Shown here: positions 1-64,000 of the stretch, in pieces
Layout of the letters: each line of letters opens with the position of its first letter
How positions within the stretch are numbered: position 1 is the first letter of the stretch
From: a candidate division WOR-1 bacterium RIFOXYB2_FULL_45_9
Lineage (GTDB): Bacteria > Margulisbacteria > WOR-1 > O2-12-FULL-45-9 > XYB2-FULL-48-7
Direction of reading: 5' to 3'
Assembly: GCA_001771575.1 (NCBI GenBank)
Contig: MEUD01000001.1
Location: 1,575,470-1,639,469, forward strand
Length of the DNA: 64,000 nucleotides
Notes under the pieces: model-generated
What the model saw: only the letters and a program-made list of their open reading frames with translations
What the model was told of the DNA's origin: nothing
Databases searched by the model: none
Translations under genes and position numbers: made by a program

Positions 1-117
1 GTTATACTTGCTGAAGCGGGCGCTGGCCAAGGACCCGAAATGCCGGACCAGCTCGGTCGCCGGACTCCGCGGTCAGCTGGAAATTATTTTAAAGAACCTG
101 CCGTAATTTTTATTAAG
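1..117 (+). CDS. 3' end (C-terminus only) of an upstream gene, partial at window edge
   Basis: Frame 1 is open from nt 1 to TGA at 115-117 (…GQGPEMPDQLGRRTPRSAGNYFKEPAVIFIKIK*). No homology recognised. Confidence 0.25.
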
Positions 118-160
118 ATCAAATGAAATTTCCCCCTCCCACCCACGATAACTAACTGTA

Positions 161-1003
161 ATGCCAAAGGTTATTTTCCAACCACAACGGGCCGGTTTTT
201 TACCGGCGGACTTTGCCGGCCGCCGGCTTGCCCCAGCCAAACAAGGTCGGGTTGAGCTTGCTCGGCTTGGTCGAGATCTTCCTATAAGAAGCGACAATTT
301 GATTTCTAAACCGCCGCTGACCGGGATCTATAGTTTGATAGCCCAGAAACAGGTGGCGGTTGTTGTTTCTGCCGAACAGATCCCCGAAGAGATTCGCGCT
401 CCTTTTTCTTTGGCCGGTCCCAAATTTGCTGAAGATTTTAACTCTTTTATCTCAGCCCTGGTTTTATTTGAATCGGTTAGGGGTGTGCAAAGGGAGTGGA
501 CTTATGGTTTTGAGCTGTCTATGCTCGGTCTGGAAAAAGAGAACTTTTGGTCATTGCTTGGATCAGCTACAACCGAAATTTCCCAGAATAACGGACGGGG
601 GATCGTTTTTTTAAGCGCGAATTCACCTGATAACGTGTTGATTCCGGGGGGGGAGTTCCATTGGAGTTTAAGCTGGCTGATCGGCCGCCTCCGCGCCGGC
701 AACTTGTTGCTTAGTGAGAATGGACGGGATTGCGTTGCGGCCATGTATCAAGTAAATATGTTAAAAGAGTTTATTTCGGGGAATCTCGACTCCGATGCCG
801 GTTTTTACTATGATCCACGGCTGACGCAATATTTAAAATGTTTAGTTGGGTTCAATGAGCTTATTGCCGATAAAGCGCGCTTTCTCTCGGGCCAGGAAAA
901 AGAGGTGATCGCTCAACATGAGGGGGGCTGGTCGGTGTCAAACATTATCAGTTTCAATCGAGCCGTAGTTGAGGGGTATCTTAGGGCTTTGCGGGAGACA
1001 TAA
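161..1003 (+). CDS. hypothetical protein (280 aa)
   Basis: Long ORF with GC and codon usage typical of the window. Translationally coupled to the next ORF (stop 1003, next ATG 1006). No recognisable motif. Confidence 0.5.
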   Translation: MPKVIFQPQRAGFLPADFAGRRLAPAKQGRVELARLGRDLPIRSDNLISKPPLTGIYSLIAQKQVAVVVSAEQIPEEIRAPFSLAGPKFAEDFNSFISALVLFESVRGVQREWTYGFELSMLGLEKENFWSLLGSATTEISQNNGRGIVFLSANSPDNVLIPGGEFHWSLSWLIGRLRAGNLLLSENGRDCVAAMYQVNMLKEFISGNLDSDAGFYYDPRLTQYLKCLVGFNELIADKARFLSGQEKEVIAQHEGGWSVSNIISFNRAVVEGYLRALRET

Positions 1004-1005
1004 TT

Positions 1006-1458
1006 TTGATCGCTATTCATCGACTGCTAGGTTCTTTGGGGATCGCAAGTTCGCAGTACAAATTACTTCAATCCGGTCAACTCTCCAGCCGGGCGATCCT
1101 CCGTTTGGCGTTTGCTCCAAGTCGGGAGGTTAGCCTTTGCGCCTGGGCGGCGATCAACACCCGGCCGGAAATTATCTATAGTGGGGCGCGGAGGGATGAG
1201 TTTGGAGTTAACCGTCTGCTGCCGGCGGCGGAACTGGCCTTAAAACAGAGAGAAATAGAACCCCGGACCGTTGCCCGGGTTTTGCATTATTTGGGTTCCG
1301 ACGAAGCCAGGGAACCAACCTATGTAATCGATCTGTTAAGTGAGCATAGCGCAAACAAGCAAGGGGACATTGTCTCCGAACTTGGCAAGATTAACCTTCC
1401 TTTGGCGAAAAGAATAGTCGCGATTTGGCAAACAAGCCGCGGACTCCCCACAGAGTAA
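1006..1458 (+). CDS. hypothetical protein (150 aa)
   Basis: ORF immediately after the previous stop. No recognisable domain. Confidence 0.45.
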   Translation: MIAIHRLLGSLGIASSQYKLLQSGQLSSRAILRLAFAPSREVSLCAWAAINTRPEIIYSGARRDEFGVNRLLPAAELALKQREIEPRTVARVLHYLGSDEAREPTYVIDLLSEHSANKQGDIVSELGKINLPLAKRIVAIWQTSRGLPTE

Positions 1459-1606
1459 TTCACTTCTCCTGACGACCTGCCCACTTATAGGCCGATTTCT
1501 GCCTCACCATCACCCGGCACCCTTCATTACCCCAAAACATTGACTCTCAAAGAGGGGAGTGGGAGAATATATAGATGATTAGAGCCCTTATAAGGCTGGG
1601 AAATGT

Positions 1607-2254
1607 ATGAATAATAAAGAGAAAATATTTTCAAAAAAAATGAAATGTCCTTATTGCAATAGTAATATTTCTATGGAAATAGTAGCTAGATATAATCAAA
1701 TGGAAATGATATGCGATGATGATATGCAGATGCAATATGAAGAAGGGACTTACTATGAATTATTGCTATGTGCTTCATGTAATCAAATAATTTTACAATC
1801 AAAATATTATTTTGAGCCATGGGGAAAAGAACAAGAGTCGCCGAAAATTCTTTTTCCTTCCGAAGAAAAGCCAATTCTGGGTCTTCCTGAAACGGTCAAA
1901 AAGGCATATGAAGCAGCTGTAAAAATTCGTAAAATTGATACAAATGCATTTGCCGTTTTATTGGGTCGGGTGTTAGAAATAGTTTGTCAGGATCGCAGTG
2001 CACAAGGGGGCTCGCTTTACGATAAACTTAAATATTTGGCAGATAAAGGAGAAATGCCAAAGCGCTTGGCGGAAATGGCCAATAGTCTTAGACAATTACG
2101 AAATATTGGTGCACATGCTGATTTAGGGGAGTTGAGTGACAAAGAAATTCCTTTTCTTGATGGCCTATGTAGAGCCATTCTTGAGTATATTTATAGTGCT
2201 CCCCAGTTAATTGAGGCAGTTCAGACAAGACTTAATAAGATAACGAAGTCCTAG
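1607..2254 (+). CDS. Zn-ribbon + DUF4145 (HEPN-like, Rx4H motif) protein; putative abortive-infection/defence RNase
   Basis: AT-rich ORF (about 30% GC versus about 57% in flanks). N-terminal CPYC…(about 35 aa)…CASC zinc-ribbon pattern. C-terminal LRQLRNIGAHAD matches the DUF4145 / HEPN signature R-x4-H. RBS-like AAGG 6 nt upstream. Confidence 0.65.
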   Translation: MNNKEKIFSKKMKCPYCNSNISMEIVARYNQMEMICDDDMQMQYEEGTYYELLLCASCNQIILQSKYYFEPWGKEQESPKILFPSEEKPILGLPETVKKAYEAAVKIRKIDTNAFAVLLGRVLEIVCQDRSAQGGSLYDKLKYLADKGEMPKRLAEMANSLRQLRNIGAHADLGELSDKEIPFLDGLCRAILEYIYSAPQLIEAVQTRLNKITKS

Positions 2255-2300
2255 ATTTCAAGCAACCAAATATAATAGAGGAATAAAATAAGGCTAGCAA

Positions 2301-3104
2301 GTGGATAAAAAAATATATTATTGTTTTTTAGATGAAAGATTTGAAGAAGAAAGCGCCATAATAGGCGGCTATCTAATTGATGATGTTAATCTTAAGGTAT
2401 TATTTCAGAATATTGTTAGAATTAAAAAGGAAAACAATTTACCTTTGGAAACCAATATGAAGTGGCGTCATTGTAAGAAAAATAAGAATTTAGCAAAAGA
2501 TGTGTTTTCTTTGTTGTCAAAAAATAATGGCGTAACATCTTTTGTGTCTATGGTATGGACCGGGAAGGGTGGGGATAAATTCCAAGGATGGAAAAATTGT
2601 TTGAGCAATCTATTGGAAAGATTAATAATTAATTTGGATCAATTAAAAAATAAAAATGATGAGAGCTATCCTTCGGTATTTATTGTTTTTGATATGCTCC
2701 CTGGAGGGGTGGCTGGTTTAAACAAAAAAAAGCTTTGGCAATTTCTAAAAATATATTTAGATTATTATCAGAATAAACATAGTTTTCTAAAAAATGAATT
2801 ACCATCATTAAAAGAATTCTCCGCGTTTGATTCATTGGTTATTGCGCCTGCTCGCTCGTGCTCTGAAGTTCAGTTGGCTGATTGTTTTGTCGGAATGTGT
2901 GGGGACTTTTTGTATTGGAATTATAAGAATATAGACAGTGATAGCAAGGAAATAATTAAGGCTAATTTGCCCAAAATTGATTCTTTTGCTAGGGATAGGA
3001 ATGGAGATGTTATGGGGTGTGGCATTAAAATCCCTGATAGTGAAAAACAAAAAGTTATTGATAAGTTAAATGAATTATCTTTTAAAGTTGTATTGGCTCA
3101 ATAG
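2301..3104 (+). CDS. DUF3800 family protein
   Basis: AT-rich ORF starting with GTG at 2301. It carries the two motifs that define DUF3800: an N-terminal D-E motif (YYCFLDERFEEE) and a C-terminal Q-x-A-D motif (SEVQLADCFVG). Same strand as the HEPN-like gene and 46 nt downstream of it. Confidence 0.6.
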   Translation: MDKKIYYCFLDERFEEESAIIGGYLIDDVNLKVLFQNIVRIKKENNLPLETNMKWRHCKKNKNLAKDVFSLLSKNNGVTSFVSMVWTGKGGDKFQGWKNCLSNLLERLIINLDQLKNKNDESYPSVFIVFDMLPGGVAGLNKKKLWQFLKIYLDYYQNKHSFLKNELPSLKEFSAFDSLVIAPARSCSEVQLADCFVGMCGDFLYWNYKNIDSDSKEIIKANLPKIDSFARDRNGDVMGCGIKIPDSEKQKVIDKLNELSFKVVLAQ

Positions 3105-3117
3105 GAGGTTTGACGCT

Positions 3118-3435
3118 ATGTTAAACATACTCCTCTCCATTCTCTATATTGCCTTCATCAGCTTATTTGCCTTAGATGTCTTTAGCGGCGGATTCAGCTG
3201 GCCGGGGACGGTGATTGCGTTATTCATCCACCTTATTCCAACCTTTATTCTGATCGTTTGCCTTACCGTTGCCTGGAAGAGGGGAGTAGTTGGCGGGAGC
3301 CTTTTTCTAGCGGTGGGGATCTTGTTCACTCTCTGGTTTAGGACCTATCAGCGGCTTGATGTCTTCCTTTTAATTAGTTTTCCGTTGCTGTTGATCGGTA
3401 CGTTGTTTATAATAAGCGGAAAGAGGAGGCTGTAA
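3118..3435 (+). CDS. small integral membrane protein (about 105 aa, 3-4 TM helices)
   Basis: AGGAGG RBS at 3103-3108 followed by ATG at 3118 (MLNILLSILYIAFISLFA…). Strongly hydrophobic throughout. GC back to the window norm. Confidence 0.5.
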   Translation: MLNILLSILYIAFISLFALDVFSGGFSWPGTVIALFIHLIPTFILIVCLTVAWKRGVVGGSLFLAVGILFTLWFRTYQRLDVFLLISFPLLLIGTLFIISGKRRL

Positions 3436-3437
3436 TC

Positions 3438-3920
3438 ATGAATGAAAAAGAGTGTTGCCCCAAGTTTGACCCCCAGCCCTGGGACGAAAAAACGCACGTT
3501 TGGAAAAATAAACCTTTCATCCGGGAAACTATCCCCCAAATTTTCCATATGCCGCTCCCCTGGATGTTTGGCGGCGCGGTGACCAAGATGTGGAACCTGG
3601 CCCAAAAGAGTGGGGCGGCACCGGCCATGAAAGATTTTATTTTGATGAGCTACGATCCTTCTCCCTGGCGGTCTGTACTTTATATGACCGTTACCAAAGA
3701 GGTCCCCGGCGCGGATAACGTGACGCTATCGGGCACTTATATCAGCAAGGTTTTTGACGGACCCTATAACGCTGTCCCCAAGTGGATCAAGGAATTTGAC
3801 AAGTACCTGTCAGGGAAGGGGAAAAAGGCCCAGCAGTACTATTTTTACTTTTCCTACTGTCCTAAGTGCAGTAAAAAGTACGGCCATAACTTTTGTGTCG
3901 CCTTCGCGCGGGTCGATTAG
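3438..3920 (+). CDS. hypothetical protein (160 aa, Cys-containing C-terminus [13 protein letters not shown])
   Basis: ORF 2 nt after the previous stop. No confident family assignment. Confidence 0.45.
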
Positions 3921-5176
3921 AGGTCTTCCGGGCTAACTATCCGGCCCGCTACCGCTGAAGCGGCGGCGACGGCGACGTTGGAGAGGTAGACTTCCGATTT
4001 GGGATGGCCCATCCGGCCGACAAAATTGCGATTGGTCGTGGCGATTGCCCTTTCCCCTTCAGCCAAAATTCCCATGTGGCCGCCAAGACAGGGGCCGCAG
4101 GTTGGGGTCGAGACCGCCGCTTCCGCTTTAAGAAAAATATCAAATAACCCTTCTTTCATCGCCTGCGCGTAAATCTTTTGGGTCGCCGGGATAATGATCA
4201 GCCGGACATCTTTGTGTTTCTTTTTCCCTTTGAGAACCTTGGCCGCGATCCGCAGATCTTCGATCCGGCCGTTGGTGCAGGAGCCGATGACCGACTGGTC
4301 GATCTTAACCGACTTGCACTGGCTGACCGGTTTGGTGTTGCTGGGGAGGTGAGGGAAGGAGACCTGCGGTTCGATCTTGGAAATGTCCCAATCGTAAACC
4401 TGGACGTATTCGGCGTCCGGGTCGGAAGTGTAAATTATTCCTTTGTCCGCTTTGACCTTTTTCAGGTAGGCGGCGGTCTTGGCGTCGGCCGGGAAGATTC
4501 CGTTCTTACCGCCCGCTTCGATCGCCATGTTGGCCATGGTCATCCGTCCTTCAACCGAGAGGGAGTCGATAACTGGGCCGGTGAATTCCATCGACATGTA
4601 GCGGGCGCCGTCGACCCCGATCTGGCCGATGGTGTAGAGGATGAGGTCCTTGGCTTCGACCCACTTGGGGAGTTTGCCGCGGTAGACGAACTTTAGTTGT
4701 TCGGGGACTTTGAACCAGACTTCGCCGGTCGCCATCCCGGCCGCCATGTCGGTGGAACCGACGCCGGTCGAGAAAGCGCCAAGGGCGCCGTAAGTGCAGG
4801 TGTGGGAATCGGCTCCGATGATCAGGTCGCCCGGTTTGATCGCCCCCATTTCCGGGAGGAGGGCGTGTTCGACCCCCATACAGCCAATCTCAAAGAAATT
4901 GACGATCCCGTACTTTTTGGCGAACTCGCGCATCATCTTGACCTGCTCGGCCGATTTGATGTCTTTGGCCGGGGTGAAGTGGTCGGGGACCAGGTAGATC
5001 TTTTTTTTGTCGAAAACTTTTTTGACCCCGATCTTTTCAAACTCTTTGATCGCCGGGGGGGAGGTGATGTCGTTCCCCAGGACAAGGTCCAGTTTGCAAT
5101 TGATCAGCTCGCCGGGAAAAACATCTTTCTTGCCGGCGTGTTTGGCTAATATTTTTTGGGAAATTGTCTGTGCCAT
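3917..5176 (-). CDS. leuC: 3-isopropylmalate dehydratase / homoaconitase large subunit (archaeal-type about 420-aa LeuC/HacA)
   Basis: Aconitase-family hallmarks in the translation: [42 protein letters not shown], Fe-S ligand region [21 protein letters not shown]. No leuD small-subunit gene is adjacent. Confidence 0.9.
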
Positions 5177-5227
5177 GGTTTAATCTTAACAAATTTGTCG
5201 CCAGCTTTCAAGAAAGCCGCTCCGCTA

Positions 5228-5236
5228 TGTTATAAT
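5228..5236 (+). promoter_or_regulatory. extended -10 promoter element TGTTATAATT upstream of the OMP/TIGR00725/thiC operon
   Basis: TGnTATAAT at 5228-5236. The same decamer TGTTATAATT recurs at 9794 and 43257. Confidence 0.5.
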
Positions 5237-5262
5237 TCCTTTAACCTAAGGAGCGTGTTTTT

Positions 5263-5745
5263 GTGAAAAAAATCGCTATTGTTCTCTGTTCCTTGTTGGC
5301 CCTTGGTTGTTTTAGTCAGGTTAGAGCGGAGATCGGGATCGGCTATGAATCGATGGTTATTTTGCCGCACGCGGCTACCATTTATTACAAAGACAAGTCG
5401 AGCGGTTTTGGCGCGAAGTTGTCGGCCGATTTTGGGACCTCGTTCCTTTCCAACATGGTCAAACTTTACGGCTCGATCGTTACTCTAGGCTTGGCCAACA
5501 TTAAGGACGTTAGTTTTTATACCGCTTCGCTGACCAAAGACCTGACCCAGGAACCAAAATCCCGCTCCTACGTGCGAATTGGGGTGATGTTCTTTTCCGC
5601 CTCATCGGGGAGCGCTACGGCGACCACGACCATCCCAACCCTGGGGATCGGTTGGGAGTGGCAGGACGGTCTTTTTGGGCAGACGACTTCCTGCGAGCTT
5701 GGCTATCCGGAATTGCTGACTTTTGGGATACGTCATTATTTTTAA
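5263..5745 (+). CDS. outer-membrane beta-barrel family protein (secreted, C-terminal Phe)
   Basis: GTG start with AAGGAG RBS at 5248-5253. Signal peptide MKKIAIVLCSLLALGCFSQVRA. Alternating hydrophobic pattern and terminal …GIRHYF, which is typical of OMP barrels. Confidence 0.55.
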   Translation: MKKIAIVLCSLLALGCFSQVRAEIGIGYESMVILPHAATIYYKDKSSGFGAKLSADFGTSFLSNMVKLYGSIVTLGLANIKDVSFYTASLTKDLTQEPKSRSYVRIGVMFFSASSGSATATTTIPTLGIGWEWQDGLFGQTTSCELGYPELLTFGIRHYF

Positions 5746-5756
5746 AGAGGTTGATC

Positions 5757-6272
5757 ATGATCAATAAAACTTTTATCGCGGTGATCGGCGAGAGCCACGC
5801 GTCGTCTGAAATCGCCAAAATGGCGGAAGAGATTGGCCAGGAGATCGGCAGGGCAGGGGCGGTTTTGGTTTGCGGCGGGTTGAAAGGGGTTATGGAACAT
5901 GCTGCCAAGGGGGCCAAGAGCGCCGGCGGGACGACGATCGGCATTCTCCCGGGGAGCCGGCGTGAAGACGCCAACCCTTACGTTGATTATCCGATCATTA
6001 CCGGGATTGGCTACGCCAGGAATAAGTTGGTGGTCAAAACCGGCCACGTGGTGATCGCGATCGGCGGATCCTATGGCACATTGTCAGAGATCGGGTTTGC
6101 TTTAGGTTACAAGATCCCGGTAGTTGGACTGAATACCTGGCAGATGATCCACCACGACGGCCAGTTGGACAAGCAAGTTCACCGGGTTAACACGGCCAAA
6201 GAAGCTGTCGTCCTGGCCCTGAAATTAGCCCGCGAAGCAAGGCCGGAAGAGCCGCGCGAATTTAGGAACTGA
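5757..6272 (+). CDS. TIGR00725 / LOG-family Rossmann-fold protein
   Basis: MINKTFIAVIGES…VLVCGGLKGVMEHAAKGA…GGTTIGILPG…VVIAIGGSYGTLSEIGFAL is the conserved core of the TIGR00725/LOG (lysine-decarboxylase-like) family. RBS AAAGAGG upstream of ATG 5757. The longer ORF-track start at 5652 overlaps the preceding gene. Confidence 0.7.
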   Translation: MINKTFIAVIGESHASSEIAKMAEEIGQEIGRAGAVLVCGGLKGVMEHAAKGAKSAGGTTIGILPGSRREDANPYVDYPIITGIGYARNKLVVKTGHVVIAIGGSYGTLSEIGFALGYKIPVVGLNTWQMIHHDGQLDKQVHRVNTAKEAVVLALKLAREARPEEPREFRN

Positions 6273-7552
6273 TGACCACCCAACGCCAAGCCGCCTTAAA
6301 AGGGATAATTACCCCGCAGATGAAAGCCGTTGCCCGGGACGAAGGAAGACAGGAGACGGAGATACGGGACGGTCTTGCGAAGGGGACGATTGCGATCCCA
6401 TTCAACCCAAGGCATCGAGGGCTTAAGGCAATAGGCATAGGCAAAGGCTTAAGGACTAAGGTCAACGCTAATATTGGGACTTCGGCTGATTTTCCCCAAT
6501 TAAAGAACGAACTTGTTAAACTCAAAGCTGCTATTGACGCTAAAACCGACGCGCTGATGGATTTGTCTACCGGCGGGAATATCAACGCCACCCGCAAAGC
6601 GATCATGTCCGCTTGCCCGGTCCCGGTCGGGACCGTTCCCATCTACCAGATGGTCGTCGAAAAGAAAATGACGGTCGAGGGGATGTTTGCGGTCGTGGAA
6701 GCGCAGGCCAAAGAAGGGGTCGACTTTATGACGATCCACTGCGGCGTGACCAGGGCTTCCGTGGCTGAATTAAAAAAACACCCCCGCTTAATGGAAGTTG
6801 TCTCTCGCGGCGGCGCGCTGATGATGAAATGGATCCTTGATAACGACCAGGAGAATCCGTTTTATGAACACTACGACCGCTTGCTTGAGATCGCCGCTAA
6901 ATACGATGTTACGATGTCGCTTGGCGATGGAATGCGGCCGGGCTCGATTGTTGACGCGGGAGACGCGGCGCAGATCAAAGAGCTCAAGATCCTGGGCCAA
7001 TTGACCAAAGAAGCGTGGCGGGCCGGGGTCCAGGTGATCATTGAAGGGCCGGGACATGTTCCTTACGACCAGATCGTCGGCCAGATGAAAATGCAGAAGA
7101 AGTATTGCTACGGGGCGCCGTTTTATGTTCTGGGGCCGCTCCCGACCGACGTCGCTCCCGGCTACGATCACATCACCGCCGCGATTGGCGGGACCTTAGC
7201 GGCGGTTGCCGGCGCCGATTTCCTCTGTTACGTTACGCCGACCGAGCATCTTGGCCTGCCGGAAGCGGCCGACGTCAAAGAAGGGGTGATCGCTTCCCGG
7301 ATCGCCGCCCACTGCGCCGATATCGCCAAGGGAATCCCCGGGGCGATTGAGTGGGACAGGGCGATGTCCAAAGCGCGCAAAGAGCTTAACTGGGGAAAAC
7401 AGATCGCCTTGGCGATCGACCCGGAAAAAGCGAAGGCGATCCATGAGAAAAGAAAGGGAGACGGGATACGGGGGACGGGACACGGTAAAGGAGTCTGCTC
7501 CATGTGCGGCGAATTCTGCGCGATGAAAGTCTCCAGCGAAGCGCTGAAATAA
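6272..7552 (+). CDS. thiC: phosphomethylpyrimidine synthase ThiC
   Basis: Characteristic ThiC sequence throughout, including the C-terminal radical-SAM-like CSMCGEFCAMK motif. No leader is available for a TPP riboswitch: the start is at the stop of the upstream gene. Confidence 0.95.
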   Translation: MTTQRQAALKGIITPQMKAVARDEGRQETEIRDGLAKGTIAIPFNPRHRGLKAIGIGKGLRTKVNANIGTSADFPQLKNELVKLKAAIDAKTDALMDLSTGGNINATRKAIMSACPVPVGTVPIYQMVVEKKMTVEGMFAVVEAQAKEGVDFMTIHCGVTRASVAELKKHPRLMEVVSRGGALMMKWILDNDQENPFYEHYDRLLEIAAKYDVTMSLGDGMRPGSIVDAGDAAQIKELKILGQLTKEAWRAGVQVIIEGPGHVPYDQIVGQMKMQKKYCYGAPFYVLGPLPTDVAPGYDHITAAIGGTLAAVAGADFLCYVTPTEHLGLPEAADVKEGVIASRIAAHCADIAKGIPGAIEWDRAMSKARKELNWGKQIALAIDPEKAKAIHEKRKGDGIRGTGHGKGVCSMCGEFCAMKVSSEALK

Positions 7553-7599
7553 CATTAATTTGCCTGAAATTTGTTTTTTATCCCATCGATAAAAAGGGG

Positions 7600-7980
7600 A
7601 TGAGAACTTACAAGATAAAAGTTTTTCCTTACGTTCCTTCCCAGGTCTTAAAAAATATTGCCGGAGAGTCTTCGCCGGAATTATTGGCCAGAATGCGCCG
7701 ATTTCGGATGAATATCGTCGGTTTGGCGGCGGTAACCTGCCTGGATGTCTCGTCCGTGAAAGATTTGGTTTTTGGCCGGGTCCCCCCGATCAGCAGACGG
7801 GGTTCCTGGACAAAGGTTGCCATTAAAGTCTCTAATGCGCTCCTGGCCAGACCGGAAGACCTTTTCCCTAAAGTCATTGATCAGATCGGCGTAGCCCTCA
7901 CGAGCCCGGACCAGGAAATTTTCCCCGGGAGCCTCGTACCCGAGCTCAATCCCTCCAAAGAACTGCGAACAATTAAATAA
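7600..7980 (+). CDS. hypothetical small protein (126 aa)
   Basis: ATG at 7600 preceded by a purine-rich AAAAAGGGGA. The longer ORF-track version (7504) overlaps the thiC 3' end. An alternative antisense ORF 7681..8058 overlaps the next gene, so this call is weak. Confidence 0.3.
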   Translation: MRTYKIKVFPYVPSQVLKNIAGESSPELLARMRRFRMNIVGLAAVTCLDVSSVKDLVFGRVPPISRRGSWTKVAIKVSNALLARPEDLFPKVIDQIGVALTSPDQEIFPGSLVPELNPSKELRTIK

Positions 7981-7981
7981 A

Positions 7982-9013
7982 ATGGCTAAAGTTGTCCATC
8001 TGCCGAAAGCGACCTTTTTCCAGCGCTCTTTTTCACCGGGCCACCGGGCTGACGTCAAGTATCTTCCAAAGGCGACCCCGATATATCACGGCGAAAAATA
8101 CATTGGTTCTGATGGCAGTGCCGGTTTTTCCCGGCTGGTCGGATATGCTTTGCCGGGAGGTTTTTTGTCGTTTACCGATGGCCTGCCGCCTAAAACCATC
8201 TCCGCCGCGATCTCTTTTTGGCAAGAACATGAAAAGAATGATAATGAATGGGTGCCGCGCTTTCAACAGTTGCCTTTGCCCAGGCAAATGGACTATCTCC
8301 GGGTCTTTTTTGGTTATGACAATCCCAGGAACTTTTTTGAGAAAGCGACTATTAATACCGCGCGACGGATAAGCGGGCTGGCTAAACGTGATTTAGAGCT
8401 GGCCCGGACTGTTTTTTGGCGGACCAGTGAGATCTCGCCTTTAGATTTTGATCAGGCGGTCTTTTACGCTCTTGGCAAACACCCTCTTTTGCAGGCACGG
8501 CTGTTAGTGGCCAGGGGAGCGGTCCAGGGAGCGCGTTTGTTGGACGAAACATTTGAAGAGCGAACTTATGACGATCTGGAAGCGGTCCGGATCCTGATCG
8601 AGGGGGAGGGCTTGTCCCCGGCAGAAAAAGAGATCATACGAGAGATCAACAGGCTTTTTTTTCAAACAAGGGGGGGAGTGGCCCGGTCGTTTATTCTTCG
8701 CCGACTGCTGGTCTGGCGAGACAAGCTTAGCGACGCGATCAGTTTTAGCCGGCTTGTTGATCGTAAGATCAGACAGCTTGGTGATGAAAAACTGCGGTCA
8801 ATAGTCAGTCTGGCGGAAAAATCAGAAGCTCTGTGGCGTCAGTTGTGCGAGGGGTTGGGTTGTTATTCGACCCCGGAGCTTTATGAGTTGTTGTTGTTAT
8901 TTTACCGAAACGATCGGATCCTGATCCTGAAAAAAATGGGAGAGAACGGCTTTGCGGAGCGGGTCGAAGCGTTGGATTTTTACCTGATAAATGAGATGGG
9001 GAACAAACAATAA
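7982..9013 (+). CDS. hypothetical protein (343 aa)
   Basis: Long ORF with normal GC. No motif recognised. Confidence 0.5.
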   Translation: MAKVVHLPKATFFQRSFSPGHRADVKYLPKATPIYHGEKYIGSDGSAGFSRLVGYALPGGFLSFTDGLPPKTISAAISFWQEHEKNDNEWVPRFQQLPLPRQMDYLRVFFGYDNPRNFFEKATINTARRISGLAKRDLELARTVFWRTSEISPLDFDQAVFYALGKHPLLQARLLVARGAVQGARLLDETFEERTYDDLEAVRILIEGEGLSPAEKEIIREINRLFFQTRGGVARSFILRRLLVWRDKLSDAISFSRLVDRKIRQLGDEKLRSIVSLAEKSEALWRQLCEGLGCYSTPELYELLLLFYRNDRILILKKMGENGFAERVEALDFYLINEMGNKQ

Positions 9014-9130
9014 ATTTGACCGTAGCCGGGGAAGTATCGATCCAGTCGAGAAACACGAACACATGCAAGGAATTGCCTTGTTGGTACGATAAATAATTGT
9101 TAGACAAATCCACTATGATGGAGGCAAAAA

Positions 9131-9748
9131 ATGGCAGGACCAATTGAAGGAGTGCCCTCGAGTCCAAGATATACATTAGCGCTTGGCGGAATAATGCGAC
9201 AGCCAAACGATTCACTAGCAAACCCATATGGGAATGATTCCGTCGAAATATCTAGCGGGACAAGTCAGGTGAAAGAAACAGTTCCTTCCACTCCTGAATT
9301 TGGCGGTTTTGGCGAATTTCATTTGACTTTGCCATCAGGGCTGGGGGCTGGTTACCGGCTTGGGGTGCTTGCTACTCCCGGTAGCAATAACATTCATTCT
9401 GGGCAGGGGAAAGCAGTTATTAATAGCAGGGATGCGGTAATAGAAAACTCATTGCTTTTTAGTTGGACCCCAATAGGTGAGACATCTGGCTCGCCTTTTT
9501 CATTTCGTTTGGGGGCTGGTCCGACTCTTTCGAGTGTTTTTTCTACAACCACCCGGTTTACTCTTGGCGATAAACCTGCCATAAGCGACGAATCTAATGT
9601 TCAACACCGGTTTGGAGTTGGGACTAGTGTTGATATGAACTTACAGTTGCTGAATTCTGTCGGCTTGGTTTTGGGAGGCTCAGCCAGCTTTTTTGGTTCT
9701 GCGGGAACGATGCTAGGTGCCAATGCCGGTCTGACCCTGGACCTATAA
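9131..9748 (+). CDS. hypothetical Gly/Ser-rich protein (205 aa)
   Basis: ORF with somewhat lower GC, GGAGG-like RBS (ATGGAGGC) upstream. No signal peptide and no recognised domain. Confidence 0.45.
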   Translation: MAGPIEGVPSSPRYTLALGGIMRQPNDSLANPYGNDSVEISSGTSQVKETVPSTPEFGGFGEFHLTLPSGLGAGYRLGVLATPGSNNIHSGQGKAVINSRDAVIENSLLFSWTPIGETSGSPFSFRLGAGPTLSSVFSTTTRFTLGDKPAISDESNVQHRFGVGTSVDMNLQLLNSVGLVLGGSASFFGSAGTMLGANAGLTLDL

Positions 9749-9793
9749 GTATTTATTAGCCTGTTATTGGTTATCTTTTTGTTCTGAAAATTA

Positions 9794-9802
9794 TGTTATA
9801 AT
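9794..9802 (+). promoter_or_regulatory. extended -10 promoter TGTTATAATT 6 nt upstream of the thiL ATG (leaderless-type arrangement)
   Basis: TATAAT 9797-9802, then TTCCTC, then ATG 9809. No SD sequence. Confidence 0.5.
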
Positions 9803-9808
9803 TTCCTC

Positions 9809-10732
9809 ATGAAACTCGTGCGGCTCGGGGAATTTGGCTTGATCGACCATCTCACGAAACACCTCTCAAAGGGGAAGGCGATTGTTGGGGTTGGGGATGA
9901 CGCGGCTGTTGTTCGACTAACAACTAACAACAAACAACTAACGACTAAATTATTATTAATTACCACTGATGCTCTCGTTCAAGATGTTCACTTCACCGTT
10001 AAAAATACCTCTTTTGCCGATCTTGGCTACAAAGCTTTAGCCGCCAATGTTTCGGATATCGCCGCGATGGGAGGAACTCCGACTGCCGCTGTTATTACAT
10101 TGGCTCTCCCCCCAAGATTAGCGGTTAACAAGCTTGATGATCTTTACCGGGGGCTGAACCGACTGGCCAAAAAACTCAAGATCGACATTGTTGGCGGGGA
10201 CACTGTCGCTTCGCCAAAAGCCATCATGATCTCGATCACCCTTCTCGGCGAGGTCTCGCCCAAAAATCTCATCCTTCGTTCTACCGCCAAAATCGGCGAC
10301 CTGATTTGTGTCACCGGAGCCTTTGGCCTGCCGGCCGCCAGGAAGTTTTCCGCTTCGGTCTTGCCGCCGATCCGGCTCAAAGAGGCGGCGGCACTCACCG
10401 GGCGGAAGCTGGCGTCCGCCATGATCGACAGCTCCGACGGGCTGGTCCGGTCGATTGTTGAACTGACCAAAGCAAGCGGGGTTGGCGCCCGTCTCTGGGA
10501 AGAGAGGGTCCCGATCGCGCCGGGGGCGACCATCGCGCAGGCGCTCTATGGCGGGGAAGAATACGAGCTGATTTTTACCGTGCCGAAAGCCAGGATAAAG
10601 TCGCTTAAAAAATTAAAGTTCGGGATCTCGGTCGTTGGCGAGATCGCCGATCGCGGCGCGGGGGTAAAATTAGTCGATAGGCGTGGTAAAATTATGGAAA
10701 GTCAATCGAAGGGGTTTGAGCATTTCAAATGA
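9809..10732 (+). CDS. thiL: thiamine-monophosphate kinase ThiL
   Basis: AIR-synthase-related fold hallmarks: GDDAAVV, DALVQDVHF, ANVSDIAAMGGTP, VGGDTVASP. Confidence 0.85.
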   Translation: MKLVRLGEFGLIDHLTKHLSKGKAIVGVGDDAAVVRLTTNNKQLTTKLLLITTDALVQDVHFTVKNTSFADLGYKALAANVSDIAAMGGTPTAAVITLALPPRLAVNKLDDLYRGLNRLAKKLKIDIVGGDTVASPKAIMISITLLGEVSPKNLILRSTAKIGDLICVTGAFGLPAARKFSASVLPPIRLKEAAALTGRKLASAMIDSSDGLVRSIVELTKASGVGARLWEERVPIAPGATIAQALYGGEEYELIFTVPKARIKSLKKLKFGISVVGEIADRGAGVKLVDRRGKIMESQSKGFEHFK

Positions 10733-11841
10733 TCGATCAACGCCGTTTGGTTAAAACTTTTAAACAGCTGGTTACAATCGATAGCCTTTCTCTAAAGGAA
10801 GGGGCGATAATGCGCTTCCTCAAGAAAGAGCTGGCCGGTCTGGGCTGGCGCGCGGCTTTTACCGGACGCCCGGCAGGTGGGGAGGTCGGCAGTTTGGTCT
10901 TTCTTGTCCCCGGCTTCAAGAGCAAGGGCCCCCGTCTTTTGCTCAACGCCCACGTCGACACGGTGGTCCCGGGCAAAGGGATTAAGCCGATCGAGAAAGG
11001 GGGATACATTACTTCCGACGGTTCGACCATTCTGGGGGCCGATAACAAAGCCGGGGTCGCGGTGATCCTGGAGATCCTGCGGATTATAAAAGAAAAAAAA
11101 CTTTCCCATCCTCCTTTGCAGGTCCTTTTTACGGTGGCGGAAGAGATCGGGCTGGTCGGCGCCGCCGCTCTTCCTCCTTCGGCCGTTAAGGCCGACTTTG
11201 GCCTGGTCTTAGACGGCGGCGAGATCGACAAGGTCGTTTGCCGCGCGCCGAACCAATATAATTTTGTCGCCCGGGTTTACGGCCGGGCGGCCCATGCCGG
11301 GATCCATCCGGAAGAGGGGATCAACGCGATCAAGGCGGCCAGCGCCGCCATCGCTAAAATGAAGCTCGGCCGGATCGACCAGGAGACGACCGCGAACATC
11401 GGCATGATCCATGGCGGAGTGGCGACCAATATCATTCCCGACGAAGTGGAGATCAGGGGAGAAGCGAGAAGCCACCGGCTGGCAAAAGTAAAAAAACAGA
11501 TCGGCCAGATGGAAAAGACCCTGCAAAACGAGTGCCGGCGCCACGGAGCGGTCTGCAAGATCAGGTTCGCCAGGATCTATGAGTCGTTCAATATCGCCGA
11601 GACAAGCCCGCTCATGGAAAAGGCGATCGCCGGAATGAAAGCGTCCGGGATCCGTCCCAAGATCGCTGGGACCGGTGGCGGATCCGACGCCAATATTTTC
11701 AACGCTTTGGGGGTCCCGTCTTTGATCATTGGGGTGGGGGCGGACAATGTCCACACCACCAAAGAGCGCCTCGCCGTCCGCGACCTGGTCCGGGGGGCGG
11801 AAATAGTTCTAAGCATAATAAAGGAGTTTAACCGTGACTAA
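10729..11841 (+). CDS. M20-family metallopeptidase (PepT-like)
   Basis: NAHVDTV, GADNKAGVAVILE and VAEEIGLVGA are the M20 metal-binding and catalytic blocks. Start overlaps the thiL stop (ATGA). Confidence 0.8.
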   Translation: MIDQRRLVKTFKQLVTIDSLSLKEGAIMRFLKKELAGLGWRAAFTGRPAGGEVGSLVFLVPGFKSKGPRLLLNAHVDTVVPGKGIKPIEKGGYITSDGSTILGADNKAGVAVILEILRIIKEKKLSHPPLQVLFTVAEEIGLVGAAALPPSAVKADFGLVLDGGEIDKVVCRAPNQYNFVARVYGRAAHAGIHPEEGINAIKAASAAIAKMKLGRIDQETTANIGMIHGGVATNIIPDEVEIRGEARSHRLAKVKKQIGQMEKTLQNECRRHGAVCKIRFARIYESFNIAETSPLMEKAIAGMKASGIRPKIAGTGGGSDANIFNALGVPSLIIGVGADNVHTTKERLAVRDLVRGAEIVLSIIKEFNRD

Positions 11842-12382
11842 CTTGAATGAAGAACTGATCGCTTCAAAAAAGATGTTTGATGGCCGCTTATTGAAGCTCC
11901 GCGTCGACACCGTCCGGCTCCCTTCAGGCAAAGAAGCGACCAGAGAGGTCGTGGAGCATCCCGGAGCGGTGGCGATCATCGCGATCACCGACGACCAGGA
12001 ACTGGTCCTGGTCCGCCAGTACCGGCGAGCGGCGGGAGAAGTCCTGCTTGAAATCCCAGCCGGGACCCTTGGCCCGGGAGAAGAGGGGGTGGCGGCCGCC
12101 AAGAGAGAGCTGGAGGAAGAGACCGGCTACCGGGCGAAAAAAATGACCAAAGTCTTTTCCGGATTCGTCGCCCCGGGTTATTCGAGCGAAGCGATCCAAT
12201 TCTTTCTGGCGAAGGAGATGACCGAAACCCGCCAGCAAACCGAGGAGGATGAGTTTATCGAGGTCGATCTGGTCGACGTCGAAGCTTGCCTTGACCTGGT
12301 CAAGCAGGGAAAGATCAAGGACAACAAAACGATCATCGGCATTATGATCGCCGACCTGGCGCTCAAAGGCGAGTTAGCTTGA
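11834..12382 (+). CDS. NUDIX hydrolase (ADP-ribose pyrophosphatase-like)
   Basis: Nudix box GTLGPGEEGVAAAKRELEEETG (Gx5Ex7REuxEExGu). Confidence 0.85.
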   Translation: MTNLNEELIASKKMFDGRLLKLRVDTVRLPSGKEATREVVEHPGAVAIIAITDDQELVLVRQYRRAAGEVLLEIPAGTLGPGEEGVAAAKRELEEETGYRAKKMTKVFSGFVAPGYSSEAIQFFLAKEMTETRQQTEEDEFIEVDLVDVEACLDLVKQGKIKDNKTIIGIMIADLALKGELA

Positions 12383-13251
12383 ACGAGTTTATTCAGGACT
12401 TCCTTAGCTTTATTCAGGTCGAGCGCGGGTATTCAAAAAACACCGTCGTGTCGTATAAGCTTGATCTGGAACAGTTTGCCGCTTTCGCCGGAGCGGATTT
12501 TCCAAAAGTGGAGCGGCAGGTCGTGCAGGATTATTTGCGGCATTTAAGCGAGGAGAGCTTTTCCCGGACCTCGATCGAAAGAAAGCTGGCCACTTTGAAA
12601 TCGTTTTTTCATTACATGGTCGGAGAGGGGAGCGCGGCGGCCGACCCGACGTCGGATTTTAAATTGCCGAAAAAAGCCAAACGCCTGCCGAAGGCCTTGA
12701 GTATCGGCGATACCCTGAAGCTGATCACCTCGCCGCGGGGAAACGACCCATGGTCCCTGCGCGACTCGGCGATCCTCGAGCTCCTCTACGCTACCGGGAT
12801 GAGGGCTTCGGAGCTGACGGCTCTTAACCTGGACGACATCAATTTGGAGGTCTCGTTCATCCGCTGTTTGGGAAAAGGGTCAAAGGAGCGGGTCGTACCG
12901 GTCGGCAAAGCGGCCTTGAAAGCGATTCGGGACTACCTGGAAAAAGGGCGGGTTAATTTCCCGCAAAAGGACAAAGTCGCCTTTTTTCTGGACAAGAACG
13001 GAGAACGCCTGACCAGGCAGGGATTGTGGATGATCATTAAAAAGCACGTAAAAAAGCAAGGTTTGCGAGGGAAGACTTCCCCTCATACTTTGCGCCATTC
13101 CTTTGCCACTCATTTGCTGGAAAAAGGGGCCGACCTCCGCTCCGTCCAGGAGATGCTTGGCCATTCCGATATCTCGACGACCCAGATCTATACTTCGGTC
13201 TCCCGCGAACGCTTGAAAAAAATGTACAACCAGGCCCACCCGCGGGCTTAA
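12379..13251 (+). CDS. tyrosine site-specific recombinase XerC/XerD type
   Basis: Phage-integrase-family C-terminus HTLRHSFATHLLEKGADLRSVQEMLGHSDISTTQIYT with the catalytic Tyr. N-terminal core-binding domain. Confidence 0.9.
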   Translation: MNEFIQDFLSFIQVERGYSKNTVVSYKLDLEQFAAFAGADFPKVERQVVQDYLRHLSEESFSRTSIERKLATLKSFFHYMVGEGSAAADPTSDFKLPKKAKRLPKALSIGDTLKLITSPRGNDPWSLRDSAILELLYATGMRASELTALNLDDINLEVSFIRCLGKGSKERVVPVGKAALKAIRDYLEKGRVNFPQKDKVAFFLDKNGERLTRQGLWMIIKKHVKKQGLRGKTSPHTLRHSFATHLLEKGADLRSVQEMLGHSDISTTQIYTSVSRERLKKMYNQAHPRA

Positions 13252-13264
13252 AAGGAGTGGAAAA

Positions 13265-13846
13265 ATGTACGACCTGGGTTTTTTTCTGATCGCCCTGCCG
13301 ATCCTTTTGGTGACGATAACGATCCATGAGTTTGCCCATGCCTTTGTTGCCGACAAACTGGGCGATCCGACGCCGCGCTTGGCCGGACGGTTGACCCTTA
13401 ATCCTTTAAGTCATCTTGACCCGTTTGGTTTTCTCGCCCTTCTGCTGGTCCGTTTCGGCTGGGCCAAACCGGTCCCGATCAACCCTTACAATTTTCGCGA
13501 CCCTAAAATGGGGAGCCTGCTGGTCAGCCTGGCCGGCCCGCTTTCTAATTTTATCTTTGCCTGGGTCCTGGCGGTAATATTGCGCAATCTGCCGCTCGCC
13601 AATGAAACGGCGGCGATGATGATCAGCTACGCGATCTGGATCAACCTGGCGCTGGCGGTCTTCAACCTGATCCCGGTCCCGCCGCTCGATGGTTCGCACA
13701 TCCTCGAATACTTTCTTCCCCCCCATCAGTACGAGGTGATGGTCCGGCTTCAGCAATATAGTTTCATGATCCTGGTCGGGATCATCTTGTTCGGCTCGCC
13801 GGTTTTGATCGCGATCATCCAGTTTATTTATGGATTGCTGGTCTAA
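13265..13846 (+). CDS. site-2 protease family (M50) zinc metalloprotease
   Basis: HEFAHAF (HExxH) in a TM segment plus the LIPVPPLDGSHIL second motif. Polytopic hydrophobic profile. Confidence 0.8.
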   Translation: MYDLGFFLIALPILLVTITIHEFAHAFVADKLGDPTPRLAGRLTLNPLSHLDPFGFLALLLVRFGWAKPVPINPYNFRDPKMGSLLVSLAGPLSNFIFAWVLAVILRNLPLANETAAMMISYAIWINLALAVFNLIPVPPLDGSHILEYFLPPHQYEVMVRLQQYSFMILVGIILFGSPVLIAIIQFIYGLLV

Positions 13847-13847
13847 G

Positions 13848-13899
13848 CCCCCTCTGTCCCTCGCGGACTCGGGACATCTCCCCCTTATTAAGGGGGAGA
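13848..13899. repeat. left terminal inverted repeat of the DUF559 element (contains palindrome TCTCCCCCTT-ATT-AAGGGGGAGA)
   Basis: See mobile element above. Direct reading of both ends. Confidence 0.65.
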
Positions 13900-13900
13900 A

Positions 13901-13909
13901 TGATATAAT
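13901..13909 (+). promoter_or_regulatory. extended -10 element TGATATAAT just inside the left TIR of the DUF559 element
   Basis: TGnTATAAT at 13901-13909, about 47 nt upstream of the DUF559 start. Confidence 0.4.
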
Positions 13910-13956
13910 CATGCCAATAGACCAATAAAGGATCTTGGGGTTGGAGGGTGTGGGGT

Positions 13957-14379
13957 ATGACAAAGTTTTACAATCGTTTTTCGGATCGATTAAAAAGGAA
14001 GATTCTTCGGAAATATATGACCGAAGCCGAACGAGTGTTGTGGCAGGAAATCAGGAAGAATAAACTTAATTGCCGATTTAGACGTCAGTATAGTATTAAA
14101 GGTTTTGTTCTTGATTTTTATTCTCCTCAAATTAAATTAGCGATTGAAATTGATGGTGATATCCATTCCAGCAAAGAGCATAAGGATTATGATGCGGATA
14201 GAGAACAGCCGATAAGTAATTTTGGGATTAAATTTCTTAGGTTTAGCAACGATGATGTTTTTTTGAGACTCAATAGAGTGATCGTATTAATTAATGAAAA
14301 AATAGTTCAATCTCCCCCTTGCCAAGGGGGAGATGTCCGCCAGAGGCGGACAGAGGGGGTCGTAGGCGCTCATGCGTAA
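13957..14379 (+). CDS. DUF559 domain protein (Vsr-like / PD-(D/E)xK endonuclease fold)
   Basis: AT-rich ORF. GGAGGG RBS 8 nt before ATG 13957. Typical DUF559 core: RQYSIKGFVLDFY…LAIEIDGDIHS…DADREQ…GIKFLRFSNDDV. The last about 20 codons (QSPPCQGGDVRQRRTEGVVGAHA) are translated from the GC-rich right TIR, and the stop overlaps the folC start. The native C-terminus was probably near …LINEKIV. Confidence 0.7.
   Translation: MTKFYNRFSDRLKRKILRKYMTEAERVLWQEIRKNKLNCRFRRQYSIKGFVLDFYSPQIKLAIEIDGDIHSSKEHKDYDADREQPISNFGIKFLRFSNDDVFLRLNRVIVLINEKIVQSPPCQGGDVRQRRTEGVVGAHA
14311..14359. repeat. right terminal inverted repeat of the DUF559 element (contains palindrome TCTCCCCCTT-GCC-AAGGGGGAGA)
   Basis: Reverse complement matches the left TIR. 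It lies inside the 3' read-through tail of the DUF559 ORF. Confidence 0.65.
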
Positions 14380-15535
14380 AAGTGTTGCCGTCGAAAAATA
14401 CCTCTCATCTCTTGAAAAATTCGGGGTGAATCTTGGCCTGGAGAGGATCGCCGCTTTGCTCGGCAAACTCGGCAATCCTCAATTAAAGGTCCAGACGATC
14501 CACGTCGCCGGGACCAACGGCAAAGGGTCGACCTGCGCGATGATCGCGGCGATCCTGAAAGAAGCGGGTTACAAGGTCGGCCTCTACACTTCTCCCCATC
14601 TTATCAGCTACAATGAACGTTTTAAGATCAACGATCGGGAGATCAGCGGACCCGACCTGGCCGCCGGGATAAAAACAGTCCGGTTGGCGGCGGATAAATT
14701 AGCGGACAAACCGACCGTTTTTGAGGTCTTGACCGCCGTCGCCTTCTGGTATTTTGCCAAAGAAAAAGTCGATTACGCGGTGATCGAGGTCGGGATGGGG
14801 GGGCGGCTTGACGCGACCAACGTCATTAGCCCGCTGGTCTCGGTGATCACCAATGTCGAGCTGGAACATACCACCGTCCTTGGCCGGACGCTGGCCAAGA
14901 TCGCGGTGGAAAAAGGGGGGATCATCAAACCCGGAGTGCCGGTCGTGACGGCGGAAAAAAAGGCCGACGTCCTGACAGTCCTGGCGCATCAGGCGGGCAG
15001 GGAACAGAGCCTGCTGGTCCAGATCGGTACCGTGGGAAAAGGGTTTGAGACAAATCTGGTCGGCGCGCATCAAAAGGCCAACGCCGCCTGTGCGGTGGCC
15101 GCGGTCCGTTTGGCCGGGATCGTTGCCGACAAGAAAGCGATCATTGCCGGGCTGAAAAAGGTCAGGTGGCCGGCCCGTTTTCAGGTAATCAAAAAGAGGC
15201 CGCTGACGATCATCGACGGCGCCCATAACCCGTCCGGGATCATGACTTTAGTCGACACGCTTGGGAGCGAATTCCCGGGCCGGAAATTTGTTTTTATTTT
15301 CGGCGCTCAACAGGATAAAGAGACCGGGCCGATGCTCGACTCGCTCCGTCCGCTGGCCGAGGAAATAATCATCACCCGATCGTCACACCAGGATTCTTCA
15401 GCGACGATCTCCGAAGAAAAAGCGCGCCCGCTCCGCGCCGTTTTGCGCCAAACGTCCGGCCGCGACCGGGTGATCTGCGGTTCCCTGTTTTTAGCCGGTG
15501 ATACTTTGAAAATATTGACCAATAAACGCGATTAG
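14372..15535 (+). CDS. folC: folylpolyglutamate synthase / dihydrofolate synthase FolC (Mur ligase family)
   Basis: P-loop HVAGTNGKGST and Mur-ligase blocks (TSPHL, VIEVGMGGRLDATNV, DGAHNP). Confidence 0.85.
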   Translation: MRKSVAVEKYLSSLEKFGVNLGLERIAALLGKLGNPQLKVQTIHVAGTNGKGSTCAMIAAILKEAGYKVGLYTSPHLISYNERFKINDREISGPDLAAGIKTVRLAADKLADKPTVFEVLTAVAFWYFAKEKVDYAVIEVGMGGRLDATNVISPLVSVITNVELEHTTVLGRTLAKIAVEKGGIIKPGVPVVTAEKKADVLTVLAHQAGREQSLLVQIGTVGKGFETNLVGAHQKANAACAVAAVRLAGIVADKKAIIAGLKKVRWPARFQVIKKRPLTIIDGAHNPSGIMTLVDTLGSEFPGRKFVFIFGAQQDKETGPMLDSLRPLAEEIIITRSSHQDSSATISEEKARPLRAVLRQTSGRDRVICGSLFLAGDTLKILTNKRD

Positions 15536-15582
15536 TTCAGGGTTGACGCTGGGTAGGGGGAGTAGTAGAATAACGCAGGGCA

Positions 15583-16167
15583 ATGGAATATTTAAATTTT
15601 CCGGAAAAGGACCAGAATGCGGCCTCCTCTGCCGACGAGGGACCAAGAGTTCAACTGCCTAAGCAAAACCGTTTTTCGGGTTGGCTGAAAAGCTTTTTTG
15701 TTTTTGTGGTTTTGATCGCGGTTATCGCCGGTAGTTTTCTGATCAGTTTTCAATTGGGAAAAAAGGTCCTTTTTTCCGTTAAGAAACCGGATCGGGAAAA
15801 GAAGGCGATGCTTCTGGAGTCCCCGCCGTCATACGAGGCGCTGGTAAAACTGGAAAAAGCCCTCCGCTCCGGGAGCAAAAAGAAGCCGGCGATAGCGAAG
15901 AAAACGGTCAAACGGTCCAGGCGGGTTTATTCTCGTTCAGCGCGGAGCGGAACTTACTACAAGGTGCAGATCGGCCCATATAGCTCTTTGGCGACGGCGA
16001 AATATCATTTGGGGCTGGTCAAGAACAGAGGGTTTGCCGCCTTTTTGAAGAAGTACGGCTCCAAATGGAAGATCCAGGCCGGAGCATACAAGAGCCTGAA
16101 AACGGCAAGGGTTCAGCAAAGCAAACTGTTGAGAAAAGAATTTAAATCAAAGATTATCATCGAATAA
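15583..16167 (+). CDS. SPOR domain-containing membrane protein
   Basis: N-terminal TM anchor and a Lys-rich linker. The C-terminal YYKVQIGPYSSLATAKYHL…GFAAFL…WKIQAGAYKSLKTA matches the SPOR peptidoglycan-binding repeat. It sits directly upstream of mreBCD-mrdA. Confidence 0.7.
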   Translation: MEYLNFPEKDQNAASSADEGPRVQLPKQNRFSGWLKSFFVFVVLIAVIAGSFLISFQLGKKVLFSVKKPDREKKAMLLESPPSYEALVKLEKALRSGSKKKPAIAKKTVKRSRRVYSRSARSGTYYKVQIGPYSSLATAKYHLGLVKNRGFAAFLKKYGSKWKIQAGAYKSLKTARVQQSKLLRKEFKSKIIIE

Positions 16168-16188
16168 CCGAGAGGGAGGACGGGGAAA

Positions 16189-17232
16189 ATGTCGGTATAT
16201 GATATGGTGTTTGGAAAGTTTTCACGGGACCTGGGGATCGACTTGGGGACGGCGACCACTCTGGTTTTTGCCCGCGGTGAAGGGATCATTCTTTGCGAAC
16301 CATCCGTTGTCGCGATCAACAAGGACAACAACAAGCCGCTCGCTTTCGGCAACGAAGCCAAAGGGATGCTTGGCCGCACCCCGGCCAACATTGTCGCGGT
16401 CCGGCCGATGCGCGACGGCGTGATCGCCGATTTTGAGATCACCGAGATGATGCTCCGCCACTTCATCAATAAGAGCCACCAGCGCTCCGCTTTTGTCCGT
16501 CCGCGCATTGTCGTCGGGGTCCCGTCGGGGATTACCGGCGTGGAAAAAAGGGCGGTCCTGGACGCCGCGATGCACGCCGGCGCCCGCGAAGCCTACCTCG
16601 TTGAAGAACCGATGGCGGCGGCGATCGGCGCCAACCTGCCGGTCTCGGAAGCCCAGGGAAGCATGATCGTCGATATCGGCGGCGGCACGACCGAAGTCGC
16701 CGTTCTCGCCCTTGGCGGGATTGTTGTTTCCAAGTCGATCCGGGTAGCGGGGGACGAAATGGACGAAGCGATCGTATCGCACTGCCGCAAGAACTACAAC
16801 TTATTGATCGGCGAGCGGACCGCGGAACAGATCAAGATTGATATCGGCTCCGCGTACCCTTTGCCGGAAGAAAAAACGATCGAAGTTCGCGGCCGCGACC
16901 TGGTGACCGGCCTTCCCAAAACGCTGACCCTGACCTCTTCGGAGATCCGCGACGCGCTGGCGGAGCCGGTCTCAATGGTCGTTGACGCGGTCCGAATGAC
17001 CCTGGAAAAGACCCCGCCGGAATTGTCCGCCGACATTATGGACCGGGGGATCGTCATGGCCGGGGGGGGCTCGCTCCTTAGAGGACTGGATAAATATTTA
17101 GCCCAGGAAACCGAAATGCCGGTTTACGTCGTCGATGATCCGATCTCCTGCGTCGCTTACGGGACCGGGAAGATCCTGGAAGAAATCGATACGTTGAAAA
17201 AGGTCCTGATCATGCCCAAGAGTAATCAGTGA
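16189..17232 (+). CDS. mreB: rod shape-determining protein MreB
   Basis: Actin-fold signatures [30 protein letters not shown]. Length 347 aa. Confidence 0.95.
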
Positions 17233-18047
17233 AGCCATACCGTGGCACTAGAAGAAAGAATTCATATCGTCCAGCGGTAATAATTGTTCTGCTGGCGCTG
17301 GTCCTCTCTTACTTTACGATCAATAATTCGTTCGGCATCAGACTGGTCTTTACTTCAGTATTTTATCCATTTCAGGCCGCCGGCCAGTATATCGTCAAAG
17401 GGGTGGTCGGCATTCCGACCGGGATCATTTCCTTGCGCGGTCTTTCACTGGAGAACAAGGAATTAAAAACCAGGCTTTTAACCTCGTCCGCCAAGCTCGC
17501 TTTGTTTGAAGAGCTGGTCAACGAAAATGTCCGGCTCCGTCAGGCGCTCGATTTCCAGGGATCAAACCGCTACCGCTTCAAACTGGTCGCTGCCCAGGTG
17601 GTAGCGAGGGGAGCTTCTCCTTATACCTCTTTGATGGAGGTCAATCAGGGGGTCCTCTCGGGGGTTAAGGCCGATATGCCGGTCATTGTCGATGGGGGGT
17701 TGGTTGGGCGGGTCGTCGAGGTCTCTTTGTTCAGCTCCAAGGTCCTGCCGATCACCGACCTTAAGAGCTCGGTGGCGGCTGTCGATCAGCAGAACCGGGA
17801 ATTTGGCGTTATTGAAGGGTTTGCCAGTCAGCATCTCCTGGCCATGAAGTACGTCAGTTCCGTAGCGGACATCCAGGTCGGCGATCCGATCGTGACCTCG
17901 CCCGCCTCCAAGATCTTTCCGCCGGGGATCCCGATCGGCACGGTTGTTCAGGTCAAAAAGAAGGATGACGACCTGTTTTTTGACGTGAAGATCAGGCCGG
18001 CGGTCAATTTTTCCAAGCTGGAAGAAGTTTTCCTGATCATCCAGTAA
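17229..18047 (+). CDS. mreC: rod shape-determining protein MreC
   Basis: Position after mreB. N-terminal TM, then a coiled-coil segment, then a beta-rich domain (GIPIGTV…). Confidence 0.85.
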
Positions 18048-18052
18048 CCTTT

Positions 18053-18526
18053 ATGCGGACATTCAAATTAGCATTATTTTTATTGGCCCTGCTTTTCGCG
18101 CAAACGGTACTTCTGCCGTTCCTGACCTTCTTTGGGGCGATGCCCGATCTTTTTTTGGTCGCGGTCATTGTATACGCTGTCATGGTGGATCGGGGGGGAT
18201 CGACTATTTTCGCGGCCGGGGCCGGCTTCCTGCAGGACCTTTTTTCTTCCGGCATCTACGTGAACACCCTGGCTAAAGTGCTGGTCAATACCTTTGTCGG
18301 CGCGATCGGCAATGAAGTGGTTGGGGATGTCCGCTCTTTTGCCGCCAGCATGGTGGCGATCATCACCCCTCTGTATTTGATCGTCGAGGGATTGGTCGTC
18401 TATTTCTGGCAGGGGAACCATTTTTCGGTCTATTATTATCTGCTGGTCGTTCTTCTGACCACTATTTATAATCTGGTTTTTGTTCCGGTCGTCTACCATG
18501 TTTTGAAAAACATCGTCCATGAATAA
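18053..18526 (+). CDS. mreD: rod shape-determining protein MreD
   Basis: 157-aa polytopic membrane protein between mreC and the PBP2 gene. Confidence 0.7.
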   Translation: MRTFKLALFLLALLFAQTVLLPFLTFFGAMPDLFLVAVIVYAVMVDRGGSTIFAAGAGFLQDLFSSGIYVNTLAKVLVNTFVGAIGNEVVGDVRSFAASMVAIITPLYLIVEGLVVYFWQGNHFSVYYYLLVVLLTTIYNLVFVPVVYHVLKNIVHE

Positions 18527-20249
18527 AGATCAAGCTCTCTGGCTGGCGATAACCCTCGCTTTTTTGGTGATCTTTGGCCGGCTTTTTCAGCTCCAGGTGA
18601 TCGAGGGGGGGAAATACCGGCGTCTGGCCCTGGAAAACGCCGCCAAGACCATCCCGATCTACGCGCCGCGCGGCATTATTTATGACCGGGTCGGCAAGAT
18701 TATCGCCCAAAATCAAGCGGTCTTTTCCATTCAGGTCATGCCCCAGCTTCTCTCCGACCACGATCCCGAACGTCGCGACCGGGTCTTGAAAAAACTTAGC
18801 GCCATTCTTGGCGAAGAGGTCAAACCGATCAAGCGGGCCGACCGGCCGATCCTGATCAAAGATAATATCGACGTTAAGACCGCGATCACCGTGGAAGAGC
18901 TGGGGAAAGAGCTCAAAGGGGTAGAGGTGGTCGTTCATCCGGTCAGGCTCTATCCGTACGGCAAGGCCGCTTCCCATCTGCTTGGTTATGTCGGCGAGAT
19001 AGAAGCGGACGAGCTCAAGCGTTTAAAAATAGAAGGATACCGGCTGGGGGACACTATCGGCAAGGACGGGATCGAAAAAATATACGATAAATTGATCAGG
19101 GGGAAGGACGGCGGCAAGAGGATCGAGGTTGACGTCAGGGGGAACCCGATCCGGGTCTTAGGTTCGGTGAACCCGGCGCCTGGGGCCGATGTTTTCACGA
19201 CCATTGATATAGAGCTTCAGCAGGCGGCCGATGTCGCGTTGGGAGCGAAGATCGGGGCGGTGGTGGTCCTTGACCCGCGGAGCGGTGAACTGCTGTCGCT
19301 GGTCAGCCATCCCAATTACGACCCGAATATTTTTGTTAAACAGCTTGAGTCGGTGGAATGGGAGAAGCTCGAAAAAAAACGCCACCCTTTCATGGACCGG
19401 GCGCTGGCGATCTATCCTCCCGGCTCGATCTTTAAAGCGATCGTTTTGACCGCGGCGCTGGAGAAGAAGGTGACGGAGCCGAAGGAGTCTTTCTTTTGTC
19501 CCGGATATTACCGGATCAATAACCGGATCGCCCGCTGTTGGAAAGAGAGCGGCCACGGCCGGATCACCGCGGAGGACGGCCTGGTCAATTCCTGCGATAT
19601 TGTTTTTTACGAGCTTGGCCGGCGGCTTGGACCGGACCTGATCGCCGAATATTCCAGGAAGTATGGCCTGGGGGAGAGGACCGGGCTTGACCTGCCGCAC
19701 GAAAAGATCGGGTTGGTCCCGGATACCGCCTGGAAAAAAAGAGCTCTTGGCGAAGGATGGTACGAAGGGGACTCGATCAATTACGGTATCGGCCAGGGAT
19801 TTCTCCAGGTGACACCCATTCAGATGGCCAAGGTTTACGGGACGATCGCCACCGGGCGGCAAATGCGGCCTTATATTGTCACCGAGATCAGAAAAAAAGA
19901 CGGTGAAGCCCTCTACCAACAGGGGCCAAAGGAGGTCGGCGTTATTCCCGGCAACAGCGAGACGGTTAAGGTGGTCCGGGACGCCCTGCGTGAAGTGGTG
20001 AAGCGGGCGACCGGTCGGGCGGCCAGCGTGCCGGGGATCCCGGCGGCCGGAAAGACCGGGACCGCGCAAAACCCCGGCTTGCCTCACGCCTGGTTTATTT
20101 GTTACGCTCCATACGACGAACCGGAGATCGTCATTGCTTCTTTCGTTGAACATGGAGAGCATGGGGACCAGTCATCGGCGCATGTTGCCAGAGATATCCT
20201 AAAGTGGTACAAAGAAAACCGGCTTCAGAAAGAGTACGCAGAGGAATAA
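18519..20249 (+). CDS. mrdA: penicillin-binding protein 2 (peptidoglycan D,D-transpeptidase MrdA)
   Basis: N-terminal TM, active-site SxxK (PPGSIFK), then SxN and KTGT (AAGKTGTAQ) motifs. Conserved mreBCD-mrdA gene order. Confidence 0.9.
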   Translation: MNKDQALWLAITLAFLVIFGRLFQLQVIEGGKYRRLALENAAKTIPIYAPRGIIYDRVGKIIAQNQAVFSIQVMPQLLSDHDPERRDRVLKKLSAILGEEVKPIKRADRPILIKDNIDVKTAITVEELGKELKGVEVVVHPVRLYPYGKAASHLLGYVGEIEADELKRLKIEGYRLGDTIGKDGIEKIYDKLIRGKDGGKRIEVDVRGNPIRVLGSVNPAPGADVFTTIDIELQQAADVALGAKIGAVVVLDPRSGELLSLVSHPNYDPNIFVKQLESVEWEKLEKKRHPFMDRALAIYPPGSIFKAIVLTAALEKKVTEPKESFFCPGYYRINNRIARCWKESGHGRITAEDGLVNSCDIVFYELGRRLGPDLIAEYSRKYGLGERTGLDLPHEKIGLVPDTAWKKRALGEGWYEGDSINYGIGQGFLQVTPIQMAKVYGTIATGRQMRPYIVTEIRKKDGEALYQQGPKEVGVIPGNSETVKVVRDALREVVKRATGRAASVPGIPAAGKTGTAQNPGLPHAWFICYAPYDEPEIVIASFVEHGEHGDQSSAHVARDILKWYKENRLQKEYAEE

Positions 20250-20262
20250 GTATTTTTCCCTT

Positions 20263-20291
20263 TTGACAAATCTCCTCTTATTTGCTAAAAT
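20263..20291 (+). promoter_or_regulatory. sigma70-type promoter: TTGACA, 17-bp spacer, TAAAAT, upstream of rplY
   Basis: TTGACA at 20263-20268 and TAAAAT at 20286-20291 with an exact 17-nt spacer. GGTGAGG RBS follows and the ATG is at 20301. Confidence 0.6.
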
Positions 20292-20300
20292 GGTGAGGTT

Positions 20301-21017
20301 ATGAAAAAAGTTGAGCTGGCCGCTAAAAAGAGAGACGCGATCGGGACAAAAAAGCTGAAAAGTTTGAGAAAAGAAGGCTTTATTCCCGCCATCGTCTATG
20401 GCCGGAAGATCAAGCCGATTGCTGTGGCGATTGAGAATAAAGCATTTTTAACAAAGATATTAGGCTCTGAAACGGGAAAAAACACAATCGCTTCGCTTAA
20501 AGTCGGCGGAGAAGACCTGCAGGTTTTAACCCAGGACATTCAGTTTGACGCTCTCGATGGGACCATTATCCACATCGATTTTGCCAATGTTGTCATGGAC
20601 GAAGTGATCAAGACCAAGGTCTCGATCGAATTGACCGGGATACCTTTCGGCGTTAAAGAGAGTGGCGGTATTTTGGTCCATGGCTTGCGTGAAATTGAGA
20701 TCGAATGCTTGCCCGGCGATATTCCGGAGAAGTTCCACGTTGACGTCAGCGCTTTGCAGATCAACGACTCTCTCCATGTTTCCGATCTTCCTTCCGGGAA
20801 GTATAAGCTTCTTTCCAGCCCGACGGAAATGATCGCTTCCTGCGTCCCGCCGACCAAGGAAGAAGTGGTGGCCCCGACAGTGGCGCCGGTGGTCGGTGAA
20901 GCGACCGCGGCAGACGCGGTGGCGGTAGCCGATGAAAAGGTCAAAGAAAAAGCGGCCCCAGGGGCTGGACCGGCTAAAGCGGCTCCGGCTGGAAAACAGG
21001 AAAAACCTGCTAAGTAA
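20301..21017 (+). CDS. rplY: 50S ribosomal protein L25 (Ctc-form) with an Ala/Pro/Lys-rich C-terminal tail
   Basis: L25/Ctc N-terminal and beta-barrel domains (IPAIVYG…, HIDF…). The last about 40 residues are low-complexity: PTVAPVVGEATAADAVAVADEKVKEKAAPGAGPAKAAPAGKQEKPAK. Confidence 0.9.
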   Translation: MKKVELAAKKRDAIGTKKLKSLRKEGFIPAIVYGRKIKPIAVAIENKAFLTKILGSETGKNTIASLKVGGEDLQVLTQDIQFDALDGTIIHIDFANVVMDEVIKTKVSIELTGIPFGVKESGGILVHGLREIEIECLPGDIPEKFHVDVSALQINDSLHVSDLPSGKYKLLSSPTEMIASCVPPTKEEVVAPTVAPVVGEATAADAVAVADEKVKEKAAPGAGPAKAAPAGKQEKPAK

Positions 21018-21067
21018 TCCCCCTCTGGATACCGCAATATTTTTCCTGTATAATCCGATAAAATATT

Positions 21068-22357
21068 ATGGCTGATTTTCACGCGGAAGGCGGTGGCGTC
21101 CACCCGGGTAAGCCGATCATTTGGCCTACCGGTAAGCCCACAAGTTCTTCTTCCACTTCCAGCACTCAATCAAATGCCGCGCAGAACGCGGCCAACCAGA
21201 CCGCTCCGGTCAAACCAGGCCAGGTAGCGCCGGCCCAGCAGGCGGCGGCGACCGCCTCACCGGCCGCGGCCGCTCCGGCCAAAACCGCCGCTTCAATTTC
21301 CCGCAATTTAACGATCGAAGATGTCCGCTCCCATCTCCTTTCCCTGCAGATCGAACCGAGCGATTTCAATTCAAAACTCGCCTCGATGATGCTCCGCAAC
21401 GGGCTGGAGCTCTCCCGCGGCAATTTCGTGAAGATCTTGAACATGATGCAGGGGACCAATAAGTCGGACGCGATGCAGCAGGCGGCGACGATGCTGGTGA
21501 TGAAAGGGGTCGACTCTCCCGAAGCGGTCAAGGTCCTGGGCCAGTACCTGGCGGAAAACCCGAGCATGGCGAGCCAGATCTCCGGCCTTCAGTCGGGGAT
21601 AGGGAACCTCGCCTCGGCCCTGGCGAGCGGCAAAGGACTTCTAAATTCGACCCTGGTGGCCCAGCTAACGGCGATGCTCGGCCAATTTGACGACATGTTC
21701 CAGACGATCTCCGATCAGTTCGCGACCAAGGGGACCTCCCTGGATAGGAGCTCCCTGCTGACCGATGCCAAAGCGCTCAAAGCCCTTTTAAACGGGGTGA
21801 AGGAAAAAGCGGGGGGAGAAAAAGCCCGCGGCGCCCAGGGGGAAATATTGGCGTCAGCCGTAAAGGAGTTTACCAGTAAACTTGACCGGATGATGCAGAA
21901 CGTGGTCGCCCAATCGATCCTCTCCCAGAGCGGGCGGACCGAGGTCAATTACCATTACCAGCAGATCCCCAACACCATGGTCAATCCTCCCAAGGATTTT
22001 GAGATCGTCATCAAGCGAGACGGCGAAGGAAAAAAGGCGAAGATCGACCCGCGCAACACCCAGGTGGTCATGGCCTTTGAGACCGATGGGCTGGGGAAAA
22101 TGGTCATTTCAATGATCGTCAAAGACAACAAGATCTACGTAGTTTTTGTCTTTGCCGAGAAAGATTACGGCGACAATGGCCGCGCCCTGATCGCCCAGGA
22201 GTTTGGCGAGTTCCAGAAAAAACTGTCAGACAAGAATTTTCTGATCACCGGCTACCAGGTCAAAGTAGACAAGGCGATGTGCAATACCAAGGCTTATTTG
22301 ATCCCGCTTTTACCGTCGATCGAAAACGCCCTAAAAAGGATAGACATTGAGGCATAA
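21068..22357 (+). CDS. FliK-like (flagellar hook-length control protein C-terminal domain-like) protein
   Basis: Ser/Ala/Gln-rich low-complexity N-terminal half. The C-terminal about 90 aa (KIDPRNTQVVMAFETDGLGKMVISMIVKDNKIYVVFVFAEKDYGDNGRALIAQEFGEFQKKL…) follows the Flg_hook/FliK C-domain hydrophobic periodicity. Adjacent to an FlhB-C-domain gene. The family assignment is tentative. Confidence 0.45.
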   Translation: MADFHAEGGGVHPGKPIIWPTGKPTSSSSTSSTQSNAAQNAANQTAPVKPGQVAPAQQAAATASPAAAAPAKTAASISRNLTIEDVRSHLLSLQIEPSDFNSKLASMMLRNGLELSRGNFVKILNMMQGTNKSDAMQQAATMLVMKGVDSPEAVKVLGQYLAENPSMASQISGLQSGIGNLASALASGKGLLNSTLVAQLTAMLGQFDDMFQTISDQFATKGTSLDRSSLLTDAKALKALLNGVKEKAGGEKARGAQGEILASAVKEFTSKLDRMMQNVVAQSILSQSGRTEVNYHYQQIPNTMVNPPKDFEIVIKRDGEGKKAKIDPRNTQVVMAFETDGLGKMVISMIVKDNKIYVVFVFAEKDYGDNGRALIAQEFGEFQKKLSDKNFLITGYQVKVDKAMCNTKAYLIPLLPSIENALKRIDIEA

Positions 22358-22359
22358 TA

Positions 22360-22728
22360 ATGGCTGAAGAAGAAAATAAACTGCCTGACGAAGGCGAAAA
22401 AAAACCGGAACGCAAGACGGTTGTGGCGGTCCGCTATGACATTGATCGGGACAAAGCGCCAATGGTCCTGGCGACCGGCAAGGGGATGATGGCGGACGAG
22501 ATCCTCCGGATCGCCGAAGAGAACAAGATCCCGCTCTACGAAGACCCGGAGCTGGCCAAGCTTTTGGCCAAACTGGAGATCGACTCCGAGATCCCGCCGG
22601 AGCTCTATACTTTGGTGGCGGAGGTCCTCTTTTTCGTCTTCAAGCTCGACCGGATGGCCGAAAAGAGGGAGAAAGTGGTGACCCGCCTGCGCGAAGAGAA
22701 AAAAGAAAAAGCAAGGAAGGGAGAATAG
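22360..22728 (+). CDS. stand-alone FlhB/EscU C-terminal-domain-like protein (YlqH-like)
   Basis: VVAVRYDIDRDKAPMVLATGKGMMADEILRIAEENKIPLYEDPELAKLLAKLEIDSEIPPELYTLVAEVLFFV aligns to the FlhB/YscU C-terminal (post-NPTH) domain consensus. The protein is 122 aa with no TM region. Confidence 0.7.
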   Translation: MAEEENKLPDEGEKKPERKTVVAVRYDIDRDKAPMVLATGKGMMADEILRIAEENKIPLYEDPELAKLLAKLEIDSEIPPELYTLVAEVLFFVFKLDRMAEKREKVVTRLREEKKEKARKGE

Positions 22729-22730
22729 GG

Positions 22731-23060
22731 ATGGATAACATTACGTTCGACGATTTTAAAAAACTCGATCTTCGGGTCGCCGAGATCAAAGAGGTTGAGG
22801 AAGTTCCGGGGGCCGATAAGCTGTGGAAATTAAAGATCGACTGCGGCGAAGAGCGGGAAATTGTCGCCGGGATAAAACTCCATTACACCAGGGAAGAGTT
22901 GATCGGTAAAAAGATCGCTTTTCTGGCTAACCTGGAACCCAAGACCATCCGCGGGGTGACTTCACACGGGATGTTGATGGCGGCGTCAAACGACGATCGG
23001 AGCATTATCACTATTCTCTCGCCGTTGAAGGATGTTCCGAACGGATCAAAGATCTCCTGA
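22731..23060 (+). CDS. tRNA-binding protein (CsaA/Trbp111 EMAP-like domain)
   Basis: LDLRVAEIKEVEEVPGADKLWKLKIDCGEE…IVAGI is the OB-fold tRNA-binding domain found in CsaA, Trbp111 and the MetRS C-terminus. Confidence 0.8.
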   Translation: MDNITFDDFKKLDLRVAEIKEVEEVPGADKLWKLKIDCGEEREIVAGIKLHYTREELIGKKIAFLANLEPKTIRGVTSHGMLMAASNDDRSIITILSPLKDVPNGSKIS

Positions 23061-23756
23061 TCATTCCACCGCGTAAGTGATTGAGACCGAGCCAGTTATT
23101 TCGATCAATCCTGGAGAGACCGGTGTTTCCGCGTTGTCAGCTTGTAATCCGGCCAGCGCCCTCATTTGATTTTCCTGCGGATATACGACCCTTGCGCCCC
23201 CCTCAACAATAGATTGCGTCCCAATTATTTTCAGCCCGGCCGCTTTAGCGATGGTTTGGGCCTTTTCGCCGGCCGCTTCGACCGCTTGAGAGAGGGCCGA
23301 TCTTTTGGCTTCCTTATCGTCCTGGCGGGTAAAGTTGAGGCCGCGAACATTGTTGGCCCCCGCGGCGATCCCCGAATCGATCACTTTTGAAATAAGGGCC
23401 AGATCTTCAATGGTGATGTTGACCTGGTTGCCGCAGCGATAGCCGACGGTTTTTGGCGGCTGGTTTTGCTCATATTTGACTTCCGGCCAGATGTTGAAAT
23501 TCGAGGTCTTGACCTTCTTTTTGGCGATCCCATTTTTTTCGACCGCCTCCATGACCTGTTTCATCAGGCGGGCATTTTCCGCCTGGGCGGCTTGAGCGCT
23601 CTTGCCGGAACATTCGACCCCTAATTGAACATTGGCGGTATCGGGTTCGACCTGGACACTGCCAAAGCCGTTGACGATAATAGATTGTTCTTTGGCGGCG
23701 GTGGCGGAGAGAGCTAGGCAGAGCAGGGCCAATAAAATGAAGAGAGCGTTTTTCAT
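23061..23756 (-). CDS. SIMPL domain (DUF541, BP26/OMP28-like) periplasmic protein
   Basis: Signal peptide and the SIMPL architecture (…IIVNGFGSVQVEPDTANVQLGVE…, C-terminal …EITGSVSITYAVE). Confidence 0.8.
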   Translation of the reverse strand: MKNALFILLALLCLALSATAAKEQSIIVNGFGSVQVEPDTANVQLGVECSGKSAQAAQAENARLMKQVMEAVEKNGIAKKKVKTSNFNIWPEVKYEQNQPPKTVGYRCGNQVNITIEDLALISKVIDSGIAAGANNVRGLNFTRQDDKEAKRSALSQAVEAAGEKAQTIAKAAGLKIIGTQSIVEGGARVVYPQENQMRALAGLQADNAETPVSPGLIEITGSVSITYAVE

Positions 23757-23766
23757 CTTCTTCCTC

Positions 23767-24318
23767 CTAGTTAAAGGTCTCGGCCGCCTTAAAAGCGGGG
23801 CTTTTGGCGTCCTTGTCGGAGACCAGCGGGGTCAGCCCTTTCAGCGGCCACATTATTTTCAGGTCCGGATCGTTCCAGACAATGGCCCGCTCGCCGGCCG
23901 GGTCGTAGAGGTCGGTGCATTTGTATAAAACGTCGGTCTCGTCTTCCAGGGCGAGAAAACCGTGGGCAAACCCTTCGGGGATATAGAGCTGTTTGGTAAC
24001 ATCGAGGAGCTCGCCGTGCCATTTGCCGAAAGTCGCCGAGCTTTTACGCAGATCAACCGCGACGTCAAAGATCAATCCTTTCATGACGCTGACCAGCTTT
24101 CCCTGCGGGTGAGGGGGGATTTGGTAGTGGAGGCCGCGGACCACCCCTTTTTTGGAACGGCTGTGATTGTCCTGGACGAATTGGGCGATCAAGCCGTTTT
24201 CGGCAAAAGTCCGGGAATGGTAGGTTTCCATGAAAAAGCCGCGGTTGTCGGTAAAGGAGCGGCTTTCAATAACGACGACGCCGGCCAGCGGGGTTTTGCT
24301 GAACTTAAAGTTGATCAT
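23767..24318 (-). CDS. rfbC: dTDP-4-dehydrorhamnose 3,5-epimerase RfbC/RmlC
   Basis: Cupin-fold RmlC blocks: GFFMETY, VRGLHYQ, KLVSVMKGLIFDVAVDLR, IPEGFAHGF. Start moved to MINFKF to fit the family length. The ORF-track start at 24357 adds 13 aa. Confidence 0.85.
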   Translation of the reverse strand: MINFKFSKTPLAGVVVIESRSFTDNRGFFMETYHSRTFAENGLIAQFVQDNHSRSKKGVVRGLHYQIPPHPQGKLVSVMKGLIFDVAVDLRKSSATFGKWHGELLDVTKQLYIPEGFAHGFLALEDETDVLYKCTDLYDPAGERAIVWNDPDLKIMWPLKGLTPLVSDKDAKSPAFKAAETFN

Positions 24319-24334
24319 TGAGAAAAAAATTATA

Positions 24335-25039
24335 TCATTCAAATGAAGAGGGCGCAACGATTGCCGAAGATTTAATCAATCGGTATTGGCCCAGTTGCAG
24401 ATCACCCAGTTCCAAATTGGCGATCCTTACCCTTTTGAGCCGGAGGACGTTGTAGCCGAACTTATCGAGCATCCGTCTGATCTGGCGGTTTTTTCCCTCG
24501 CGCAGGATAAAGTTATAGGTCATACCGGTCATTTTTTTGACCAGGACCGGTTTGGTTTTTTCCCCTAAGATCATTATTCCCTGACGGTATTTGGCGATGA
24601 CGTCCTGGGCGATCGGCTGGTCGACCGTCACTTCGTACTCTTTTTCGTGCTCAAATTTAGGGGAGGAGAGCCGGTGGGCGACGACCCCGTCGTTGGTCAG
24701 GAGGAGGAGCCCTTCTGAATCTTTATCAAGGCGGCCGACTGGGTGGAGGTTTTTTAGTTTTGCCGGGAGGAGATCGGTCGCTTCTTTCTCACCCGCCTGG
24801 GGGAGGTTGGTGACGTAGCCGACCGGTTTGTTCATCAGGAGATAAATAAACTCTTCTCGGTGTTTTTTTGCCTGCCGGCTAAGTTCGACCTTGTCTTTGG
24901 CCGGGTCGATCCTGGTCCCCAGCTCGGTCACGACCTGGCCGTTGACCTTGATCCAGCCTTGTTTGATATACTCTTCCGCCTTGCGGCGGGAGGCAAGGCC
25001 CTGTTCGGAGCAGTATTTTTGCAATCTGATCTTTACCAT
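24335..25039 (-). CDS. RsuA/RluB-family rRNA pseudouridine synthase
   Basis: N-terminal S4 domain (RLQKYCSEQGLASRRKAEEYIKQGWIKVNG) and the catalytic GRLDKDSEGLLLLTNDG block. Confidence 0.85.
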   Translation of the reverse strand: MVKIRLQKYCSEQGLASRRKAEEYIKQGWIKVNGQVVTELGTRIDPAKDKVELSRQAKKHREEFIYLLMNKPVGYVTNLPQAGEKEATDLLPAKLKNLHPVGRLDKDSEGLLLLTNDGVVAHRLSSPKFEHEKEYEVTVDQPIAQDVIAKYRQGIMILGEKTKPVLVKKMTGMTYNFILREGKNRQIRRMLDKFGYNVLRLKRVRIANLELGDLQLGQYRLIKSSAIVAPSSFE

Positions 25040-25084
25040 ATCATTTAAGTATATTAGCTCTGGCGTTTCAGGGCAAGCGAAAGA

Positions 25085-26251
25085 CTAATAACTTAATCTG
25101 GCCAACAAGTCGGCCAGAGGCTCGGGCTGATAATACCCTTTTTGTTCTCCTTCAGTGATTAAAGGGGTCCTTTCGATCCTAAGGCCTTTTAATCTCGTTG
25201 TGTCATCGGGGATCAGCCTTCGACCCGCGCCTAATCTTAATCTTTTACTTCGATCGCCGGCGATGATCACCTGCAAATAATCATTTTCCTTTGCCCCGGC
25301 TTCCGTCCCTTTTAAGGTCTTTACCAGCTGTTGGACCATATCGGCGGTCGTCATCCCGCGAATTTCCGGATCTTCGATGGTATTGGGGATAAAAACTTTC
25401 AGGGCGTGGCTTTCCCGGACCGCCTCCGACATTCCCATCAGATGAAGAGTTGATAAAAGGCTGGTGTAGAAGCTTCCCATTGAAAAGACGATCATATCCG
25501 ACCCTCTGATTGCGTCCGCCGCTTCGGCGCTAAGGCTGGGCCTGATCTCGGCGGCGCCCGGCTCTTCGCGCTCAAGGAAAAACAGCCGTTGCATTCGTGA
25601 GCCGAGATCGGTCTTGGTGATAATGTGCTGGCCGACAATTGTTTGGCGGTCCACGGTTTCCACCGCTAAATGCATAACCGCTTCGGAAGCCGGCAAGACC
25701 CGTCCCCGGACCCCGGCCAGTTTTTCGTATAAGAAGATCGCCGCGCCGATATCTCCAAAATCAAGGTAAGCGCCGGTCAAAAAGAAGTTTCCGATGCTCC
25801 CTTGCTTTAGATCAAAAGGCCCTTTGGTCAATTCTATGCTCTTTCGTGTTTCGTCAAAACGTTTTAGGTTGGCTAAAATGATCCTGGTAAATTTGTGGTT
25901 TCTGGCGGAGGCGGCGCAGGTCAGCGGGTGGCGGCAGTTGATGATTGAAGCGAACTCTTTTTCCAGCGCTGTTTTATCTTCTATGTTCGGCAAACGATAG
26001 GCCAGCAAGTCAGTGATCTCGCGATAGCCAAGGGTCCGCCGGTCGGCAAGGTCGATACAGCGGCTGCGCAGGTCGCCGATCGCCGGAATGCCGAAAAATT
26101 CCCTGATCCTTCTGGTGCTTCTCCCGCTGTCAGCGGTGCCGATCACATGGACCGTAGTGGGATTGGGATAAAGCGAGGCGAGCGATCTGGCGACAAAGCG
26201 GAAGCCTGTCCCACCGGTAATACAGGCGATCCTTCGTTCATAAATGGCCAT
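25085..26251 (-). CDS. CofD/YvcK (UPF0052) family protein
   Basis: N-terminal ITGGTGF nucleotide-binding turn and the family motif MGSFYTSLL (like PGSLYTS in YvcK). At 388 aa it is longer than typical members. Confidence 0.65.
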   Translation of the reverse strand: MAIYERRIACITGGTGFRFVARSLASLYPNPTTVHVIGTADSGRSTRRIREFFGIPAIGDLRSRCIDLADRRTLGYREITDLLAYRLPNIEDKTALEKEFASIINCRHPLTCAASARNHKFTRIILANLKRFDETRKSIELTKGPFDLKQGSIGNFFLTGAYLDFGDIGAAIFLYEKLAGVRGRVLPASEAVMHLAVETVDRQTIVGQHIITKTDLGSRMQRLFFLEREEPGAAEIRPSLSAEAADAIRGSDMIVFSMGSFYTSLLSTLHLMGMSEAVRESHALKVFIPNTIEDPEIRGMTTADMVQQLVKTLKGTEAGAKENDYLQVIIAGDRSKRLRLGAGRRLIPDDTTRLKGLRIERTPLITEGEQKGYYQPEPLADLLARLSY

Positions 26252-26351
26252 TTTTCATCTTCCTTCTGGAGCTCCAACCGATCGGGGAGTTCTCTTGGTT
26301 TATTATCATTATTTAGCCGGGGAAATTTCGGGCGATTTGTTATCAGTCAAC

Positions 26352-26381
26352 GAGAACGATCTCCATCGCGCAAACCAAAGA
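26352..26381 (+). repeat. 30-bp direct repeat copy A (GAGAACGATCTCCATCGCGCAAACCAAAGA)
   Basis: 27/30 identical to 27171-27200, which lies inside the nnrE start. Intergenic position. Confidence 0.7.
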
Positions 26382-26452
26382 GGTCTATGTTGGCTACCGA
26401 GGTGAAATTCAAACCGATTTTGTCGGATAAATACGCGTAAGGAGTTTCACCT

Positions 26453-27088
26453 ATGACAAACATCGGTTTGGTTGGTTTCAGGCGCTGGGGGCATGTAAAT
26501 TTGGCGGGTACAATCCAGGAACTATATAAAAATCCTAAGCCTGGGGCGTTTCATGCCACGAGGAGAAATACCGTTGAGTTTTGCTCGGAGGCTTTAGGTG
26601 GCCGGCTTTTTTTCCCTGAATCCAGGCCCCTTTATGCCGCTAATGTCGTTGACGTTAATTTATTGCCGGAAGAGCTGATCCTCGAAGGTTTTTTGCCGGG
26701 CCGGATCGCGCAAAGGATTGCCGGCGGTAGCTTGGGCGCTCCCGGTTTTGGTTTAGGGATTGCCGGCATTGACGCGGTGCTTGATATTGTGGCGACTTCT
26801 TATCAGGCCGTGCTCGCGCCCAAAGAACACGACCGGCTTGTCCTGCTGAGACAGGTTTACGCCAGAAGTTTTAGTGACGTGCCTGTTCCCTGGATCTTGC
26901 GCCTGCCCCAAGAAAAATTCACCGCTCTTGAAGCGGCCAAAAGCGTGAAAGTCGTTAACATAAAAGATTTTCTCTACAATGGCGGGACATTTTCGGAAAT
27001 GACCTTTGCCGGCCGGTTCAGCCTGCAGGATTTTGAGGTTTACGCCGACCCTGACCCAAGGGAGTTATCTTATACGCCCAGCCCCTAA
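26453..27088 (+). CDS. hypothetical protein (211 aa)
   Basis: ORF with AGGAG RBS (cgtaAGGAGtttcacctATG). Lies between the two copies of the 30-bp direct repeat. No domain recognised. Confidence 0.5.
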   Translation: MTNIGLVGFRRWGHVNLAGTIQELYKNPKPGAFHATRRNTVEFCSEALGGRLFFPESRPLYAANVVDVNLLPEELILEGFLPGRIAQRIAGGSLGAPGFGLGIAGIDAVLDIVATSYQAVLAPKEHDRLVLLRQVYARSFSDVPVPWILRLPQEKFTALEAAKSVKVVNIKDFLYNGGTFSEMTFAGRFSLQDFEVYADPDPRELSYTPSP

Positions 27089-27168
27089 GCTTAGCTTTAT
27101 TCAAATTTAGTCTTTACATAAATCTTGCTTGCCCTTTGGGGTAGGGTTGTTTATGATAAACTTTAATT

Positions 27169-27816
27169 ATGAAAACGATCTCCGTCGCGCAAGCCAAAGA
27201 ATTTGACCACCGGGCCCAGGTTGATTTTGGCGTGCCGTCGATCGTTTTGATGGAGAACGCCGGCCGGAGCGCGGCCGAGGTCGCTTTGAAGATGCTTTGG
27301 TGGCGGGAGAGGGCGGCGGTTGTTTGCGGGGTAGGGAATAACGGCGGCGATGGCCTGGTCGCGGCGCGCCACCTTTATAATCAAGGGAAAAAAGTCACGG
27401 TTTTTGTTATTGGGGACCACAACCGGGGGACGATCGATTTTATGGCCAATCTGCTGATAATTGAGCATCTTGGCTTGCCGATCGTTTGGGTCAAAGAAGC
27501 GGTTCAGCTTGAAGAGCTCTCCCAGGCGGAGCTGGTGATCGACGCTCTTTTTGGTTTAGGGTTGACGACTCCTGTTAGGCAACCGGCTAGGGAGATGATC
27601 GAAACGATAAATAGCTTGCGCAGGCCGGTTTTAGCGGTCGATCTTCCATCAGGCTTGAACGCTGATAGCGGCGAGGTGATGGGGGCGGCGGTAAAAGCCA
27701 AGTGTACCGTGACTTTTATCGCTATGAAGAAAGGGTTTTTGTCTCCTCAAGCGAAACAATATTGTGGGCGTATTATTGTAAGAGATATTGGGATTACCTC
27801 ACCCACCATCCGCTAA
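27169..27816 (+). CDS. nnrE: NAD(P)H-hydrate epimerase (YjeF N-terminal domain)
   Basis: YjeF_N hallmarks: CGVGNNGGDGLVAARHL and the LDxxFGxG loop (IDALFGLGL). 215 aa. Confidence 0.8.
   Translation: MKTISVAQAKEFDHRAQVDFGVPSIVLMENAGRSAAEVALKMLWWRERAAVVCGVGNNGGDGLVAARHLYNQGKKVTVFVIGDHNRGTIDFMANLLIIEHLGLPIVWVKEAVQLEELSQAELVIDALFGLGLTTPVRQPAREMIETINSLRRPVLAVDLPSGLNADSGEVMGAAVKAKCTVTFIAMKKGFLSPQAKQYCGRIIVRDIGITSPTIR
27171..27200 (+). repeat. 30-bp direct repeat copy B (GAAAACGATCTCCGTCGCGCAAGCCAAAGA) = codons 2-11 of nnrE
   Basis: See copy A. Confidence 0.7.
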
Positions 27817-27852
27817 AGCGGATGGTCCCCCCTCTCCATTTCATGGAGAGGG
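27805..27852. other. two tandem perfect hairpins at the nnrE stop codon
   Basis: ACCATCCGC-TAAA-GCGGATGGT (27805-27826; the loop contains the TAA stop), then CCCTCTCCAT-TTC-ATGGAGAGGG (27830-27852). No T-tract follows. Confidence 0.5.
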
Positions 27853-27964
27853 CCGGGGATAGGGGAAGCGAAATGCGCGTCCATACTGAACTTGTATTCT
27901 AATCCAGTGCCATTCTTTGGGTGTCTGCCTCACTCAACACTGGGACAAACCGCTCAATAAGCCA

Positions 27965-27995
27965 GGAAGCCGCGGCGATATTACCGCTAGTTTCC
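27965..27995. repeat. 31-nt REP-like palindromic repeat, copy 1 (GGAAGCCGCGGCGATATTACCGCTAGTTTCC)
   Basis: Matches copies at 41121-41151 and, in reverse complement, at 62947-62977, with 2-4 mismatches. Outer stem GGAA(A/G)CC…GGTTTCC. Confidence 0.65.
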
Positions 27996-28051
27996 TGGGT
28001 TGCTTTTCCCCTAAACCGTGAGTAAAATGTGGGCAGAGAAGGGGAGGATAT

Positions 28052-28348
28052 ATGGATAAAATAGAAAATGCTCAAGAGAATGTTTTAAATTTGTTAAGGA
28101 AAGAGTGCGATAATTGGGTTGATTTAAATGAACTGTTTAATGAAGTACCGAATGCAAAAAATGATTTTACTAATGTTGATGATTTTTTTAAGAACGTAAT
28201 TGTTCCTTTGCAGCTTAAAAATAAAATTGATGTAGATAGTAAAGTGAAAGTTCCACTCTGTCCTCAGCCAAGTCAAAGTCCTCAAAATGCGCCTATAATC
28301 AGGAATCTCAGCAGTGTTGAAATTATTCAAGTTAGAATTAAACAATAA
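28052..28348 (+). CDS. hypothetical protein (98 aa), AT-rich
   Basis: ORF in a low-GC islet with GGAGG RBS (aagGGGAGGatatATG). No homology recognised. Confidence 0.4.
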   Translation: MDKIENAQENVLNLLRKECDNWVDLNELFNEVPNAKNDFTNVDDFFKNVIVPLQLKNKIDVDSKVKVPLCPQPSQSPQNAPIIRNLSSVEIIQVRIKQ

Positions 28349-28363
28349 ATCCATAGTTTTAGG

Positions 28364-28870
28364 TTAAATAAAACCTATCCTTGTGGGTTTTTCCGGTTGA
28401 GTAAGCATTTGATGAATCGCCTCGAAGATTAATTGAATATCCGAGCTGTTCTTGCCGGTTTTTTGTTCCAGTTCATTAATCTTGGCAATTAATTCCTTGT
28501 GTTGAGCTAGAATGTTCCGCAATTTGGTGAATATCCTCATGATCTGAATATTAACCTGGACAGCTTGTTTACTTCGTAGAACAGAAGAAAGCATCGCAAC
28601 CCCGTTTTCGGTAAAAACATTGATATTTTTATGGTATTTTAAAGGAGAGGATATCACAATTTGTGATATCCTCTGTATTTCCTGTTTTGACAGCGAAAAC
28701 ATGAAGTCATTTGGGAACCTTTCCTGATTTCTACTTACTGCTTGGTTTAAGGTGCCTGTTGGGATTCCGTATAATTCTGCTAAATCCCGGTCTAACATAA
28801 CTTTTTGGCCACGAATCATGTAGATTTTGTTTTGGATTGCTTCTAAAGGGATCAATTCATTATTGGTCAT
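28364..28870 (-). CDS. ORF6N domain protein (phage antirepressor-like DNA-binding N-terminal domain)
   Basis: N-terminus IRGQKVMLDRDLAELYGIPTGTLNQAVSRNQERFPNDFMFSL matches the ORF6N (KilA-N-related) consensus almost residue for residue. AT-rich. Confidence 0.8.
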   Translation of the reverse strand: MTNNELIPLEAIQNKIYMIRGQKVMLDRDLAELYGIPTGTLNQAVSRNQERFPNDFMFSLSKQEIQRISQIVISSPLKYHKNINVFTENGVAMLSSVLRSKQAVQVNIQIMRIFTKLRNILAQHKELIAKINELEQKTGKNSSDIQLIFEAIHQMLTQPEKPTRIGFI

Positions 28871-28902
28871 AATTTTGCCTTTTGGAAATAAGATGCTAAG
28901 AA

Positions 28903-29769
28903 CTAAGCAATATTATTGCCAAGTGCAGTTGCGGAGCAGATTCGTGGAATACCGGCATAATCATTGATAATTATAATATCTGTATAATTAGGGTTAATAC
29001 TGAAAAACTGACGAATTGCCGCTGATTGTCCAAACCCAAACTCAAACATTAACTTTCCTCCAGGATTAAGATGAGCGGGGGCGTCTTTGATGAGACGGCG
29101 GATATAGGCTAAGCCGTCAGCCCCGCCGTCAAGCGCTGAAATAGGCTCCCAATCTTTAACTTCAGGCTCCAATCCTGTTAAATCAGCGGTCGGGATGTAG
29201 GGAGGGTTCGAGACGATCAAGTCGACTTTTTCTTTCAAAGGAGCGAGAAGATCCCCTTCAAGAAAAGTGATTTGAGCGTTGTGAGCCGCGGCGTTTTCTT
29301 TGGCTAATTCCAAAGCAGAAGGGGAGAGATCGATTGCGGTAACTCTGGCAGTTGGTAATTCCTTGGCTAACGTAATGGCGATACACCCACTACCAGTCCC
29401 AACATCAGCAACAATGATAGGTGAATAGGGGATTAGGTGATTAGTGAATTTGGGATTGGAGATTATTTTTTCCACTAACAGTTCCGTTTCCGGTCGGGGG
29501 ATCAATACCCGTCGGTCGACTTTTATATCTATACCCATGAACGGTTGATAGCCGACAATGTACGCGGTCGGTTCGTGAGCCAGGCGTCTAGCGATCGAGG
29601 ATTTAAAGTTGGCCAGCAGTTTTTCCTGAATAACCTGATCGCCTTGCGATATTAATTTGGTTGTTGGTAGTTGGAGGTTGTTGGTTAATAAGACTTCCGT
29701 TTCCAATCGGGGATCTTCAAAGCTTGAGAGTTGGGTGATCCCCCAGGCGAGCGCCTCGGCGATCGTCAT
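28903..29769 (-). CDS. prmC: release factor glutamine N5-methyltransferase PrmC/HemK
   Basis: Motif I ADVGTGSGCIAI and NPPY (VSNPPYIP). Directly downstream of prfA with a 4-nt overlap. The last about 50 codons are AT-rich. Confidence 0.9.
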   Translation of the reverse strand: MTIAEALAWGITQLSSFEDPRLETEVLLTNNLQLPTTKLISQGDQVIQEKLLANFKSSIARRLAHEPTAYIVGYQPFMGIDIKVDRRVLIPRPETELLVEKIISNPKFTNHLIPYSPIIVADVGTGSGCIAITLAKELPTARVTAIDLSPSALELAKENAAAHNAQITFLEGDLLAPLKEKVDLIVSNPPYIPTADLTGLEPEVKDWEPISALDGGADGLAYIRRLIKDAPAHLNPGGKLMFEFGFGQSAAIRQFFSINPNYTDIIIINDYAGIPRICSATALGNNIA

Positions 29770-30827
29770 GCCGCGTTGGCGAGCTTGGCCGCCCGGTCGG
29801 CGGTCGCCAGGGCGTCGATCAGTTCATCAATATCACCATCGAGCATCGAATTGAGCTGGTGGACGGTAAAGCCGATCCGGTGATCGGTGATCCGGCTTTG
29901 CGGGAAATTATAGGTCCTGATCTTTTCGGAGCGGTCGCCGCTCCCGACCATCACCCGACGGCTCGATTCCCGCTCTTTGCGCAGTTTTTCTTCTTCGGCC
30001 TCGTAAATTCTGGCGCGCAGAAGCTTCATTGCCTTGGCCCGGTTCTGGAGCTGGGAGCGCTCTTCCCGGCATTCGACAACCGTCCCGGTCGGCAGGTGGG
30101 TCACCCGGACGGCGGAGGAGACTTTATTGACGTTCTGGCCGCCGGCGCCGCCCGCGCGGAACGCTTCAAATTTAATGTCTTTTTCGTCAATATGGATGTC
30201 GACATCTTCGACTTCAGGCAGGATCGCGACCGAAGCCGCCGAAGTGTGGATCCGTCCGCTCGCTTCGGTCTTGGGTACCCGCTGGACCCGGTGGATCCCG
30301 CCCTCATATTTTAAGCGGCTGTAAGCCCCTTTGCCGATAATATTGACGATCGCTTCTTTGTAGCCTCCCAGACCGGTGTCGCTGGCGTCAATGATCTCGG
30401 TTTTCCACCCTTTGCGTTCGGCGTAGCGCAGGTACATCCGGAGAAGGTCCCCGGCAAAAAGGGCCGCTTCGTCGCCGCCGGTCCCGGCCCTGATCTCCAT
30501 GATAATGTTCTTGTCATCGAGCGGATCTTTGGGGATGAGAAGGACTTCCAGCTGGGAGATGAGGGAGGTTTTCTTCCGTTCCAGTTCCTTGATCTCTTCC
30601 TCGGCGAGCTCTTTCATCGACTCGTCTTTGAGCATCGCTTCGGCCTCGGCCAGACTTTTCATCAGCTCCGTATATTCGCGGTATTTTTCGACCACTTCGC
30701 GCAGTTCGCTCAATTCTTTGGAGTAATTGGAAAACAGTTCGCGGTCGTTGATAATATCCGGCCGGCTTAGAGAACTTTCCAGCTCAATAAATCTTTTTTC
30801 GACGTTGGCAAGTTTGTCTAAAAACAT
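29766..30827 (-). CDS. prfA: peptide chain release factor 1
   Basis: PxT-type recognition region and GGQ motif (RAGGAGGQNVNKVSSAVRVTHLPTG). Confidence 0.95.
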   Translation of the reverse strand: MFLDKLANVEKRFIELESSLSRPDIINDRELFSNYSKELSELREVVEKYREYTELMKSLAEAEAMLKDESMKELAEEEIKELERKKTSLISQLEVLLIPKDPLDDKNIIMEIRAGTGGDEAALFAGDLLRMYLRYAERKGWKTEIIDASDTGLGGYKEAIVNIIGKGAYSRLKYEGGIHRVQRVPKTEASGRIHTSAASVAILPEVEDVDIHIDEKDIKFEAFRAGGAGGQNVNKVSSAVRVTHLPTGTVVECREERSQLQNRAKAMKLLRARIYEAEEEKLRKERESSRRVMVGSGDRSEKIRTYNFPQSRITDHRIGFTVHQLNSMLDGDIDELIDALATADRAAKLANAA

Positions 30828-30848
30828 GAGGTGTCCGAAAAGGGACGG

Positions 30849-31148
30849 TTACTTTTCCTTGGGGGCGGCTTTTTTCGGTTTCTTGGCGGCGCTCTTTTTT
30901 GCGGCCGCTTTGGCGACTTTCTTTTTCTTCTCTTTTTTCACGCGCGGAGCGACGTTGGCAAATTTCTTCTTGAACTTCTGGACGCGCCCTTCGGCGTCGA
31001 CCAGCTTCTGCTTGCCGGTGAAGAGCGGGTGGCAGGCGGAGCACATGTCGACCGTGACGTTCTCTCTGGTCGAGCCAATGGCAAAGACCGCCCCGCAGGC
31101 GCAGGTGGCTTTGGTGTCAAAATACTTTGGGTGGATGCCTTCTTTCAT
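30849..31148 (-). CDS. rpmE: 50S ribosomal protein L31 with a Lys/Ala-rich C-terminal extension
   Basis: [22 protein letters not shown]…[13 protein letters not shown] is canonical L31 (C-x-C…C-x-x-H zinc ribbon). The tail [29 protein letters not shown] is an extension. The ORF-track start at 31394 adds an 82-aa non-homologous N-terminus, so the start was trimmed to ATG 31148. Confidence 0.9.
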
Positions 31149-31188
31149 AACGCTAATCATAATAACATGAAAAGCGCGGCTTTGTCCA

Positions 31189-32019
31189 CTAATTTTCCTG
31201 GAGGCCTGCTTCCAATCCCCGCCGGTACTGGTATTCCTCCAGCAGATAGCGGGATTTGATCCGGGCCAAAAATTGAGGGTGGGCCTTGAGGAAGGTGTAA
31301 ATTCCCATCGCCAGCGGATTGATCCCAAGGAACATTTTGATCGTAAAATTGGGATGTTTTTTATAAAAGAGGGCGGCGGAGCGTCCCATTTCAAACTTTC
31401 GCTCCAGCATTCCAGAATCGGTGACCGGGTGATGGTGGTAATTGACCGCTCCGGGGAGGAAATAGAGCGGGACCTTCATCCGGGAGAGCCGGTACCCCAG
31501 CTCAATATCTTCCCAGCCGTAACCTTTGAACCGTTCGTCAAAAAGTCCGGCTTCCAGGAGTATCTTTTTGGGGAGAGAGAGGTTGCCGGTCAGAAAATAC
31601 GACCATTTGAGACGGGAGTGAGGAAAAATAAAAGATTTGATATACGGCTTCCCGTTCGGGTTGATGGTCAACCCTTCGAAGGAGGCGTCCTTCTTCCGCT
31701 GGTGGGCCTTCAGATGCTCCTCCAGCAGGGTTTCTTTGGCGACCATGTCGGCGTCGGTCAGAAAGATGATCTCCCCTTCGGCCGCTTTTATTCCCAGGTT
31801 GCGGGCAAAGGTCTTCCCCTTGTTTCCCACCCGCTGATAATTGAACCGGCAGGTTGGTTTTAGCTCCCGAACCATCTGGTCGGTCCCGTCGGTCGAGGAA
31901 CTGTCGACCAGCTGGACCTCGTATTCGGCGGGGGGGAGAGTTTGACGAAAAAGCGATTCCAGCGTTTGGCGCAGGACCTCTTTTTGATTGTAGGCGCCGA
32001 TCACGACCGATAGTTTCAT
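31189..32019 (-). CDS. family 2 glycosyltransferase
   Basis: [21 protein letters not shown]…[10 protein letters not shown]…LTDADM is the GT-A fold DXD architecture. Confidence 0.8.
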
Positions 32020-32098
32020 AGTTACATTATATAGCGGGGGAGCGCTGTGGACAAGTCAGATCGCGTGGGTTATTATAAGCGGGTGAAAGCGGGGAAAA

Positions 32099-32797
32099 AT
32101 GCACATTCCTGATGGTTTTCTTGACCCCAAGGTCGCGACCGGCCTCTTTGGCTCGGCGGTAGTGGTCTTAGCTTACAGCGCGGCCAGGGTCCGGGCCGCG
32201 GCGACGGCAGTTGCTCCAGCAATGGTACTGGCTACAGCCGGAAAAAAAGCGGCCAACTTTGCCCTGGGGGCGCGGCGGGTCTTGACCGACGAAGGGGAGC
32301 GGACGATCTACAAAATGGGGATGGTCGCGGCCCTTGTTTTTGCCGCGCAAATGTTCAACTTTCCGATCGGCAGTGGGACTTCCGGTCACTTAATTGGCGG
32401 GGTTTTTGCGGCGGTGATCCTGGGCCCGTTCGCCGGGTCGATCGTTATTGCCGCGGTCCTGGTCGTTCAGTCCTTCTTTTTCGCCGACGGTGGTCTGCTG
32501 GCGCTCGGCGCGAACATTATCAATATGGCCCTTTTTGGCGCGATCATTGGCTATTACATATATAACTTCCTAAAAAAAGCAGGGCCGGAATGGCTGGCGA
32601 TCGTGATTGCCGCCTGGCTCTCGGTCCCATTGGCCGCTTTCGCCTGCGCCCTGGAACTGGGGATCTCCGATACGATCCCCTTCGCGGTCGTTATTCCGGC
32701 GATGGTAAAAGTCCATCTGGTGATCGGGATCGCCGAAGGGCTGATCACTCTGGCCCTGGTCGGACTCTTCCACTCAATGCTTACGGAGAAGAGATGA
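32099..32797 (+). CDS. cbiM: ECF-type cobalt/nickel transporter substrate-capture subunit CbiM/NikM
   Basis: Starts MHIPDGFL, the signature N-terminus of CbiM/NikM. Polytopic membrane protein. Confidence 0.9.
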   Translation: MHIPDGFLDPKVATGLFGSAVVVLAYSAARVRAAATAVAPAMVLATAGKKAANFALGARRVLTDEGERTIYKMGMVAALVFAAQMFNFPIGSGTSGHLIGGVFAAVILGPFAGSIVIAAVLVVQSFFFADGGLLALGANIINMALFGAIIGYYIYNFLKKAGPEWLAIVIAAWLSVPLAAFACALELGISDTIPFAVVIPAMVKVHLVIGIAEGLITLALVGLFHSMLTEKR

Positions 32798-33030
32798 GAC
32801 GGCTTTTTTTTCTCTCGATCGCTATTGCTCTCCTGGCGACATTTTTCGCTTCCACTAAACCGGATGGCCTTGATTTTGTGGCAGAAAAGCTTGGCTTTGC
32901 CGGAAGGGGGATAGAACGGGCCGCCCCGCTCGACTATTCGACTGCTGGGATCGCCGGAGTTATGATCATGCTGGCCGTATTTTGGGGGAGCGCCCATGTT
33001 TTGAAAAAAAGTAAAGGAGGAGTCAGATGA
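32794..33030 (+). CDS. PDGLE domain (CbiN-like) small membrane protein
   Basis: Overlaps the cbiM stop (ATGA). Contains TKPDGLDFVAEKLG (PDGLE motif) between two TM segments. Confidence 0.6.
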   Translation: MRRLFFLSIAIALLATFFASTKPDGLDFVAEKLGFAGRGIERAAPLDYSTAGIAGVMIMLAVFWGSAHVLKKSKGGVR

Positions 33031-33452
33031 AAAAGATAGTTGTGTTTCTGTTTGCTTTGTTGGTTGCCTCTCAAGTTCAGGCCGCCGTCCCGTATCTTTA
33101 TGCCAACACCACCTGGGGAGCGATGGGTGGGGGATTGGGCTTTGATTTGGGAGACGGGAAAGCGGTCGATTTTTGCGCGACCGCCGGATCAGGCCCGTCG
33201 GGTTCAACCTACCAGCTTTACGCCGATTATTTTATCGGCAACTGGGGGGTGGGGGTTACCGCGAAGAAATTGGCCGTTAACGCCGATCTCGCCTACGACC
33301 TTAGCTTGCAATACGCCCTGGAGCAGGCGATTAACGACAGCGTCACCGTTGGCGCCTCCTTTACTTTGATCAATTACGACACGACCGCCAACGCCGATCC
33401 AAACTGGACCATTATTCCGAGCATTGGGGCGTATATTAAACTCCCGTTGTAA
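33027..33452 (+). CDS. secreted beta-rich protein (putative small OMP)
   Basis: Signal peptide MKKIVVFLFALLVASQVQA followed by Gly/aromatic-rich alternating pattern. Confidence 0.5.
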   Translation: MKKIVVFLFALLVASQVQAAVPYLYANTTWGAMGGGLGFDLGDGKAVDFCATAGSGPSGSTYQLYADYFIGNWGVGVTAKKLAVNADLAYDLSLQYALEQAINDSVTVGASFTLINYDTTANADPNWTIIPSIGAYIKLPL

Positions 33453-33494
33453 TCAGATCAATAAATATAGTAAAATAAATTTGAGGTGTTAAAC

Positions 33495-33995
33495 ATGAAA
33501 AAAAGTCTCTTTGTCGTTATGTTTCTCTGTCTCCTGGTCGCGGCTTCTTTTGCCGGGACGGTTAATGTTTCCGGCCGGGCCGGGATGTTCAACCACGGTA
33601 CTGGTTCGACGTCGATGATGTACGGCGTCAGCGCCGATTACGGCATCACGGAGAACGTTTCCCTCCGAGGAGCGGTCGATACGACCACTTACGATAGCGG
33701 AGGGGTTTCCACCACCTACATGCCGATCTCCGTTGACGTTATCTATCATCAGACTTTTAGCGGGATGATCACTCCTTACGCCGGCGCCGGTTTGAGCTAT
33801 AACTCGATGACCGTGGCGGGATCGACCAACTCGACCACCGGGTATCAGGGTGAAGTTGGGGTTAAGTTTTCATTGGGGGGGATGACCGCGGGCGTTGAAT
33901 ACCGGGTAATTTTCCCGGATGCCAGCAAGTCGACTTCCTTTACTTCATCAAGCGTTTATATACAGGGTGGTTTTTCGCAAAGTTTTAATATATAG
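33495..33995 (+). CDS. outer-membrane beta-barrel protein (OmpW/OMP_b-brl-like)
   Basis: ATG 33495 lies 8 nt after GAGG. Signal peptide MKKSLFVVMFLCLLVAASFA. Alternating hydrophobic beta-strand pattern, with GVEYRV and YIQGGFSQSF near the C-terminus. Confidence 0.6.
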   Translation: MKKSLFVVMFLCLLVAASFAGTVNVSGRAGMFNHGTGSTSMMYGVSADYGITENVSLRGAVDTTTYDSGGVSTTYMPISVDVIYHQTFSGMITPYAGAGLSYNSMTVAGSTNSTTGYQGEVGVKFSLGGMTAGVEYRVIFPDASKSTSFTSSSVYIQGGFSQSFNI

Positions 33996-34025
33996 GGAGC
34001 AGGGGAAAGTTAAAGGGACGAATTT

Positions 34026-34049
34026 AACCGCGCAATTAATTGCGCGGTT
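34026..34049. other. perfect 24-nt palindrome AACCGCGCAATTAATTGCGCGGTT
   Basis: Read directly. Between convergent genes, just upstream of the terminator hairpin. Confidence 0.5.
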
Positions 34050-34059
34050 AGGCAAAGCA

Positions 34060-34100
34060 GGGAAACCGGTTCCGATCTGATCGGGACGGTTTCCCTTTTT
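34060..34100. terminator. rho-independent terminator between the convergent OMP gene and bioA
   Basis: GGGAAACCGgttccgatctgatcgggaCGGTTTCCC followed by TTTTT. The T-tract overlaps the bioA stop codon on the other strand. Confidence 0.7.
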
Positions 34101-35430
34101 ATTTTTCAGTTGCGGCTTTGATTGAAGTATAGGTGATGGCGAGCAGTTCTTTTAACTCTTTTTGGGCGATGCTTTGCGGTGGCATGAGGACGATAACGTC
34201 GCCGAGCGGACGGATAATCGCGCCCCGTTTCCGGGCCTCTAAAATTACCCGGTGCCCCATTCTGATCTTGCTTGAATAAGCCCGCTTTGCTTCTCTGTCT
34301 TCAGATAGCTCGATCCCGACCATCGTGCCGCATTGGCGGATATCGCCGACGTGCTCTAATTGAAAAAATCCGGGGAGTTCTTTGGCTAATAAGGCCGCGT
34401 TGCGGTTAACGTTAGCTAATACTTTGTTCTGTTGGAAAAGCTTCAGCGAAGCGAGAGCGGCGGCGCAGGCAAGCGGGTTGCCGGTGTAGGTGTGGCCGTG
34501 GAAGAAGGTCTTATTCTCTTCAAAACGGCCGAGAAAGGCTTGATATATCCGATCGGTCGTTAAAGTTGCCGCCAGCGGGAGGTACCCGCCGGTGATCCCT
34601 TTGGCGACGCACATCAGGTCAGGGCTGACCCCTTCGTGTTCGCAGGCGAACATCTTGCCGGTCCGGCCGAAACCGGTCGCCACTTCGTCGACGATCAGCA
34701 GAACGCCGTATTTGGAGCAGAGCCTGCGGACCGCTTTAAGGTACCCCTTTGGCATCATTAGCATCCCGGCTGCCGCCTGGACGAGCGGCTCGACGATCAT
34801 CGCGGCGATCTCCCGGTGCCTGGCTTTAAGGACTTTTTCTAGTTCGATGATGTCTCCCGGCGTGACTTTGATCGATTTGAAGAGGAGCGGTTTGTAGATC
34901 TTATGGAAAAGATTGATCCCACCTACTGAAACGGAACCGATTGTATCGCCGTGGTAAGCGTTGGTTAGCGTTATGAACTTTGTTTTATGGGGCCCCCCCG
35001 AGACTGAACGTCTCGGTTCCCCATCTTTTTGTTGCCAGTATTGAAAGGCAATTTTAATCGCGATCTCAACCGCGGTCGAGCCGCTATCGGAATAAAAGAC
35101 TTTACTTAATCCTTTAGGAGCGATCTTGATCAACTGCTCCGCCAGTTCGATCGCCGGGAGATTGCCCAGGCCGAGGAGCGTGGAGTGGGCGACCCGGTCC
35201 AGCTGTTTCTTGATCGCCTGGTTGAGATTTTTATTATTATGACCATGCACCGTGACCCAAAGAGAAGAACAGCCGTCGATATATTTTTTCCCCTCGGTAT
35301 CCCAGAGATATGCGCCGTCCCCTTTTTCAATGATCAGCTGGTCATTTGCCAGCCAATCTTGCATCTGGGTAAAAGGGTGCCAGAGATGGCGCTTGTCCTT
35401 GTCCAGCAAGGCTTTGGTTCGTTGGTTCAT
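34099..35430 (-). CDS. bioA: adenosylmethionine-8-amino-7-oxononanoate aminotransferase BioA
   Basis: Class-III aminotransferase with BioA-specific blocks: HLWHPFTQ, GAYLWDTEGKKYIDG, DEVATGFGRTG, PLP-lysine region CVAKGITGG. Confidence 0.9.
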   Translation of the reverse strand: MNQRTKALLDKDKRHLWHPFTQMQDWLANDQLIIEKGDGAYLWDTEGKKYIDGCSSLWVTVHGHNNKNLNQAIKKQLDRVAHSTLLGLGNLPAIELAEQLIKIAPKGLSKVFYSDSGSTAVEIAIKIAFQYWQQKDGEPRRSVSGGPHKTKFITLTNAYHGDTIGSVSVGGINLFHKIYKPLLFKSIKVTPGDIIELEKVLKARHREIAAMIVEPLVQAAAGMLMMPKGYLKAVRRLCSKYGVLLIVDEVATGFGRTGKMFACEHEGVSPDLMCVAKGITGGYLPLAATLTTDRIYQAFLGRFEENKTFFHGHTYTGNPLACAAALASLKLFQQNKVLANVNRNAALLAKELPGFFQLEHVGDIRQCGTMVGIELSEDREAKRAYSSKIRMGHRVILEARKRGAIIRPLGDVIVLMPPQSIAQKELKELLAITYTSIKAATEK

Positions 35431-35520
35431 GAAAGCAGTATAAGTTGAGGATAAATCCTGGTCAAGAGGGGGGGGATATTACCTGAAATTCATGTCGCCG
35501 AAGATAGATAACCAGATAGA

Positions 35521-36516
35521 ATGATCAATCAGTCTTTGCGTTTATATAAATATGCCATGGCTGGAGCGCTTGCTGGAGCACTTGCTTGTCCAGGTTGTCG
35601 AAAAAAGGAGCCAAGTCCTTTGACGAAGCCAGTTGTTTCATCGCAAATTATTAGGGACCCTCAAAAACTTTATTTTCAAGACTGGCAGATGAAAATGCTT
35701 TTGACCAGCCGGGAATATCGGGGTGGGGAGCTGTGCCTGGGCGGCCAACCGGTCGATTTACATTTAGCTTCTCCTACCGGCGGCCAATCCAGCCATTACG
35801 CGGCGATCGCCCGGGAGATTTTACTTTCTGTTAAAGGAGAAGACTTTAAGAAACTATCCAATGATAAACAACAAGCGGCGGTTGACTCCCTGGCTGGAAA
35901 AATTGGTTTGGCCGGTCAGGGCGATAGTTTTCTTGGCCTGGTTGAGGCGACAGACGGCAGTTTTTTGTCAGGATACCGTGATCTCTGTGCTGGGCGGGGA
36001 GGTCTTTTCCCTCCGTTCGTCTATCTGGGAATATCAGCCGCTGAAGTTGATGCCGCCATGAAAGCGTCTGAAGCGGTTCCGGTCCGCCTTATTTTATCGA
36101 CGACCGAACCTTTGCTTCCGCTAATGGTCGTTCCAGGAGAAAAAAAGAGCTTTGTTTTGGCTTTAAGAATGGAAAACGGAGAGCTAGATCCTAATCAGTT
36201 AAGGGTGAGCTTTAGCGGGAGGGAATCCGTTTCCGCCGTTCTGACCTTAGTTAGGGAACCGCTCAATATTCGTTCTTGTCCTTTGAGCGGCGACACCATG
36301 TTCCTGACGATCGAGCTGGCTGTTCCCAAAACCGCCAAAAAAGAGAAGAAGAATCTTGTGGTTTTATCGGCTGATATTTCAGAGCCGCTCTTAACGATCC
36401 CAGACGCGCTGGAGATAGTTGAAAATCAGCGGCCGAACGACCGGCCGGCGAAATGTTCGTCTTATGAGCCGTATTTGCAGGATAAGTTTCGGGAAACCGG
36501 TCAATGCGTGGATTAA
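35521..36516 (+). CDS. hypothetical protein (331 aa)
   Basis: Long ORF, no motif recognised. A possible alternative start is at MAGALAG. Confidence 0.45.
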   Translation: MINQSLRLYKYAMAGALAGALACPGCRKKEPSPLTKPVVSSQIIRDPQKLYFQDWQMKMLLTSREYRGGELCLGGQPVDLHLASPTGGQSSHYAAIAREILLSVKGEDFKKLSNDKQQAAVDSLAGKIGLAGQGDSFLGLVEATDGSFLSGYRDLCAGRGGLFPPFVYLGISAAEVDAAMKASEAVPVRLILSTTEPLLPLMVVPGEKKSFVLALRMENGELDPNQLRVSFSGRESVSAVLTLVREPLNIRSCPLSGDTMFLTIELAVPKTAKKEKKNLVVLSADISEPLLTIPDALEIVENQRPNDRPAKCSSYEPYLQDKFRETGQCVD

Positions 36517-36535
36517 TGAACGAAGGAGATATTTT

Positions 36536-38770
36536 ATGCCGCCAGAAGTAAATGTTAGCTCTTTAAACCCGGACCGCAGAAGAATTGTCAGGGACCTTTT
36601 AATTATTGACGACCTGGTTGGATACAGCAAGTCCGGAGCGGGCTATGTTGATGGATACGCGACCTCTTTTTTGCTCGGCCAGACCAGCACAGGGATTAGC
36701 TTAAGCCCGGAAGCCAAAGGGATGCTGACCGATCGAACTAGACCTAAGACAGCGAACCAGGTAAGCGCTCGCCAGGAGAGCCGTTTAACTATTCAAAACA
36801 AAGAAAGATACCGGCAATATCAAGGTCGATTAAATCGACCGGAAAGCCACGCTGACCTTGAGGCGGTTTTGCGCGAAATTGACAATGATCGATCGATCTC
36901 CGATGCCAGACAAAAGGATTATATGAAAGATTGCTTGATCATTGACGATTTGAACGGCTTCAGGCAGGACAAGACCCATTACGCGCAAGGGTACGTTTAC
37001 CAGGCCTTATTGGGGAATCTTACCGGAGTAAGCACCGAAACAAAATTGTTGATCAACGGCTCGGTTGACGTGGTTACCGGAAACGTTATCGTTTCTCCGC
37101 TGGGGATCGCTAACGTCAAAGCCCAGCTGCTTCGCGAGCTGGGGACAAGCCGGGAGTATATAAAACTGCGGGATACTCTTACGACTCCCTACAGCAACCA
37201 GGACCTGTTGGGGGCCTTGTGTCAGCTGGATCCACGCGAGCCTTTTTGCCTGCAGATCTTAACTATAGGCCCGAGAGTTAGGCCCGGAGAGCAGAATAAA
37301 ACGATCAGGCTGACCGGCTTGAACTTGCCCGACGCGGCCCAGGTTGACATTTCCAGCCCCAATCCGGGCTTGCCGCCGATCACCGTCGAGCCCGGTTCAT
37401 ACGTGAGAATAGATGACCGTCAGGCGACGATCAAGGTCAGTGTGCCGGACAATTTCCCAGCCAATGCTCTCCCGGTTTCTTATTCGCTTACCGTGGCCAG
37501 TCAGAATGGTCTTTATCGATCGACGGTCACAAACGCGATCAGGATTGTTGGTGCGGCCGGCGATCCAACGGAGCCTGGTGTTCCCTGCGAAAGTCCCAGG
37601 GTTTGCGCCATCCCTTATCCTCCGCTGAAACTGTTTGTCGCGCCGGAGACTTTGATGGCTAATAATGAAAGCCAAACGCTCAATATTGTCGGAGATGGCG
37701 CCGATTCAATTAAAATGATACGGTTGATCGTGCCGGCGACAGGGACCGACGTTGTTGTGCCTATCACCGTAAGCCAGGAGATGTTTTCTGACGGAGGCCG
37801 GCGCTTGTCGATCCGGATCGCTCTTGACCCGATCAAATTAGCCGCGCTCTTCCCCGATCGGGCAAAGGGCCCTTTCCAGCTTAAGCTGATAGTCACAGAC
37901 GGGGCGGGACAGATAGTTACCGTTTCTAATGACCTGACGATCATCGTCATTCAAGACCGAGTCATTGTTGAGCGGGTCCCTTATCAGCTTCCTCCCTTGG
38001 TCCATAACGTTATTCGGCCAGATCTGTCGATCGGCGTTTCAATCCAGGAAAACAGCAGCAGTGTTCCGCTGGTTCTTGGTCTCAATCCCGGCTTGATCGG
38101 GAAAACCGCTCCGATCAAAAGCCAGTACTTTGAACTGGCGGCGAAAGGGGATTGCTCTTTTTTTAGCGGAGAAGTGGTTGATGGTTGTCGGGCCCAGGGA
38201 TATATCAATATTGCTTATTGGGGATTTAAACTAGAGTCGGCCGGTCAGGCTAAATACGCGACCAGCGGCTCCGTTTATAATCTGCCGTATTATTACGAGC
38301 GTACCTCTTTTATGACCGACGGCCGCTTTTCCCTTAGCTACACGCCGGGTAGGGCGCTAAGCGTCAGGGCGAGCGGCGAATGGAGCTATGTCAAAACCAT
38401 GGACGACCAGCGCGATAAGCGGTTTCGCTTGAGCGGCGAAGGATTTATCACTTTTGGAGATGGCCGCTCCGTTTACGTGCCGGAAAAACTAAATTTGCGT
38501 TTTGGCGTTGTTCCGTCGGGTGAGAGGGTTGTCGCGGGAGAAGCGCAGGAATTGCGCGGCGGCGGGATCGGGTTTGACGCCCGCTGGGACCGGGGTTTGT
38601 TTGCCGGTTTGCCTCTGGGCTTATATTTTGGCTGGGAGCGGATCTCTTCCGCGAACGAGAACAACCCGCACAACCTTTATGGCGGGGTCAATTTCGACCT
38701 GATGAGGTTTATCGACCGAACGGTCGGTTACCAGGATTTTTCCAAATATCTTCTTACCCAACAGCATTGA
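36536..38770 (+). CDS. large hypothetical protein (744 aa) with internal repeats and a beta-rich C-terminal region
   Basis: GGAG RBS then ATG 36536. Repeated module VRDLLIIDDLVGYSKSGAGYVDGYATSFLLGQTSTGIS and MKDCLIIDDLNGFRQDKTHYAQGYVYQALLGNLTGVS. The C-terminal 250 aa is Gly/aromatic-rich and ends …NFDLMRF. Confidence 0.5.
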   Translation: MPPEVNVSSLNPDRRRIVRDLLIIDDLVGYSKSGAGYVDGYATSFLLGQTSTGISLSPEAKGMLTDRTRPKTANQVSARQESRLTIQNKERYRQYQGRLNRPESHADLEAVLREIDNDRSISDARQKDYMKDCLIIDDLNGFRQDKTHYAQGYVYQALLGNLTGVSTETKLLINGSVDVVTGNVIVSPLGIANVKAQLLRELGTSREYIKLRDTLTTPYSNQDLLGALCQLDPREPFCLQILTIGPRVRPGEQNKTIRLTGLNLPDAAQVDISSPNPGLPPITVEPGSYVRIDDRQATIKVSVPDNFPANALPVSYSLTVASQNGLYRSTVTNAIRIVGAAGDPTEPGVPCESPRVCAIPYPPLKLFVAPETLMANNESQTLNIVGDGADSIKMIRLIVPATGTDVVVPITVSQEMFSDGGRRLSIRIALDPIKLAALFPDRAKGPFQLKLIVTDGAGQIVTVSNDLTIIVIQDRVIVERVPYQLPPLVHNVIRPDLSIGVSIQENSSSVPLVLGLNPGLIGKTAPIKSQYFELAAKGDCSFFSGEVVDGCRAQGYINIAYWGFKLESAGQAKYATSGSVYNLPYYYERTSFMTDGRFSLSYTPGRALSVRASGEWSYVKTMDDQRDKRFRLSGEGFITFGDGRSVYVPEKLNLRFGVVPSGERVVAGEAQELRGGGIGFDARWDRGLFAGLPLGLYFGWERISSANENNPHNLYGGVNFDLMRFIDRTVGYQDFSKYLLTQQH

Positions 38771-38801
38771 TTGTGACAAGCCGATTAGCTAAACTATTTT
38801 T

Positions 38802-39686
38802 ATGGAGAACCAACTTCTTGTCCCCTGCCGGCTCTGCGGCCACCGTTGTGGAGTAAACCGCCTGACCGGGGAGCGTGGACTCTGCCGGGCCGGCGCGAAT
38901 ATTGAAATCGCCACTTATTGCCTTCATCATGGAGAAGAGCCGGTCATCTCCGGGACCAGAGGGTCGGGGACGATCTTTTTTTCTCACTGCAGTCTGCGCT
39001 GTGTGTTTTGCCAAAACTATCAGATCAGCCAGGGGGATACGGATAAACGGGACACGGATATACGGGACAGGGGATTGGTTGAAATTATGTTGGAGATGCA
39101 GGAGCGAAAGGCGCACAACATTAATCTCGTTTCCCCGACCCATTACGGTCCCCAAATTATTGAAGCGATTAAGGTCGCTCGTGCTCAAGGCTTGACGATT
39201 CCGATCGTCTGGAACTCCAGCGGGTATGACAGCCTGGAACTGCTTGAGGCGCTCGACGGAATTGTCGACATTTATCTCCCCGATCTTAAATACGGAGACG
39301 ACGCGGCCGCCCTTAAATATTCGGGAGCGAAAAACTATTTCGAGACCGCCAAGGCGGCGATCTTTGAAATGTACCGGCAGGTTGGGACCCGATTAATAGT
39401 CCGGCATCTGGTCTTGCCGAACGGGTTGGCCGGTAGTCGGCGAGCGCTCGATTTTTTGGCTTCGCTTTCCCCTGATATCCAGGTCAGCTTGATGGCGCAA
39501 TATTCGCCCCGGCATTTAGCGGTTCGCTATCCGGAAATAAACCGGCCGCTTTCCCTCACGGAATATGGGTCGATCTTGGAATATGCCGGGAAGATCGGGC
39601 TGGAGAATATTTTTCGGCAGGAGTTAACGAGCCAAACGGCCTATTTGCCAGACTTTGAGCGAGATCAGCCATTTTCTGACGATTGA
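38802..39686 (+). CDS. radical SAM enzyme (PflA/PflX-like activase family)
   Basis: CxxxCxxC cluster (CSLRCVFCQN) preceded by a Cys-rich N-terminal region. Confidence 0.8.
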   Translation: MENQLLVPCRLCGHRCGVNRLTGERGLCRAGANIEIATYCLHHGEEPVISGTRGSGTIFFSHCSLRCVFCQNYQISQGDTDKRDTDIRDRGLVEIMLEMQERKAHNINLVSPTHYGPQIIEAIKVARAQGLTIPIVWNSSGYDSLELLEALDGIVDIYLPDLKYGDDAAALKYSGAKNYFETAKAAIFEMYRQVGTRLIVRHLVLPNGLAGSRRALDFLASLSPDIQVSLMAQYSPRHLAVRYPEINRPLSLTEYGSILEYAGKIGLENIFRQELTSQTAYLPDFERDQPFSDD

Positions 39687-41153
39687 TCTTTCCGCCCGCT
39701 TCATTTTTTTGCTTAGCAAAAGATAACTTTTGCTCTTGGGAGAATAGACCAGGTATTCATTCGAGCGGATCTTTTCCCCGTTCAGCATGATCATGGGGAG
39801 ATCGTGTTTAAAGGTCCGGGTGATCGGCGGCGAAACGGCATATGATTGTTCCCCGTTTTCCATGGTCATTTTGAACAATGAGCGGACCAGGGTGGAGGTG
39901 GTCCGGTTCTCTACGTTGGTTATTGACGCGAAGAAAAGGATCTCCGGGTCGATCAACCGGTGGGGGACTTTGAAATAATATCCATTCTCGTCGCGGTCGG
40001 CCGCTAAGCTTTGCCACTTTTTTATGGTCCACTGGTTGGGCCCCCCCTGAGAATAGTAAAGGCGCAGGTTTTTAATGTCGGCCACGCTATCGACCATGAC
40101 CGGAACGATCAAATGGTCCGGGGCTCTTGCCAGTCTGACCTCAGGTGCGGTCAGTTCTTTGGAAACCATGAAATTAGCCGGTTTTTGATAAAAAGGGAGG
40201 ATCGTGACTTCCGGGAAAATCCCTTTCTTTTTTAGTTTGCCGTCAAGCCAGGCGAGGGCGACCGCTTCGTCCCGCTGATAGAATTGGTGCCGCAGGTTGG
40301 GGATCAGGTAGAGCTGTTTTTCCCCGTTAATTTTTAGGAAACTTTTTTGGAATGTCGGCAAATAGTAACAATGGTCGTTTGTCCCGGTGATAAAAAGTAT
40401 CGGGGCGTGTTGGGTCGCCAGAAAGCGGCTGGGGTCAAGGAACGCGTTCCAGCGCTTGAGCTCGTCCGGAAGTTTCCTCGTGAATTGGTCCATCCAGGTG
40501 CATCCCTCCGGAATAAACCCAGCCCCAAAGACATTGACGACCGCTTTTAATCTTGGTTCCTGTCCATTGGTCAGGATAGAGTTGACCCCTCCCCAGGAGA
40601 GGCCGATCATTCCAAGCCGATCGGGGTCAACCTCCGGCTGGTTAGCCAAAAAACCGATCCCGTGGCGGATCGCCGCGACCGAATGGAAAAGGTAATTGTT
40701 TTCCAACTCTTGGCCGGTATAGAGCAGGCTCTCAACGTCCATGTCCGGACCGGTTGAGCGGGAGCCGCCCCGTTGTTTCCCTTTCCCCGGCAGGTCAATG
40801 ATCAGGTTGGCGTAGCCATATTTTGCCCAGCGAAGCCCGGTCGGGAGACTGGCACCGCCGCCTCCGCCATGAGAGATCAATATCGCCGGCAATCTCTCTT
40901 TTAAAAATAGGGGGACGCAGTAATAACCGAAAATAATTGACGGTTTCCCTTTATATGAGCGGCTCGGGTAATATATTTCACGCACTTTCACGGAGCCTTG
41001 AACATAAGATCGGCCTATTCTGGGGGCCGCTTCGGGGGAAGTGAGCCGCCAGAGCTCTTTGAAATCAAGGGGGGAGCAGGGAGAGGATAGCATAGAGCTA
41101 ATAAATAGAAAAATCCATATGGAAACCGCGGCGATACTGCCGCTGGTTTCCAT
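39624..41153 (-). CDS. alpha/beta-hydrolase (S9 peptidase / acetyl-xylan-esterase-like), secreted
   Basis: Nucleophile elbow GLSWGG and downstream catalytic D/H regions. N-terminal hydrophobic signal-like segment. Start placed at METSG (41153). The first codons coincide with REP-like copy 2, so the true start is uncertain. The 3' end overlaps the convergent radical SAM gene by about 60 nt. Confidence 0.65.
   Translation of the reverse strand: METSGSIAAVSIWIFLFISSMLSSPCSPLDFKELWRLTSPEAAPRIGRSYVQGSVKVREIYYPSRSYKGKPSIIFGYYCVPLFLKERLPAILISHGGGGGASLPTGLRWAKYGYANLIIDLPGKGKQRGGSRSTGPDMDVESLLYTGQELENNYLFHSVAAIRHGIGFLANQPEVDPDRLGMIGLSWGGVNSILTNGQEPRLKAVVNVFGAGFIPEGCTWMDQFTRKLPDELKRWNAFLDPSRFLATQHAPILFITGTNDHCYYLPTFQKSFLKINGEKQLYLIPNLRHQFYQRDEAVALAWLDGKLKKKGIFPEVTILPFYQKPANFMVSKELTAPEVRLARAPDHLIVPVMVDSVADIKNLRLYYSQGGPNQWTIKKWQSLAADRDENGYYFKVPHRLIDPEILFFASITNVENRTTSTLVRSLFKMTMENGEQSYAVSPPITRTFKHDLPMIMLNGEKIRSNEYLVYSPKSKSYLLLSKKMKRAERSIVRKWLISLKVWQIGRLAR
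41121..41151. repeat. 31-nt REP-like palindromic repeat, copy 2 (GGAAACCGCGGCGATACTGCCGCTGGTTTCC)
   Basis: See copy 1. It lies at the 5' end of the hydrolase ORF. Confidence 0.65.
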
Positions 41154-41242
41154 TTTAGCTTTATAACAATAAAAACGCTGTGACATGAATCATCATTTTA
41201 ACTCAAATTGCGGGGAGGCGCAATTTCTTGTATACTTGAAAT

Positions 41243-42004
41243 ATGAAGGATTTCCTCGCTATAGCAAAGAAAAAGTTCAATTCGCGGCTTCTGCTGGGGA
41301 CCGGGAAATTTTCTTCACCCAAGGTGATGAAAAAAGCGATCGAAGCTTCGGAGGCGGAGATCGTAACGGTCGCCCTCCGCCGGGTCGACCTGAATGATCC
41401 AGGCGACCATATTTTGGGGTTTATCAACCCCAAAAAATATTTGATCCTTCCCAACACTTCCGGGGCCAGGACGGCGGATGAAGCGGTCCGTTTAGCCAGG
41501 CTGGCCCGTTCTTTTGGTCTTCCCGCCTGGGTAAAGCTGGAGGTAACACCTGACCCGCGGTTCCTCCTCCCTGATCCGATCGAAACGCTTAAAGCGGCGG
41601 AAATTCTGGTTAAAGAGGGATTTACCGTCCTTCCATATATTAATGCCGATCCGGTCCTTGCCAAAAGGCTGGAAGGGGTCGGATGTGCCACGGTCATGCC
41701 GCTTGGCTCGCCCATTGGCTCCGCTCAAGGGATCAAGACCAAAGAGAATATTGCCATAATAATTGAACAGGCAAACATTCCGGTCGTGGTCGATGCCGGT
41801 CTGGGAAGCCCGGCTCACGCGGCTGAGGCGCTGGAAATGGGGGCGGACGCAGTCCTGGTGAACACGGCGATCGCCGCGGCGGACGACCCGATCGCCATGG
41901 CCGAAGCGTTCAAACTTGGCGTGATGGCCGGGAGAAAAGCGTATCTGGCCGGGATCATTGCCGGCAGTCAAATCGCCCGTGCTTCAAGCCCCCTTCACTT
42001 ATGA
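41243..42004 (+). CDS. thiG: thiazole synthase ThiG
   Basis: TIM-barrel ThiG blocks: [39 protein letters not shown]. Confidence 0.9.
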
Positions 42005-42999
42005 ACCTTCGGGATTTTAAAAAGATCATTTATGGAGAGCGGGAGCTTTCGGAGCTAATGGTTTCGGCTCGAAAGGAGACCCTCAAACATTTTGGGCGGA
42101 CGATCCAGCTTTATGCCCCCCTCTACATTTCCAATGAATGCGTTAATAGCTGTGTCTACTGCGGGTTTAACCGGTGCTCCGGGATCAAAAGATCGACCCT
42201 GACGATCGAACAGATAATCGGGGAAGCGAAACATTTGCTTAGCGAAGGGTTCCAGCATCTTCTTTTATTGACCGGCGAAGATCAGGTGAAGGTCCCTGTC
42301 GGGTACATCAGGGAAGCGGCGGTCGAACTGAAAAAAATGTTTACCTCTCTTTCCATTGAGATCTATCCCTTGACCGAAGAAGGATATAAGACTTTGGTCG
42401 ACGCCGGGGTTGATGGGTTGACCATCTATCAAGAGACCTACCATCGGCCGACTTATCAGGCGGTCCATCCGGACGGCCCCAAGCGGGATTACGGCTGGCG
42501 TTTTGCCTCTCCGGCCAGGGGAGCGCGGGCCGGCATCCGGAAGGTTGGCCTTGGGTTTTTGCTCGGCCTCTATGATTGGCGATTTGAAGCGGTCCAGCTG
42601 GCGGAGCATCTCCAATCCCTCCTAAAAAATTACTGGCAGACCCAGTTCCAGGTCAGTTTTCCCCGGATCAATCCGGCGGAAACGGCTTATCAGGTCAAGC
42701 ATCCGGTCGGCGACGATGATTTTCTCCGCCTGGTCTGCGCCTTGCGGCTGCTTTTTCCGGAGATCGGGTTTGCCCTTTCAACCAGGGAGCGGGCGGCGTT
42801 TCGCGACCGGATCTTTCAATTCGGCATCACCCAAATGAGCGCCGGCTCAAAAACCTCTCCGGGGGGGTACGCGCTGGCCCAAAAAAGCGGCAAGCAGTTT
42901 GAAATCGCCGATGCCAGGACCCCGCGTGAAGTGAGCCGGGCCCTGCGGCGATCGGGATACGAGCCGGTCTGGAAAGATTGGGAGAGGGAGTTGGGATGA
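42001..42999 (+). CDS. thiH: 2-iminoacetate synthase ThiH (radical SAM tyrosine lyase)
   Basis: [10 protein letters not shown] radical SAM cluster and ThiH-like sequence. Between thiG and thiS. Confidence 0.88.
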
Positions 43000-43196
43000 T
43001 GAAAATTACTGTTAACGGAAAAGAATGGAATGCTTTGGCCGGGACGACTATCGCCGACCTGATCGGCAGATTTAAAATATCCCCCCGCGCTTGCGCGGTA
43101 GAGATCAACGGCAAGATCATCAAAAGAGAAAAGTTTACATCATTGGTCAAAGAAGGGGATGTGGTGGAGATCATCAGGATGATGGGTGGGGGCTAG
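42996..43196 (+). CDS. thiS: sulfur carrier protein ThiS
   Basis: 66-aa beta-grasp protein ending in GG (…IRMMGGG*). GGGAGAGGGAG RBS. Start overlaps the thiH stop. Confidence 0.8.
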   Translation: MMKITVNGKEWNALAGTTIADLIGRFKISPRACAVEINGKIIKREKFTSLVKEGDVVEIIRMMGGG

Positions 43197-43256
43197 GGGA
43201 AGGAATAAGGGATAAGTAGTAAGGGATAAGAACGGATAAAAAAGAAAATAGAAAGG

Positions 43257-43265
43257 TGTTATAAT
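43257..43265 (+). promoter_or_regulatory. extended -10 promoter TGTTATAATT 6 nt upstream of the hisS ATG (leaderless-type arrangement)
   Basis: TATAAT 43260-43265, then TAAATT, then ATG 43272. No SD sequence. Preceded by tandem AAGGGATAAG-like repeats at 43205-43240. Confidence 0.5.
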
Positions 43266-43271
43266 TAAATT

Positions 43272-44597
43272 ATGAAATATACCGCGCCAAGGGGAACTAA
43301 AGATATTTTGCCGGAAGAAGCCCGGCTCTGGCAGTATATCGAGGACAATTGCCGCGACATCTTCTTCCTGTACAATTATCAGGAGATCCGGACCCCGGTC
43401 TTTGAAGCGACCGAATTGTTTTCCCGCTCGATCGGCCAAACTACCGATATCGTCAAAAAAGAGATGTATACCTTTGCCGATAGGAAGGGAAGAAGTTTAA
43501 CTCTTCGTCCCGAAGCGACCGCGGCGGTGGTCCGGGCCGGGCTCGAGAACAATTTGATCTCGCCCGATAACTTTTCCAAGTTTTTTTATATTGGTCCAAT
43601 GTTCAGGTACGAGCGGCCGCAGGCGGGGCGCCAGCGGCAATTTCATCAGGCGGGAGTCGAAGCGTTCGGCTCCGCCGATCCGTTGCTTGATGCCGAGGTC
43701 ATTGTCATGGCGGTCAAACTTTTTAATTCTCTCGGCTTGACCGGCCTGCGGGTCAACCTTAACTCCGTCGGCTGCGGCAAATGCCAGCCGGGCTACCGGC
43801 AGGCGGTCCAGGATTATTTTCGTTCCCATATCGGCGGGATGTGCGCCGACTGCCAGGAGAGGCTGGAAACCAATCCGATGAGGATCCTCGACTGTAAAGA
43901 AGCGGCCTGCCAGAAAGTGATCGCCGCCGCTCCCGCTTCGGCCAGTCATCTTTGCGAAGAATGCGACGCCCACTTCAAAAAACTTTTAAATTATCTCGAC
44001 GCGGCCAAGGTCGAGTATCAGCGCAGCGATCGGCTGGTCCGGGGACTGGATTATTACACCAAGACCGCTTTTGAGGTCGTTTCCAGCCAGCTCGGCGCCC
44101 AGAACGCGGTTTGCGGTGGCGGGCGCTACGACAACCTGGTGGAGGAGCTGGGGGGGAAGGCGACCCCGGCGATCGGTTTCGCGATCGGACTGGAGCGGCT
44201 GGTCGAGATCATGAAACAGACTAAATTGGCCGGGCACGATTCCCGCGGACTCCTTCTTTATATTGCGACGATCGGCGAGCCGGCCAGAAAGGTCGCTTTT
44301 GACCTCCTGTTAAAAGGCCGCGAGTCGGGGATCCCGGCCGACATGGATTACTCGGGGAAATCGCTCAAAGCCCAGATGAAGGCGGCAGACCGGCAGAAAG
44401 CGCAATACGTCTACATTATCGGCGAAGATGAAGTCGCCAAAGGGGGGGCGGTCCTCAAGAACATGGCGACCTCGGAGGAGCGGACCGTTACCTTTGAGAA
44501 CATTCTCTACGAACCATTTGGCTTGGAAGCGGTCCGGGAAGAGCCATCCTGCGGCGGTTGCGGCGGCAACTGTACTTGCGGCGACGACAATGACTAG
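43272..44597 (+). CDS. hisS: histidine--tRNA ligase with a Cys-rich C-terminal tail
   Basis: Class-II aaRS motifs, HisS-specific RPEATAAVVRA and GGGRYD, and an anticodon-binding domain. Ends with the unusual tail EPSCGGCGGNCTCGDDND. Confidence 0.95.
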   Translation: MKYTAPRGTKDILPEEARLWQYIEDNCRDIFFLYNYQEIRTPVFEATELFSRSIGQTTDIVKKEMYTFADRKGRSLTLRPEATAAVVRAGLENNLISPDNFSKFFYIGPMFRYERPQAGRQRQFHQAGVEAFGSADPLLDAEVIVMAVKLFNSLGLTGLRVNLNSVGCGKCQPGYRQAVQDYFRSHIGGMCADCQERLETNPMRILDCKEAACQKVIAAAPASASHLCEECDAHFKKLLNYLDAAKVEYQRSDRLVRGLDYYTKTAFEVVSSQLGAQNAVCGGGRYDNLVEELGGKATPAIGFAIGLERLVEIMKQTKLAGHDSRGLLLYIATIGEPARKVAFDLLLKGRESGIPADMDYSGKSLKAQMKAADRQKAQYVYIIGEDEVAKGGAVLKNMATSEERTVTFENILYEPFGLEAVREEPSCGGCGGNCTCGDDND

Positions 44598-45606
44598 GGA
44601 AGCCCTTTTTTATAAGAAACTTGAAGACCAGAAAGTAAAGTGCGAGCTTTGCCCTCATCATTGCCTGATCTCCGATCGGGGAAGAGGGATATGCGGGGTC
44701 AGAGAGAATCAGGGGGGGGAGCTGATCTCCCTGGTTTATGGCAAATTGGTCTCCGCGCAGATCGATCCGATTGAAAAAAAACCGCTTTTTCATTTTCTTC
44801 CCGGCTCAACCACTTATTCCATTGCCACGGTCGGCTGTAATTTTCGCTGTGATTTTTGCCAGAATTTCGGGATCTCCCAGTCACCGCGCGATAAGAAAGT
44901 GATCGTCGGTCAGGAAACATCTCCGGAGCAGATTGTCGAAGCAGCCCTGGAGAGCAAGACCCTTAGTATTTCGTATACTTACACCGAGCCGACGATATAT
45001 TACGAATACGCCCTTGATTGCGCTAAGCTGGCCAGGGAAAAGGGATTGAAAAATATTTTTATCACCAACGGATATATCGATCCGGCCCCGCTGGAAGCGA
45101 TCGCCCCTTATCTCGATGCCGCCAATATCGATCTGAAATCTTTCCGCGATGATTTTTACCGGAAGATCTGCGGGGGACAGCTTATGCCGGTGCTGGAAAC
45201 CATTAAGCTGATGAAAAAGTTAAAGATCTGGATCGAGGTGACGACGCTCATTATCCCGGGGGTAAACGATTCTTTGGAGGAGCTGGCCGAAATAGCCGGT
45301 TTTATTCGCGGTCTTGGGGAAGAAACCCCCTGGCACGTTTCCGGGTTTTATCCCGCCAATAAAATGCTTGACCGGCCTCCAACGCCCGCGTCCGCCTTGA
45401 GCAAAGCGCGCGAGATCGGATTAAAGAGCGGGTTACAATACGTCTACGCGGGGAATGTCCCGATCCCGGAGGGGGAAGATACACTTTGTCCTCAATGCGG
45501 CAAGCCGCTGATCACCAGAGCTCAATTTAGAACTTGGTCCAATCTGGTGAATGAAAAGGGTGGCTGTCCGGCTTGCCAGAAGTCGATCGCCGGAGTGTGG
45601 CGTTGA
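44590..45606 (+). CDS. AmmeMemoRadiSam-system radical SAM enzyme
   Basis: N-terminus EALFYKKLEDQKVKCELCPHHCLISDRGRGICGVREN…PIEKKPLFHFLPGS…CNFRCDFCQN closely follows that family. ATG 44590 overlaps the hisS stop. The ORF-track start at 44428 reads through the hisS 3' end. Confidence 0.8.
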   Translation: MTREALFYKKLEDQKVKCELCPHHCLISDRGRGICGVRENQGGELISLVYGKLVSAQIDPIEKKPLFHFLPGSTTYSIATVGCNFRCDFCQNFGISQSPRDKKVIVGQETSPEQIVEAALESKTLSISYTYTEPTIYYEYALDCAKLAREKGLKNIFITNGYIDPAPLEAIAPYLDAANIDLKSFRDDFYRKICGGQLMPVLETIKLMKKLKIWIEVTTLIIPGVNDSLEELAEIAGFIRGLGEETPWHVSGFYPANKMLDRPPTPASALSKAREIGLKSGLQYVYAGNVPIPEGEDTLCPQCGKPLITRAQFRTWSNLVNEKGGCPACQKSIAGVWR

Positions 45607-45607
45607 T

Positions 45608-46456
45608 TTACCCTTTTTGGACGGCAAAGAGGCCGTCGAATTTTATTGATTCGAAGTTAAAGGTCATTACTTGAGCGATTGTTCCTGTCCAGGAACTTAT
45701 CAGGTCCTGGCATGAGACAACCTCTGTTTGAGTTATAAACCAACCGCCCGGCCGCAGGACCCGATAAACCTCTCTCATCACGTCAAGCCGAAAATTAATG
45801 AATTCTTCTCCCCAGCTTAATCCCTTTACCGAGTTAATGAACCCAAAGTAGCTGCAGTCTAAAAAATGAGAGCTGAAGACCAGATCGAACCGTTCCGCTG
45901 GAAATGGAAGTGAACGAGCGTCTGCTTCAATGACCGGAGCGCCGATTTTTTCGGCGTAGGCGATCGCCGCTTTATCTACGTCGATCCCATAGAAGTCCGT
46001 CAAACCCATTTGCTCTTTTAAAAACAAAGGATAAACGCCCCAATTGCTGGCGAGCTGGATCCCGGCTGGTTTAATGTCGGGAAAAACGATCCTTCTAGCC
46101 ATTTCGATCGGAATAAAGGTCTGGTGATATATTTGGTAGTTCATCGGGGTAAATAAATGGGCGTCGAATAGATCTTGCAATAGGGCGGTTCTGACCGCTT
46201 CTTCCTTTGGCGTGTTAAGCAAAAACTTGATCGTTTCCCGGCGAAAGTCATGAGCTTGCCTAAATTCATCGAAGTTTATGTAACCTTGAGCCTGGCCGAT
46301 CTCATCAGCTGAATTTGCGTAAAAACTACTTGGCCGAAACCTGCGCAAATCCCGAGTAGCTTCGAGAAAGACTTTGTTACAAAGGGAAGGAGCCGCGTTG
46401 ACCGCTTGAATAGACATAGCTAAATATATATCGAGAAAATATGCTAAAAATTTCAA
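45608..46456 (-). CDS. class I SAM-dependent methyltransferase
   Basis: Methyltransf_11-type motifs including VLRPGGWF. Confidence 0.65.
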   Translation of the reverse strand: MKFLAYFLDIYLAMSIQAVNAAPSLCNKVFLEATRDLRRFRPSSFYANSADEIGQAQGYINFDEFRQAHDFRRETIKFLLNTPKEEAVRTALLQDLFDAHLFTPMNYQIYHQTFIPIEMARRIVFPDIKPAGIQLASNWGVYPLFLKEQMGLTDFYGIDVDKAAIAYAEKIGAPVIEADARSLPFPAERFDLVFSSHFLDCSYFGFINSVKGLSWGEEFINFRLDVMREVYRVLRPGGWFITQTEVVSCQDLISSWTGTIAQVMTFNFESIKFDGLFAVQKG

Positions 46457-46461
46457 GCATC

Positions 46462-47859
46462 CTATGGATGGCCGGACCCTTTGAAGCCGGATAAACTGAA
46501 AAAACTATAGTTATTGGTTATGTAATCTTCGATTAAATATAGCTTAAATCCTTTAAGTTCGGTGACTTTAGCAAATTCCCTGCTTGCCGCTTCCTTGAAC
46601 TCTTTGGTATCTTCTCCAAAATAGATGACCGTTTCCCCCTTTTTCAGGTCAGGTATTCCCCAAAGCTCATATTGTTTTTCCCCCCAGAGCGGTCCCGGCT
46701 TGAGGAATCCTGTCGCCATATAAGTTTGGCGCCCGGTGTAAAACTCAAGGAGGGAGGCGGAGACGTTGGTCCGGGCGAAGAGCTTGGTCTCTTTAGGGAG
46801 AAGGGTCGCCAATTCTTTGTTGCGGGCGTACTCTTTTTGATGAAGCAAGACCCCCGGAGAGACCAAGAGCAGGACCGCTAAGATCAGCGCGGTGAAAAGA
46901 GCGATCCAAAGAATGAACTTTTTTAGTGATTTGCCGTTTTCATCAAGATAGGCGACGGTCAGGGGGAGGGCGGCCAGGTACCCGATCGACGGCCAGTGGG
47001 CCCAAACCTTGACCTTGACCGAGAGGAGGAGGAATAGAAGGATGATCGGAAAAGAGAAAGAGAACAACAGCCTGGAGAGATCGTTCTTTTTTAATGAGTA
47101 GGCAAAGACCGGGACCAGCGCAAAGAGCAGGAAAGGGGTGAAGTGGACCAGCTGGTCGCCGATAAAAGGGAGGAGCCCGCTAAACCAGACGGAGGTCCCA
47201 ACCTTCGCGCCATGAAAAGAGAATGAGACCCAGTCCAGCCGGCTGTTCCAGACAAGGACCGGGGAGAAAAGGCCAAGGCTTAGTCCGAGGCAGAGGTAAG
47301 GTTGTTTTCTCTTTAGCCAGAAACGGTTGGCCGGAGAGACGATAAAGAAGAGCAGGAGGGCGGGCCAGAAAAGTATCATGGTATATTTGCTCAAAGTCCC
47401 CAGGCCAACGACAATCCCCAGCAGATACCAGTAATATTTTTGCTGGGTTTTGACGATCTTGACCATTAGCCAGACCGCCAGGGCCCAGAAAATGGCCAGC
47501 GGGAGCTCAACGAACTGGGTTAGCCAGATGACCAGATAATGAGGGAGAAGAAGAAAGAGGGCTGTAGACCAAAAAGCGACCCGCCGGTTAAACGCTTCCA
47601 GGGAGATGAAATAGATAAGCAAGGCGACTCCCAGACTGATGAGTGCGGCGCCGAGCCGCAGGGTCAGGAGGTTGGGCTGGCCAAAGGTCGTCAGATAATT
47701 GATCAGGGCGATCATCGGGGGATGGTCGACATATGATAGGTTAAGATGTCTTGCCCAGAGCCAGTAATATGATTCATCAGCGGTCAGGGGGAAGAGTATC
47801 CCCAGGGCGAGTCGAAAAAAAGTCGCGATGGTGATGAGAAGCAAGAGGTTGGTTGGCAT
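46462..47859 (-). CDS. ArnT/PMT-like (GT39/GT83, PMT_2) polytopic membrane glycosyltransferase, paralog 1
   Basis: Start set at MPTNLLL (47859). N-terminal loop DESYYWLWARHL…VDHPPM is the conserved DE-x-YY motif of polyprenyl-phosphate-sugar-dependent GT-C enzymes. More than 10 TM helices. C-terminal soluble domain WGIPDLKKGETVIYF. Confidence 0.75.
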   Translation of the reverse strand: MPTNLLLLITIATFFRLALGILFPLTADESYYWLWARHLNLSYVDHPPMIALINYLTTFGQPNLLTLRLGAALISLGVALLIYFISLEAFNRRVAFWSTALFLLLPHYLVIWLTQFVELPLAIFWALAVWLMVKIVKTQQKYYWYLLGIVVGLGTLSKYTMILFWPALLLFFIVSPANRFWLKRKQPYLCLGLSLGLFSPVLVWNSRLDWVSFSFHGAKVGTSVWFSGLLPFIGDQLVHFTPFLLFALVPVFAYSLKKNDLSRLLFSFSFPIILLFLLLSVKVKVWAHWPSIGYLAALPLTVAYLDENGKSLKKFILWIALFTALILAVLLLVSPGVLLHQKEYARNKELATLLPKETKLFARTNVSASLLEFYTGRQTYMATGFLKPGPLWGEKQYELWGIPDLKKGETVIYFGEDTKEFKEAASREFAKVTELKGFKLYLIEDYITNNYSFFSLSGFKGSGHP

Positions 47860-47872
47860 TAATTTATTATAG

Positions 47873-49159
47873 ATGATTTTTCCGGAAAAAACATTGAAAT
47901 TTACCGGTCGCCCGACAGATAAACATTTGATGTCAATTAGGCTTACGGACCAAACCAAACGGCCGGTGTTGCTCACCGCCGCGCAAACGCCGTTCATTAA
48001 CCGCGGCAAATATCAGGAAGTCTTGCGGCAATGTGGCCTCGATCGGGAAACCCCCTGGGGGATGACTTACGAAGTTTGCCGGCAGGAGAAGCTCAGCGGC
48101 TCGCTTACTCTGGCGGAAGAAATTCTTTGCCACCGCGGACGGCTTGACTGGGTTGAAGAATGTGAAGAAGGCTACCGCTTGCATGGGCCGCTTGCCATGG
48201 AGATGCGGGTGGAAACCTGCGCCGATGAGGCGACCCGCGACGAGGCGCGGCTGACTCTCCTTGCCGATTTCCGGCGGTTCGGCTATCAAACCGCCTTGCT
48301 GGCGATGGATCCGGCCGAGTATGACACGGTCAATCCCGGCTTTAACGATGAGGCGATCGCCAGGGGCCTTATGCCGCGCGATCTGCTGCTGATCAAAAGA
48401 GAACAGGAGTTGCCGGGTTCGATCGGCCTCTCGTTCCCGCGCGATCTTTTTACCCAGCTGGCGGAAACGGTTTATATCAATCCGGACGCCGGGGTTTTTG
48501 ATTGGCGGCCGTTATTTAATTGGGCAGGTGGCGGCTTGCGGCAGAATTACAGCCGAATTGGTTGCGGCGGTGAGGTCGTTATTGGTGATAAGTACGCCTT
48601 CCTGTCGGAGCAGTACATTCCCGACCTTTCTTTTCTCCCTCCGGAACAGCGGCTCATGCTGGAAATGGAATCGCGGCTTTTCAATATGGTGACGATCGGC
48701 GAAACGGAAGCGACCCTGCGAAGATTTGGGCGGCAAGTTTTCCGGGTCCCTTACGGTTGGACCGATATTTTTCCCCGCCAGCTGCTGGCCGAGCTTGGTA
48801 CTTCCAAACGGTTTTTGGTGCCGAACGACCACGCTGACATGAACCTGATGCACTTGCCGGACGAGAACGCCATTCTCACGGCGGAGCCGTATTATCTGGA
48901 GAACAGGGAATTGATCGATCGGCTTCTGGAAGAGGTCAAACCCGACCTGTTTCGCGTTTTACCGGAAGAGGACGGCCTGCCGGTCAATTTGCTCCCGCTA
49001 CCGGGCGGCGGGGTTTACCTCGATCAGGCGGCCGTTGCCGCGGCCCGGATCTTGCGGGCAGCGGGGATCAGGGTAGAAACAACTTCACGGCTATTTGGCA
49101 CCTTCCTCTGGGGCTCGCAGGGCGGGATACACTGCGCCACTAATACGCTTTGGTTATAA
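47873..49159 (+). CDS. hypothetical enzyme with amidinotransferase/agmatine-deiminase-superfamily-like C-terminus
   Basis: 428-aa ORF ending …LWGSQGGIHCATNTLWL. G-G-x-H-C-x-T at the extreme C-terminus is the catalytic-Cys signature of guanidino-group-modifying enzymes (agmatine deiminase, PAD). The rest of the fold was not verified. Confidence 0.45.
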   Translation: MIFPEKTLKFTGRPTDKHLMSIRLTDQTKRPVLLTAAQTPFINRGKYQEVLRQCGLDRETPWGMTYEVCRQEKLSGSLTLAEEILCHRGRLDWVEECEEGYRLHGPLAMEMRVETCADEATRDEARLTLLADFRRFGYQTALLAMDPAEYDTVNPGFNDEAIARGLMPRDLLLIKREQELPGSIGLSFPRDLFTQLAETVYINPDAGVFDWRPLFNWAGGGLRQNYSRIGCGGEVVIGDKYAFLSEQYIPDLSFLPPEQRLMLEMESRLFNMVTIGETEATLRRFGRQVFRVPYGWTDIFPRQLLAELGTSKRFLVPNDHADMNLMHLPDENAILTAEPYYLENRELIDRLLEEVKPDLFRVLPEEDGLPVNLLPLPGGGVYLDQAAVAAARILRAAGIRVETTSRLFGTFLWGSQGGIHCATNTLWL

Positions 49160-50765
49160 CCAGTTCGGAATAATTGTCCCGTGCCAGCACTTTTCCTCGG
49201 ATCTTCGCTTTTTCCCAGCTCTTAGTATCGCTTAGGACGACCGCTTTTTCTGTTTTTAAAAAATCTTTCAACTTGGCTTGGTCCCAGGCATAAAGGTCGG
49301 CTGGCCCGCTCATGAAGTCGACGTAAAAAAGGTCGGGACTATAAAAGAGCTGGCGGTCCGGCGGACGGTAGATAACCAGGGCGTAGCCCTGGCGGGTATA
49401 ATCATTGATCAAGGCCGGCCATTTGACGTCCGGATTGAACGAATTGACCAATGGGAGCGAAACGTAAAACAAGGCGTTGTAAGCCAACATAGTTAAAACG
49501 CAAAAAACGACAAGTTTATTCCAGGCCGGCCGGACCAGGTAAAAGAAAAGCCAACTCAAAGCGACGACAAATAGTCCGATCGGCAAAAGGGCGTCGCCAA
49601 GATAGATCCCATCGCCGTTATACGGTTTATTAAACAACGTAATAAATCCGACCGCAAAGATCAGCCAAAAGATGAGGTTCCAGAGTAATTCAATACGGAA
49701 ACCTGCGAATAAATCCGCCGCGGCGGACGGTTTCCGTATTTTCCATTGGATGGCGGTTAGTTTAAGCGCTGCTAAAATCGCCAGCGGTGGGACAAAGACG
49801 GTAAAGGTCCGCAGGTCGTTCTGGCGGTAGAAGAACAAGAGAAAGAGCAAATTTGACCAGAACCAGAGGTTGCAGAAGTGGTAGAGGCTAAGGCGGTGGG
49901 AGGGCTTCGGCAAGCTTATCGCCGTCATCGCGAGCGGCGCCCAGGGGAAAATGATGATCAAAAGGTAGCCGATGACTGACGTATAAAAACCAAAGCCGAG
50001 GTAGCTGGTATTGTATTTACTTTGAATGGTGATACTGCGCAGGTACGGCAGCCATTGATCGCCGAGCGGAATAATTTGGAGGGCCAGGACGCCGCCGATG
50101 AGCAGGAGAAGCAAGAAAGCGGTCAGGATTAGGTGGTAAGAGAAAACGAAACGAAAAAGCTTTGAGCGGGCCTCTTTGTTGAAAATCAAAAGAAAAATGA
50201 CTGTTAGCCCGGGGAGAAGGAGGCCAAAGCCGGATTTGACGAGAAAGCCGCAGGCCAGAGCGACGGTAAAAAGATAGATCGAGCTTGGGCGATCTTTCTT
50301 AATAAAATCATAAAGCGCCAGATGGGCCAGAGTGACAAAAAGCGGCAAGAGAATATCGAGCTTTGGCGCGCGCGAATAAGCGACCAATCCGAGACTGGTC
50401 CCGGCGATGATCGCGGCAAGGAGGGCGAGCCGCTGACCGCTTGCTCTCCTAATATAAAAATAGATCAAGGCCAGCAGGGCGGCAAAATAAAGGACATTGG
50501 CAAGGTGGACCGTTAGTTCGCTGACGCCGAATAGTTTCATCGGCCAGGCGAGAAGCCAGATCCCGAGCGGCGGTTTGTCGAGAAAAGAGGCGGGGTCGCC
50601 CGGTGAAATATATTGAGCCAGCCATTGATTGTGGACAACCGCGTTCTTGGCCGCCAGGGCGTAAAGAGAGGCGTCGTCGTTCTGCAACGGATTGCGCGGC
50701 AAGGTAGCGAAAGAGACCAGAATGAAAAGGCCGAGGCAAAGGGCAAGGACAAGGCGCAGGTTCAT
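49140..50765 (-). CDS. ArnT/PMT-like (GT39/GT83) membrane glycosyltransferase, paralog 2
   Basis: Polytopic. N-terminal loop DASLYALAAKN…PPLGIWLLA. Same architecture as the other paralogs. Confidence 0.7.
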   Translation of the reverse strand: MNLRLVLALCLGLFILVSFATLPRNPLQNDDASLYALAAKNAVVHNQWLAQYISPGDPASFLDKPPLGIWLLAWPMKLFGVSELTVHLANVLYFAALLALIYFYIRRASGQRLALLAAIIAGTSLGLVAYSRAPKLDILLPLFVTLAHLALYDFIKKDRPSSIYLFTVALACGFLVKSGFGLLLPGLTVIFLLIFNKEARSKLFRFVFSYHLILTAFLLLLLIGGVLALQIIPLGDQWLPYLRSITIQSKYNTSYLGFGFYTSVIGYLLIIIFPWAPLAMTAISLPKPSHRLSLYHFCNLWFWSNLLFLLFFYRQNDLRTFTVFVPPLAILAALKLTAIQWKIRKPSAAADLFAGFRIELLWNLIFWLIFAVGFITLFNKPYNGDGIYLGDALLPIGLFVVALSWLFFYLVRPAWNKLVVFCVLTMLAYNALFYVSLPLVNSFNPDVKWPALINDYTRQGYALVIYRPPDRQLFYSPDLFYVDFMSGPADLYAWDQAKLKDFLKTEKAVVLSDTKSWEKAKIRGKVLARDNYSELVITKAY

Positions 50766-52134
50766 GGAACAAGACCGCCTTTATAACCCTCGGCGTGAAA
50801 GATCTGGGTCAGTTTGGGGAGGTCGGCGTCTTTATTGAACAATCGCCGCTGTGGTTCGGTCCAGACCCGGCGAAAGAGGGGTTTGAGCTTGTCGGACAAC
50901 TCTTTTTCATTAATAGCGAAGTAGATGATATTGTCCCCCTTCTTTAGCTCCGGGATCCCCCACAGGTCAACTTGTTTGAGCCGTCCCGGCGCCATGTTGA
51001 CTCTGACCTGTCCATGGAAAGCGACCAGCCCGAGGATCCCCAGATCATTGGCAAAGTAATAGGTGCGACCGGTTTTTGGAGTGGTTTCTTTTAAATAAGT
51101 TGGCAGTTGGGAATTGATTGTAAACTCTCTTCCCCGCAGGTCGGCCGGAGTTGGATAAAAGAAAAGAAAATAGGAGAATCCACCGACGTTAAGGAGGAGG
51201 GCGAAGCCGATCAGGACACTGATTGCCCAGCGTTTCAGCTTGCCGCTGGCGGCGATCGCCGGGAAATAGGCGCAGGCCGGCCAATGTCCCCCGACGTTCA
51301 TGATCGGGCTGATGAGGGCGAAGGGGAGAAAGACCGCTCCGGCAAGTACGGCCAATAATTTGTTTTTCGCTTTAAAGATCAAATAGATCGTCCCAAAAAA
51401 GATGGGGGGGGTGTAGAGGAGTGTTTGCAGTCCGAAAAAATTAAGGAGGTTGTCGCCGATCCGTGGGCCGGCCCCCATTTTTCCGCCCCAATAGAAGAGG
51501 GGGGTAAAACCGAGACCAAAGTTCCAGACAATAACGGGGAGGAAAAGGCCGAGGCTAAGGCACAGGCCAAGGTAAGGTTCTATTCTTTTGAACCAGAAGC
51601 GTTGATCTTTTTCGATCGCGAAAAAAACGACGGTCGCGATGATAAAAAGAGCCATGACGTAGTCGCTTAGCAGGCCGAGGCCGACCGCCATCCCCAGATA
51701 GTACCAGTATTTGCCGTTGCCGCTCTTGATGAGCCTGACCAGCAGGTAAAAGCTCAACGACCAGAAAAGAAAGACCAGCATTTGCGGGACCAGAAACATC
51801 CCGCCGCCAAAAAAAGTCGGGATCAGATTGAAAAAGAGAGCGCTCTTGAGGGCGGTTTGCCGGTCAAAGAGCTCCCTGGCGGTCAGATAGACCAGATAAG
51901 TTACCATGAGGACGATCGTCAGCGCCGCCAGGCGGATCGCCAGTTCGCTGTTGCCAAAAAGGGTCGATAAGACCCGGTTGAGGTAAGCGATCATTGGAGG
52001 ATGGTCGACATAGCTAAAAGCAAGATGTTGTCCCCAAAGCCAGTAATAAGCTTCGTCCCCAATTAGCGGAAAGTACCTGATCATTCCGAGCTTGAGGAGT
52101 GTAATAGCGGCAATTAATAAAAGCGGCAAATTCA
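50762..52134 (-). CDS. ArnT/PMT-like (GT39/GT83) membrane glycosyltransferase, paralog 3
   Basis: Start set at MNLPLLLIA (52134). GDEAYYWLWGQHL…VDHPPMIAY motif. C-terminal WGIPELKKGDNIIYF as in paralog 1. The ORF-track 713-aa version carries a 256-aa spurious N-terminal extension antisense to the gene at 52154. Confidence 0.75.
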
Positions 52135-52153
52135 TGCTAAAATTATAACACAT

Positions 52154-52966
52154 ATGACGCAGAACATCGGTTTGATGCTGACCCGGAACGAAGAAGACGT
52201 GATCGACGAGGTCATGGCGGCCAACAAAAAGTATTTCGACAAGATCATGGTTCTGGACGGTTCCGACGATCGGACCGAAGAGATCGTCAGAAGCTATGAC
52301 TGCGTGAAGTACTTCCTTAAAGATAAAGAAATTATTGACCGGCTCCCGAACCGGAAGTTTGAAGATGGGGCCCGCCAGTTCTTGCTGGAAAAAGCCCAGG
52401 AGATGTACCCGGTAGAAGGCTGGTTCACTTTGCTTCACGGAGACGAGGTCTGGCATGACGACCCGAATTGGGTCGCCAATGAGGCGGAAAAAGCCCGCGC
52501 CGAAAAAGTTAACTGGTACGTGATGAACTTTTTCCTCCATCCGTCTGATAAAGAGCGTGACCTTGGGGCGATCAAATCGGTCCAGGAGCGGGTCCTCTGG
52601 TACTGTCCAGGCTACCTTGAGATCCGTCAGTTCCGCAACAAGCCGGGGATCTATTACGATCTTGGCCAGCGGAACAACACCTTGCCCCACGGGATCGGCT
52701 GGCAGATCTATAAGCATTTCCCGGTCTATAAGCATTATCCGTACCGCTCTGTCAGCCAGATGATGAAAAAAAAGGAACAGCACCAGAAGTCGGGTTTTTC
52801 GGTCAGTTACGAAAAACTCCAGTCGGCCGACGATTGCTTTGTGCCGATCCTGCCGAATTATAAGCAGGCGCGCCGCTTCGACGGATCCTTCCACGAATTT
52901 CAACTAAATAAACAGGGGTCGCTTCTTAGTCGCTGGCTAAGAGGGCATAAATTTATCACATGGTAA
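52154..52966 (+). CDS. putative GT-A fold glycosyltransferase (GT2-like, divergent)
   Basis: GLMLTRNEEDVIDEVM…KIMVLDGSDDRT resembles the GT2 N-terminal Rossmann/DXD region. Assignment tentative. Confidence 0.45.
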   Translation: MTQNIGLMLTRNEEDVIDEVMAANKKYFDKIMVLDGSDDRTEEIVRSYDCVKYFLKDKEIIDRLPNRKFEDGARQFLLEKAQEMYPVEGWFTLLHGDEVWHDDPNWVANEAEKARAEKVNWYVMNFFLHPSDKERDLGAIKSVQERVLWYCPGYLEIRQFRNKPGIYYDLGQRNNTLPHGIGWQIYKHFPVYKHYPYRSVSQMMKKKEQHQKSGFSVSYEKLQSADDCFVPILPNYKQARRFDGSFHEFQLNKQGSLLSRWLRGHKFITW

Positions 52967-53964
52967 AAATACTGATCGTTAAATTGGGGGCGATCGGGGA
53001 CGTTCTCCGCACGACTTCGCTCCTCCCCGGGCTAAGCGATAAGTTTAACCGCCAAGCGCGAATCGATTGGTTGACCGCTCCTTCGGCCAAAGATATTTTG
53101 CTCAATAATCCTTATATCAGCCGCTTGGCGACTTGGGAAGAGCGGGCTGAACTTGACGATTATCAGCTGGTCGTTGGCCTGGAAGACGACCGGGCGGCCT
53201 GTGAATACGTTTCGTCGCGGCGGGCGGAGCAGATAGTGGGGGCTTATTTAAAGAACGGCAAACTTACCTACACCCCCTCCGGTTGGTTCGATATGTCAAT
53301 GATCTCCCGCTTTGGCCTGGAGCAGGCGAACGTCCTGAAAAAAAAGAACCAAAACACCTACCAACAGCACATGGCCGCTCTGCTCGGGATCGAGATCTCT
53401 CCATACGTATTTAATCTGAAGCCGGAGGAGAGGGAATACGGGGAACAGGTGATTAGGGAATTAGGGATTGGAAAAAGAGAGACGATCATCGGGATTAATA
53501 CCGGAGCGGGGAAGCGCTGGCCGCTTAAAAGCTGGGGAGTAGAACAGACGATCGATCTGGTTAAAAGGCTCCGAAAGGAACTGGGGCTGGTCTCCCTGAT
53601 ACTTGGCGGTGACCAGGAACAGGAGCGAAACGCCCTGATCGCCAAAGAGACCGATATGCCAAATGCCGGGTCGCATTCATTGCGCGGTTTCGCATCGGTA
53701 ATTGACCAGGGGAGGATCCTTCTCTCCAGCGACAGCCTGGCGATGCACTTCGGCATCGCTTTAAAAAAACGGCTGGTCGTCTTTTTCGGCCCGACATCCG
53801 CCGCCGAGATCGAACTTTATGGGTTGGGGGAGAAGCTTCTCGCCCCGATCGATTGCTCCGTCTGTTACAAAAAAGACTGCGCAAAGAGCCCCAACTGCAT
53901 GGTCCTTCTTTCGGTCGACGAAGTTTTCCAGGCGATAAAAAGACAAGCGAGTGAGGGCCTTTAA
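52960..53964 (+). CDS. family 9 glycosyltransferase (LPS heptosyltransferase-like)
   Basis: KILIVKLGAIGDVLRTTSLL N-terminus, GINTGAG…RWP and SDSLAMH blocks typical of RfaF/RfaC. Confidence 0.8.
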   Translation: MVKILIVKLGAIGDVLRTTSLLPGLSDKFNRQARIDWLTAPSAKDILLNNPYISRLATWEERAELDDYQLVVGLEDDRAACEYVSSRRAEQIVGAYLKNGKLTYTPSGWFDMSMISRFGLEQANVLKKKNQNTYQQHMAALLGIEISPYVFNLKPEEREYGEQVIRELGIGKRETIIGINTGAGKRWPLKSWGVEQTIDLVKRLRKELGLVSLILGGDQEQERNALIAKETDMPNAGSHSLRGFASVIDQGRILLSSDSLAMHFGIALKKRLVVFFGPTSAAEIELYGLGEKLLAPIDCSVCYKKDCAKSPNCMVLLSVDEVFQAIKRQASEGL

Positions 53965-55466
53965 TACTTCGTGCTTCGACAGGCGGTGACGTAAGCCGAG
54001 GCCGCTTCGCGGGACGAGTTATAACATCTTTCCCCTTTGATCAAAACGGCGGGGATCTGTAATTTATTGGCCGACAATATCGCCGCCAAAGAAAAGAGCC
54101 AGTGGCCGGTCCGGTCGAGCGGATGAAGGATATTGGTGTTTTCCAGGACGAAGATCTTAAGCAATTTGCCGAGCGAAAAGAGGTTTGGCCTTCGGTCAAA
54201 GGAATACGTATTGATTCGACCGTCAAATGCTTTAGCCAGCGGATGATCGGCGGCGGTGATCAAGGAGATCATGTAGCCATTGCCAATCATCTGATCGAGA
54301 AATGAGGCGGCCTGGGCGATAAGCTTCTCGTCCCGGCTAAAAAAGCTGTAAGTGACGGAAAAGGTCTTTTTGCACCAGTCGTGAAAAGCGTCAGCCTGAT
54401 TTTTCAATCCCTGACCAGCAAGGAGCCGATCGAGCGCGTCGGCAATTTCACCCGGCTTGATCTCGGTCTGGCACAGGTCGTCGGGGCAATGGCTGGCGTC
54501 GCAATATTTGGGGCAGGCGCTCTTCTTTCTGACGACAACGTGTTCGGTCTTCCAGGGGCCCCAGCGGGTCGGTTTGGCCGCTTTAGAGGTGAAGATCGCC
54601 ACCATCGGGCGTTTAAGGGCGGCGGCCAGGTGCAAGGGGCCGGTGTCGACCCCGATATAGACCGAAAAACCGGCGATCAGGGCGACCAATTCCCCCAGGC
54701 TTAACCGGTCGGTCAGATCGAGGACCCCTTTGATTTCGCCAGCCACCCGGTCGGCTTTTTCCCGGTCCTTTGGCCCGCCGCTCAAGATGATCCTGGCGTT
54801 TGGGTGGCGGCTTAAAATGATCCGGGCGAGCTCCGTCCAGCTATGCGGGTCCCATGGCTTGTTGCCGCTCCCGGTCCCCAGGTGAAGCCCGATGATCAGG
54901 GCATTGGTGGGGATCCCGTTCTCCTCAAAGATCTTTTTGATCCTGGCGAGATTGTCCGCCGTTGGGACGATGGTCATCTCGCCGGGTTCGCCTTTGATCC
55001 CGAGCGGCTCCAGCAAGAGGAGGTTCTGTTCGGTCTCGTGGCGGGTGATGTCTTTCCAGCGCTGGAGCCCTTTAATGTTCTTAAACAGGGAAGTGGTTAA
55101 ATGTGCCCTGTCCCCCAGGCGGCAAGGGATCCGTGCCAGGAGGGAGATCAGGGAGTAGCTCCAGTGGTCGGTAAAAAATACCGCCAGGTCGAATTTTCTC
55201 CTCCGGAACTCTTGAACGTAGCGGGCGATCGTCCGCCAGGCCGGCCGTTCTTTTTTGAAAATCTTGTCATAGAGCCCCTCGTCGTATAGAAGGTCGTCAA
55301 GCAGGGGGGAGCGCTCGAAGATCGCGGCGCTGTAATGCCGCGTCAGCAGGGTTATTTTCGCTTCGGGAAAGCGCTGGCGCAGGGCGGACAGAGCCGGGGT
55401 GATCAGCGTTTGATCGCCGATCGCGTCGGGCCGGATGGCCAAAATATTTTTAAACGTGTTGCGCAT
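53961..55466 (-). CDS. family 9 glycosyltransferase (heptosyltransferase-like) with C-terminal extension
   Basis: ILAIRPDAIGDQTLITPAL, GLHLGTGSGNKPW, VDTGPLHLAAAL. About 150 extra C-terminal residues. Confidence 0.75.
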   Translation of the reverse strand: MRNTFKNILAIRPDAIGDQTLITPALSALRQRFPEAKITLLTRHYSAAIFERSPLLDDLLYDEGLYDKIFKKERPAWRTIARYVQEFRRRKFDLAVFFTDHWSYSLISLLARIPCRLGDRAHLTTSLFKNIKGLQRWKDITRHETEQNLLLLEPLGIKGEPGEMTIVPTADNLARIKKIFEENGIPTNALIIGLHLGTGSGNKPWDPHSWTELARIILSRHPNARIILSGGPKDREKADRVAGEIKGVLDLTDRLSLGELVALIAGFSVYIGVDTGPLHLAAALKRPMVAIFTSKAAKPTRWGPWKTEHVVVRKKSACPKYCDASHCPDDLCQTEIKPGEIADALDRLLAGQGLKNQADAFHDWCKKTFSVTYSFFSRDEKLIAQAASFLDQMIGNGYMISLITAADHPLAKAFDGRINTYSFDRRPNLFSLGKLLKIFVLENTNILHPLDRTGHWLFSLAAILSANKLQIPAVLIKGERCYNSSREAASAYVTACRSTKY

Positions 55467-57087
55467 TTATTTTTTCCAGAAAGAGATCGGCCAGGTTATC
55501 GACCGCTCCGCGATCGCCGTTGATAATGACCGGCGGAAAGTTTAGGTAAGCCCCGGCGAGCAACGCGGCCAGCCGCCAGGCTAACCCGGTCTTTCCTATC
55601 GGATTATATACAACGCTGATGTCTTGCTCAACCAGCTGGTCGATCTTGCCGCGAGCGGGGAGAAAAACGTTGAACCCTTCTTTTTTGAGCGTCGCCGCTG
55701 TCGCCTCGTTATTTTGGGTCAGTAAAATATTGAGCGACTTAGCCGCCCAATAACGTTTGGTTTCACGTACTCCAGTTATCCCCCGGCCGGCCATCAGCTC
55801 GGTGAATTCATCGAGAAGCTCTTCGGCGGTGATCTGGTCGGCGCAAGCAGTTGACTGACATGAGCGGGTCGCGCAGATCAACGGGCAATCGACCGCCTTC
55901 CGGACAATGCGGTGCGGAACCCCCCATGGCCCCCAGGTTAGCGGCTTCTGCGCCTTACTGGTATAAATGACGAGGCAGGGAGTTTTGACCCCGGCCGCCA
56001 GGTGGGTCGGCCCGGAATCACAGCCGACGTGATAGCGGCATAGGGCGATGAGGGCGGCATTTTCACCGACGGTAGTTTTGCCGGTCAGGTCGATCGCGAG
56101 ATCGCTTTCGGACGCGATCTCTTCCGCCAGCTGTTTTTCCTCCGCGCCGCCGAGAATAATAAATCGACAGCCGAATTTATCGGCCGCCAGTTCAATGAAG
56201 CGGCGGTATGTTTTGGCCGGCAGGGCCTTGTTCGTCCCGCTGGTCCCCGGGGAGAGCGCGACGATAAATTCGGAGGACGGCAGGAGCCAGGCCGCCGACT
56301 CTTTGTTCGCTTCAGAGAGGTGAAGGTCAAGAAGCGGGGGATCGTTTATTTCTCCGATCCCTTTGATGATGTCAAAATTCCTCTCGATCTGGTGGGTCGC
56401 GAAGCTCAAGCGGCGAAAAACTCCCTGGTTGTATAGCCAGCCGTATTTTTTGGTCTCGAGCGGGCCGCTGCGATACGGGATCCCGGCCCGCCAGGCGGCG
56501 AGGGGGAAGAGGGGGTCTTCCCAGAGCGAAATTATCAGGTCGTACTGGCGTTCTTTAAAAAGCGAGATCAGTCGTTCTTTGTTTTCGGGATGGACGATGA
56601 CCTGGTTCAGCGCCGGATGATCAGAAACCAGCTCTTTGGTGAGATCACGGCACAAAAAGTCGATCCTGGCTCCGGGGAAAAGTTTTTTGACCGGGGCGAT
56701 CGCTGCGGTTGCCAGGACGGTGTCCCCAATGGCGTCCGCCCGCTGGATGACGATCTTTTTAATGTCGTGCGGAGGCTTGCCGGTCGTCGTCAGATAGTAA
56801 AGATAAACGACGATCCTGGGAGCGAAATACGCGATCGCCGCCAGGACGATCGGCGCGATCCCGGCTAAGAAGATGAGGAGCGAGATGGTCGCCGCCTGAA
56901 GAATAAGTCGCCGGGAGGGGAGGCGCAATTTTAAAGTGAGATAGCCTGACCCGATCAGCACGATGAAAGCGGCCAGCAAGGCCCAGCCCCCCCGAAAAAT
57001 AAAGATCGCCGCCGCGAGGACCAGGATGGCGTAAATATCGGAGAACTGTTGGGTCATCAGGTTTATTTTCTTAAACCGAGAATTCAT
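55450..57087 (-). CDS. family 9 glycosyltransferase (heptosyltransferase-like) with N-terminal TM segments
   Basis: IVIQRADAIGDTVLATAAI, SPGTSGTNKALP, CDSGPTHLAA. Two to three N-terminal TM helices. Confidence 0.75.
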   Translation of the reverse strand: MNSRFKKINLMTQQFSDIYAILVLAAAIFIFRGGWALLAAFIVLIGSGYLTLKLRLPSRRLILQAATISLLIFLAGIAPIVLAAIAYFAPRIVVYLYYLTTTGKPPHDIKKIVIQRADAIGDTVLATAAIAPVKKLFPGARIDFLCRDLTKELVSDHPALNQVIVHPENKERLISLFKERQYDLIISLWEDPLFPLAAWRAGIPYRSGPLETKKYGWLYNQGVFRRLSFATHQIERNFDIIKGIGEINDPPLLDLHLSEANKESAAWLLPSSEFIVALSPGTSGTNKALPAKTYRRFIELAADKFGCRFIILGGAEEKQLAEEIASESDLAIDLTGKTTVGENAALIALCRYHVGCDSGPTHLAAGVKTPCLVIYTSKAQKPLTWGPWGVPHRIVRKAVDCPLICATRSCQSTACADQITAEELLDEFTELMAGRGITGVRETKRYWAAKSLNILLTQNNEATAATLKKEGFNVFLPARGKIDQLVEQDISVVYNPIGKTGLAWRLAALLAGAYLNFPPVIINGDRGAVDNLADLFLEKINAQHV

Positions 57088-58565
57088 TCTCGGGTCCTTT
57101 TCAGGAGAACGTATGAGCTTTTTTCGTCGACTACGGCAAAACGCTTGTCCGCTCTGATCTTATCGTAGAGCGGCGCGTACTCTTTTTTTGAGAGCGGTCC
57201 CGGCAGGGGAGTTTCTCCGACAAAAGTGTATTCCAGGAGCTTACCGTAGTTTTTCTTTTTAATGAGCTGGGTCAGGGCGGTCGTGTAATCCCCTTCGATC
57301 GGCCAGGTTGGATCGAGCTTGCAGAGGACAAGGTAGTCCGACTTTTCCCAATTCTTGGGGAAGAGCCAGATCTTTTCCCGGTGGGCCAAGTGGGGGTAGA
57401 GGCTTCCCAGCGCCGAAATTGCCGAGTCGGCGGGGATTTGCCGAAGCAGTCGGTGCCCCTCTTTGACCGGCTCGGTTATCACAGTGTAGCGGAAATAAAA
57501 GCCGGTGAAGAAATAAAGGGCTGAAAGGAACATAAAAAAGACGATGCTCTTTTTTATCCGGGCGAGCCTTCGGGTTTCTCCCGGTTGGACCGTGGCCAGG
57601 CCAAGAATGGCGGTCATAAAGACAAATGGGACGATTGACGCAGGGTAACGGGTGCCGAGCTGGTACATGTCCCGATAAGTGCTCAAGAGATTGATGGCGA
57701 AGATCGGCAGGGCCGGGACCAGCAGGGCGGGAGAGCGCCAGGAGAGAAAAGCGACCGGGAGAAAAAGCCCGATCATGAACCAGATCTTTTCGGGAGTTAG
57801 GATATAGCCTAAAACATAGAACGGCCTTGTAACTATGGTCCGCAAAATGGCGGGGATCGAATCGCCCAAATATGCGTAGCGCTCATAATACGCGTAACTG
57901 CCTCCGGTGTTAAAGTGTGGGATGATGACCGTGATCGCCAGGATAAAGAGGGCCAGGCCGCAAATAAAGAGCCCCCCGCCGAGAAGCTTTTCTTTCTTAA
58001 AACCGAGGATGTAAAGTCCGAAAAAGGCGGCGACCAGATAAATGTTCTCCTGGCAGAGCATGGCCAGCCCGAGAAAGAGAAGAAATAAAGGATAGCGATC
58101 CCTGATTAAATAATATACGGCAAAGAGGAGGGGGGTGATACAGAGAGCGATCGGGTAATATCCCTGGAAGGTGATATTGACCGTCGGCAAATAGAGCAGG
58201 TAAGCGAGAGGCAGGAGCCAGACAAAGGAGGAGTCGCCCAGGCTGTCGCGCGCCTGCCAATAAATCGGGAGGGCTCCCAGCCCGATCAACAGGGTCTGGC
58301 CGAAAAACAAAATGAACGGTCCGAGCCCCAGAAGATAGAACGGGATAAAAAGAAGGGTTGCCAGCTCCAGATGGTCGCCCAGGGTGGTGGAACCTTTAAT
58401 GTCGCTGTACATAAACTTTCCCTGAATGGTGTTATAGATCAAATTATCGTTGAATCCGTCGTCTAAGGCGTTATTGTTGAAAGTATAATGCTGCATCAGC
58501 CGAAAACCGGTAAAAAATATGGTAAAGAGAATGATGAACCAGATGATCCGCTCCCGGTATTTCAT
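57084..58565 (-). CDS. polytopic membrane protein, DUF2079-like (putative GT-C fold)
   Basis: 493 aa with at least 12 TM helices and a C-terminal soluble domain. Sits between GT9 and LpxB-like genes. Family name from memory, not verified. Confidence 0.45.
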   Translation of the reverse strand: MKYRERIIWFIILFTIFFTGFRLMQHYTFNNNALDDGFNDNLIYNTIQGKFMYSDIKGSTTLGDHLELATLLFIPFYLLGLGPFILFFGQTLLIGLGALPIYWQARDSLGDSSFVWLLPLAYLLYLPTVNITFQGYYPIALCITPLLFAVYYLIRDRYPLFLLFLGLAMLCQENIYLVAAFFGLYILGFKKEKLLGGGLFICGLALFILAITVIIPHFNTGGSYAYYERYAYLGDSIPAILRTIVTRPFYVLGYILTPEKIWFMIGLFLPVAFLSWRSPALLVPALPIFAINLLSTYRDMYQLGTRYPASIVPFVFMTAILGLATVQPGETRRLARIKKSIVFFMFLSALYFFTGFYFRYTVITEPVKEGHRLLRQIPADSAISALGSLYPHLAHREKIWLFPKNWEKSDYLVLCKLDPTWPIEGDYTTALTQLIKKKNYGKLLEYTFVGETPLPGPLSKKEYAPLYDKIRADKRFAVVDEKSSYVLLKRTRE

Positions 58566-59723
58566 CCGAGAGTTTCCAGGGCTAATTTAACGATCCGGTC
58601 CGTTCCCCCCCAGTCGGATTTGCTCGCCCGGCCGATCCGGGACATCTCCGACATCTTGGCTGGATCGCGCAGGATCTTCCAGATCGCCGCCGCCGTCTCT
58701 TCCGGTTTTCCGCTTAAGACCGCCATCGACTCTCCCGTGATCTTCCTAATCTCCTGCCAGCGGCGCGGAGTTGTCTGGGCGCCGCTACCGGGGAAGCAAA
58801 CGACCGGCTTGCCGAAGGCGACCGCCTGTTCGTTGGCGATCCCGGCCAAACCAATGATCAGGTCGGAGCGGACGCAGACGTCGCCGAACTTCCCTTCCGC
58901 CAGATAAACGGCGGTGCCGCGCGGCGAGACCAGCATTCCGGTAACCCCGCGCTTTAAGTCGGCCGGCAGGGTCTCGTACATCCGCCAGCCGATCTCGGTC
59001 ATTTTTTTTGCCAGGCGTTGCCGGTCAAGGGTCGAAGCGACCAACCCGACGAATTTCTCGTCTTTGTCGGATTGAGCCGCCATTTTTTCGATCACTTTAA
59101 GGATCAAGCCGAGGTTGTCAAAGGCCTCTTCCCGCGTGCCGGGGAGGATCCCGATCACGGTCTTGTTTTTTTCAATGCCAAAATCCTCGCCGGTCAGTGG
59201 GACGTAATCCATGACCCAGCTCCCCAGGTAGCGGGCGGGGAGTTTTTCTTTTTGGAGGTAGCTTGCCGTCTCCCGGTCCTGGACGACGATCTCGGAGCAG
59301 TAGCGGCGCATCAGCCACTTTTCAAGCGGCCAGTAGCCGGCGATTTTCACCGATTTTGGCCCGTCGATAAAGATCAGCGGTTTTTTAACGAAAAGGCCGC
59401 AAAGAGCGACGACAAACGCGTCGCCGACCGCGATCACCAGATCGGGCCGCTGGTTTTTTAAGATCGCGATCTGCCGCGCCAAGAGCGGGCCCCAGCCGGC
59501 CAATAGATCTTTGATAAAATGCGCCGGGCCTTCCTTGGCAAAGCCGCCGCTCGGGAGGAGTTTTTTCAGACCGAGGCTTGGGAGCCCTTTTCTCTCGTAA
59601 GCTTTTCCCAGACCGACCAGAGGAAAAGCGCTGATCTTGAGATCTGGACGGAGCGCTTTTAATCCGGCGCCGATCTCGGCCGCCGCCAGATCTTCGGCGT
59701 GGCCGTTGCTGACCAGCAATACC
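58562..59723 (-). CDS. lipid-A-disaccharide synthase-related (LpxB-like, TIGR03492-type) glycosyltransferase
   Basis: Start set at GTG 59723 (AAGGAG RBS 9 nt upstream), giving MSKRVLLVSNGHAEDL. The LVSNGHxED N-terminus is characteristic of the LpxB-related family. GT-B fold features follow. Confidence 0.6.
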
Positions 59724-59726
59724 CGC

Positions 59727-60578
59727 TTAGACACGGCGCGATTCTCCTTTGCAAAAGATCCGGAGGATCTCAATATATGCGGAGAGCTTTTCTTTGTTCT
59801 TCAGCCAGGGGTAGGCGAGAGCGGTGATCAATATCGCCGGGAGGAGGAGCAGGACGACCAGCCAGCGGTAAAGCTGGTAGGCGATCAAGCCGTAATGTTT
59901 TTTGCAGAAATAAAGGCCGCCGCGAAACCCTTCGATAAAAATCTCTTTTCTAAACAAATTAATGGTATAGCCGCCGAGATGGACAACTTCAGATTGAGGG
60001 ACAAAATAAATCTTCCACCCCGCTTTAACGATCCGGCGGGTGTAGTCGAGGTCGTCGTTGGAAAAGAAGAAATTCTCGTCGAGCAGGCCGACCTGGTCGA
60101 TCGTCGTTCGCCTGACCAGCAGGCAGGCGGCGATCAGGTAATTGACCGTGACCGGTTTGGGGGAGAGCCAAAAGCGGCGGGCAAAAATCCCTCCCTGATG
60201 CTGGACGGTCCCGTCCGGGTTGAGGAGCTTTGGCCCGCAGGCTCCCGCGCCCGGGTGGGCGTCCATGAACTCAACGAGCCGGTCGAGCGCTTTTTCCTTG
60301 ACGATCGTGTCGTTGTTGAGGAGGAGGGCGTAGCGTCCGTGATAGACCTTGAGCCCCTGGTTGTTCGCTTTGCAGAAGCCTAAGTTTTCTTCGTTTTCCA
60401 AAATGGTAACCCTGGGGAATTGCTCTTTGACCAGGCGGAGGGAGTTGTCGCTGGAGTGGTTGTCGACCAAAATAATTTCAAACGAGATCTTGCCGGTCGA
60501 ATTATAGATCGAGCGGAGGCAATCTCCCAAAAGCTTTTCGCCGTTATAATTAACGATAATAATGGAAAGATCGATCAT
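59727..60578 (-). CDS. family 2 glycosyltransferase
   Basis: LSIIIVNYNGEKLLGDCLRSI…VDNHSSDNS…LLNNDT. GT-A DXD architecture with a C-terminal TM region. Confidence 0.8.
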   Translation of the reverse strand: MIDLSIIIVNYNGEKLLGDCLRSIYNSTGKISFEIILVDNHSSDNSLRLVKEQFPRVTILENEENLGFCKANNQGLKVYHGRYALLLNNDTIVKEKALDRLVEFMDAHPGAGACGPKLLNPDGTVQHQGGIFARRFWLSPKPVTVNYLIAACLLVRRTTIDQVGLLDENFFFSNDDLDYTRRIVKAGWKIYFVPQSEVVHLGGYTINLFRKEIFIEGFRGGLYFCKKHYGLIAYQLYRWLVVLLLLPAILITALAYPWLKNKEKLSAYIEILRIFCKGESRRV

Positions 60579-60579
60579 T

Positions 60580-61302
60580 TTACTTATTGAGCCGGAGGGC
60601 TTTGCCGAGCTTATAGAAGTTTAAGGCGAGAAGGTGCTGGATATATTGGATAGTTTCGCGGCTCCCCATTTTGCTCTCTCCCGCCGCCCGTTCGGCAAAG
60701 ACGATCGGGTATTCAGCCACTTTTCCCTGGTGGTTCCCTTTGACCATCAGCTCTAATCCGACCTTACAGCCGATCGGACTGATCCTGGTCCCCTCCAGGA
60801 TCTTTTTATCGAACATAAAAAAGCCGGAGGTCAGGTCGCTTACCGGGGTCAGCATCCGGCCGAGCATCCGTGCCCCCCAGGAAAAGAACTTCCGGTACCA
60901 GATCCAGTCGGAGGTCCCGCCGCCGCTGACGTGGCGGCTGCCGATGACCAAATTGGCTTTGCCGCTCTTGATCATTTTGAACATTTCGGGGAGGACTTCC
61001 GGCGGATGGCTCAGGTCGCCGTCCATAATACAGACGATAGGAGCTTCGGCCAGGCGGATGCCGTCCATGATCGCCGGTCCCGGACCGAGCCGCTGTTTCC
61101 TGACGTAGACCCGGATCGGGTATTTGGCTGACAGTTCCGCGGCCAGATCGGCGGTCCCGTCGGGGGAGGAGTCGTCGATCACCAGGATCTCCCCGTGGAT
61201 CCAGCCGCTTTTGAGCGCGGCAAAGACCCGCTCCGCCATGGCGCCGATGTTCTTGGCTTCGTTATAGGTTGGGATTGAAATCGTTAATTCTGGTTTTGAC
61301 AT
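60580..61302 (-). CDS. polyprenyl-phosphate glycosyltransferase (ArnC / dolichyl-phosphate mannose synthase-like, GT2)
   Basis: LTISIPTYNEAKNI…VIDDSSPDGT…MDGDLSHPP…VIGSRH are the DPM1/ArnC family blocks. Confidence 0.85.
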   Translation of the reverse strand: MSKPELTISIPTYNEAKNIGAMAERVFAALKSGWIHGEILVIDDSSPDGTADLAAELSAKYPIRVYVRKQRLGPGPAIMDGIRLAEAPIVCIMDGDLSHPPEVLPEMFKMIKSGKANLVIGSRHVSGGGTSDWIWYRKFFSWGARMLGRMLTPVSDLTSGFFMFDKKILEGTRISPIGCKVGLELMVKGNHQGKVAEYPIVFAERAAGESKMGSRETIQYIQHLLALNFYKLGKALRLNK

Positions 61303-62927
61303 TGCAGGACCAAAAGATCTCCTTTTATCCCTAATATTTTAACATATTCGGGGAGGTTAAAACGGATCTTTTCGTATTCGGCCATCGAGAGAAAAAGATA
61401 TCCCTGGCGGCCGTTGATGAATTCCCAGACCTCGGTCTTGTTATTTAGAAAAGCGACCGTCCGCGGGCTGTAGAAAACGATCCCGGGGCGGTTGCCGGTC
61501 CCGAAGGCGGCGATTTTTTGGCCCGGTTGAAAATTACGGTCGATCTCTTTGCCGAGCGGCTTAGCCCCTTTGAACTCCTCGACCCGGGGGAGGACCATCA
61601 GGGTCAGGATGAACATAATGGCAAAGACCATGGCGGCCAGAACGTAGACCGACAGGCGCTTTTTCCCGGCAAAATAGATAACGACCGCCAGAAAACTGGT
61701 CCCCGTCAGGACCGCCGTGAGGAGATAAAGCAGGGGGAGAAAGCTTTTGTACTGCTCCGGATAGTTGATGTTCCCCGCCATGACGAACCCGGCGATCAGC
61801 ATCAAAACTACGACAAAAAGCAGGAGGTAGGAGACGATCATCCCGATCTTCATCGATTCGGCCTCTTTGAGCGAATCGTCAAATAGTTTGCCGACCATCA
61901 GCCCCAAAAACGGGTAGAGGGGGAGAATATAGGTCGGGAGCTTGGTTGTGGCGGCGGAAAAGACGATAAAGGTCGGGACGATAAGGCTAAGGCAGAGGAG
62001 GGACGAATCGCTCCGCCAGTTCCGCGCGGTCCGCCAAAAGGCGTAGGGGAGAAAAGGGGACCAGGGGGCAAAGCCCAGGATAATGGCGAGAAAATAATAA
62101 TACCAGGGCCCGGTGTGGCCGGCGACCACTCCCTGAAAACGGGAGAGAAAGAGGAAGCCGACGGTAAAATCGAGAAATGGCTTGCCGTGGCGGAAGAGCT
62201 CAATGGCGTACCAGGGGAGCCCGATCAAGGCGAAGATCAGGAGACCGGCCGGGAGCTTTAGCTCCTTGACCTTCGCGAGTTCCTTTTTCATCAGGAGGAA
62301 CAAAAAGATCGTGCCGGCCGGCAGAGCGATCCCCAGCGCTCCTTTGATCAAAAAGGCGAGGGCCATGGGAAAATAGCTTAATGTGAACCACCATTTCTTA
62401 TGGCTGGAATAGCCGGCGTAAAAACAATACAAGGCTAAAGTGACGAAAAACGTTAAGACGACGTCAAGTTCGGCGATCCGGGACAGGACCATAAATTGAA
62501 AGGCGGTCATGGTGACCAGCCCGGCGAAAAAACCGGCCCGCTCACTGCTGAAGAGCTTGCGGCCAAAAAGATAAGTGACGGCGACGGTCGTAAGGCCGCA
62601 GGCCGCGGCCGGCAGGCGCATGGCCCATTCGTTAAAGCCGATGCTCCTGGAGAGAAGGGCGACAGACCAATAATAAAGTGGGGGCTTGTCGAAGATGATC
62701 GCGCCGTTAAAACGCAGGGTCAGGTAGTCGCCATAGCGGAGCATATTCTTGACGAACTCGCCGTAAGTCGTCTCCGCCGCGTCGTAGAGAGAGAAACTCC
62801 CGAGCTTAAAGAAGAAGAGGATCGCCGCCAGGAGCATTAAGTAGAATAGATATGATTTTTTGACGCTGGAACTTGAGACCGAAGCTTCGGCCCCAGCTTT
62901 GGCAATGGGATTATTAGTATTACTCAT
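61284..62927 (-). CDS. ArnT/PMT-like (GT39/GT83) membrane glycosyltransferase, paralog 4
   Basis: DAAETTYGEFVKNM…FDKPPLYYW motif region. More than 12 TM helices. C-terminal soluble domain. Confidence 0.75.
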   Translation of the reverse strand: MSNTNNPIAKAGAEASVSSSSVKKSYLFYLMLLAAILFFFKLGSFSLYDAAETTYGEFVKNMLRYGDYLTLRFNGAIIFDKPPLYYWSVALLSRSIGFNEWAMRLPAAACGLTTVAVTYLFGRKLFSSERAGFFAGLVTMTAFQFMVLSRIAELDVVLTFFVTLALYCFYAGYSSHKKWWFTLSYFPMALAFLIKGALGIALPAGTIFLFLLMKKELAKVKELKLPAGLLIFALIGLPWYAIELFRHGKPFLDFTVGFLFLSRFQGVVAGHTGPWYYYFLAIILGFAPWSPFLPYAFWRTARNWRSDSSLLCLSLIVPTFIVFSAATTKLPTYILPLYPFLGLMVGKLFDDSLKEAESMKIGMIVSYLLLFVVVLMLIAGFVMAGNINYPEQYKSFLPLLYLLTAVLTGTSFLAVVIYFAGKKRLSVYVLAAMVFAIMFILTLMVLPRVEEFKGAKPLGKEIDRNFQPGQKIAAFGTGNRPGIVFYSPRTVAFLNNKTEVWEFINGRQGYLFLSMAEYEKIRFNLPEYVKILGIKGDLLVLQCQNQN

Positions 62928-62946
62928 TATAATTTCTCCTTCTTAC

Positions 62947-62977
62947 GGAAACCTGCGGCAATATCGCCGCGGTTTCC
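62947..62977. repeat. 31-nt REP-like palindromic repeat, copy 3 (reverse orientation; GGAAACCTGCGGCAATATCGCCGCGGTTTCC)
   Basis: Its reverse complement, GGAAACCGCGGCGATATTGCCGCAGGTTTCC, differs from copy 2 at 2 of 31 positions. Intergenic between lpxL-like and ArnT paralog 4. Confidence 0.65.
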
Positions 62978-63063
62978 TAGCAGCCGTATTCTTTTACCCC
63001 GTCTTTTTTTTGCCTTCTATCCTGCCATTTGCTTTGCCCGAGCCTTCTGTCCTGCCTTCTTTT

Positions 63064-63924
63064 CTATCTATGCGCCAACCCGTGGATCTCGTCCTTAAAA
63101 AGAAATATCCCCCACTGTTCGGGGTGGTTTTTGATAAAAGGCTCGAAGTAGTTTTTGATCCGTTCCATCATTTCCGGTTTGTTCTCCCGGTCGATCTGGA
63201 AAGGGGGCTGGAAGTTAATGACCACTTTTTTCCCCACCCGGCGGGCGAGGCACATGACAATCTCGGCGCGCGAGCGCTGGGCCAGGGTCAGCCAGCCGGT
63301 CGCGACCGGCAGATCGCGGCCCAAAAAACGGATCTCTTCGTGCCGCCCTTCGTTGGCGCCGGTATCCAGCAGGAGGCCGATGATCTGGTTGTCGGAGAGG
63401 CTTTTGATCGATTCCAGGTACATGTTGCTGTCCAGGACGTTGATCAGTTTGGTCCCGTGAGCAGTCCGCGCCTGGTTGATGATCTTAAAAAGCGGGTCGT
63501 CGGGCGCTTTGACGATCGAGGTGACCCGGTAGCCCCGGCTCGAGAGAAAGGCGGGGACGATCTCGTAGTTGCCGGTATGCATGGTCAGGAAAAGGCCGCC
63601 GTTCCTTTTGGCGAGCGCCAGGTCGATATTTTCCAACCCCTCGACCTTGATCACCCGGTTAAAGTGCTCTTCCCTGAAGTAGGGGAGGCAAAGGAGCTCA
63701 AAGATCGAATAGCTGATGTTGCGGAGGAGAAAGTCGGCCTTTGGCCGGCCGCTGGTCCCGGGAAAGAACATTTCAAAGTTGCGGGCGACCGTTTTCTTGA
63801 TCGGGGTCAAACGCACGACCTGGTAGACCGCTTCGGCGGCAAAGCGCATCAGGTAGATCGCCATCGGCGCCGGGAGCAAAAAGATCAGGCGCAGTTTTAG
63901 CCGGAGTAATTTTAGTAAGATCAT
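63064..63924 (-). CDS. lipid A biosynthesis late acyltransferase (LpxL/HtrB-like, LPLAT superfamily)
   Basis: N-terminal TM anchor and the acyltransferase HX4D/E box (MHTGNYE). 286 aa. Start ATG overlaps the stop of the upstream partial ABC exporter gene (ATGA). Confidence 0.75.
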   Translation of the reverse strand: MILLKLLRLKLRLIFLLPAPMAIYLMRFAAEAVYQVVRLTPIKKTVARNFEMFFPGTSGRPKADFLLRNISYSIFELLCLPYFREEHFNRVIKVEGLENIDLALAKRNGGLFLTMHTGNYEIVPAFLSSRGYRVTSIVKAPDDPLFKIINQARTAHGTKLINVLDSNMYLESIKSLSDNQIIGLLLDTGANEGRHEEIRFLGRDLPVATGWLTLAQRSRAEIVMCLARRVGKKVVINFQPPFQIDRENKPEMMERIKNYFEPFIKNHPEQWGIFLFKDEIHGLAHR

Positions 63925-64000
63925 GCCTTATTTTTTAGTTGGATCTCGCTCAAGTACTGGTAGAGTCCCCCCCTGGCCAGGAGCTCCTGATGGGTGCCGA
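63921..64000 (-). CDS. C-terminus of an ABC exporter ATP-binding/permease protein (MsbA-like), partial at window edge
   Basis: Reverse strand reads …GTHQELLARGGLYQYLSEIQLKNKA*, the typical extreme C-terminus of MsbA-type ABC exporters. Only 26 codons are visible. Confidence 0.45.
   Translation of the reverse strand, partial: GTHQELLARGGLYQYLSEIQLKNKA

What the first reader, a model, noticed from the sequence alone, without database searches (positions are those of the whole stretch)
46462..63924. Envelope glycosylation super-cluster: four tandem ArnT/PMT-like GT-C paralogs with an ArnC-like donor synthase, three GT9 heptosyltransferase-like genes, an LpxB-like gene, an LpxL-like gene and a partial MsbA-like gene
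Seen in sequence: four polytopic proteins with the DE-x-YY N-terminal loop motif (46462..47859, 49140..50765, 50762..52134, 61284..62927). Two of them share a C-terminal soluble domain (WGIP[DE]LKKG[ED]x[VI]IYF).

Also present: a DPM1/ArnC-type polyprenyl-phosphate sugar synthase (60580..61302), two or three GT2 genes, three GT9 genes, a DUF2079-like 12-TM protein, an LpxB-related gene (LVSNGHAED), an LpxL-like late acyltransferase gene and a partial MsbA-like exporter C-terminus.

Established knowledge: ArnC makes a lipid-linked sugar that ArnT/PMT-family enzymes transfer in the periplasm onto lipid A or proteins.

Inference: paralog expansion suggests several distinct acceptors or sugars, i.e. 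an elaborate periplasmic lipid A/LPS-core (or protein O-) glycosylation pathway. Two genes nested among the ArnT paralogs, a SAM methyltransferase and an amidinotransferase-superfamily-like gene (47873..49159), may tailor the transferred group.
Basis: partly seen in the sequence, partly recalled or inferred. Interest (0 to 1): 0.5.

Follow-up and report, generated by a model that had tools for sequence, protein, structure and literature searches.

The report
Conserved Saganbacteria LPS glycosylation gene cluster
This is a real gene cluster, conserved across its phylum, that most likely builds and sugar-decorates the outer-membrane lipopolysaccharide of an uncultivated groundwater bacterium (candidate division WOR-1/Saganbacteria); its parts are ordinary known enzyme families, apart from one orphan enzyme that sits in it by accident.

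Summary
There are four PMT_2 (ArnT-fold GT-C) membrane proteins, three GT2, three GT9, DUF2079, a TIGR03492 LpxB-related gene, an LpxL-like gene and the last 25 codons of an MsbA-like exporter.

Corrections:
- The four GT-C proteins are ancient relatives in two groups, {A,C} and {B,D}, not recent tandem copies. Only C, B and A are adjacent.
- The DE-x-YY motif is found only in A and C.
- The "ArnC-like" gene is a tail-less dolichol/polyprenol-phosphate-mannose synthase (E 1e-52 to P. furiosus DPMS, against 7e-11 to ArnC).

The sequence matches public candidate division WOR-1 (Saganbacteria) groundwater MAGs. The order lpxB-like, msbA, lpxL, GT-C(D), DPM synthase, (GT2), LpxB-related … GT9 is conserved in three relatives with D orthologs at 48-56% identity. 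The GT2/GT9 pair with the C-B-A array is conserved in three.

Best reading: an LPS locus with a polyprenyl-phosphate-hexose (probably mannose) periplasmic decoration branch, analogous to Rhizobium Rgt and Francisella FlmF1/FlmK.

The methyltransferase and the "amidinotransferase-like" gene are absent from every syntenic relative, so they are incidental cargo. The latter is a rare, unannotated branch of the guanidino-modifying (pentein) superfamily.

Verdict: a new member of a known kind, of modest interest.

The parts
45608..46417 (-). SAM-dependent methyltransferase (269 aa). An accessory gene, not part of the conserved cluster.
   Evidence: Methyltransf_11, E 4.8e-13. No tblastn match in L011-L015.
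46462..47859 (-). PMT2_A: ArnT-fold GT-C glycosyltransferase (465 aa) with a C-terminal alpha/beta periplasmic domain (about residues 359-459).
   Evidence: PMT_2, 98.9 bits. AF2 pLDDT 91.2. Best Foldseek match is ArnT 5f15, E 8e-9, TM 0.67. Family-invariant D28 E29 Y31 Y32 H46 P47 P48 R68. Orthologs at about 62% identity lie in the same position in L014 and L015.
47894..49159 (+). Orphan, probably soluble enzyme of the guanidino-group-modifying (pentein/amidinotransferase) superfamily. 421 aa by the public gene call; homologues suggest the start may be M at 47930. Accessory insertion.
49140..50765 (-). PMT2_B: GT-C glycosyltransferase (541 aa, at least 11 hydrophobic segments). Full-length remote homologue of D.
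   Evidence: PMT_2, 75.7 bits. hhalign against the D family: 99.6%, E 2.5e-24, 469 columns. Orthologs at 48-67% identity in L012, L014 and L015.
50762..52153 (-). PMT2_C: GT-C glycosyltransferase (463 aa). Paralog of A with the same C-terminal domain.
   Evidence: PMT_2, 120.8 bits. 35% identity to A over 455 aa, E 3e-72. Orthologs at 55-65% identity in L012, L014 and L015.
52154..52966 (+). GT2-like glycosyltransferase (270 aa), divergent from PMT2_C with 0-18 nt between the start codons.
   Evidence: Glycos_transf_2, 31.9 bits. 69-84% identical orthologs in L011, L012, L014 and L015 in the same arrangement.
52960..53964 (+). GT9_a: GT9 (heptosyltransferase-family) glycosyltransferase, 334 aa.
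   Evidence: Glyco_transf_9, 36.6 bits. All heptosyltransferase equivalog models score below cutoff. 62-65% identical orthologs.
53961..55466 (-). GT9_b: GT9 glycosyltransferase, 501 aa, with an unannotated C-terminal extension of about 140 aa.
   Evidence: Glyco_transf_9, 98.9 bits at residues 81-318. The C-terminal 142 aa have no Pfam hit.
55450..57087 (-). GT9_c: GT9 glycosyltransferase, 545 aa, with about 105 N-terminal residues carrying 2-3 hydrophobic helices and a C-terminal extension of about 110 aa.
   Evidence: Glyco_transf_9, 91.9 bits at residues 174-400. Hydrophobic segments at 27-45 and 68-86. 29% identity to GT9_b.
57084..58565 (-). DUF2079 polytopic membrane protein (493 aa). 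Possibly a fifth GT-C-type transferase.
   Evidence: PF09852, E 5.5e-66. At least 8 hydrophobic segments. Orthologs at 62-64% identity in L012 and L014. The assignment of DUF2079 to the GT-C clan is from my own knowledge and was not tested here.
58562..59734 (-). LpxB-related GT-B protein (TIGR03492 family), 390 aa.
   Evidence: TIGR03492, 240 bits against a cutoff of 219.2; true lpxB model only 17 bits. Fused to the upstream GT2 as a 658-aa protein in L012.
59727..60578 (-). GT2 glycosyltransferase (283 aa) with one C-terminal hydrophobic helix.
   Evidence: Glycos_transf_2, 87.3 bits. Best NCBIfam model is rhamnosyltransferase-like, below cutoff.
60580..61302 (-). Polyprenyl-phosphate hexose synthase, DPM1/Ppm1 type (240 aa, catalytic domain only, no membrane tail).
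   Evidence: P. furiosus DPM synthase 5MLZ: E 1.1e-52, 182 bits, residues 6-227, with DGD aligned to the DAD motif. ArnC structures reach only E 7e-11. The ArnC model NF007986 scores 46 bits against a cutoff of 529.
61284..62927 (-). PMT2_D: ArnT-like GT-C glycosyltransferase (547 aa) inside the lipid A operon. Its 3' end overlaps the start of the synthase gene by 19 nt.
   Evidence: PMT at 76.8 bits and PMT_2 at 83.5 bits. ArnT 5EZM, E 5e-33. ArnT model NF009784 scores 148.7 bits against a cutoff of 567. Family-invariant D49 E52 D80 K81 P82 R104 D155 K195 H271 Y333.
63064..63924 (-). LpxL-like lipid A late acyltransferase (286 aa).
   Evidence: PF03279, 94 bits. All equivalog models score below cutoff. 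Its ATG overlaps the msbA-like stop codon (ATGA at 63924-63921).
63921..64000 (-). 3' end (25 codons plus stop) of an MsbA-like ABC exporter gene that continues beyond the window.
   Evidence: Translation. The full 573-aa protein on L008 has ABC_membrane and ABC_tran domains, and its best model is TIGR02203 MsbA_lipidA (543 bits, cutoff 602).

Best explanation
The region is most of a roughly 20-kb lipopolysaccharide (lipid A plus core) assembly locus that is conserved in Saganbacteria/Margulisbacteria.

A tightly packed minus-strand operon runs from an lpxB-like gene outside the window through msbA-like, lpxL-like, GT-C 'D', DPM-type synthase, GT2, LpxB-related, DUF2079 and GT9_c to GT9_b.

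Inferred mechanism:
1. On the cytoplasmic face, the three GT9, two GT2 and the LpxB-related GT-B enzymes extend lipid A with core sugars from nucleotide sugars. The LpxL-like enzyme adds a late acyl chain and the MsbA-like exporter flips the product.
2. In parallel, the soluble DPM1/Ppm1-type synthase loads a hexose, most likely mannose from GDP-mannose, onto polyprenyl phosphate.
3. After flipping, this lipid-linked sugar is the donor for ArnT-fold GT-C transferases on the periplasmic face. D acts on lipid A or inner core. C, B, A and perhaps DUF2079 act on further acceptor positions.

One donor synthase serving several GT-C transferases is the logic of the Rhizobium Rgt system and of Francisella FlmF1/FlmK.

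Shown here: family and fold assignments, gene order, operon packing and conservation. Inferred: the sugar identity, the acceptors and the sidedness of each step.

The methyltransferase and the pentein-like gene are lineage-specific insertions, not pathway members.
For: - Family assignments.
- ArnT-like fold or sequence. Common ancestry of the four GT-C proteins.
- The synthase matches DPMS far better than ArnC or GtrB (1e-52 against 7e-11 and 2e-9).
- Genes from msbA to GT9_b overlap or abut: 4-, 19-, 8-, 4-, 4- and 17-nt overlaps and a 1-nt gap, from the coordinates. The only larger gap is 136 nt, between lpxL and D.
- lpxB-like, msbA, lpxL, D and the synthase are adjacent in L008 (identical sequence) and in relatives with D orthologs at 48-56% identity: L011, L012, L013.
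- DUF2079, the GT9 genes, the divergent GT2/GT9 pair and the C-B-A array recur in L012, L014 and L015.
- A and D orthologs share contigs in at least 10 cases, judged by matching contig lengths.
- Gene fusions link partners: LpxL+D as an 835-aa protein in one Saganbacteria MAG, and GT2+LpxB-related as a 658-aa protein in L012.
- An outer-membrane beta-barrel gene in the window supports a diderm envelope.
- Precedents: mannose on Francisella lipid A needs flmF1 and flmK (PMC2233673). RgtA/B add GalA to Kdo (PMC4402001). RgtD/F add sugars to lipid A (PMC9393093).
Against: - No biochemical data exist for this lineage.
- Every LPS-specific equivalog model scores below its cutoff: ArnT 149/567, heptosyltransferases at most 113/170, LpxL 50/298, MsbA 543/602, and the upstream 'LpxB' only 31/190. 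Only TIGR03492 passes.
- Nothing here shows that A, B or C act on LPS rather than on proteins or another envelope polymer.
- No Kdo, heptose or GDP-mannose supply genes were seen in the window.
- D lacks the two zinc-binding histidines of C. metallidurans ArnT in the alignment; which residues those are comes from my memory of the structure paper.
- The LpxL+D fusion occurs in one MAG, where a single-base error at the 4-nt overlap could create it.
Confidence: 0.65

Rival explanations
1. Only D, with the synthase, serves LPS. The C-B-A array, and perhaps DUF2079, are polyprenyl-phosphate-mannose-dependent transferases for other acceptors, such as periplasmic or surface proteins (bacterial Pmt-like O-mannosylation), pili or S-layer, or a non-LPS glycolipid. 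They sit next to the LPS operon only because envelope genes tend to cluster.
For: - A/C are only remotely related to D (hhalign E 1.6e-14 over the membrane core only).
- A/C have their own C-terminal domain.
- The array is transcribed separately from the lpx operon.
- In more distant relatives (L013) the lpx core occurs without the array within 10 kb.
- PMT_2 is a broad family covering varied acceptors.
Against: - No MIR or PMT_4TMC domain was found.
- The bacterial Pmt model NF058602 matched only D, at 33 bits against a cutoff of 800; it did not match A, B or C.
- The best structural match of A is ArnT, well ahead of Pmt4, Pmt1 and Pmt2.
- The array is flanked by GT9 and GT2 core-type genes in L012, L014 and L015.
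Confidence: 0.25
2. The D and synthase pair is an Arn-type (ArnT/ArnC) aminoarabinose or other cationic-sugar lipid A modification system that confers resistance to cationic peptides.
For: D's best solved homologue is ArnT and its best NCBIfam model is the Ara4N transferase. JGI names its orthologs 'Ara4N transferase-like'.
Against: - 148.7 bits against a cutoff of 567 for ArnT, and 46 against 529 for ArnC.
- The synthase is DPMS-type and lacks the ArnC/GtrB membrane tail.
- No ArnA/ArnB/ArnD families (formyltransferase/decarboxylase, aminotransferase, deformylase) and no LgmC-type deacetylase family appeared among the Pfam/NCBIfam matches to the cluster genes, nor in the precomputed Pfam lists of the relatives' loci.
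- The pair sits in a constitutive lpx operon rather than in a regulated island.
Confidence: 0.05
3. The methyltransferase and the pentein-like enzyme are functional parts of the pathway that modify the transferred sugar or its acceptor.
For: Physical nesting between and beside the GT-C genes in this genome.
Against: - Absent from all syntenic relatives.
- The same slot is empty in one relative and holds an unrelated gene in another.
- Homologues of the pentein-like gene lie in housekeeping contexts.
- Neither protein has a strongly hydrophobic segment.
- The pentein-like gene is on the opposite strand.
Confidence: 0.05

Closest known systems
Rhizobium leguminosarum Rgt system (RgtE polyprenyl-phosphate-GalA synthase with the ArnT-like transferases RgtA, B, C, D and F)
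   Same: One polyprenyl-phosphate-sugar synthase serves several ArnT-fold GT-C paralogs, which decorate different positions of LPS core and lipid A on the periplasmic face (PMC4402001; PMC9393093 and the references it cites). UniRef labels A, B and D 'RgtA/B/C/D-like domain' proteins.
   Different: - The synthase here is DPM1/Ppm1-type and tail-less, suggesting mannose rather than GalA.
- The GT-C proteins are very divergent: two ancient groups, none tested for orthology to Rgt proteins.
- D and the synthase are embedded in the lpxB-msbA-lpxL operon.
- No LpxE/LpxF-type phosphatase gene was seen in the cluster.
Francisella novicida FlmF1/FlmF2/FlmK lipid A glycosylation
   Same: A polyprenyl-phosphate hexose synthase homologue (flmF1) plus an ArnT homologue (flmK) are required for mannose on lipid A (PMC2233673). 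This is the closest precedent for a hexose/mannose lipid A modification.
   Different: Francisella uses one GT-C for two sugars; here one synthase accompanies four or five GT-C proteins. No sequence orthology was tested, and the lineage and operon context differ.
ArnT/ArnC aminoarabinose pathway (E. coli, Salmonella, C. metallidurans ArnT structure 5EZM/5F15)
   Same: The fold of A, and the sequence of D over the membrane core. The DKPP loop, an aspartate aligned with the LD of ArnT, and the KLPxY tyrosine are conserved.
   Different: Scores are far below the equivalog cutoffs. No ArnA/B/D/E/F. The donor synthase belongs to a different GT2 subfamily. The zinc-site histidines are not conserved.
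Actinobacterial Ppm1-dependent GT-C mannosyltransferases (Pmt, PimE, Mpt enzymes)
   Same: A membrane-tail-less DPM1-type polyprenyl-phosphate-mannose synthase feeds multiple GT-C mannosyltransferases (from my own knowledge). PimE and Pmt structures appear among the weaker structural matches of A.
   Different: The acceptors there are proteins and PIM/LM/LAM in a mycolate envelope. Here the context is lipid A genes in a diderm relative of Cyanobacteria.
Guanidino-group-modifying (pentein) superfamily: agmatine deiminase, PAD, arginine deiminase, DDAH, amidinotransferases (for ORF 47894-49159 only)
   Different: - No Pfam, NCBIfam or PDB sequence match.
- A very small family: 19 representatives at E<1e-30 among 1.84e9.
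- An extra N-terminal region of about 100 residues.
- Substrate unknown.

Membership tests
PMT_2 / ArnT-fold GT-C glycosyltransferases (PF13231) | Score above the Pfam gathering threshold (26.1 bits) | tested here: met
   A 98.9, B 75.7, C 120.8 and D 83.5 bits.
PMT_2 / ArnT-fold GT-C glycosyltransferases (PF13231) | Polytopic GT-C fold with an acidic motif in the first periplasmic loop | tested here: met
   The model of A (pLDDT 91) matches ArnT, then AglB/PglB/STT3, ALG12/ALG9, Pmt4 and Emb. Invariant D28-E29 in A/C, D30-D31 in B and D49..E52 in D. 7-11 strongly hydrophobic segments in each. B, C and D were not modelled.
ArnT, lipid IV(A) 4-amino-4-deoxy-L-arabinosyltransferase (NF009784) | Equivalog score of at least 567 bits | tested here: not met
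   D 148.7 bits, C 28.4 bits, A and B no hit.
ArnT, lipid IV(A) 4-amino-4-deoxy-L-arabinosyltransferase (NF009784) | Co-occurrence with the Ara4N donor pathway (ArnA, ArnB, ArnC, ArnD) | tested here: not met
   None of these families appeared among the Pfam/NCBIfam matches to the cluster genes, or in the precomputed Pfam lists for the relatives' loci. The rest of the genome was not examined.
Protein O-mannosyltransferase (GT39; PF02366 with MIR and PMT_4TMC; bacterial Pmt NF058602) | PMT N-terminal domain together with a MIR loop domain and the C-terminal 4TMC module, or an equivalog score of at least 800 bits | tested here: not met
   PF02366 is hit by D (76.8 bits) and A (33 bits), but there is no MIR or PMT_4TMC hit in any of the four. 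NF058602 scores 33 bits for D only.
Dolichol/polyprenol-phosphate mannose synthase (DPM1/Ppm1/DPMS type GT2) | GT2 catalytic domain closely similar to a characterised DPMS, with the DxD metal site | tested here: met
   5MLZ: E 1.1e-52, 182 bits over residues 6-227. DGD aligns with DAD.
Dolichol/polyprenol-phosphate mannose synthase (DPM1/Ppm1/DPMS type GT2) | GDP-mannose to polyprenyl-phosphate transfer activity | not testable with these tools
   Requires an enzyme assay.
ArnC (NF007986) / GtrB-type polyprenyl-phosphate glycosyltransferase | Equivalog score of at least 529 bits, and two C-terminal transmembrane helices | tested here: not met
   46 bits. No hydrophobic segment in the 240 aa.
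GT9 (PF01075) LPS heptosyltransferase family | Pfam score above the gathering threshold (22 bits) | tested here: met
   36.6, 98.9 and 91.9 bits.
GT9 (PF01075) LPS heptosyltransferase family | Equivalog to heptosyltransferase I, II or III (cutoffs 185, 135 and 170 bits) | tested here: not met
   Best scores are 113 (III), 91 (II) and 90 (II) bits. The sugar specificity is therefore open.
TIGR03492 lipid-A-disaccharide synthase-related protein | Score of at least 219.2 bits | tested here: met
   240 bits over the full length. The true lpxB model scores only 17 bits.
LpxL/LpxM late acyltransferases | PF03279 above threshold; TIGR02207 subfamily score of at least 297.8 bits | tested here: inconclusive
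   PF03279 scores 94 bits (met). TIGR02207 scores 50 bits and the best equivalog 69/248 (not met).
MsbA lipid A flippase (TIGR02203) | Score of at least 602 bits | tested here: inconclusive
   The full-length protein on L008 scores 543 bits. MsbA is the top-ranked model but falls just below its cutoff. Only 25 codons lie inside the window.
Guanidino-group-modifying enzyme (pentein) superfamily (ORF 47894-49159) | Pentein fold | tested here: met
Guanidino-group-modifying enzyme (pentein) superfamily (ORF 47894-49159) | Catalytic Asp, His and Cys (C-terminal nucleophile Cys) | tested here: met
   Invariant FPRD, DHxD and GGIxCxTN in close homologues. R183, D184, H313 and C414 are near-invariant and D315 is invariant across 45 distant members.
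Guanidino-group-modifying enzyme (pentein) superfamily (ORF 47894-49159) | Match to a curated family model (PAD_porph, ADI, Amidinotransf, DDAH) | tested here: not met
   No hit for the window protein. Among the distant relatives, 9 of 45 weakly hit ADI and 9 of 45 weakly hit DDAH_eukar, with a best E of 3e-4.

The most novel reading that the evidence does not exclude
In Saganbacteria/Margulisbacteria, the sister lineages of Cyanobacteria, periplasmic glycosylation of lipid A from a polyprenyl-phosphate-mannose donor may be a hard-wired, constitutive step of lipid A biogenesis rather than a regulated stress modification. The GT-C enzyme D and its donor synthase are co-transcribed and translationally coupled with lpxL and msbA, and in one lineage D is fused to LpxL. 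Three further GT-C enzymes and DUF2079 would then build much of the LPS core on the periplasmic side. This would be a largely periplasmic mode of core assembly, unlike the cytoplasmic Waa paradigm. Separately, ORF 47894-49159 would found a new pentein family with an unknown guanidino substrate.
Probability: 0.3. Interest if true: 0.5.

Novelty: new member of a known kind. Interest (0 to 1): 0.3.

Why it matters
Nothing is known experimentally about the outer membrane of Saganbacteria or Margulisbacteria, the non-photosynthetic sisters of Cyanobacteria. Literature searches found no paper describing their LPS genes.

The locus gives a concrete, conserved gene set for predicting their LPS chemistry: hexose/mannose-decorated lipid A and core, GT9 enzymes that are not equivalogs of the heptosyltransferases, and a TIGR03492 GT-B enzyme of unknown role.

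It also offers a compact pair, the synthase plus D, that could be tested in E. coli.

For a specialist it is an expected variation on the Arn/Rgt/Flm theme, so the value is mainly annotational. The orphan pentein-like enzyme is a small independent lead.

Tried and rejected
- PDB sequence searches with A, B, the A/C profile, the LpxB-related protein, the pentein-like ORF and its profile found nothing meaningful. The only 'hits' of the A/C profile were Strep-tag/TEV expression-tag sequences that resemble WGIPELKKGE..YF, which is an artefact.
- Pfam and NCBIfam found nothing for the C-terminal domains of A, B, D, GT9_b and GT9_c, for the GT9-associated small protein beyond DUF4254, or for the 547-aa protein upstream of the lpxB-like gene.
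- The 319-aa gene that occupies the B-A slot in L014 is not a diverged pentein homologue (E 0.27).
- The promoter scan was no better than shuffled sequence: 13 found against 9.9±3.2 expected. The terminator-like hits lie mostly inside genes, so operon boundaries rest on gene spacing only.
- No tRNA genes and no Rfam family in the window.
- Literature: no paper on Saganbacteria or Margulisbacteria LPS, and none mentioning DUF2079. Brown et al. 2012 on rgtA-E is not held, so Rgt is cited through reviews.
- The Arn-type aminoarabinose reading was considered and rejected (see rival explanations).

Full report
**Source and setting**

Exact-sequence look-ups place the window on JGI groundwater metagenome contigs of 110-130 kb. 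Identical proteins occur in NCBI MAGs named candidate division WOR-1 bacterium RIFOXYA12_FULL_52_29 and siblings (OGC12335-OGC12354), on contigs up to 1.67 Mb. WOR-1 is now called Saganbacteria, and the nearest homologues are all labelled Saganbacteria, Margulisbacteria or Margulisiibacteriota.

The first 45 kb of the window carry housekeeping genes:
- thiC, thiL, folC, mreBC, a xerD-like gene, an M20 peptidase, NUDIX, thiGH, hisS and the AmmeMemoRadiSam radical-SAM gene;
- an RmlC gene, another GT2 and an outer-membrane beta-barrel gene.

The organism is therefore a diderm. No tRNA or Rfam element is present.

**Checking the observation**

The 76 bases after the lpxL-like gene encode a typical ABC-ATPase C-terminus. 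On longer copies of the contig this is the end of a 573-aa protein whose top model is MsbA_lipidA. That protein is preceded by a weak LpxB-like GT-B gene and a 547-aa protein with no family.

Gene spacing shows one compact minus-strand operon from msbA to GT9_b:
- The ATGA overlap at 63924-63921 joins the msbA stop to the lpxL start.
- Further overlaps of 19, 8, 4, 4 and 17 nt and a 1-nt gap follow.
- The only larger gap is 136 nt, between lpxL and D.

GT2(52154)/GT9_a are transcribed the other way and converge on GT9_b. PMT2_C and PMT2_B form a second minus-strand pair whose start is 0-18 nt from the GT2 start codon. PMT2_A and the methyltransferase form a third pair.

**How the four GT-C proteins are related**

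| Comparison | Result |
|---|---|
| A vs C (BLASTP) | 35% identity over full length, E 3e-72 |
| B vs D (BLASTP) | 28% identity over about 200 N-terminal residues, E 7e-13 |
| Other pairs (BLASTP) | marginal |
| B vs D family (hhalign) | 99.6%, E 2.5e-24, 469 columns including the C-terminal domain |
| A/C vs D (hhalign) | 98.3%, E 1.6e-14, membrane core only |
| B vs A/C (hhalign) | 96.9%, E 1.6e-10 |

They are one superfamily split into two old groups, not a recent expansion.

D is the only one with a solved sequence homologue: C. metallidurans ArnT, E 5e-33. In the D family D49, E52, D80-K81-P82, R104, D155, K195, H271 and Y333 are invariant. In the ArnT alignment, DKPP matches EKPP, D155 matches the LD aspartate, and Y333 matches the KLPxY tyrosine. 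The two histidines that I recall as the ArnT zinc site are not conserved.

A has no PDB sequence hit, even with a profile. A 28-sequence alignment nevertheless gave a confident AlphaFold model (pLDDT 91.2). Its best Foldseek match is ArnT (5f15, E 8e-9, TM 0.67), followed by AglB/PglB/STT3, ALG12/ALG9, Pmt4 and Emb. Residues 359-459 form a separate alpha/beta domain that carries the WGIP[DE]LKKG motif shared with C.

The strict DE-x-YY motif is limited to A and C.

**The donor synthase**

The 240-aa GT2 at 60580-61302 aligns with Pyrococcus furiosus dolichol-monophosphate-mannose synthase over residues 6-227 at E 1.1e-52, with DGD aligned on the DAD metal site. ArnC structures reach only E 7e-11 and GtrB 2e-9. 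The ArnC equivalog model gives 46 bits against a cutoff of 529.

The protein has no hydrophobic tail. From my own knowledge, this resembles eukaryotic DPM1 and mycobacterial Ppm1. It is best called a DPM1/Ppm1-type polyprenyl-phosphate hexose synthase. Mannose is the most probable sugar (my estimate is 0.5-0.6) but is unproven.

**Conservation in relatives**

- Orthologs of D at 48-56% identity in three long contigs (L011, L012, L013) are each preceded by lpxB-like, msbA and lpxL. Each is followed by the 229-238-aa synthase, then an LpxB-related gene of about 360-380 aa or a GT2+LpxB-related fusion, then GT9 genes.
- L012, L014 and L015 also carry the divergent GT2/GT9_a pair (64-84% identity) followed by PMT2_C and PMT2_B. 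L014 and L015 continue with PMT2_A and then the same rSAM and hisS genes as in the window. The fetched stretch of L012 ends inside the B ortholog.
- DUF2079 recurs in L012 and L014.
- Two fusions link neighbours. The 658-aa protein in L012 is GT2(59727)+LpxB-related. The 835-aa protein P0175 in a Saganbacteria MAG is LpxL (42% identity) + D (51%). This second fusion could be an assembly indel at the 4-nt overlap.

It does co-occur, so that test is not met, even though the synthase is DPM-like.

**The two 'nested' genes**

The methyltransferase and ORF 47894-49159 have no counterpart in any syntenic cluster. In L015, B and A abut directly. In L014 the slot holds an unrelated 319-aa gene.

The ORF has no Pfam, NCBIfam or PDB sequence match. 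It has only seven homologues among 5.8 billion proteins. A profile search of 1.84 billion representatives gave 85 hits at E<1e-3, of which 19 were below 1e-30.

Its homologues in Margulisbacteria lie next to alaS-ruvX-yceG and guaA, or next to leuA.

Evidence that it belongs to the pentein superfamily:
- Close homologues keep FPRD, DHxD and GGIxCxTN invariant.
- Across 45 distant members, the R-D of a WxRD motif, HxD and the C-terminal Cys are nearly invariant.
- Nine of the 45 weakly hit the ADI model and nine the DDAH_eukar model, while every other family is hit by only one member.

The gene is a rare, unannotated and probably cytoplasmic pentein enzyme that landed in a variable slot of the cluster. 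Nothing ties it to the glycosylation pathway.

**Mechanism and comparison with known systems**

The evidence fits an LPS locus with two arms.

- *Cytoplasmic arm.* Three GT9, two conventional GT2 and the TIGR03492 GT-B enzyme, together with the LpxL-like and MsbA-like proteins. The GT9 proteins all score below the heptosyltransferase equivalog cutoffs. Two of them carry unannotated C-terminal extensions, and one also has a hydrophobic N-terminal extension. Their sugar is therefore open.
- *Periplasmic arm.* The DPM-type synthase supplies a polyprenyl-phosphate hexose to ArnT-fold transferases.

This is the logic of the Rhizobium Rgt system and of Francisella, where mannose on lipid A requires flmF1 and flmK (PMC2233673; PMC4402001; PMC9393093).

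D's position and coupling point to lipid A or inner core as its acceptor. The acceptors of A, B, C and DUF2079 are inferred only from neighbourhood, and a protein or other envelope acceptor remains a live rival (0.25). An Arn-type aminoarabinose system is rejected.

**Verdict**

The cluster is a conserved, lineage-typical LPS glycosylation locus assembled from known enzyme kinds. It lies in a public genome where the genes are annotated only generically. It is a new member of a known kind, with interest about 0.3.

The most novel reading that the evidence allows is constitutive, operon-embedded, polyprenyl-phosphate-mannose-dependent lipid A glycosylation with largely periplasmic core assembly in the sister phyla of Cyanobacteria. 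I give that about 0.3 probability.

Noticed in passing
window 52135-52154; L012 19420-19435, L014 5953-5970, L015 6953-6970: The start codons of PMT2_C (minus strand) and the GT2 gene (plus strand) lie back to back, 0-18 nt apart. In three relatives the spacing is 14-16 nt. Both promoters must therefore lie inside the neighbour's coding sequence. A -35/-10-like site with an extended TG sits at 52114-52143, but the scan as a whole was no better than chance.
   Followed up: partly
window 53961-54420 (C-terminal part of GT9_b) and 55450-55790 (C-terminal part of GT9_c); also the GT9 genes of 469-478 aa in L011, L012, L013 and L015: The long GT9 proteins of this lineage carry a C-terminal extension of about 110-140 aa with no Pfam match. 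In relatives the long GT9 gene is preceded by a 151-aa DUF4254 gene, which the window lacks. GT9_c also has a hydrophobic N-terminal extension of about 105 aa, which is unusual for GT9.
   Followed up: partly
L008 5472-7115 and 7253-8296 (just beyond the window's right end): The operon continues upstream with a 547-aa protein that has no Pfam or NCBIfam match, and a 347-364-aa GT-B protein that resembles LpxB only weakly (31 bits against a cutoff of 190). The locus therefore holds two divergent LpxB-like proteins, and it is unclear which of them, if either, is the real disaccharide synthase.
   Followed up: partly
L016 8001-10508 (GCA_016219705.1, Saganbacteria MAG): An 835-aa gene fuses LpxL-like and PMT2_D-like domains. 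Downstream of it lie a DUF5678 gene and a serine recombinase instead of the synthase. The fusion could be genuine or could be an indel at the 4-nt stop/start overlap.
   Followed up: partly
window 1607-3104 (GC about 0.40) and 28364-28870 (GC about 0.43): Two low-GC islets lie in a window that is otherwise 52-55% GC. One encodes a DUF4145-domain protein plus an unannotated neighbour. The other encodes an ORF6N-domain protein next to prmC and prfA. They may be small mobile or defence-related insertions.
   Followed up: no
window 35521-38770: Two adjacent or overlapping large ORFs (331 aa and 783 aa) have no Pfam match. By eye the second looks like a secreted or surface protein.
   Followed up: no
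window 21068-22357: A 429-aa Ala/Pro/Gln-rich protein has a sub-threshold match to the FliK hook-length-control domain (20 bits against a cutoff of 29.8). No other flagellar gene is nearby.
   Followed up: no
window 23767-24357 and 31189-32019: A dTDP-4-dehydrorhamnose 3,5-epimerase gene (RmlC, E 2e-69) and a further GT2 gene lie 15-22 kb upstream of the cluster. Rhamnose may therefore be one of the envelope sugars; the best NCBIfam model for GT2 59727-60578 was also rhamnosyltransferase-like.
   Followed up: no
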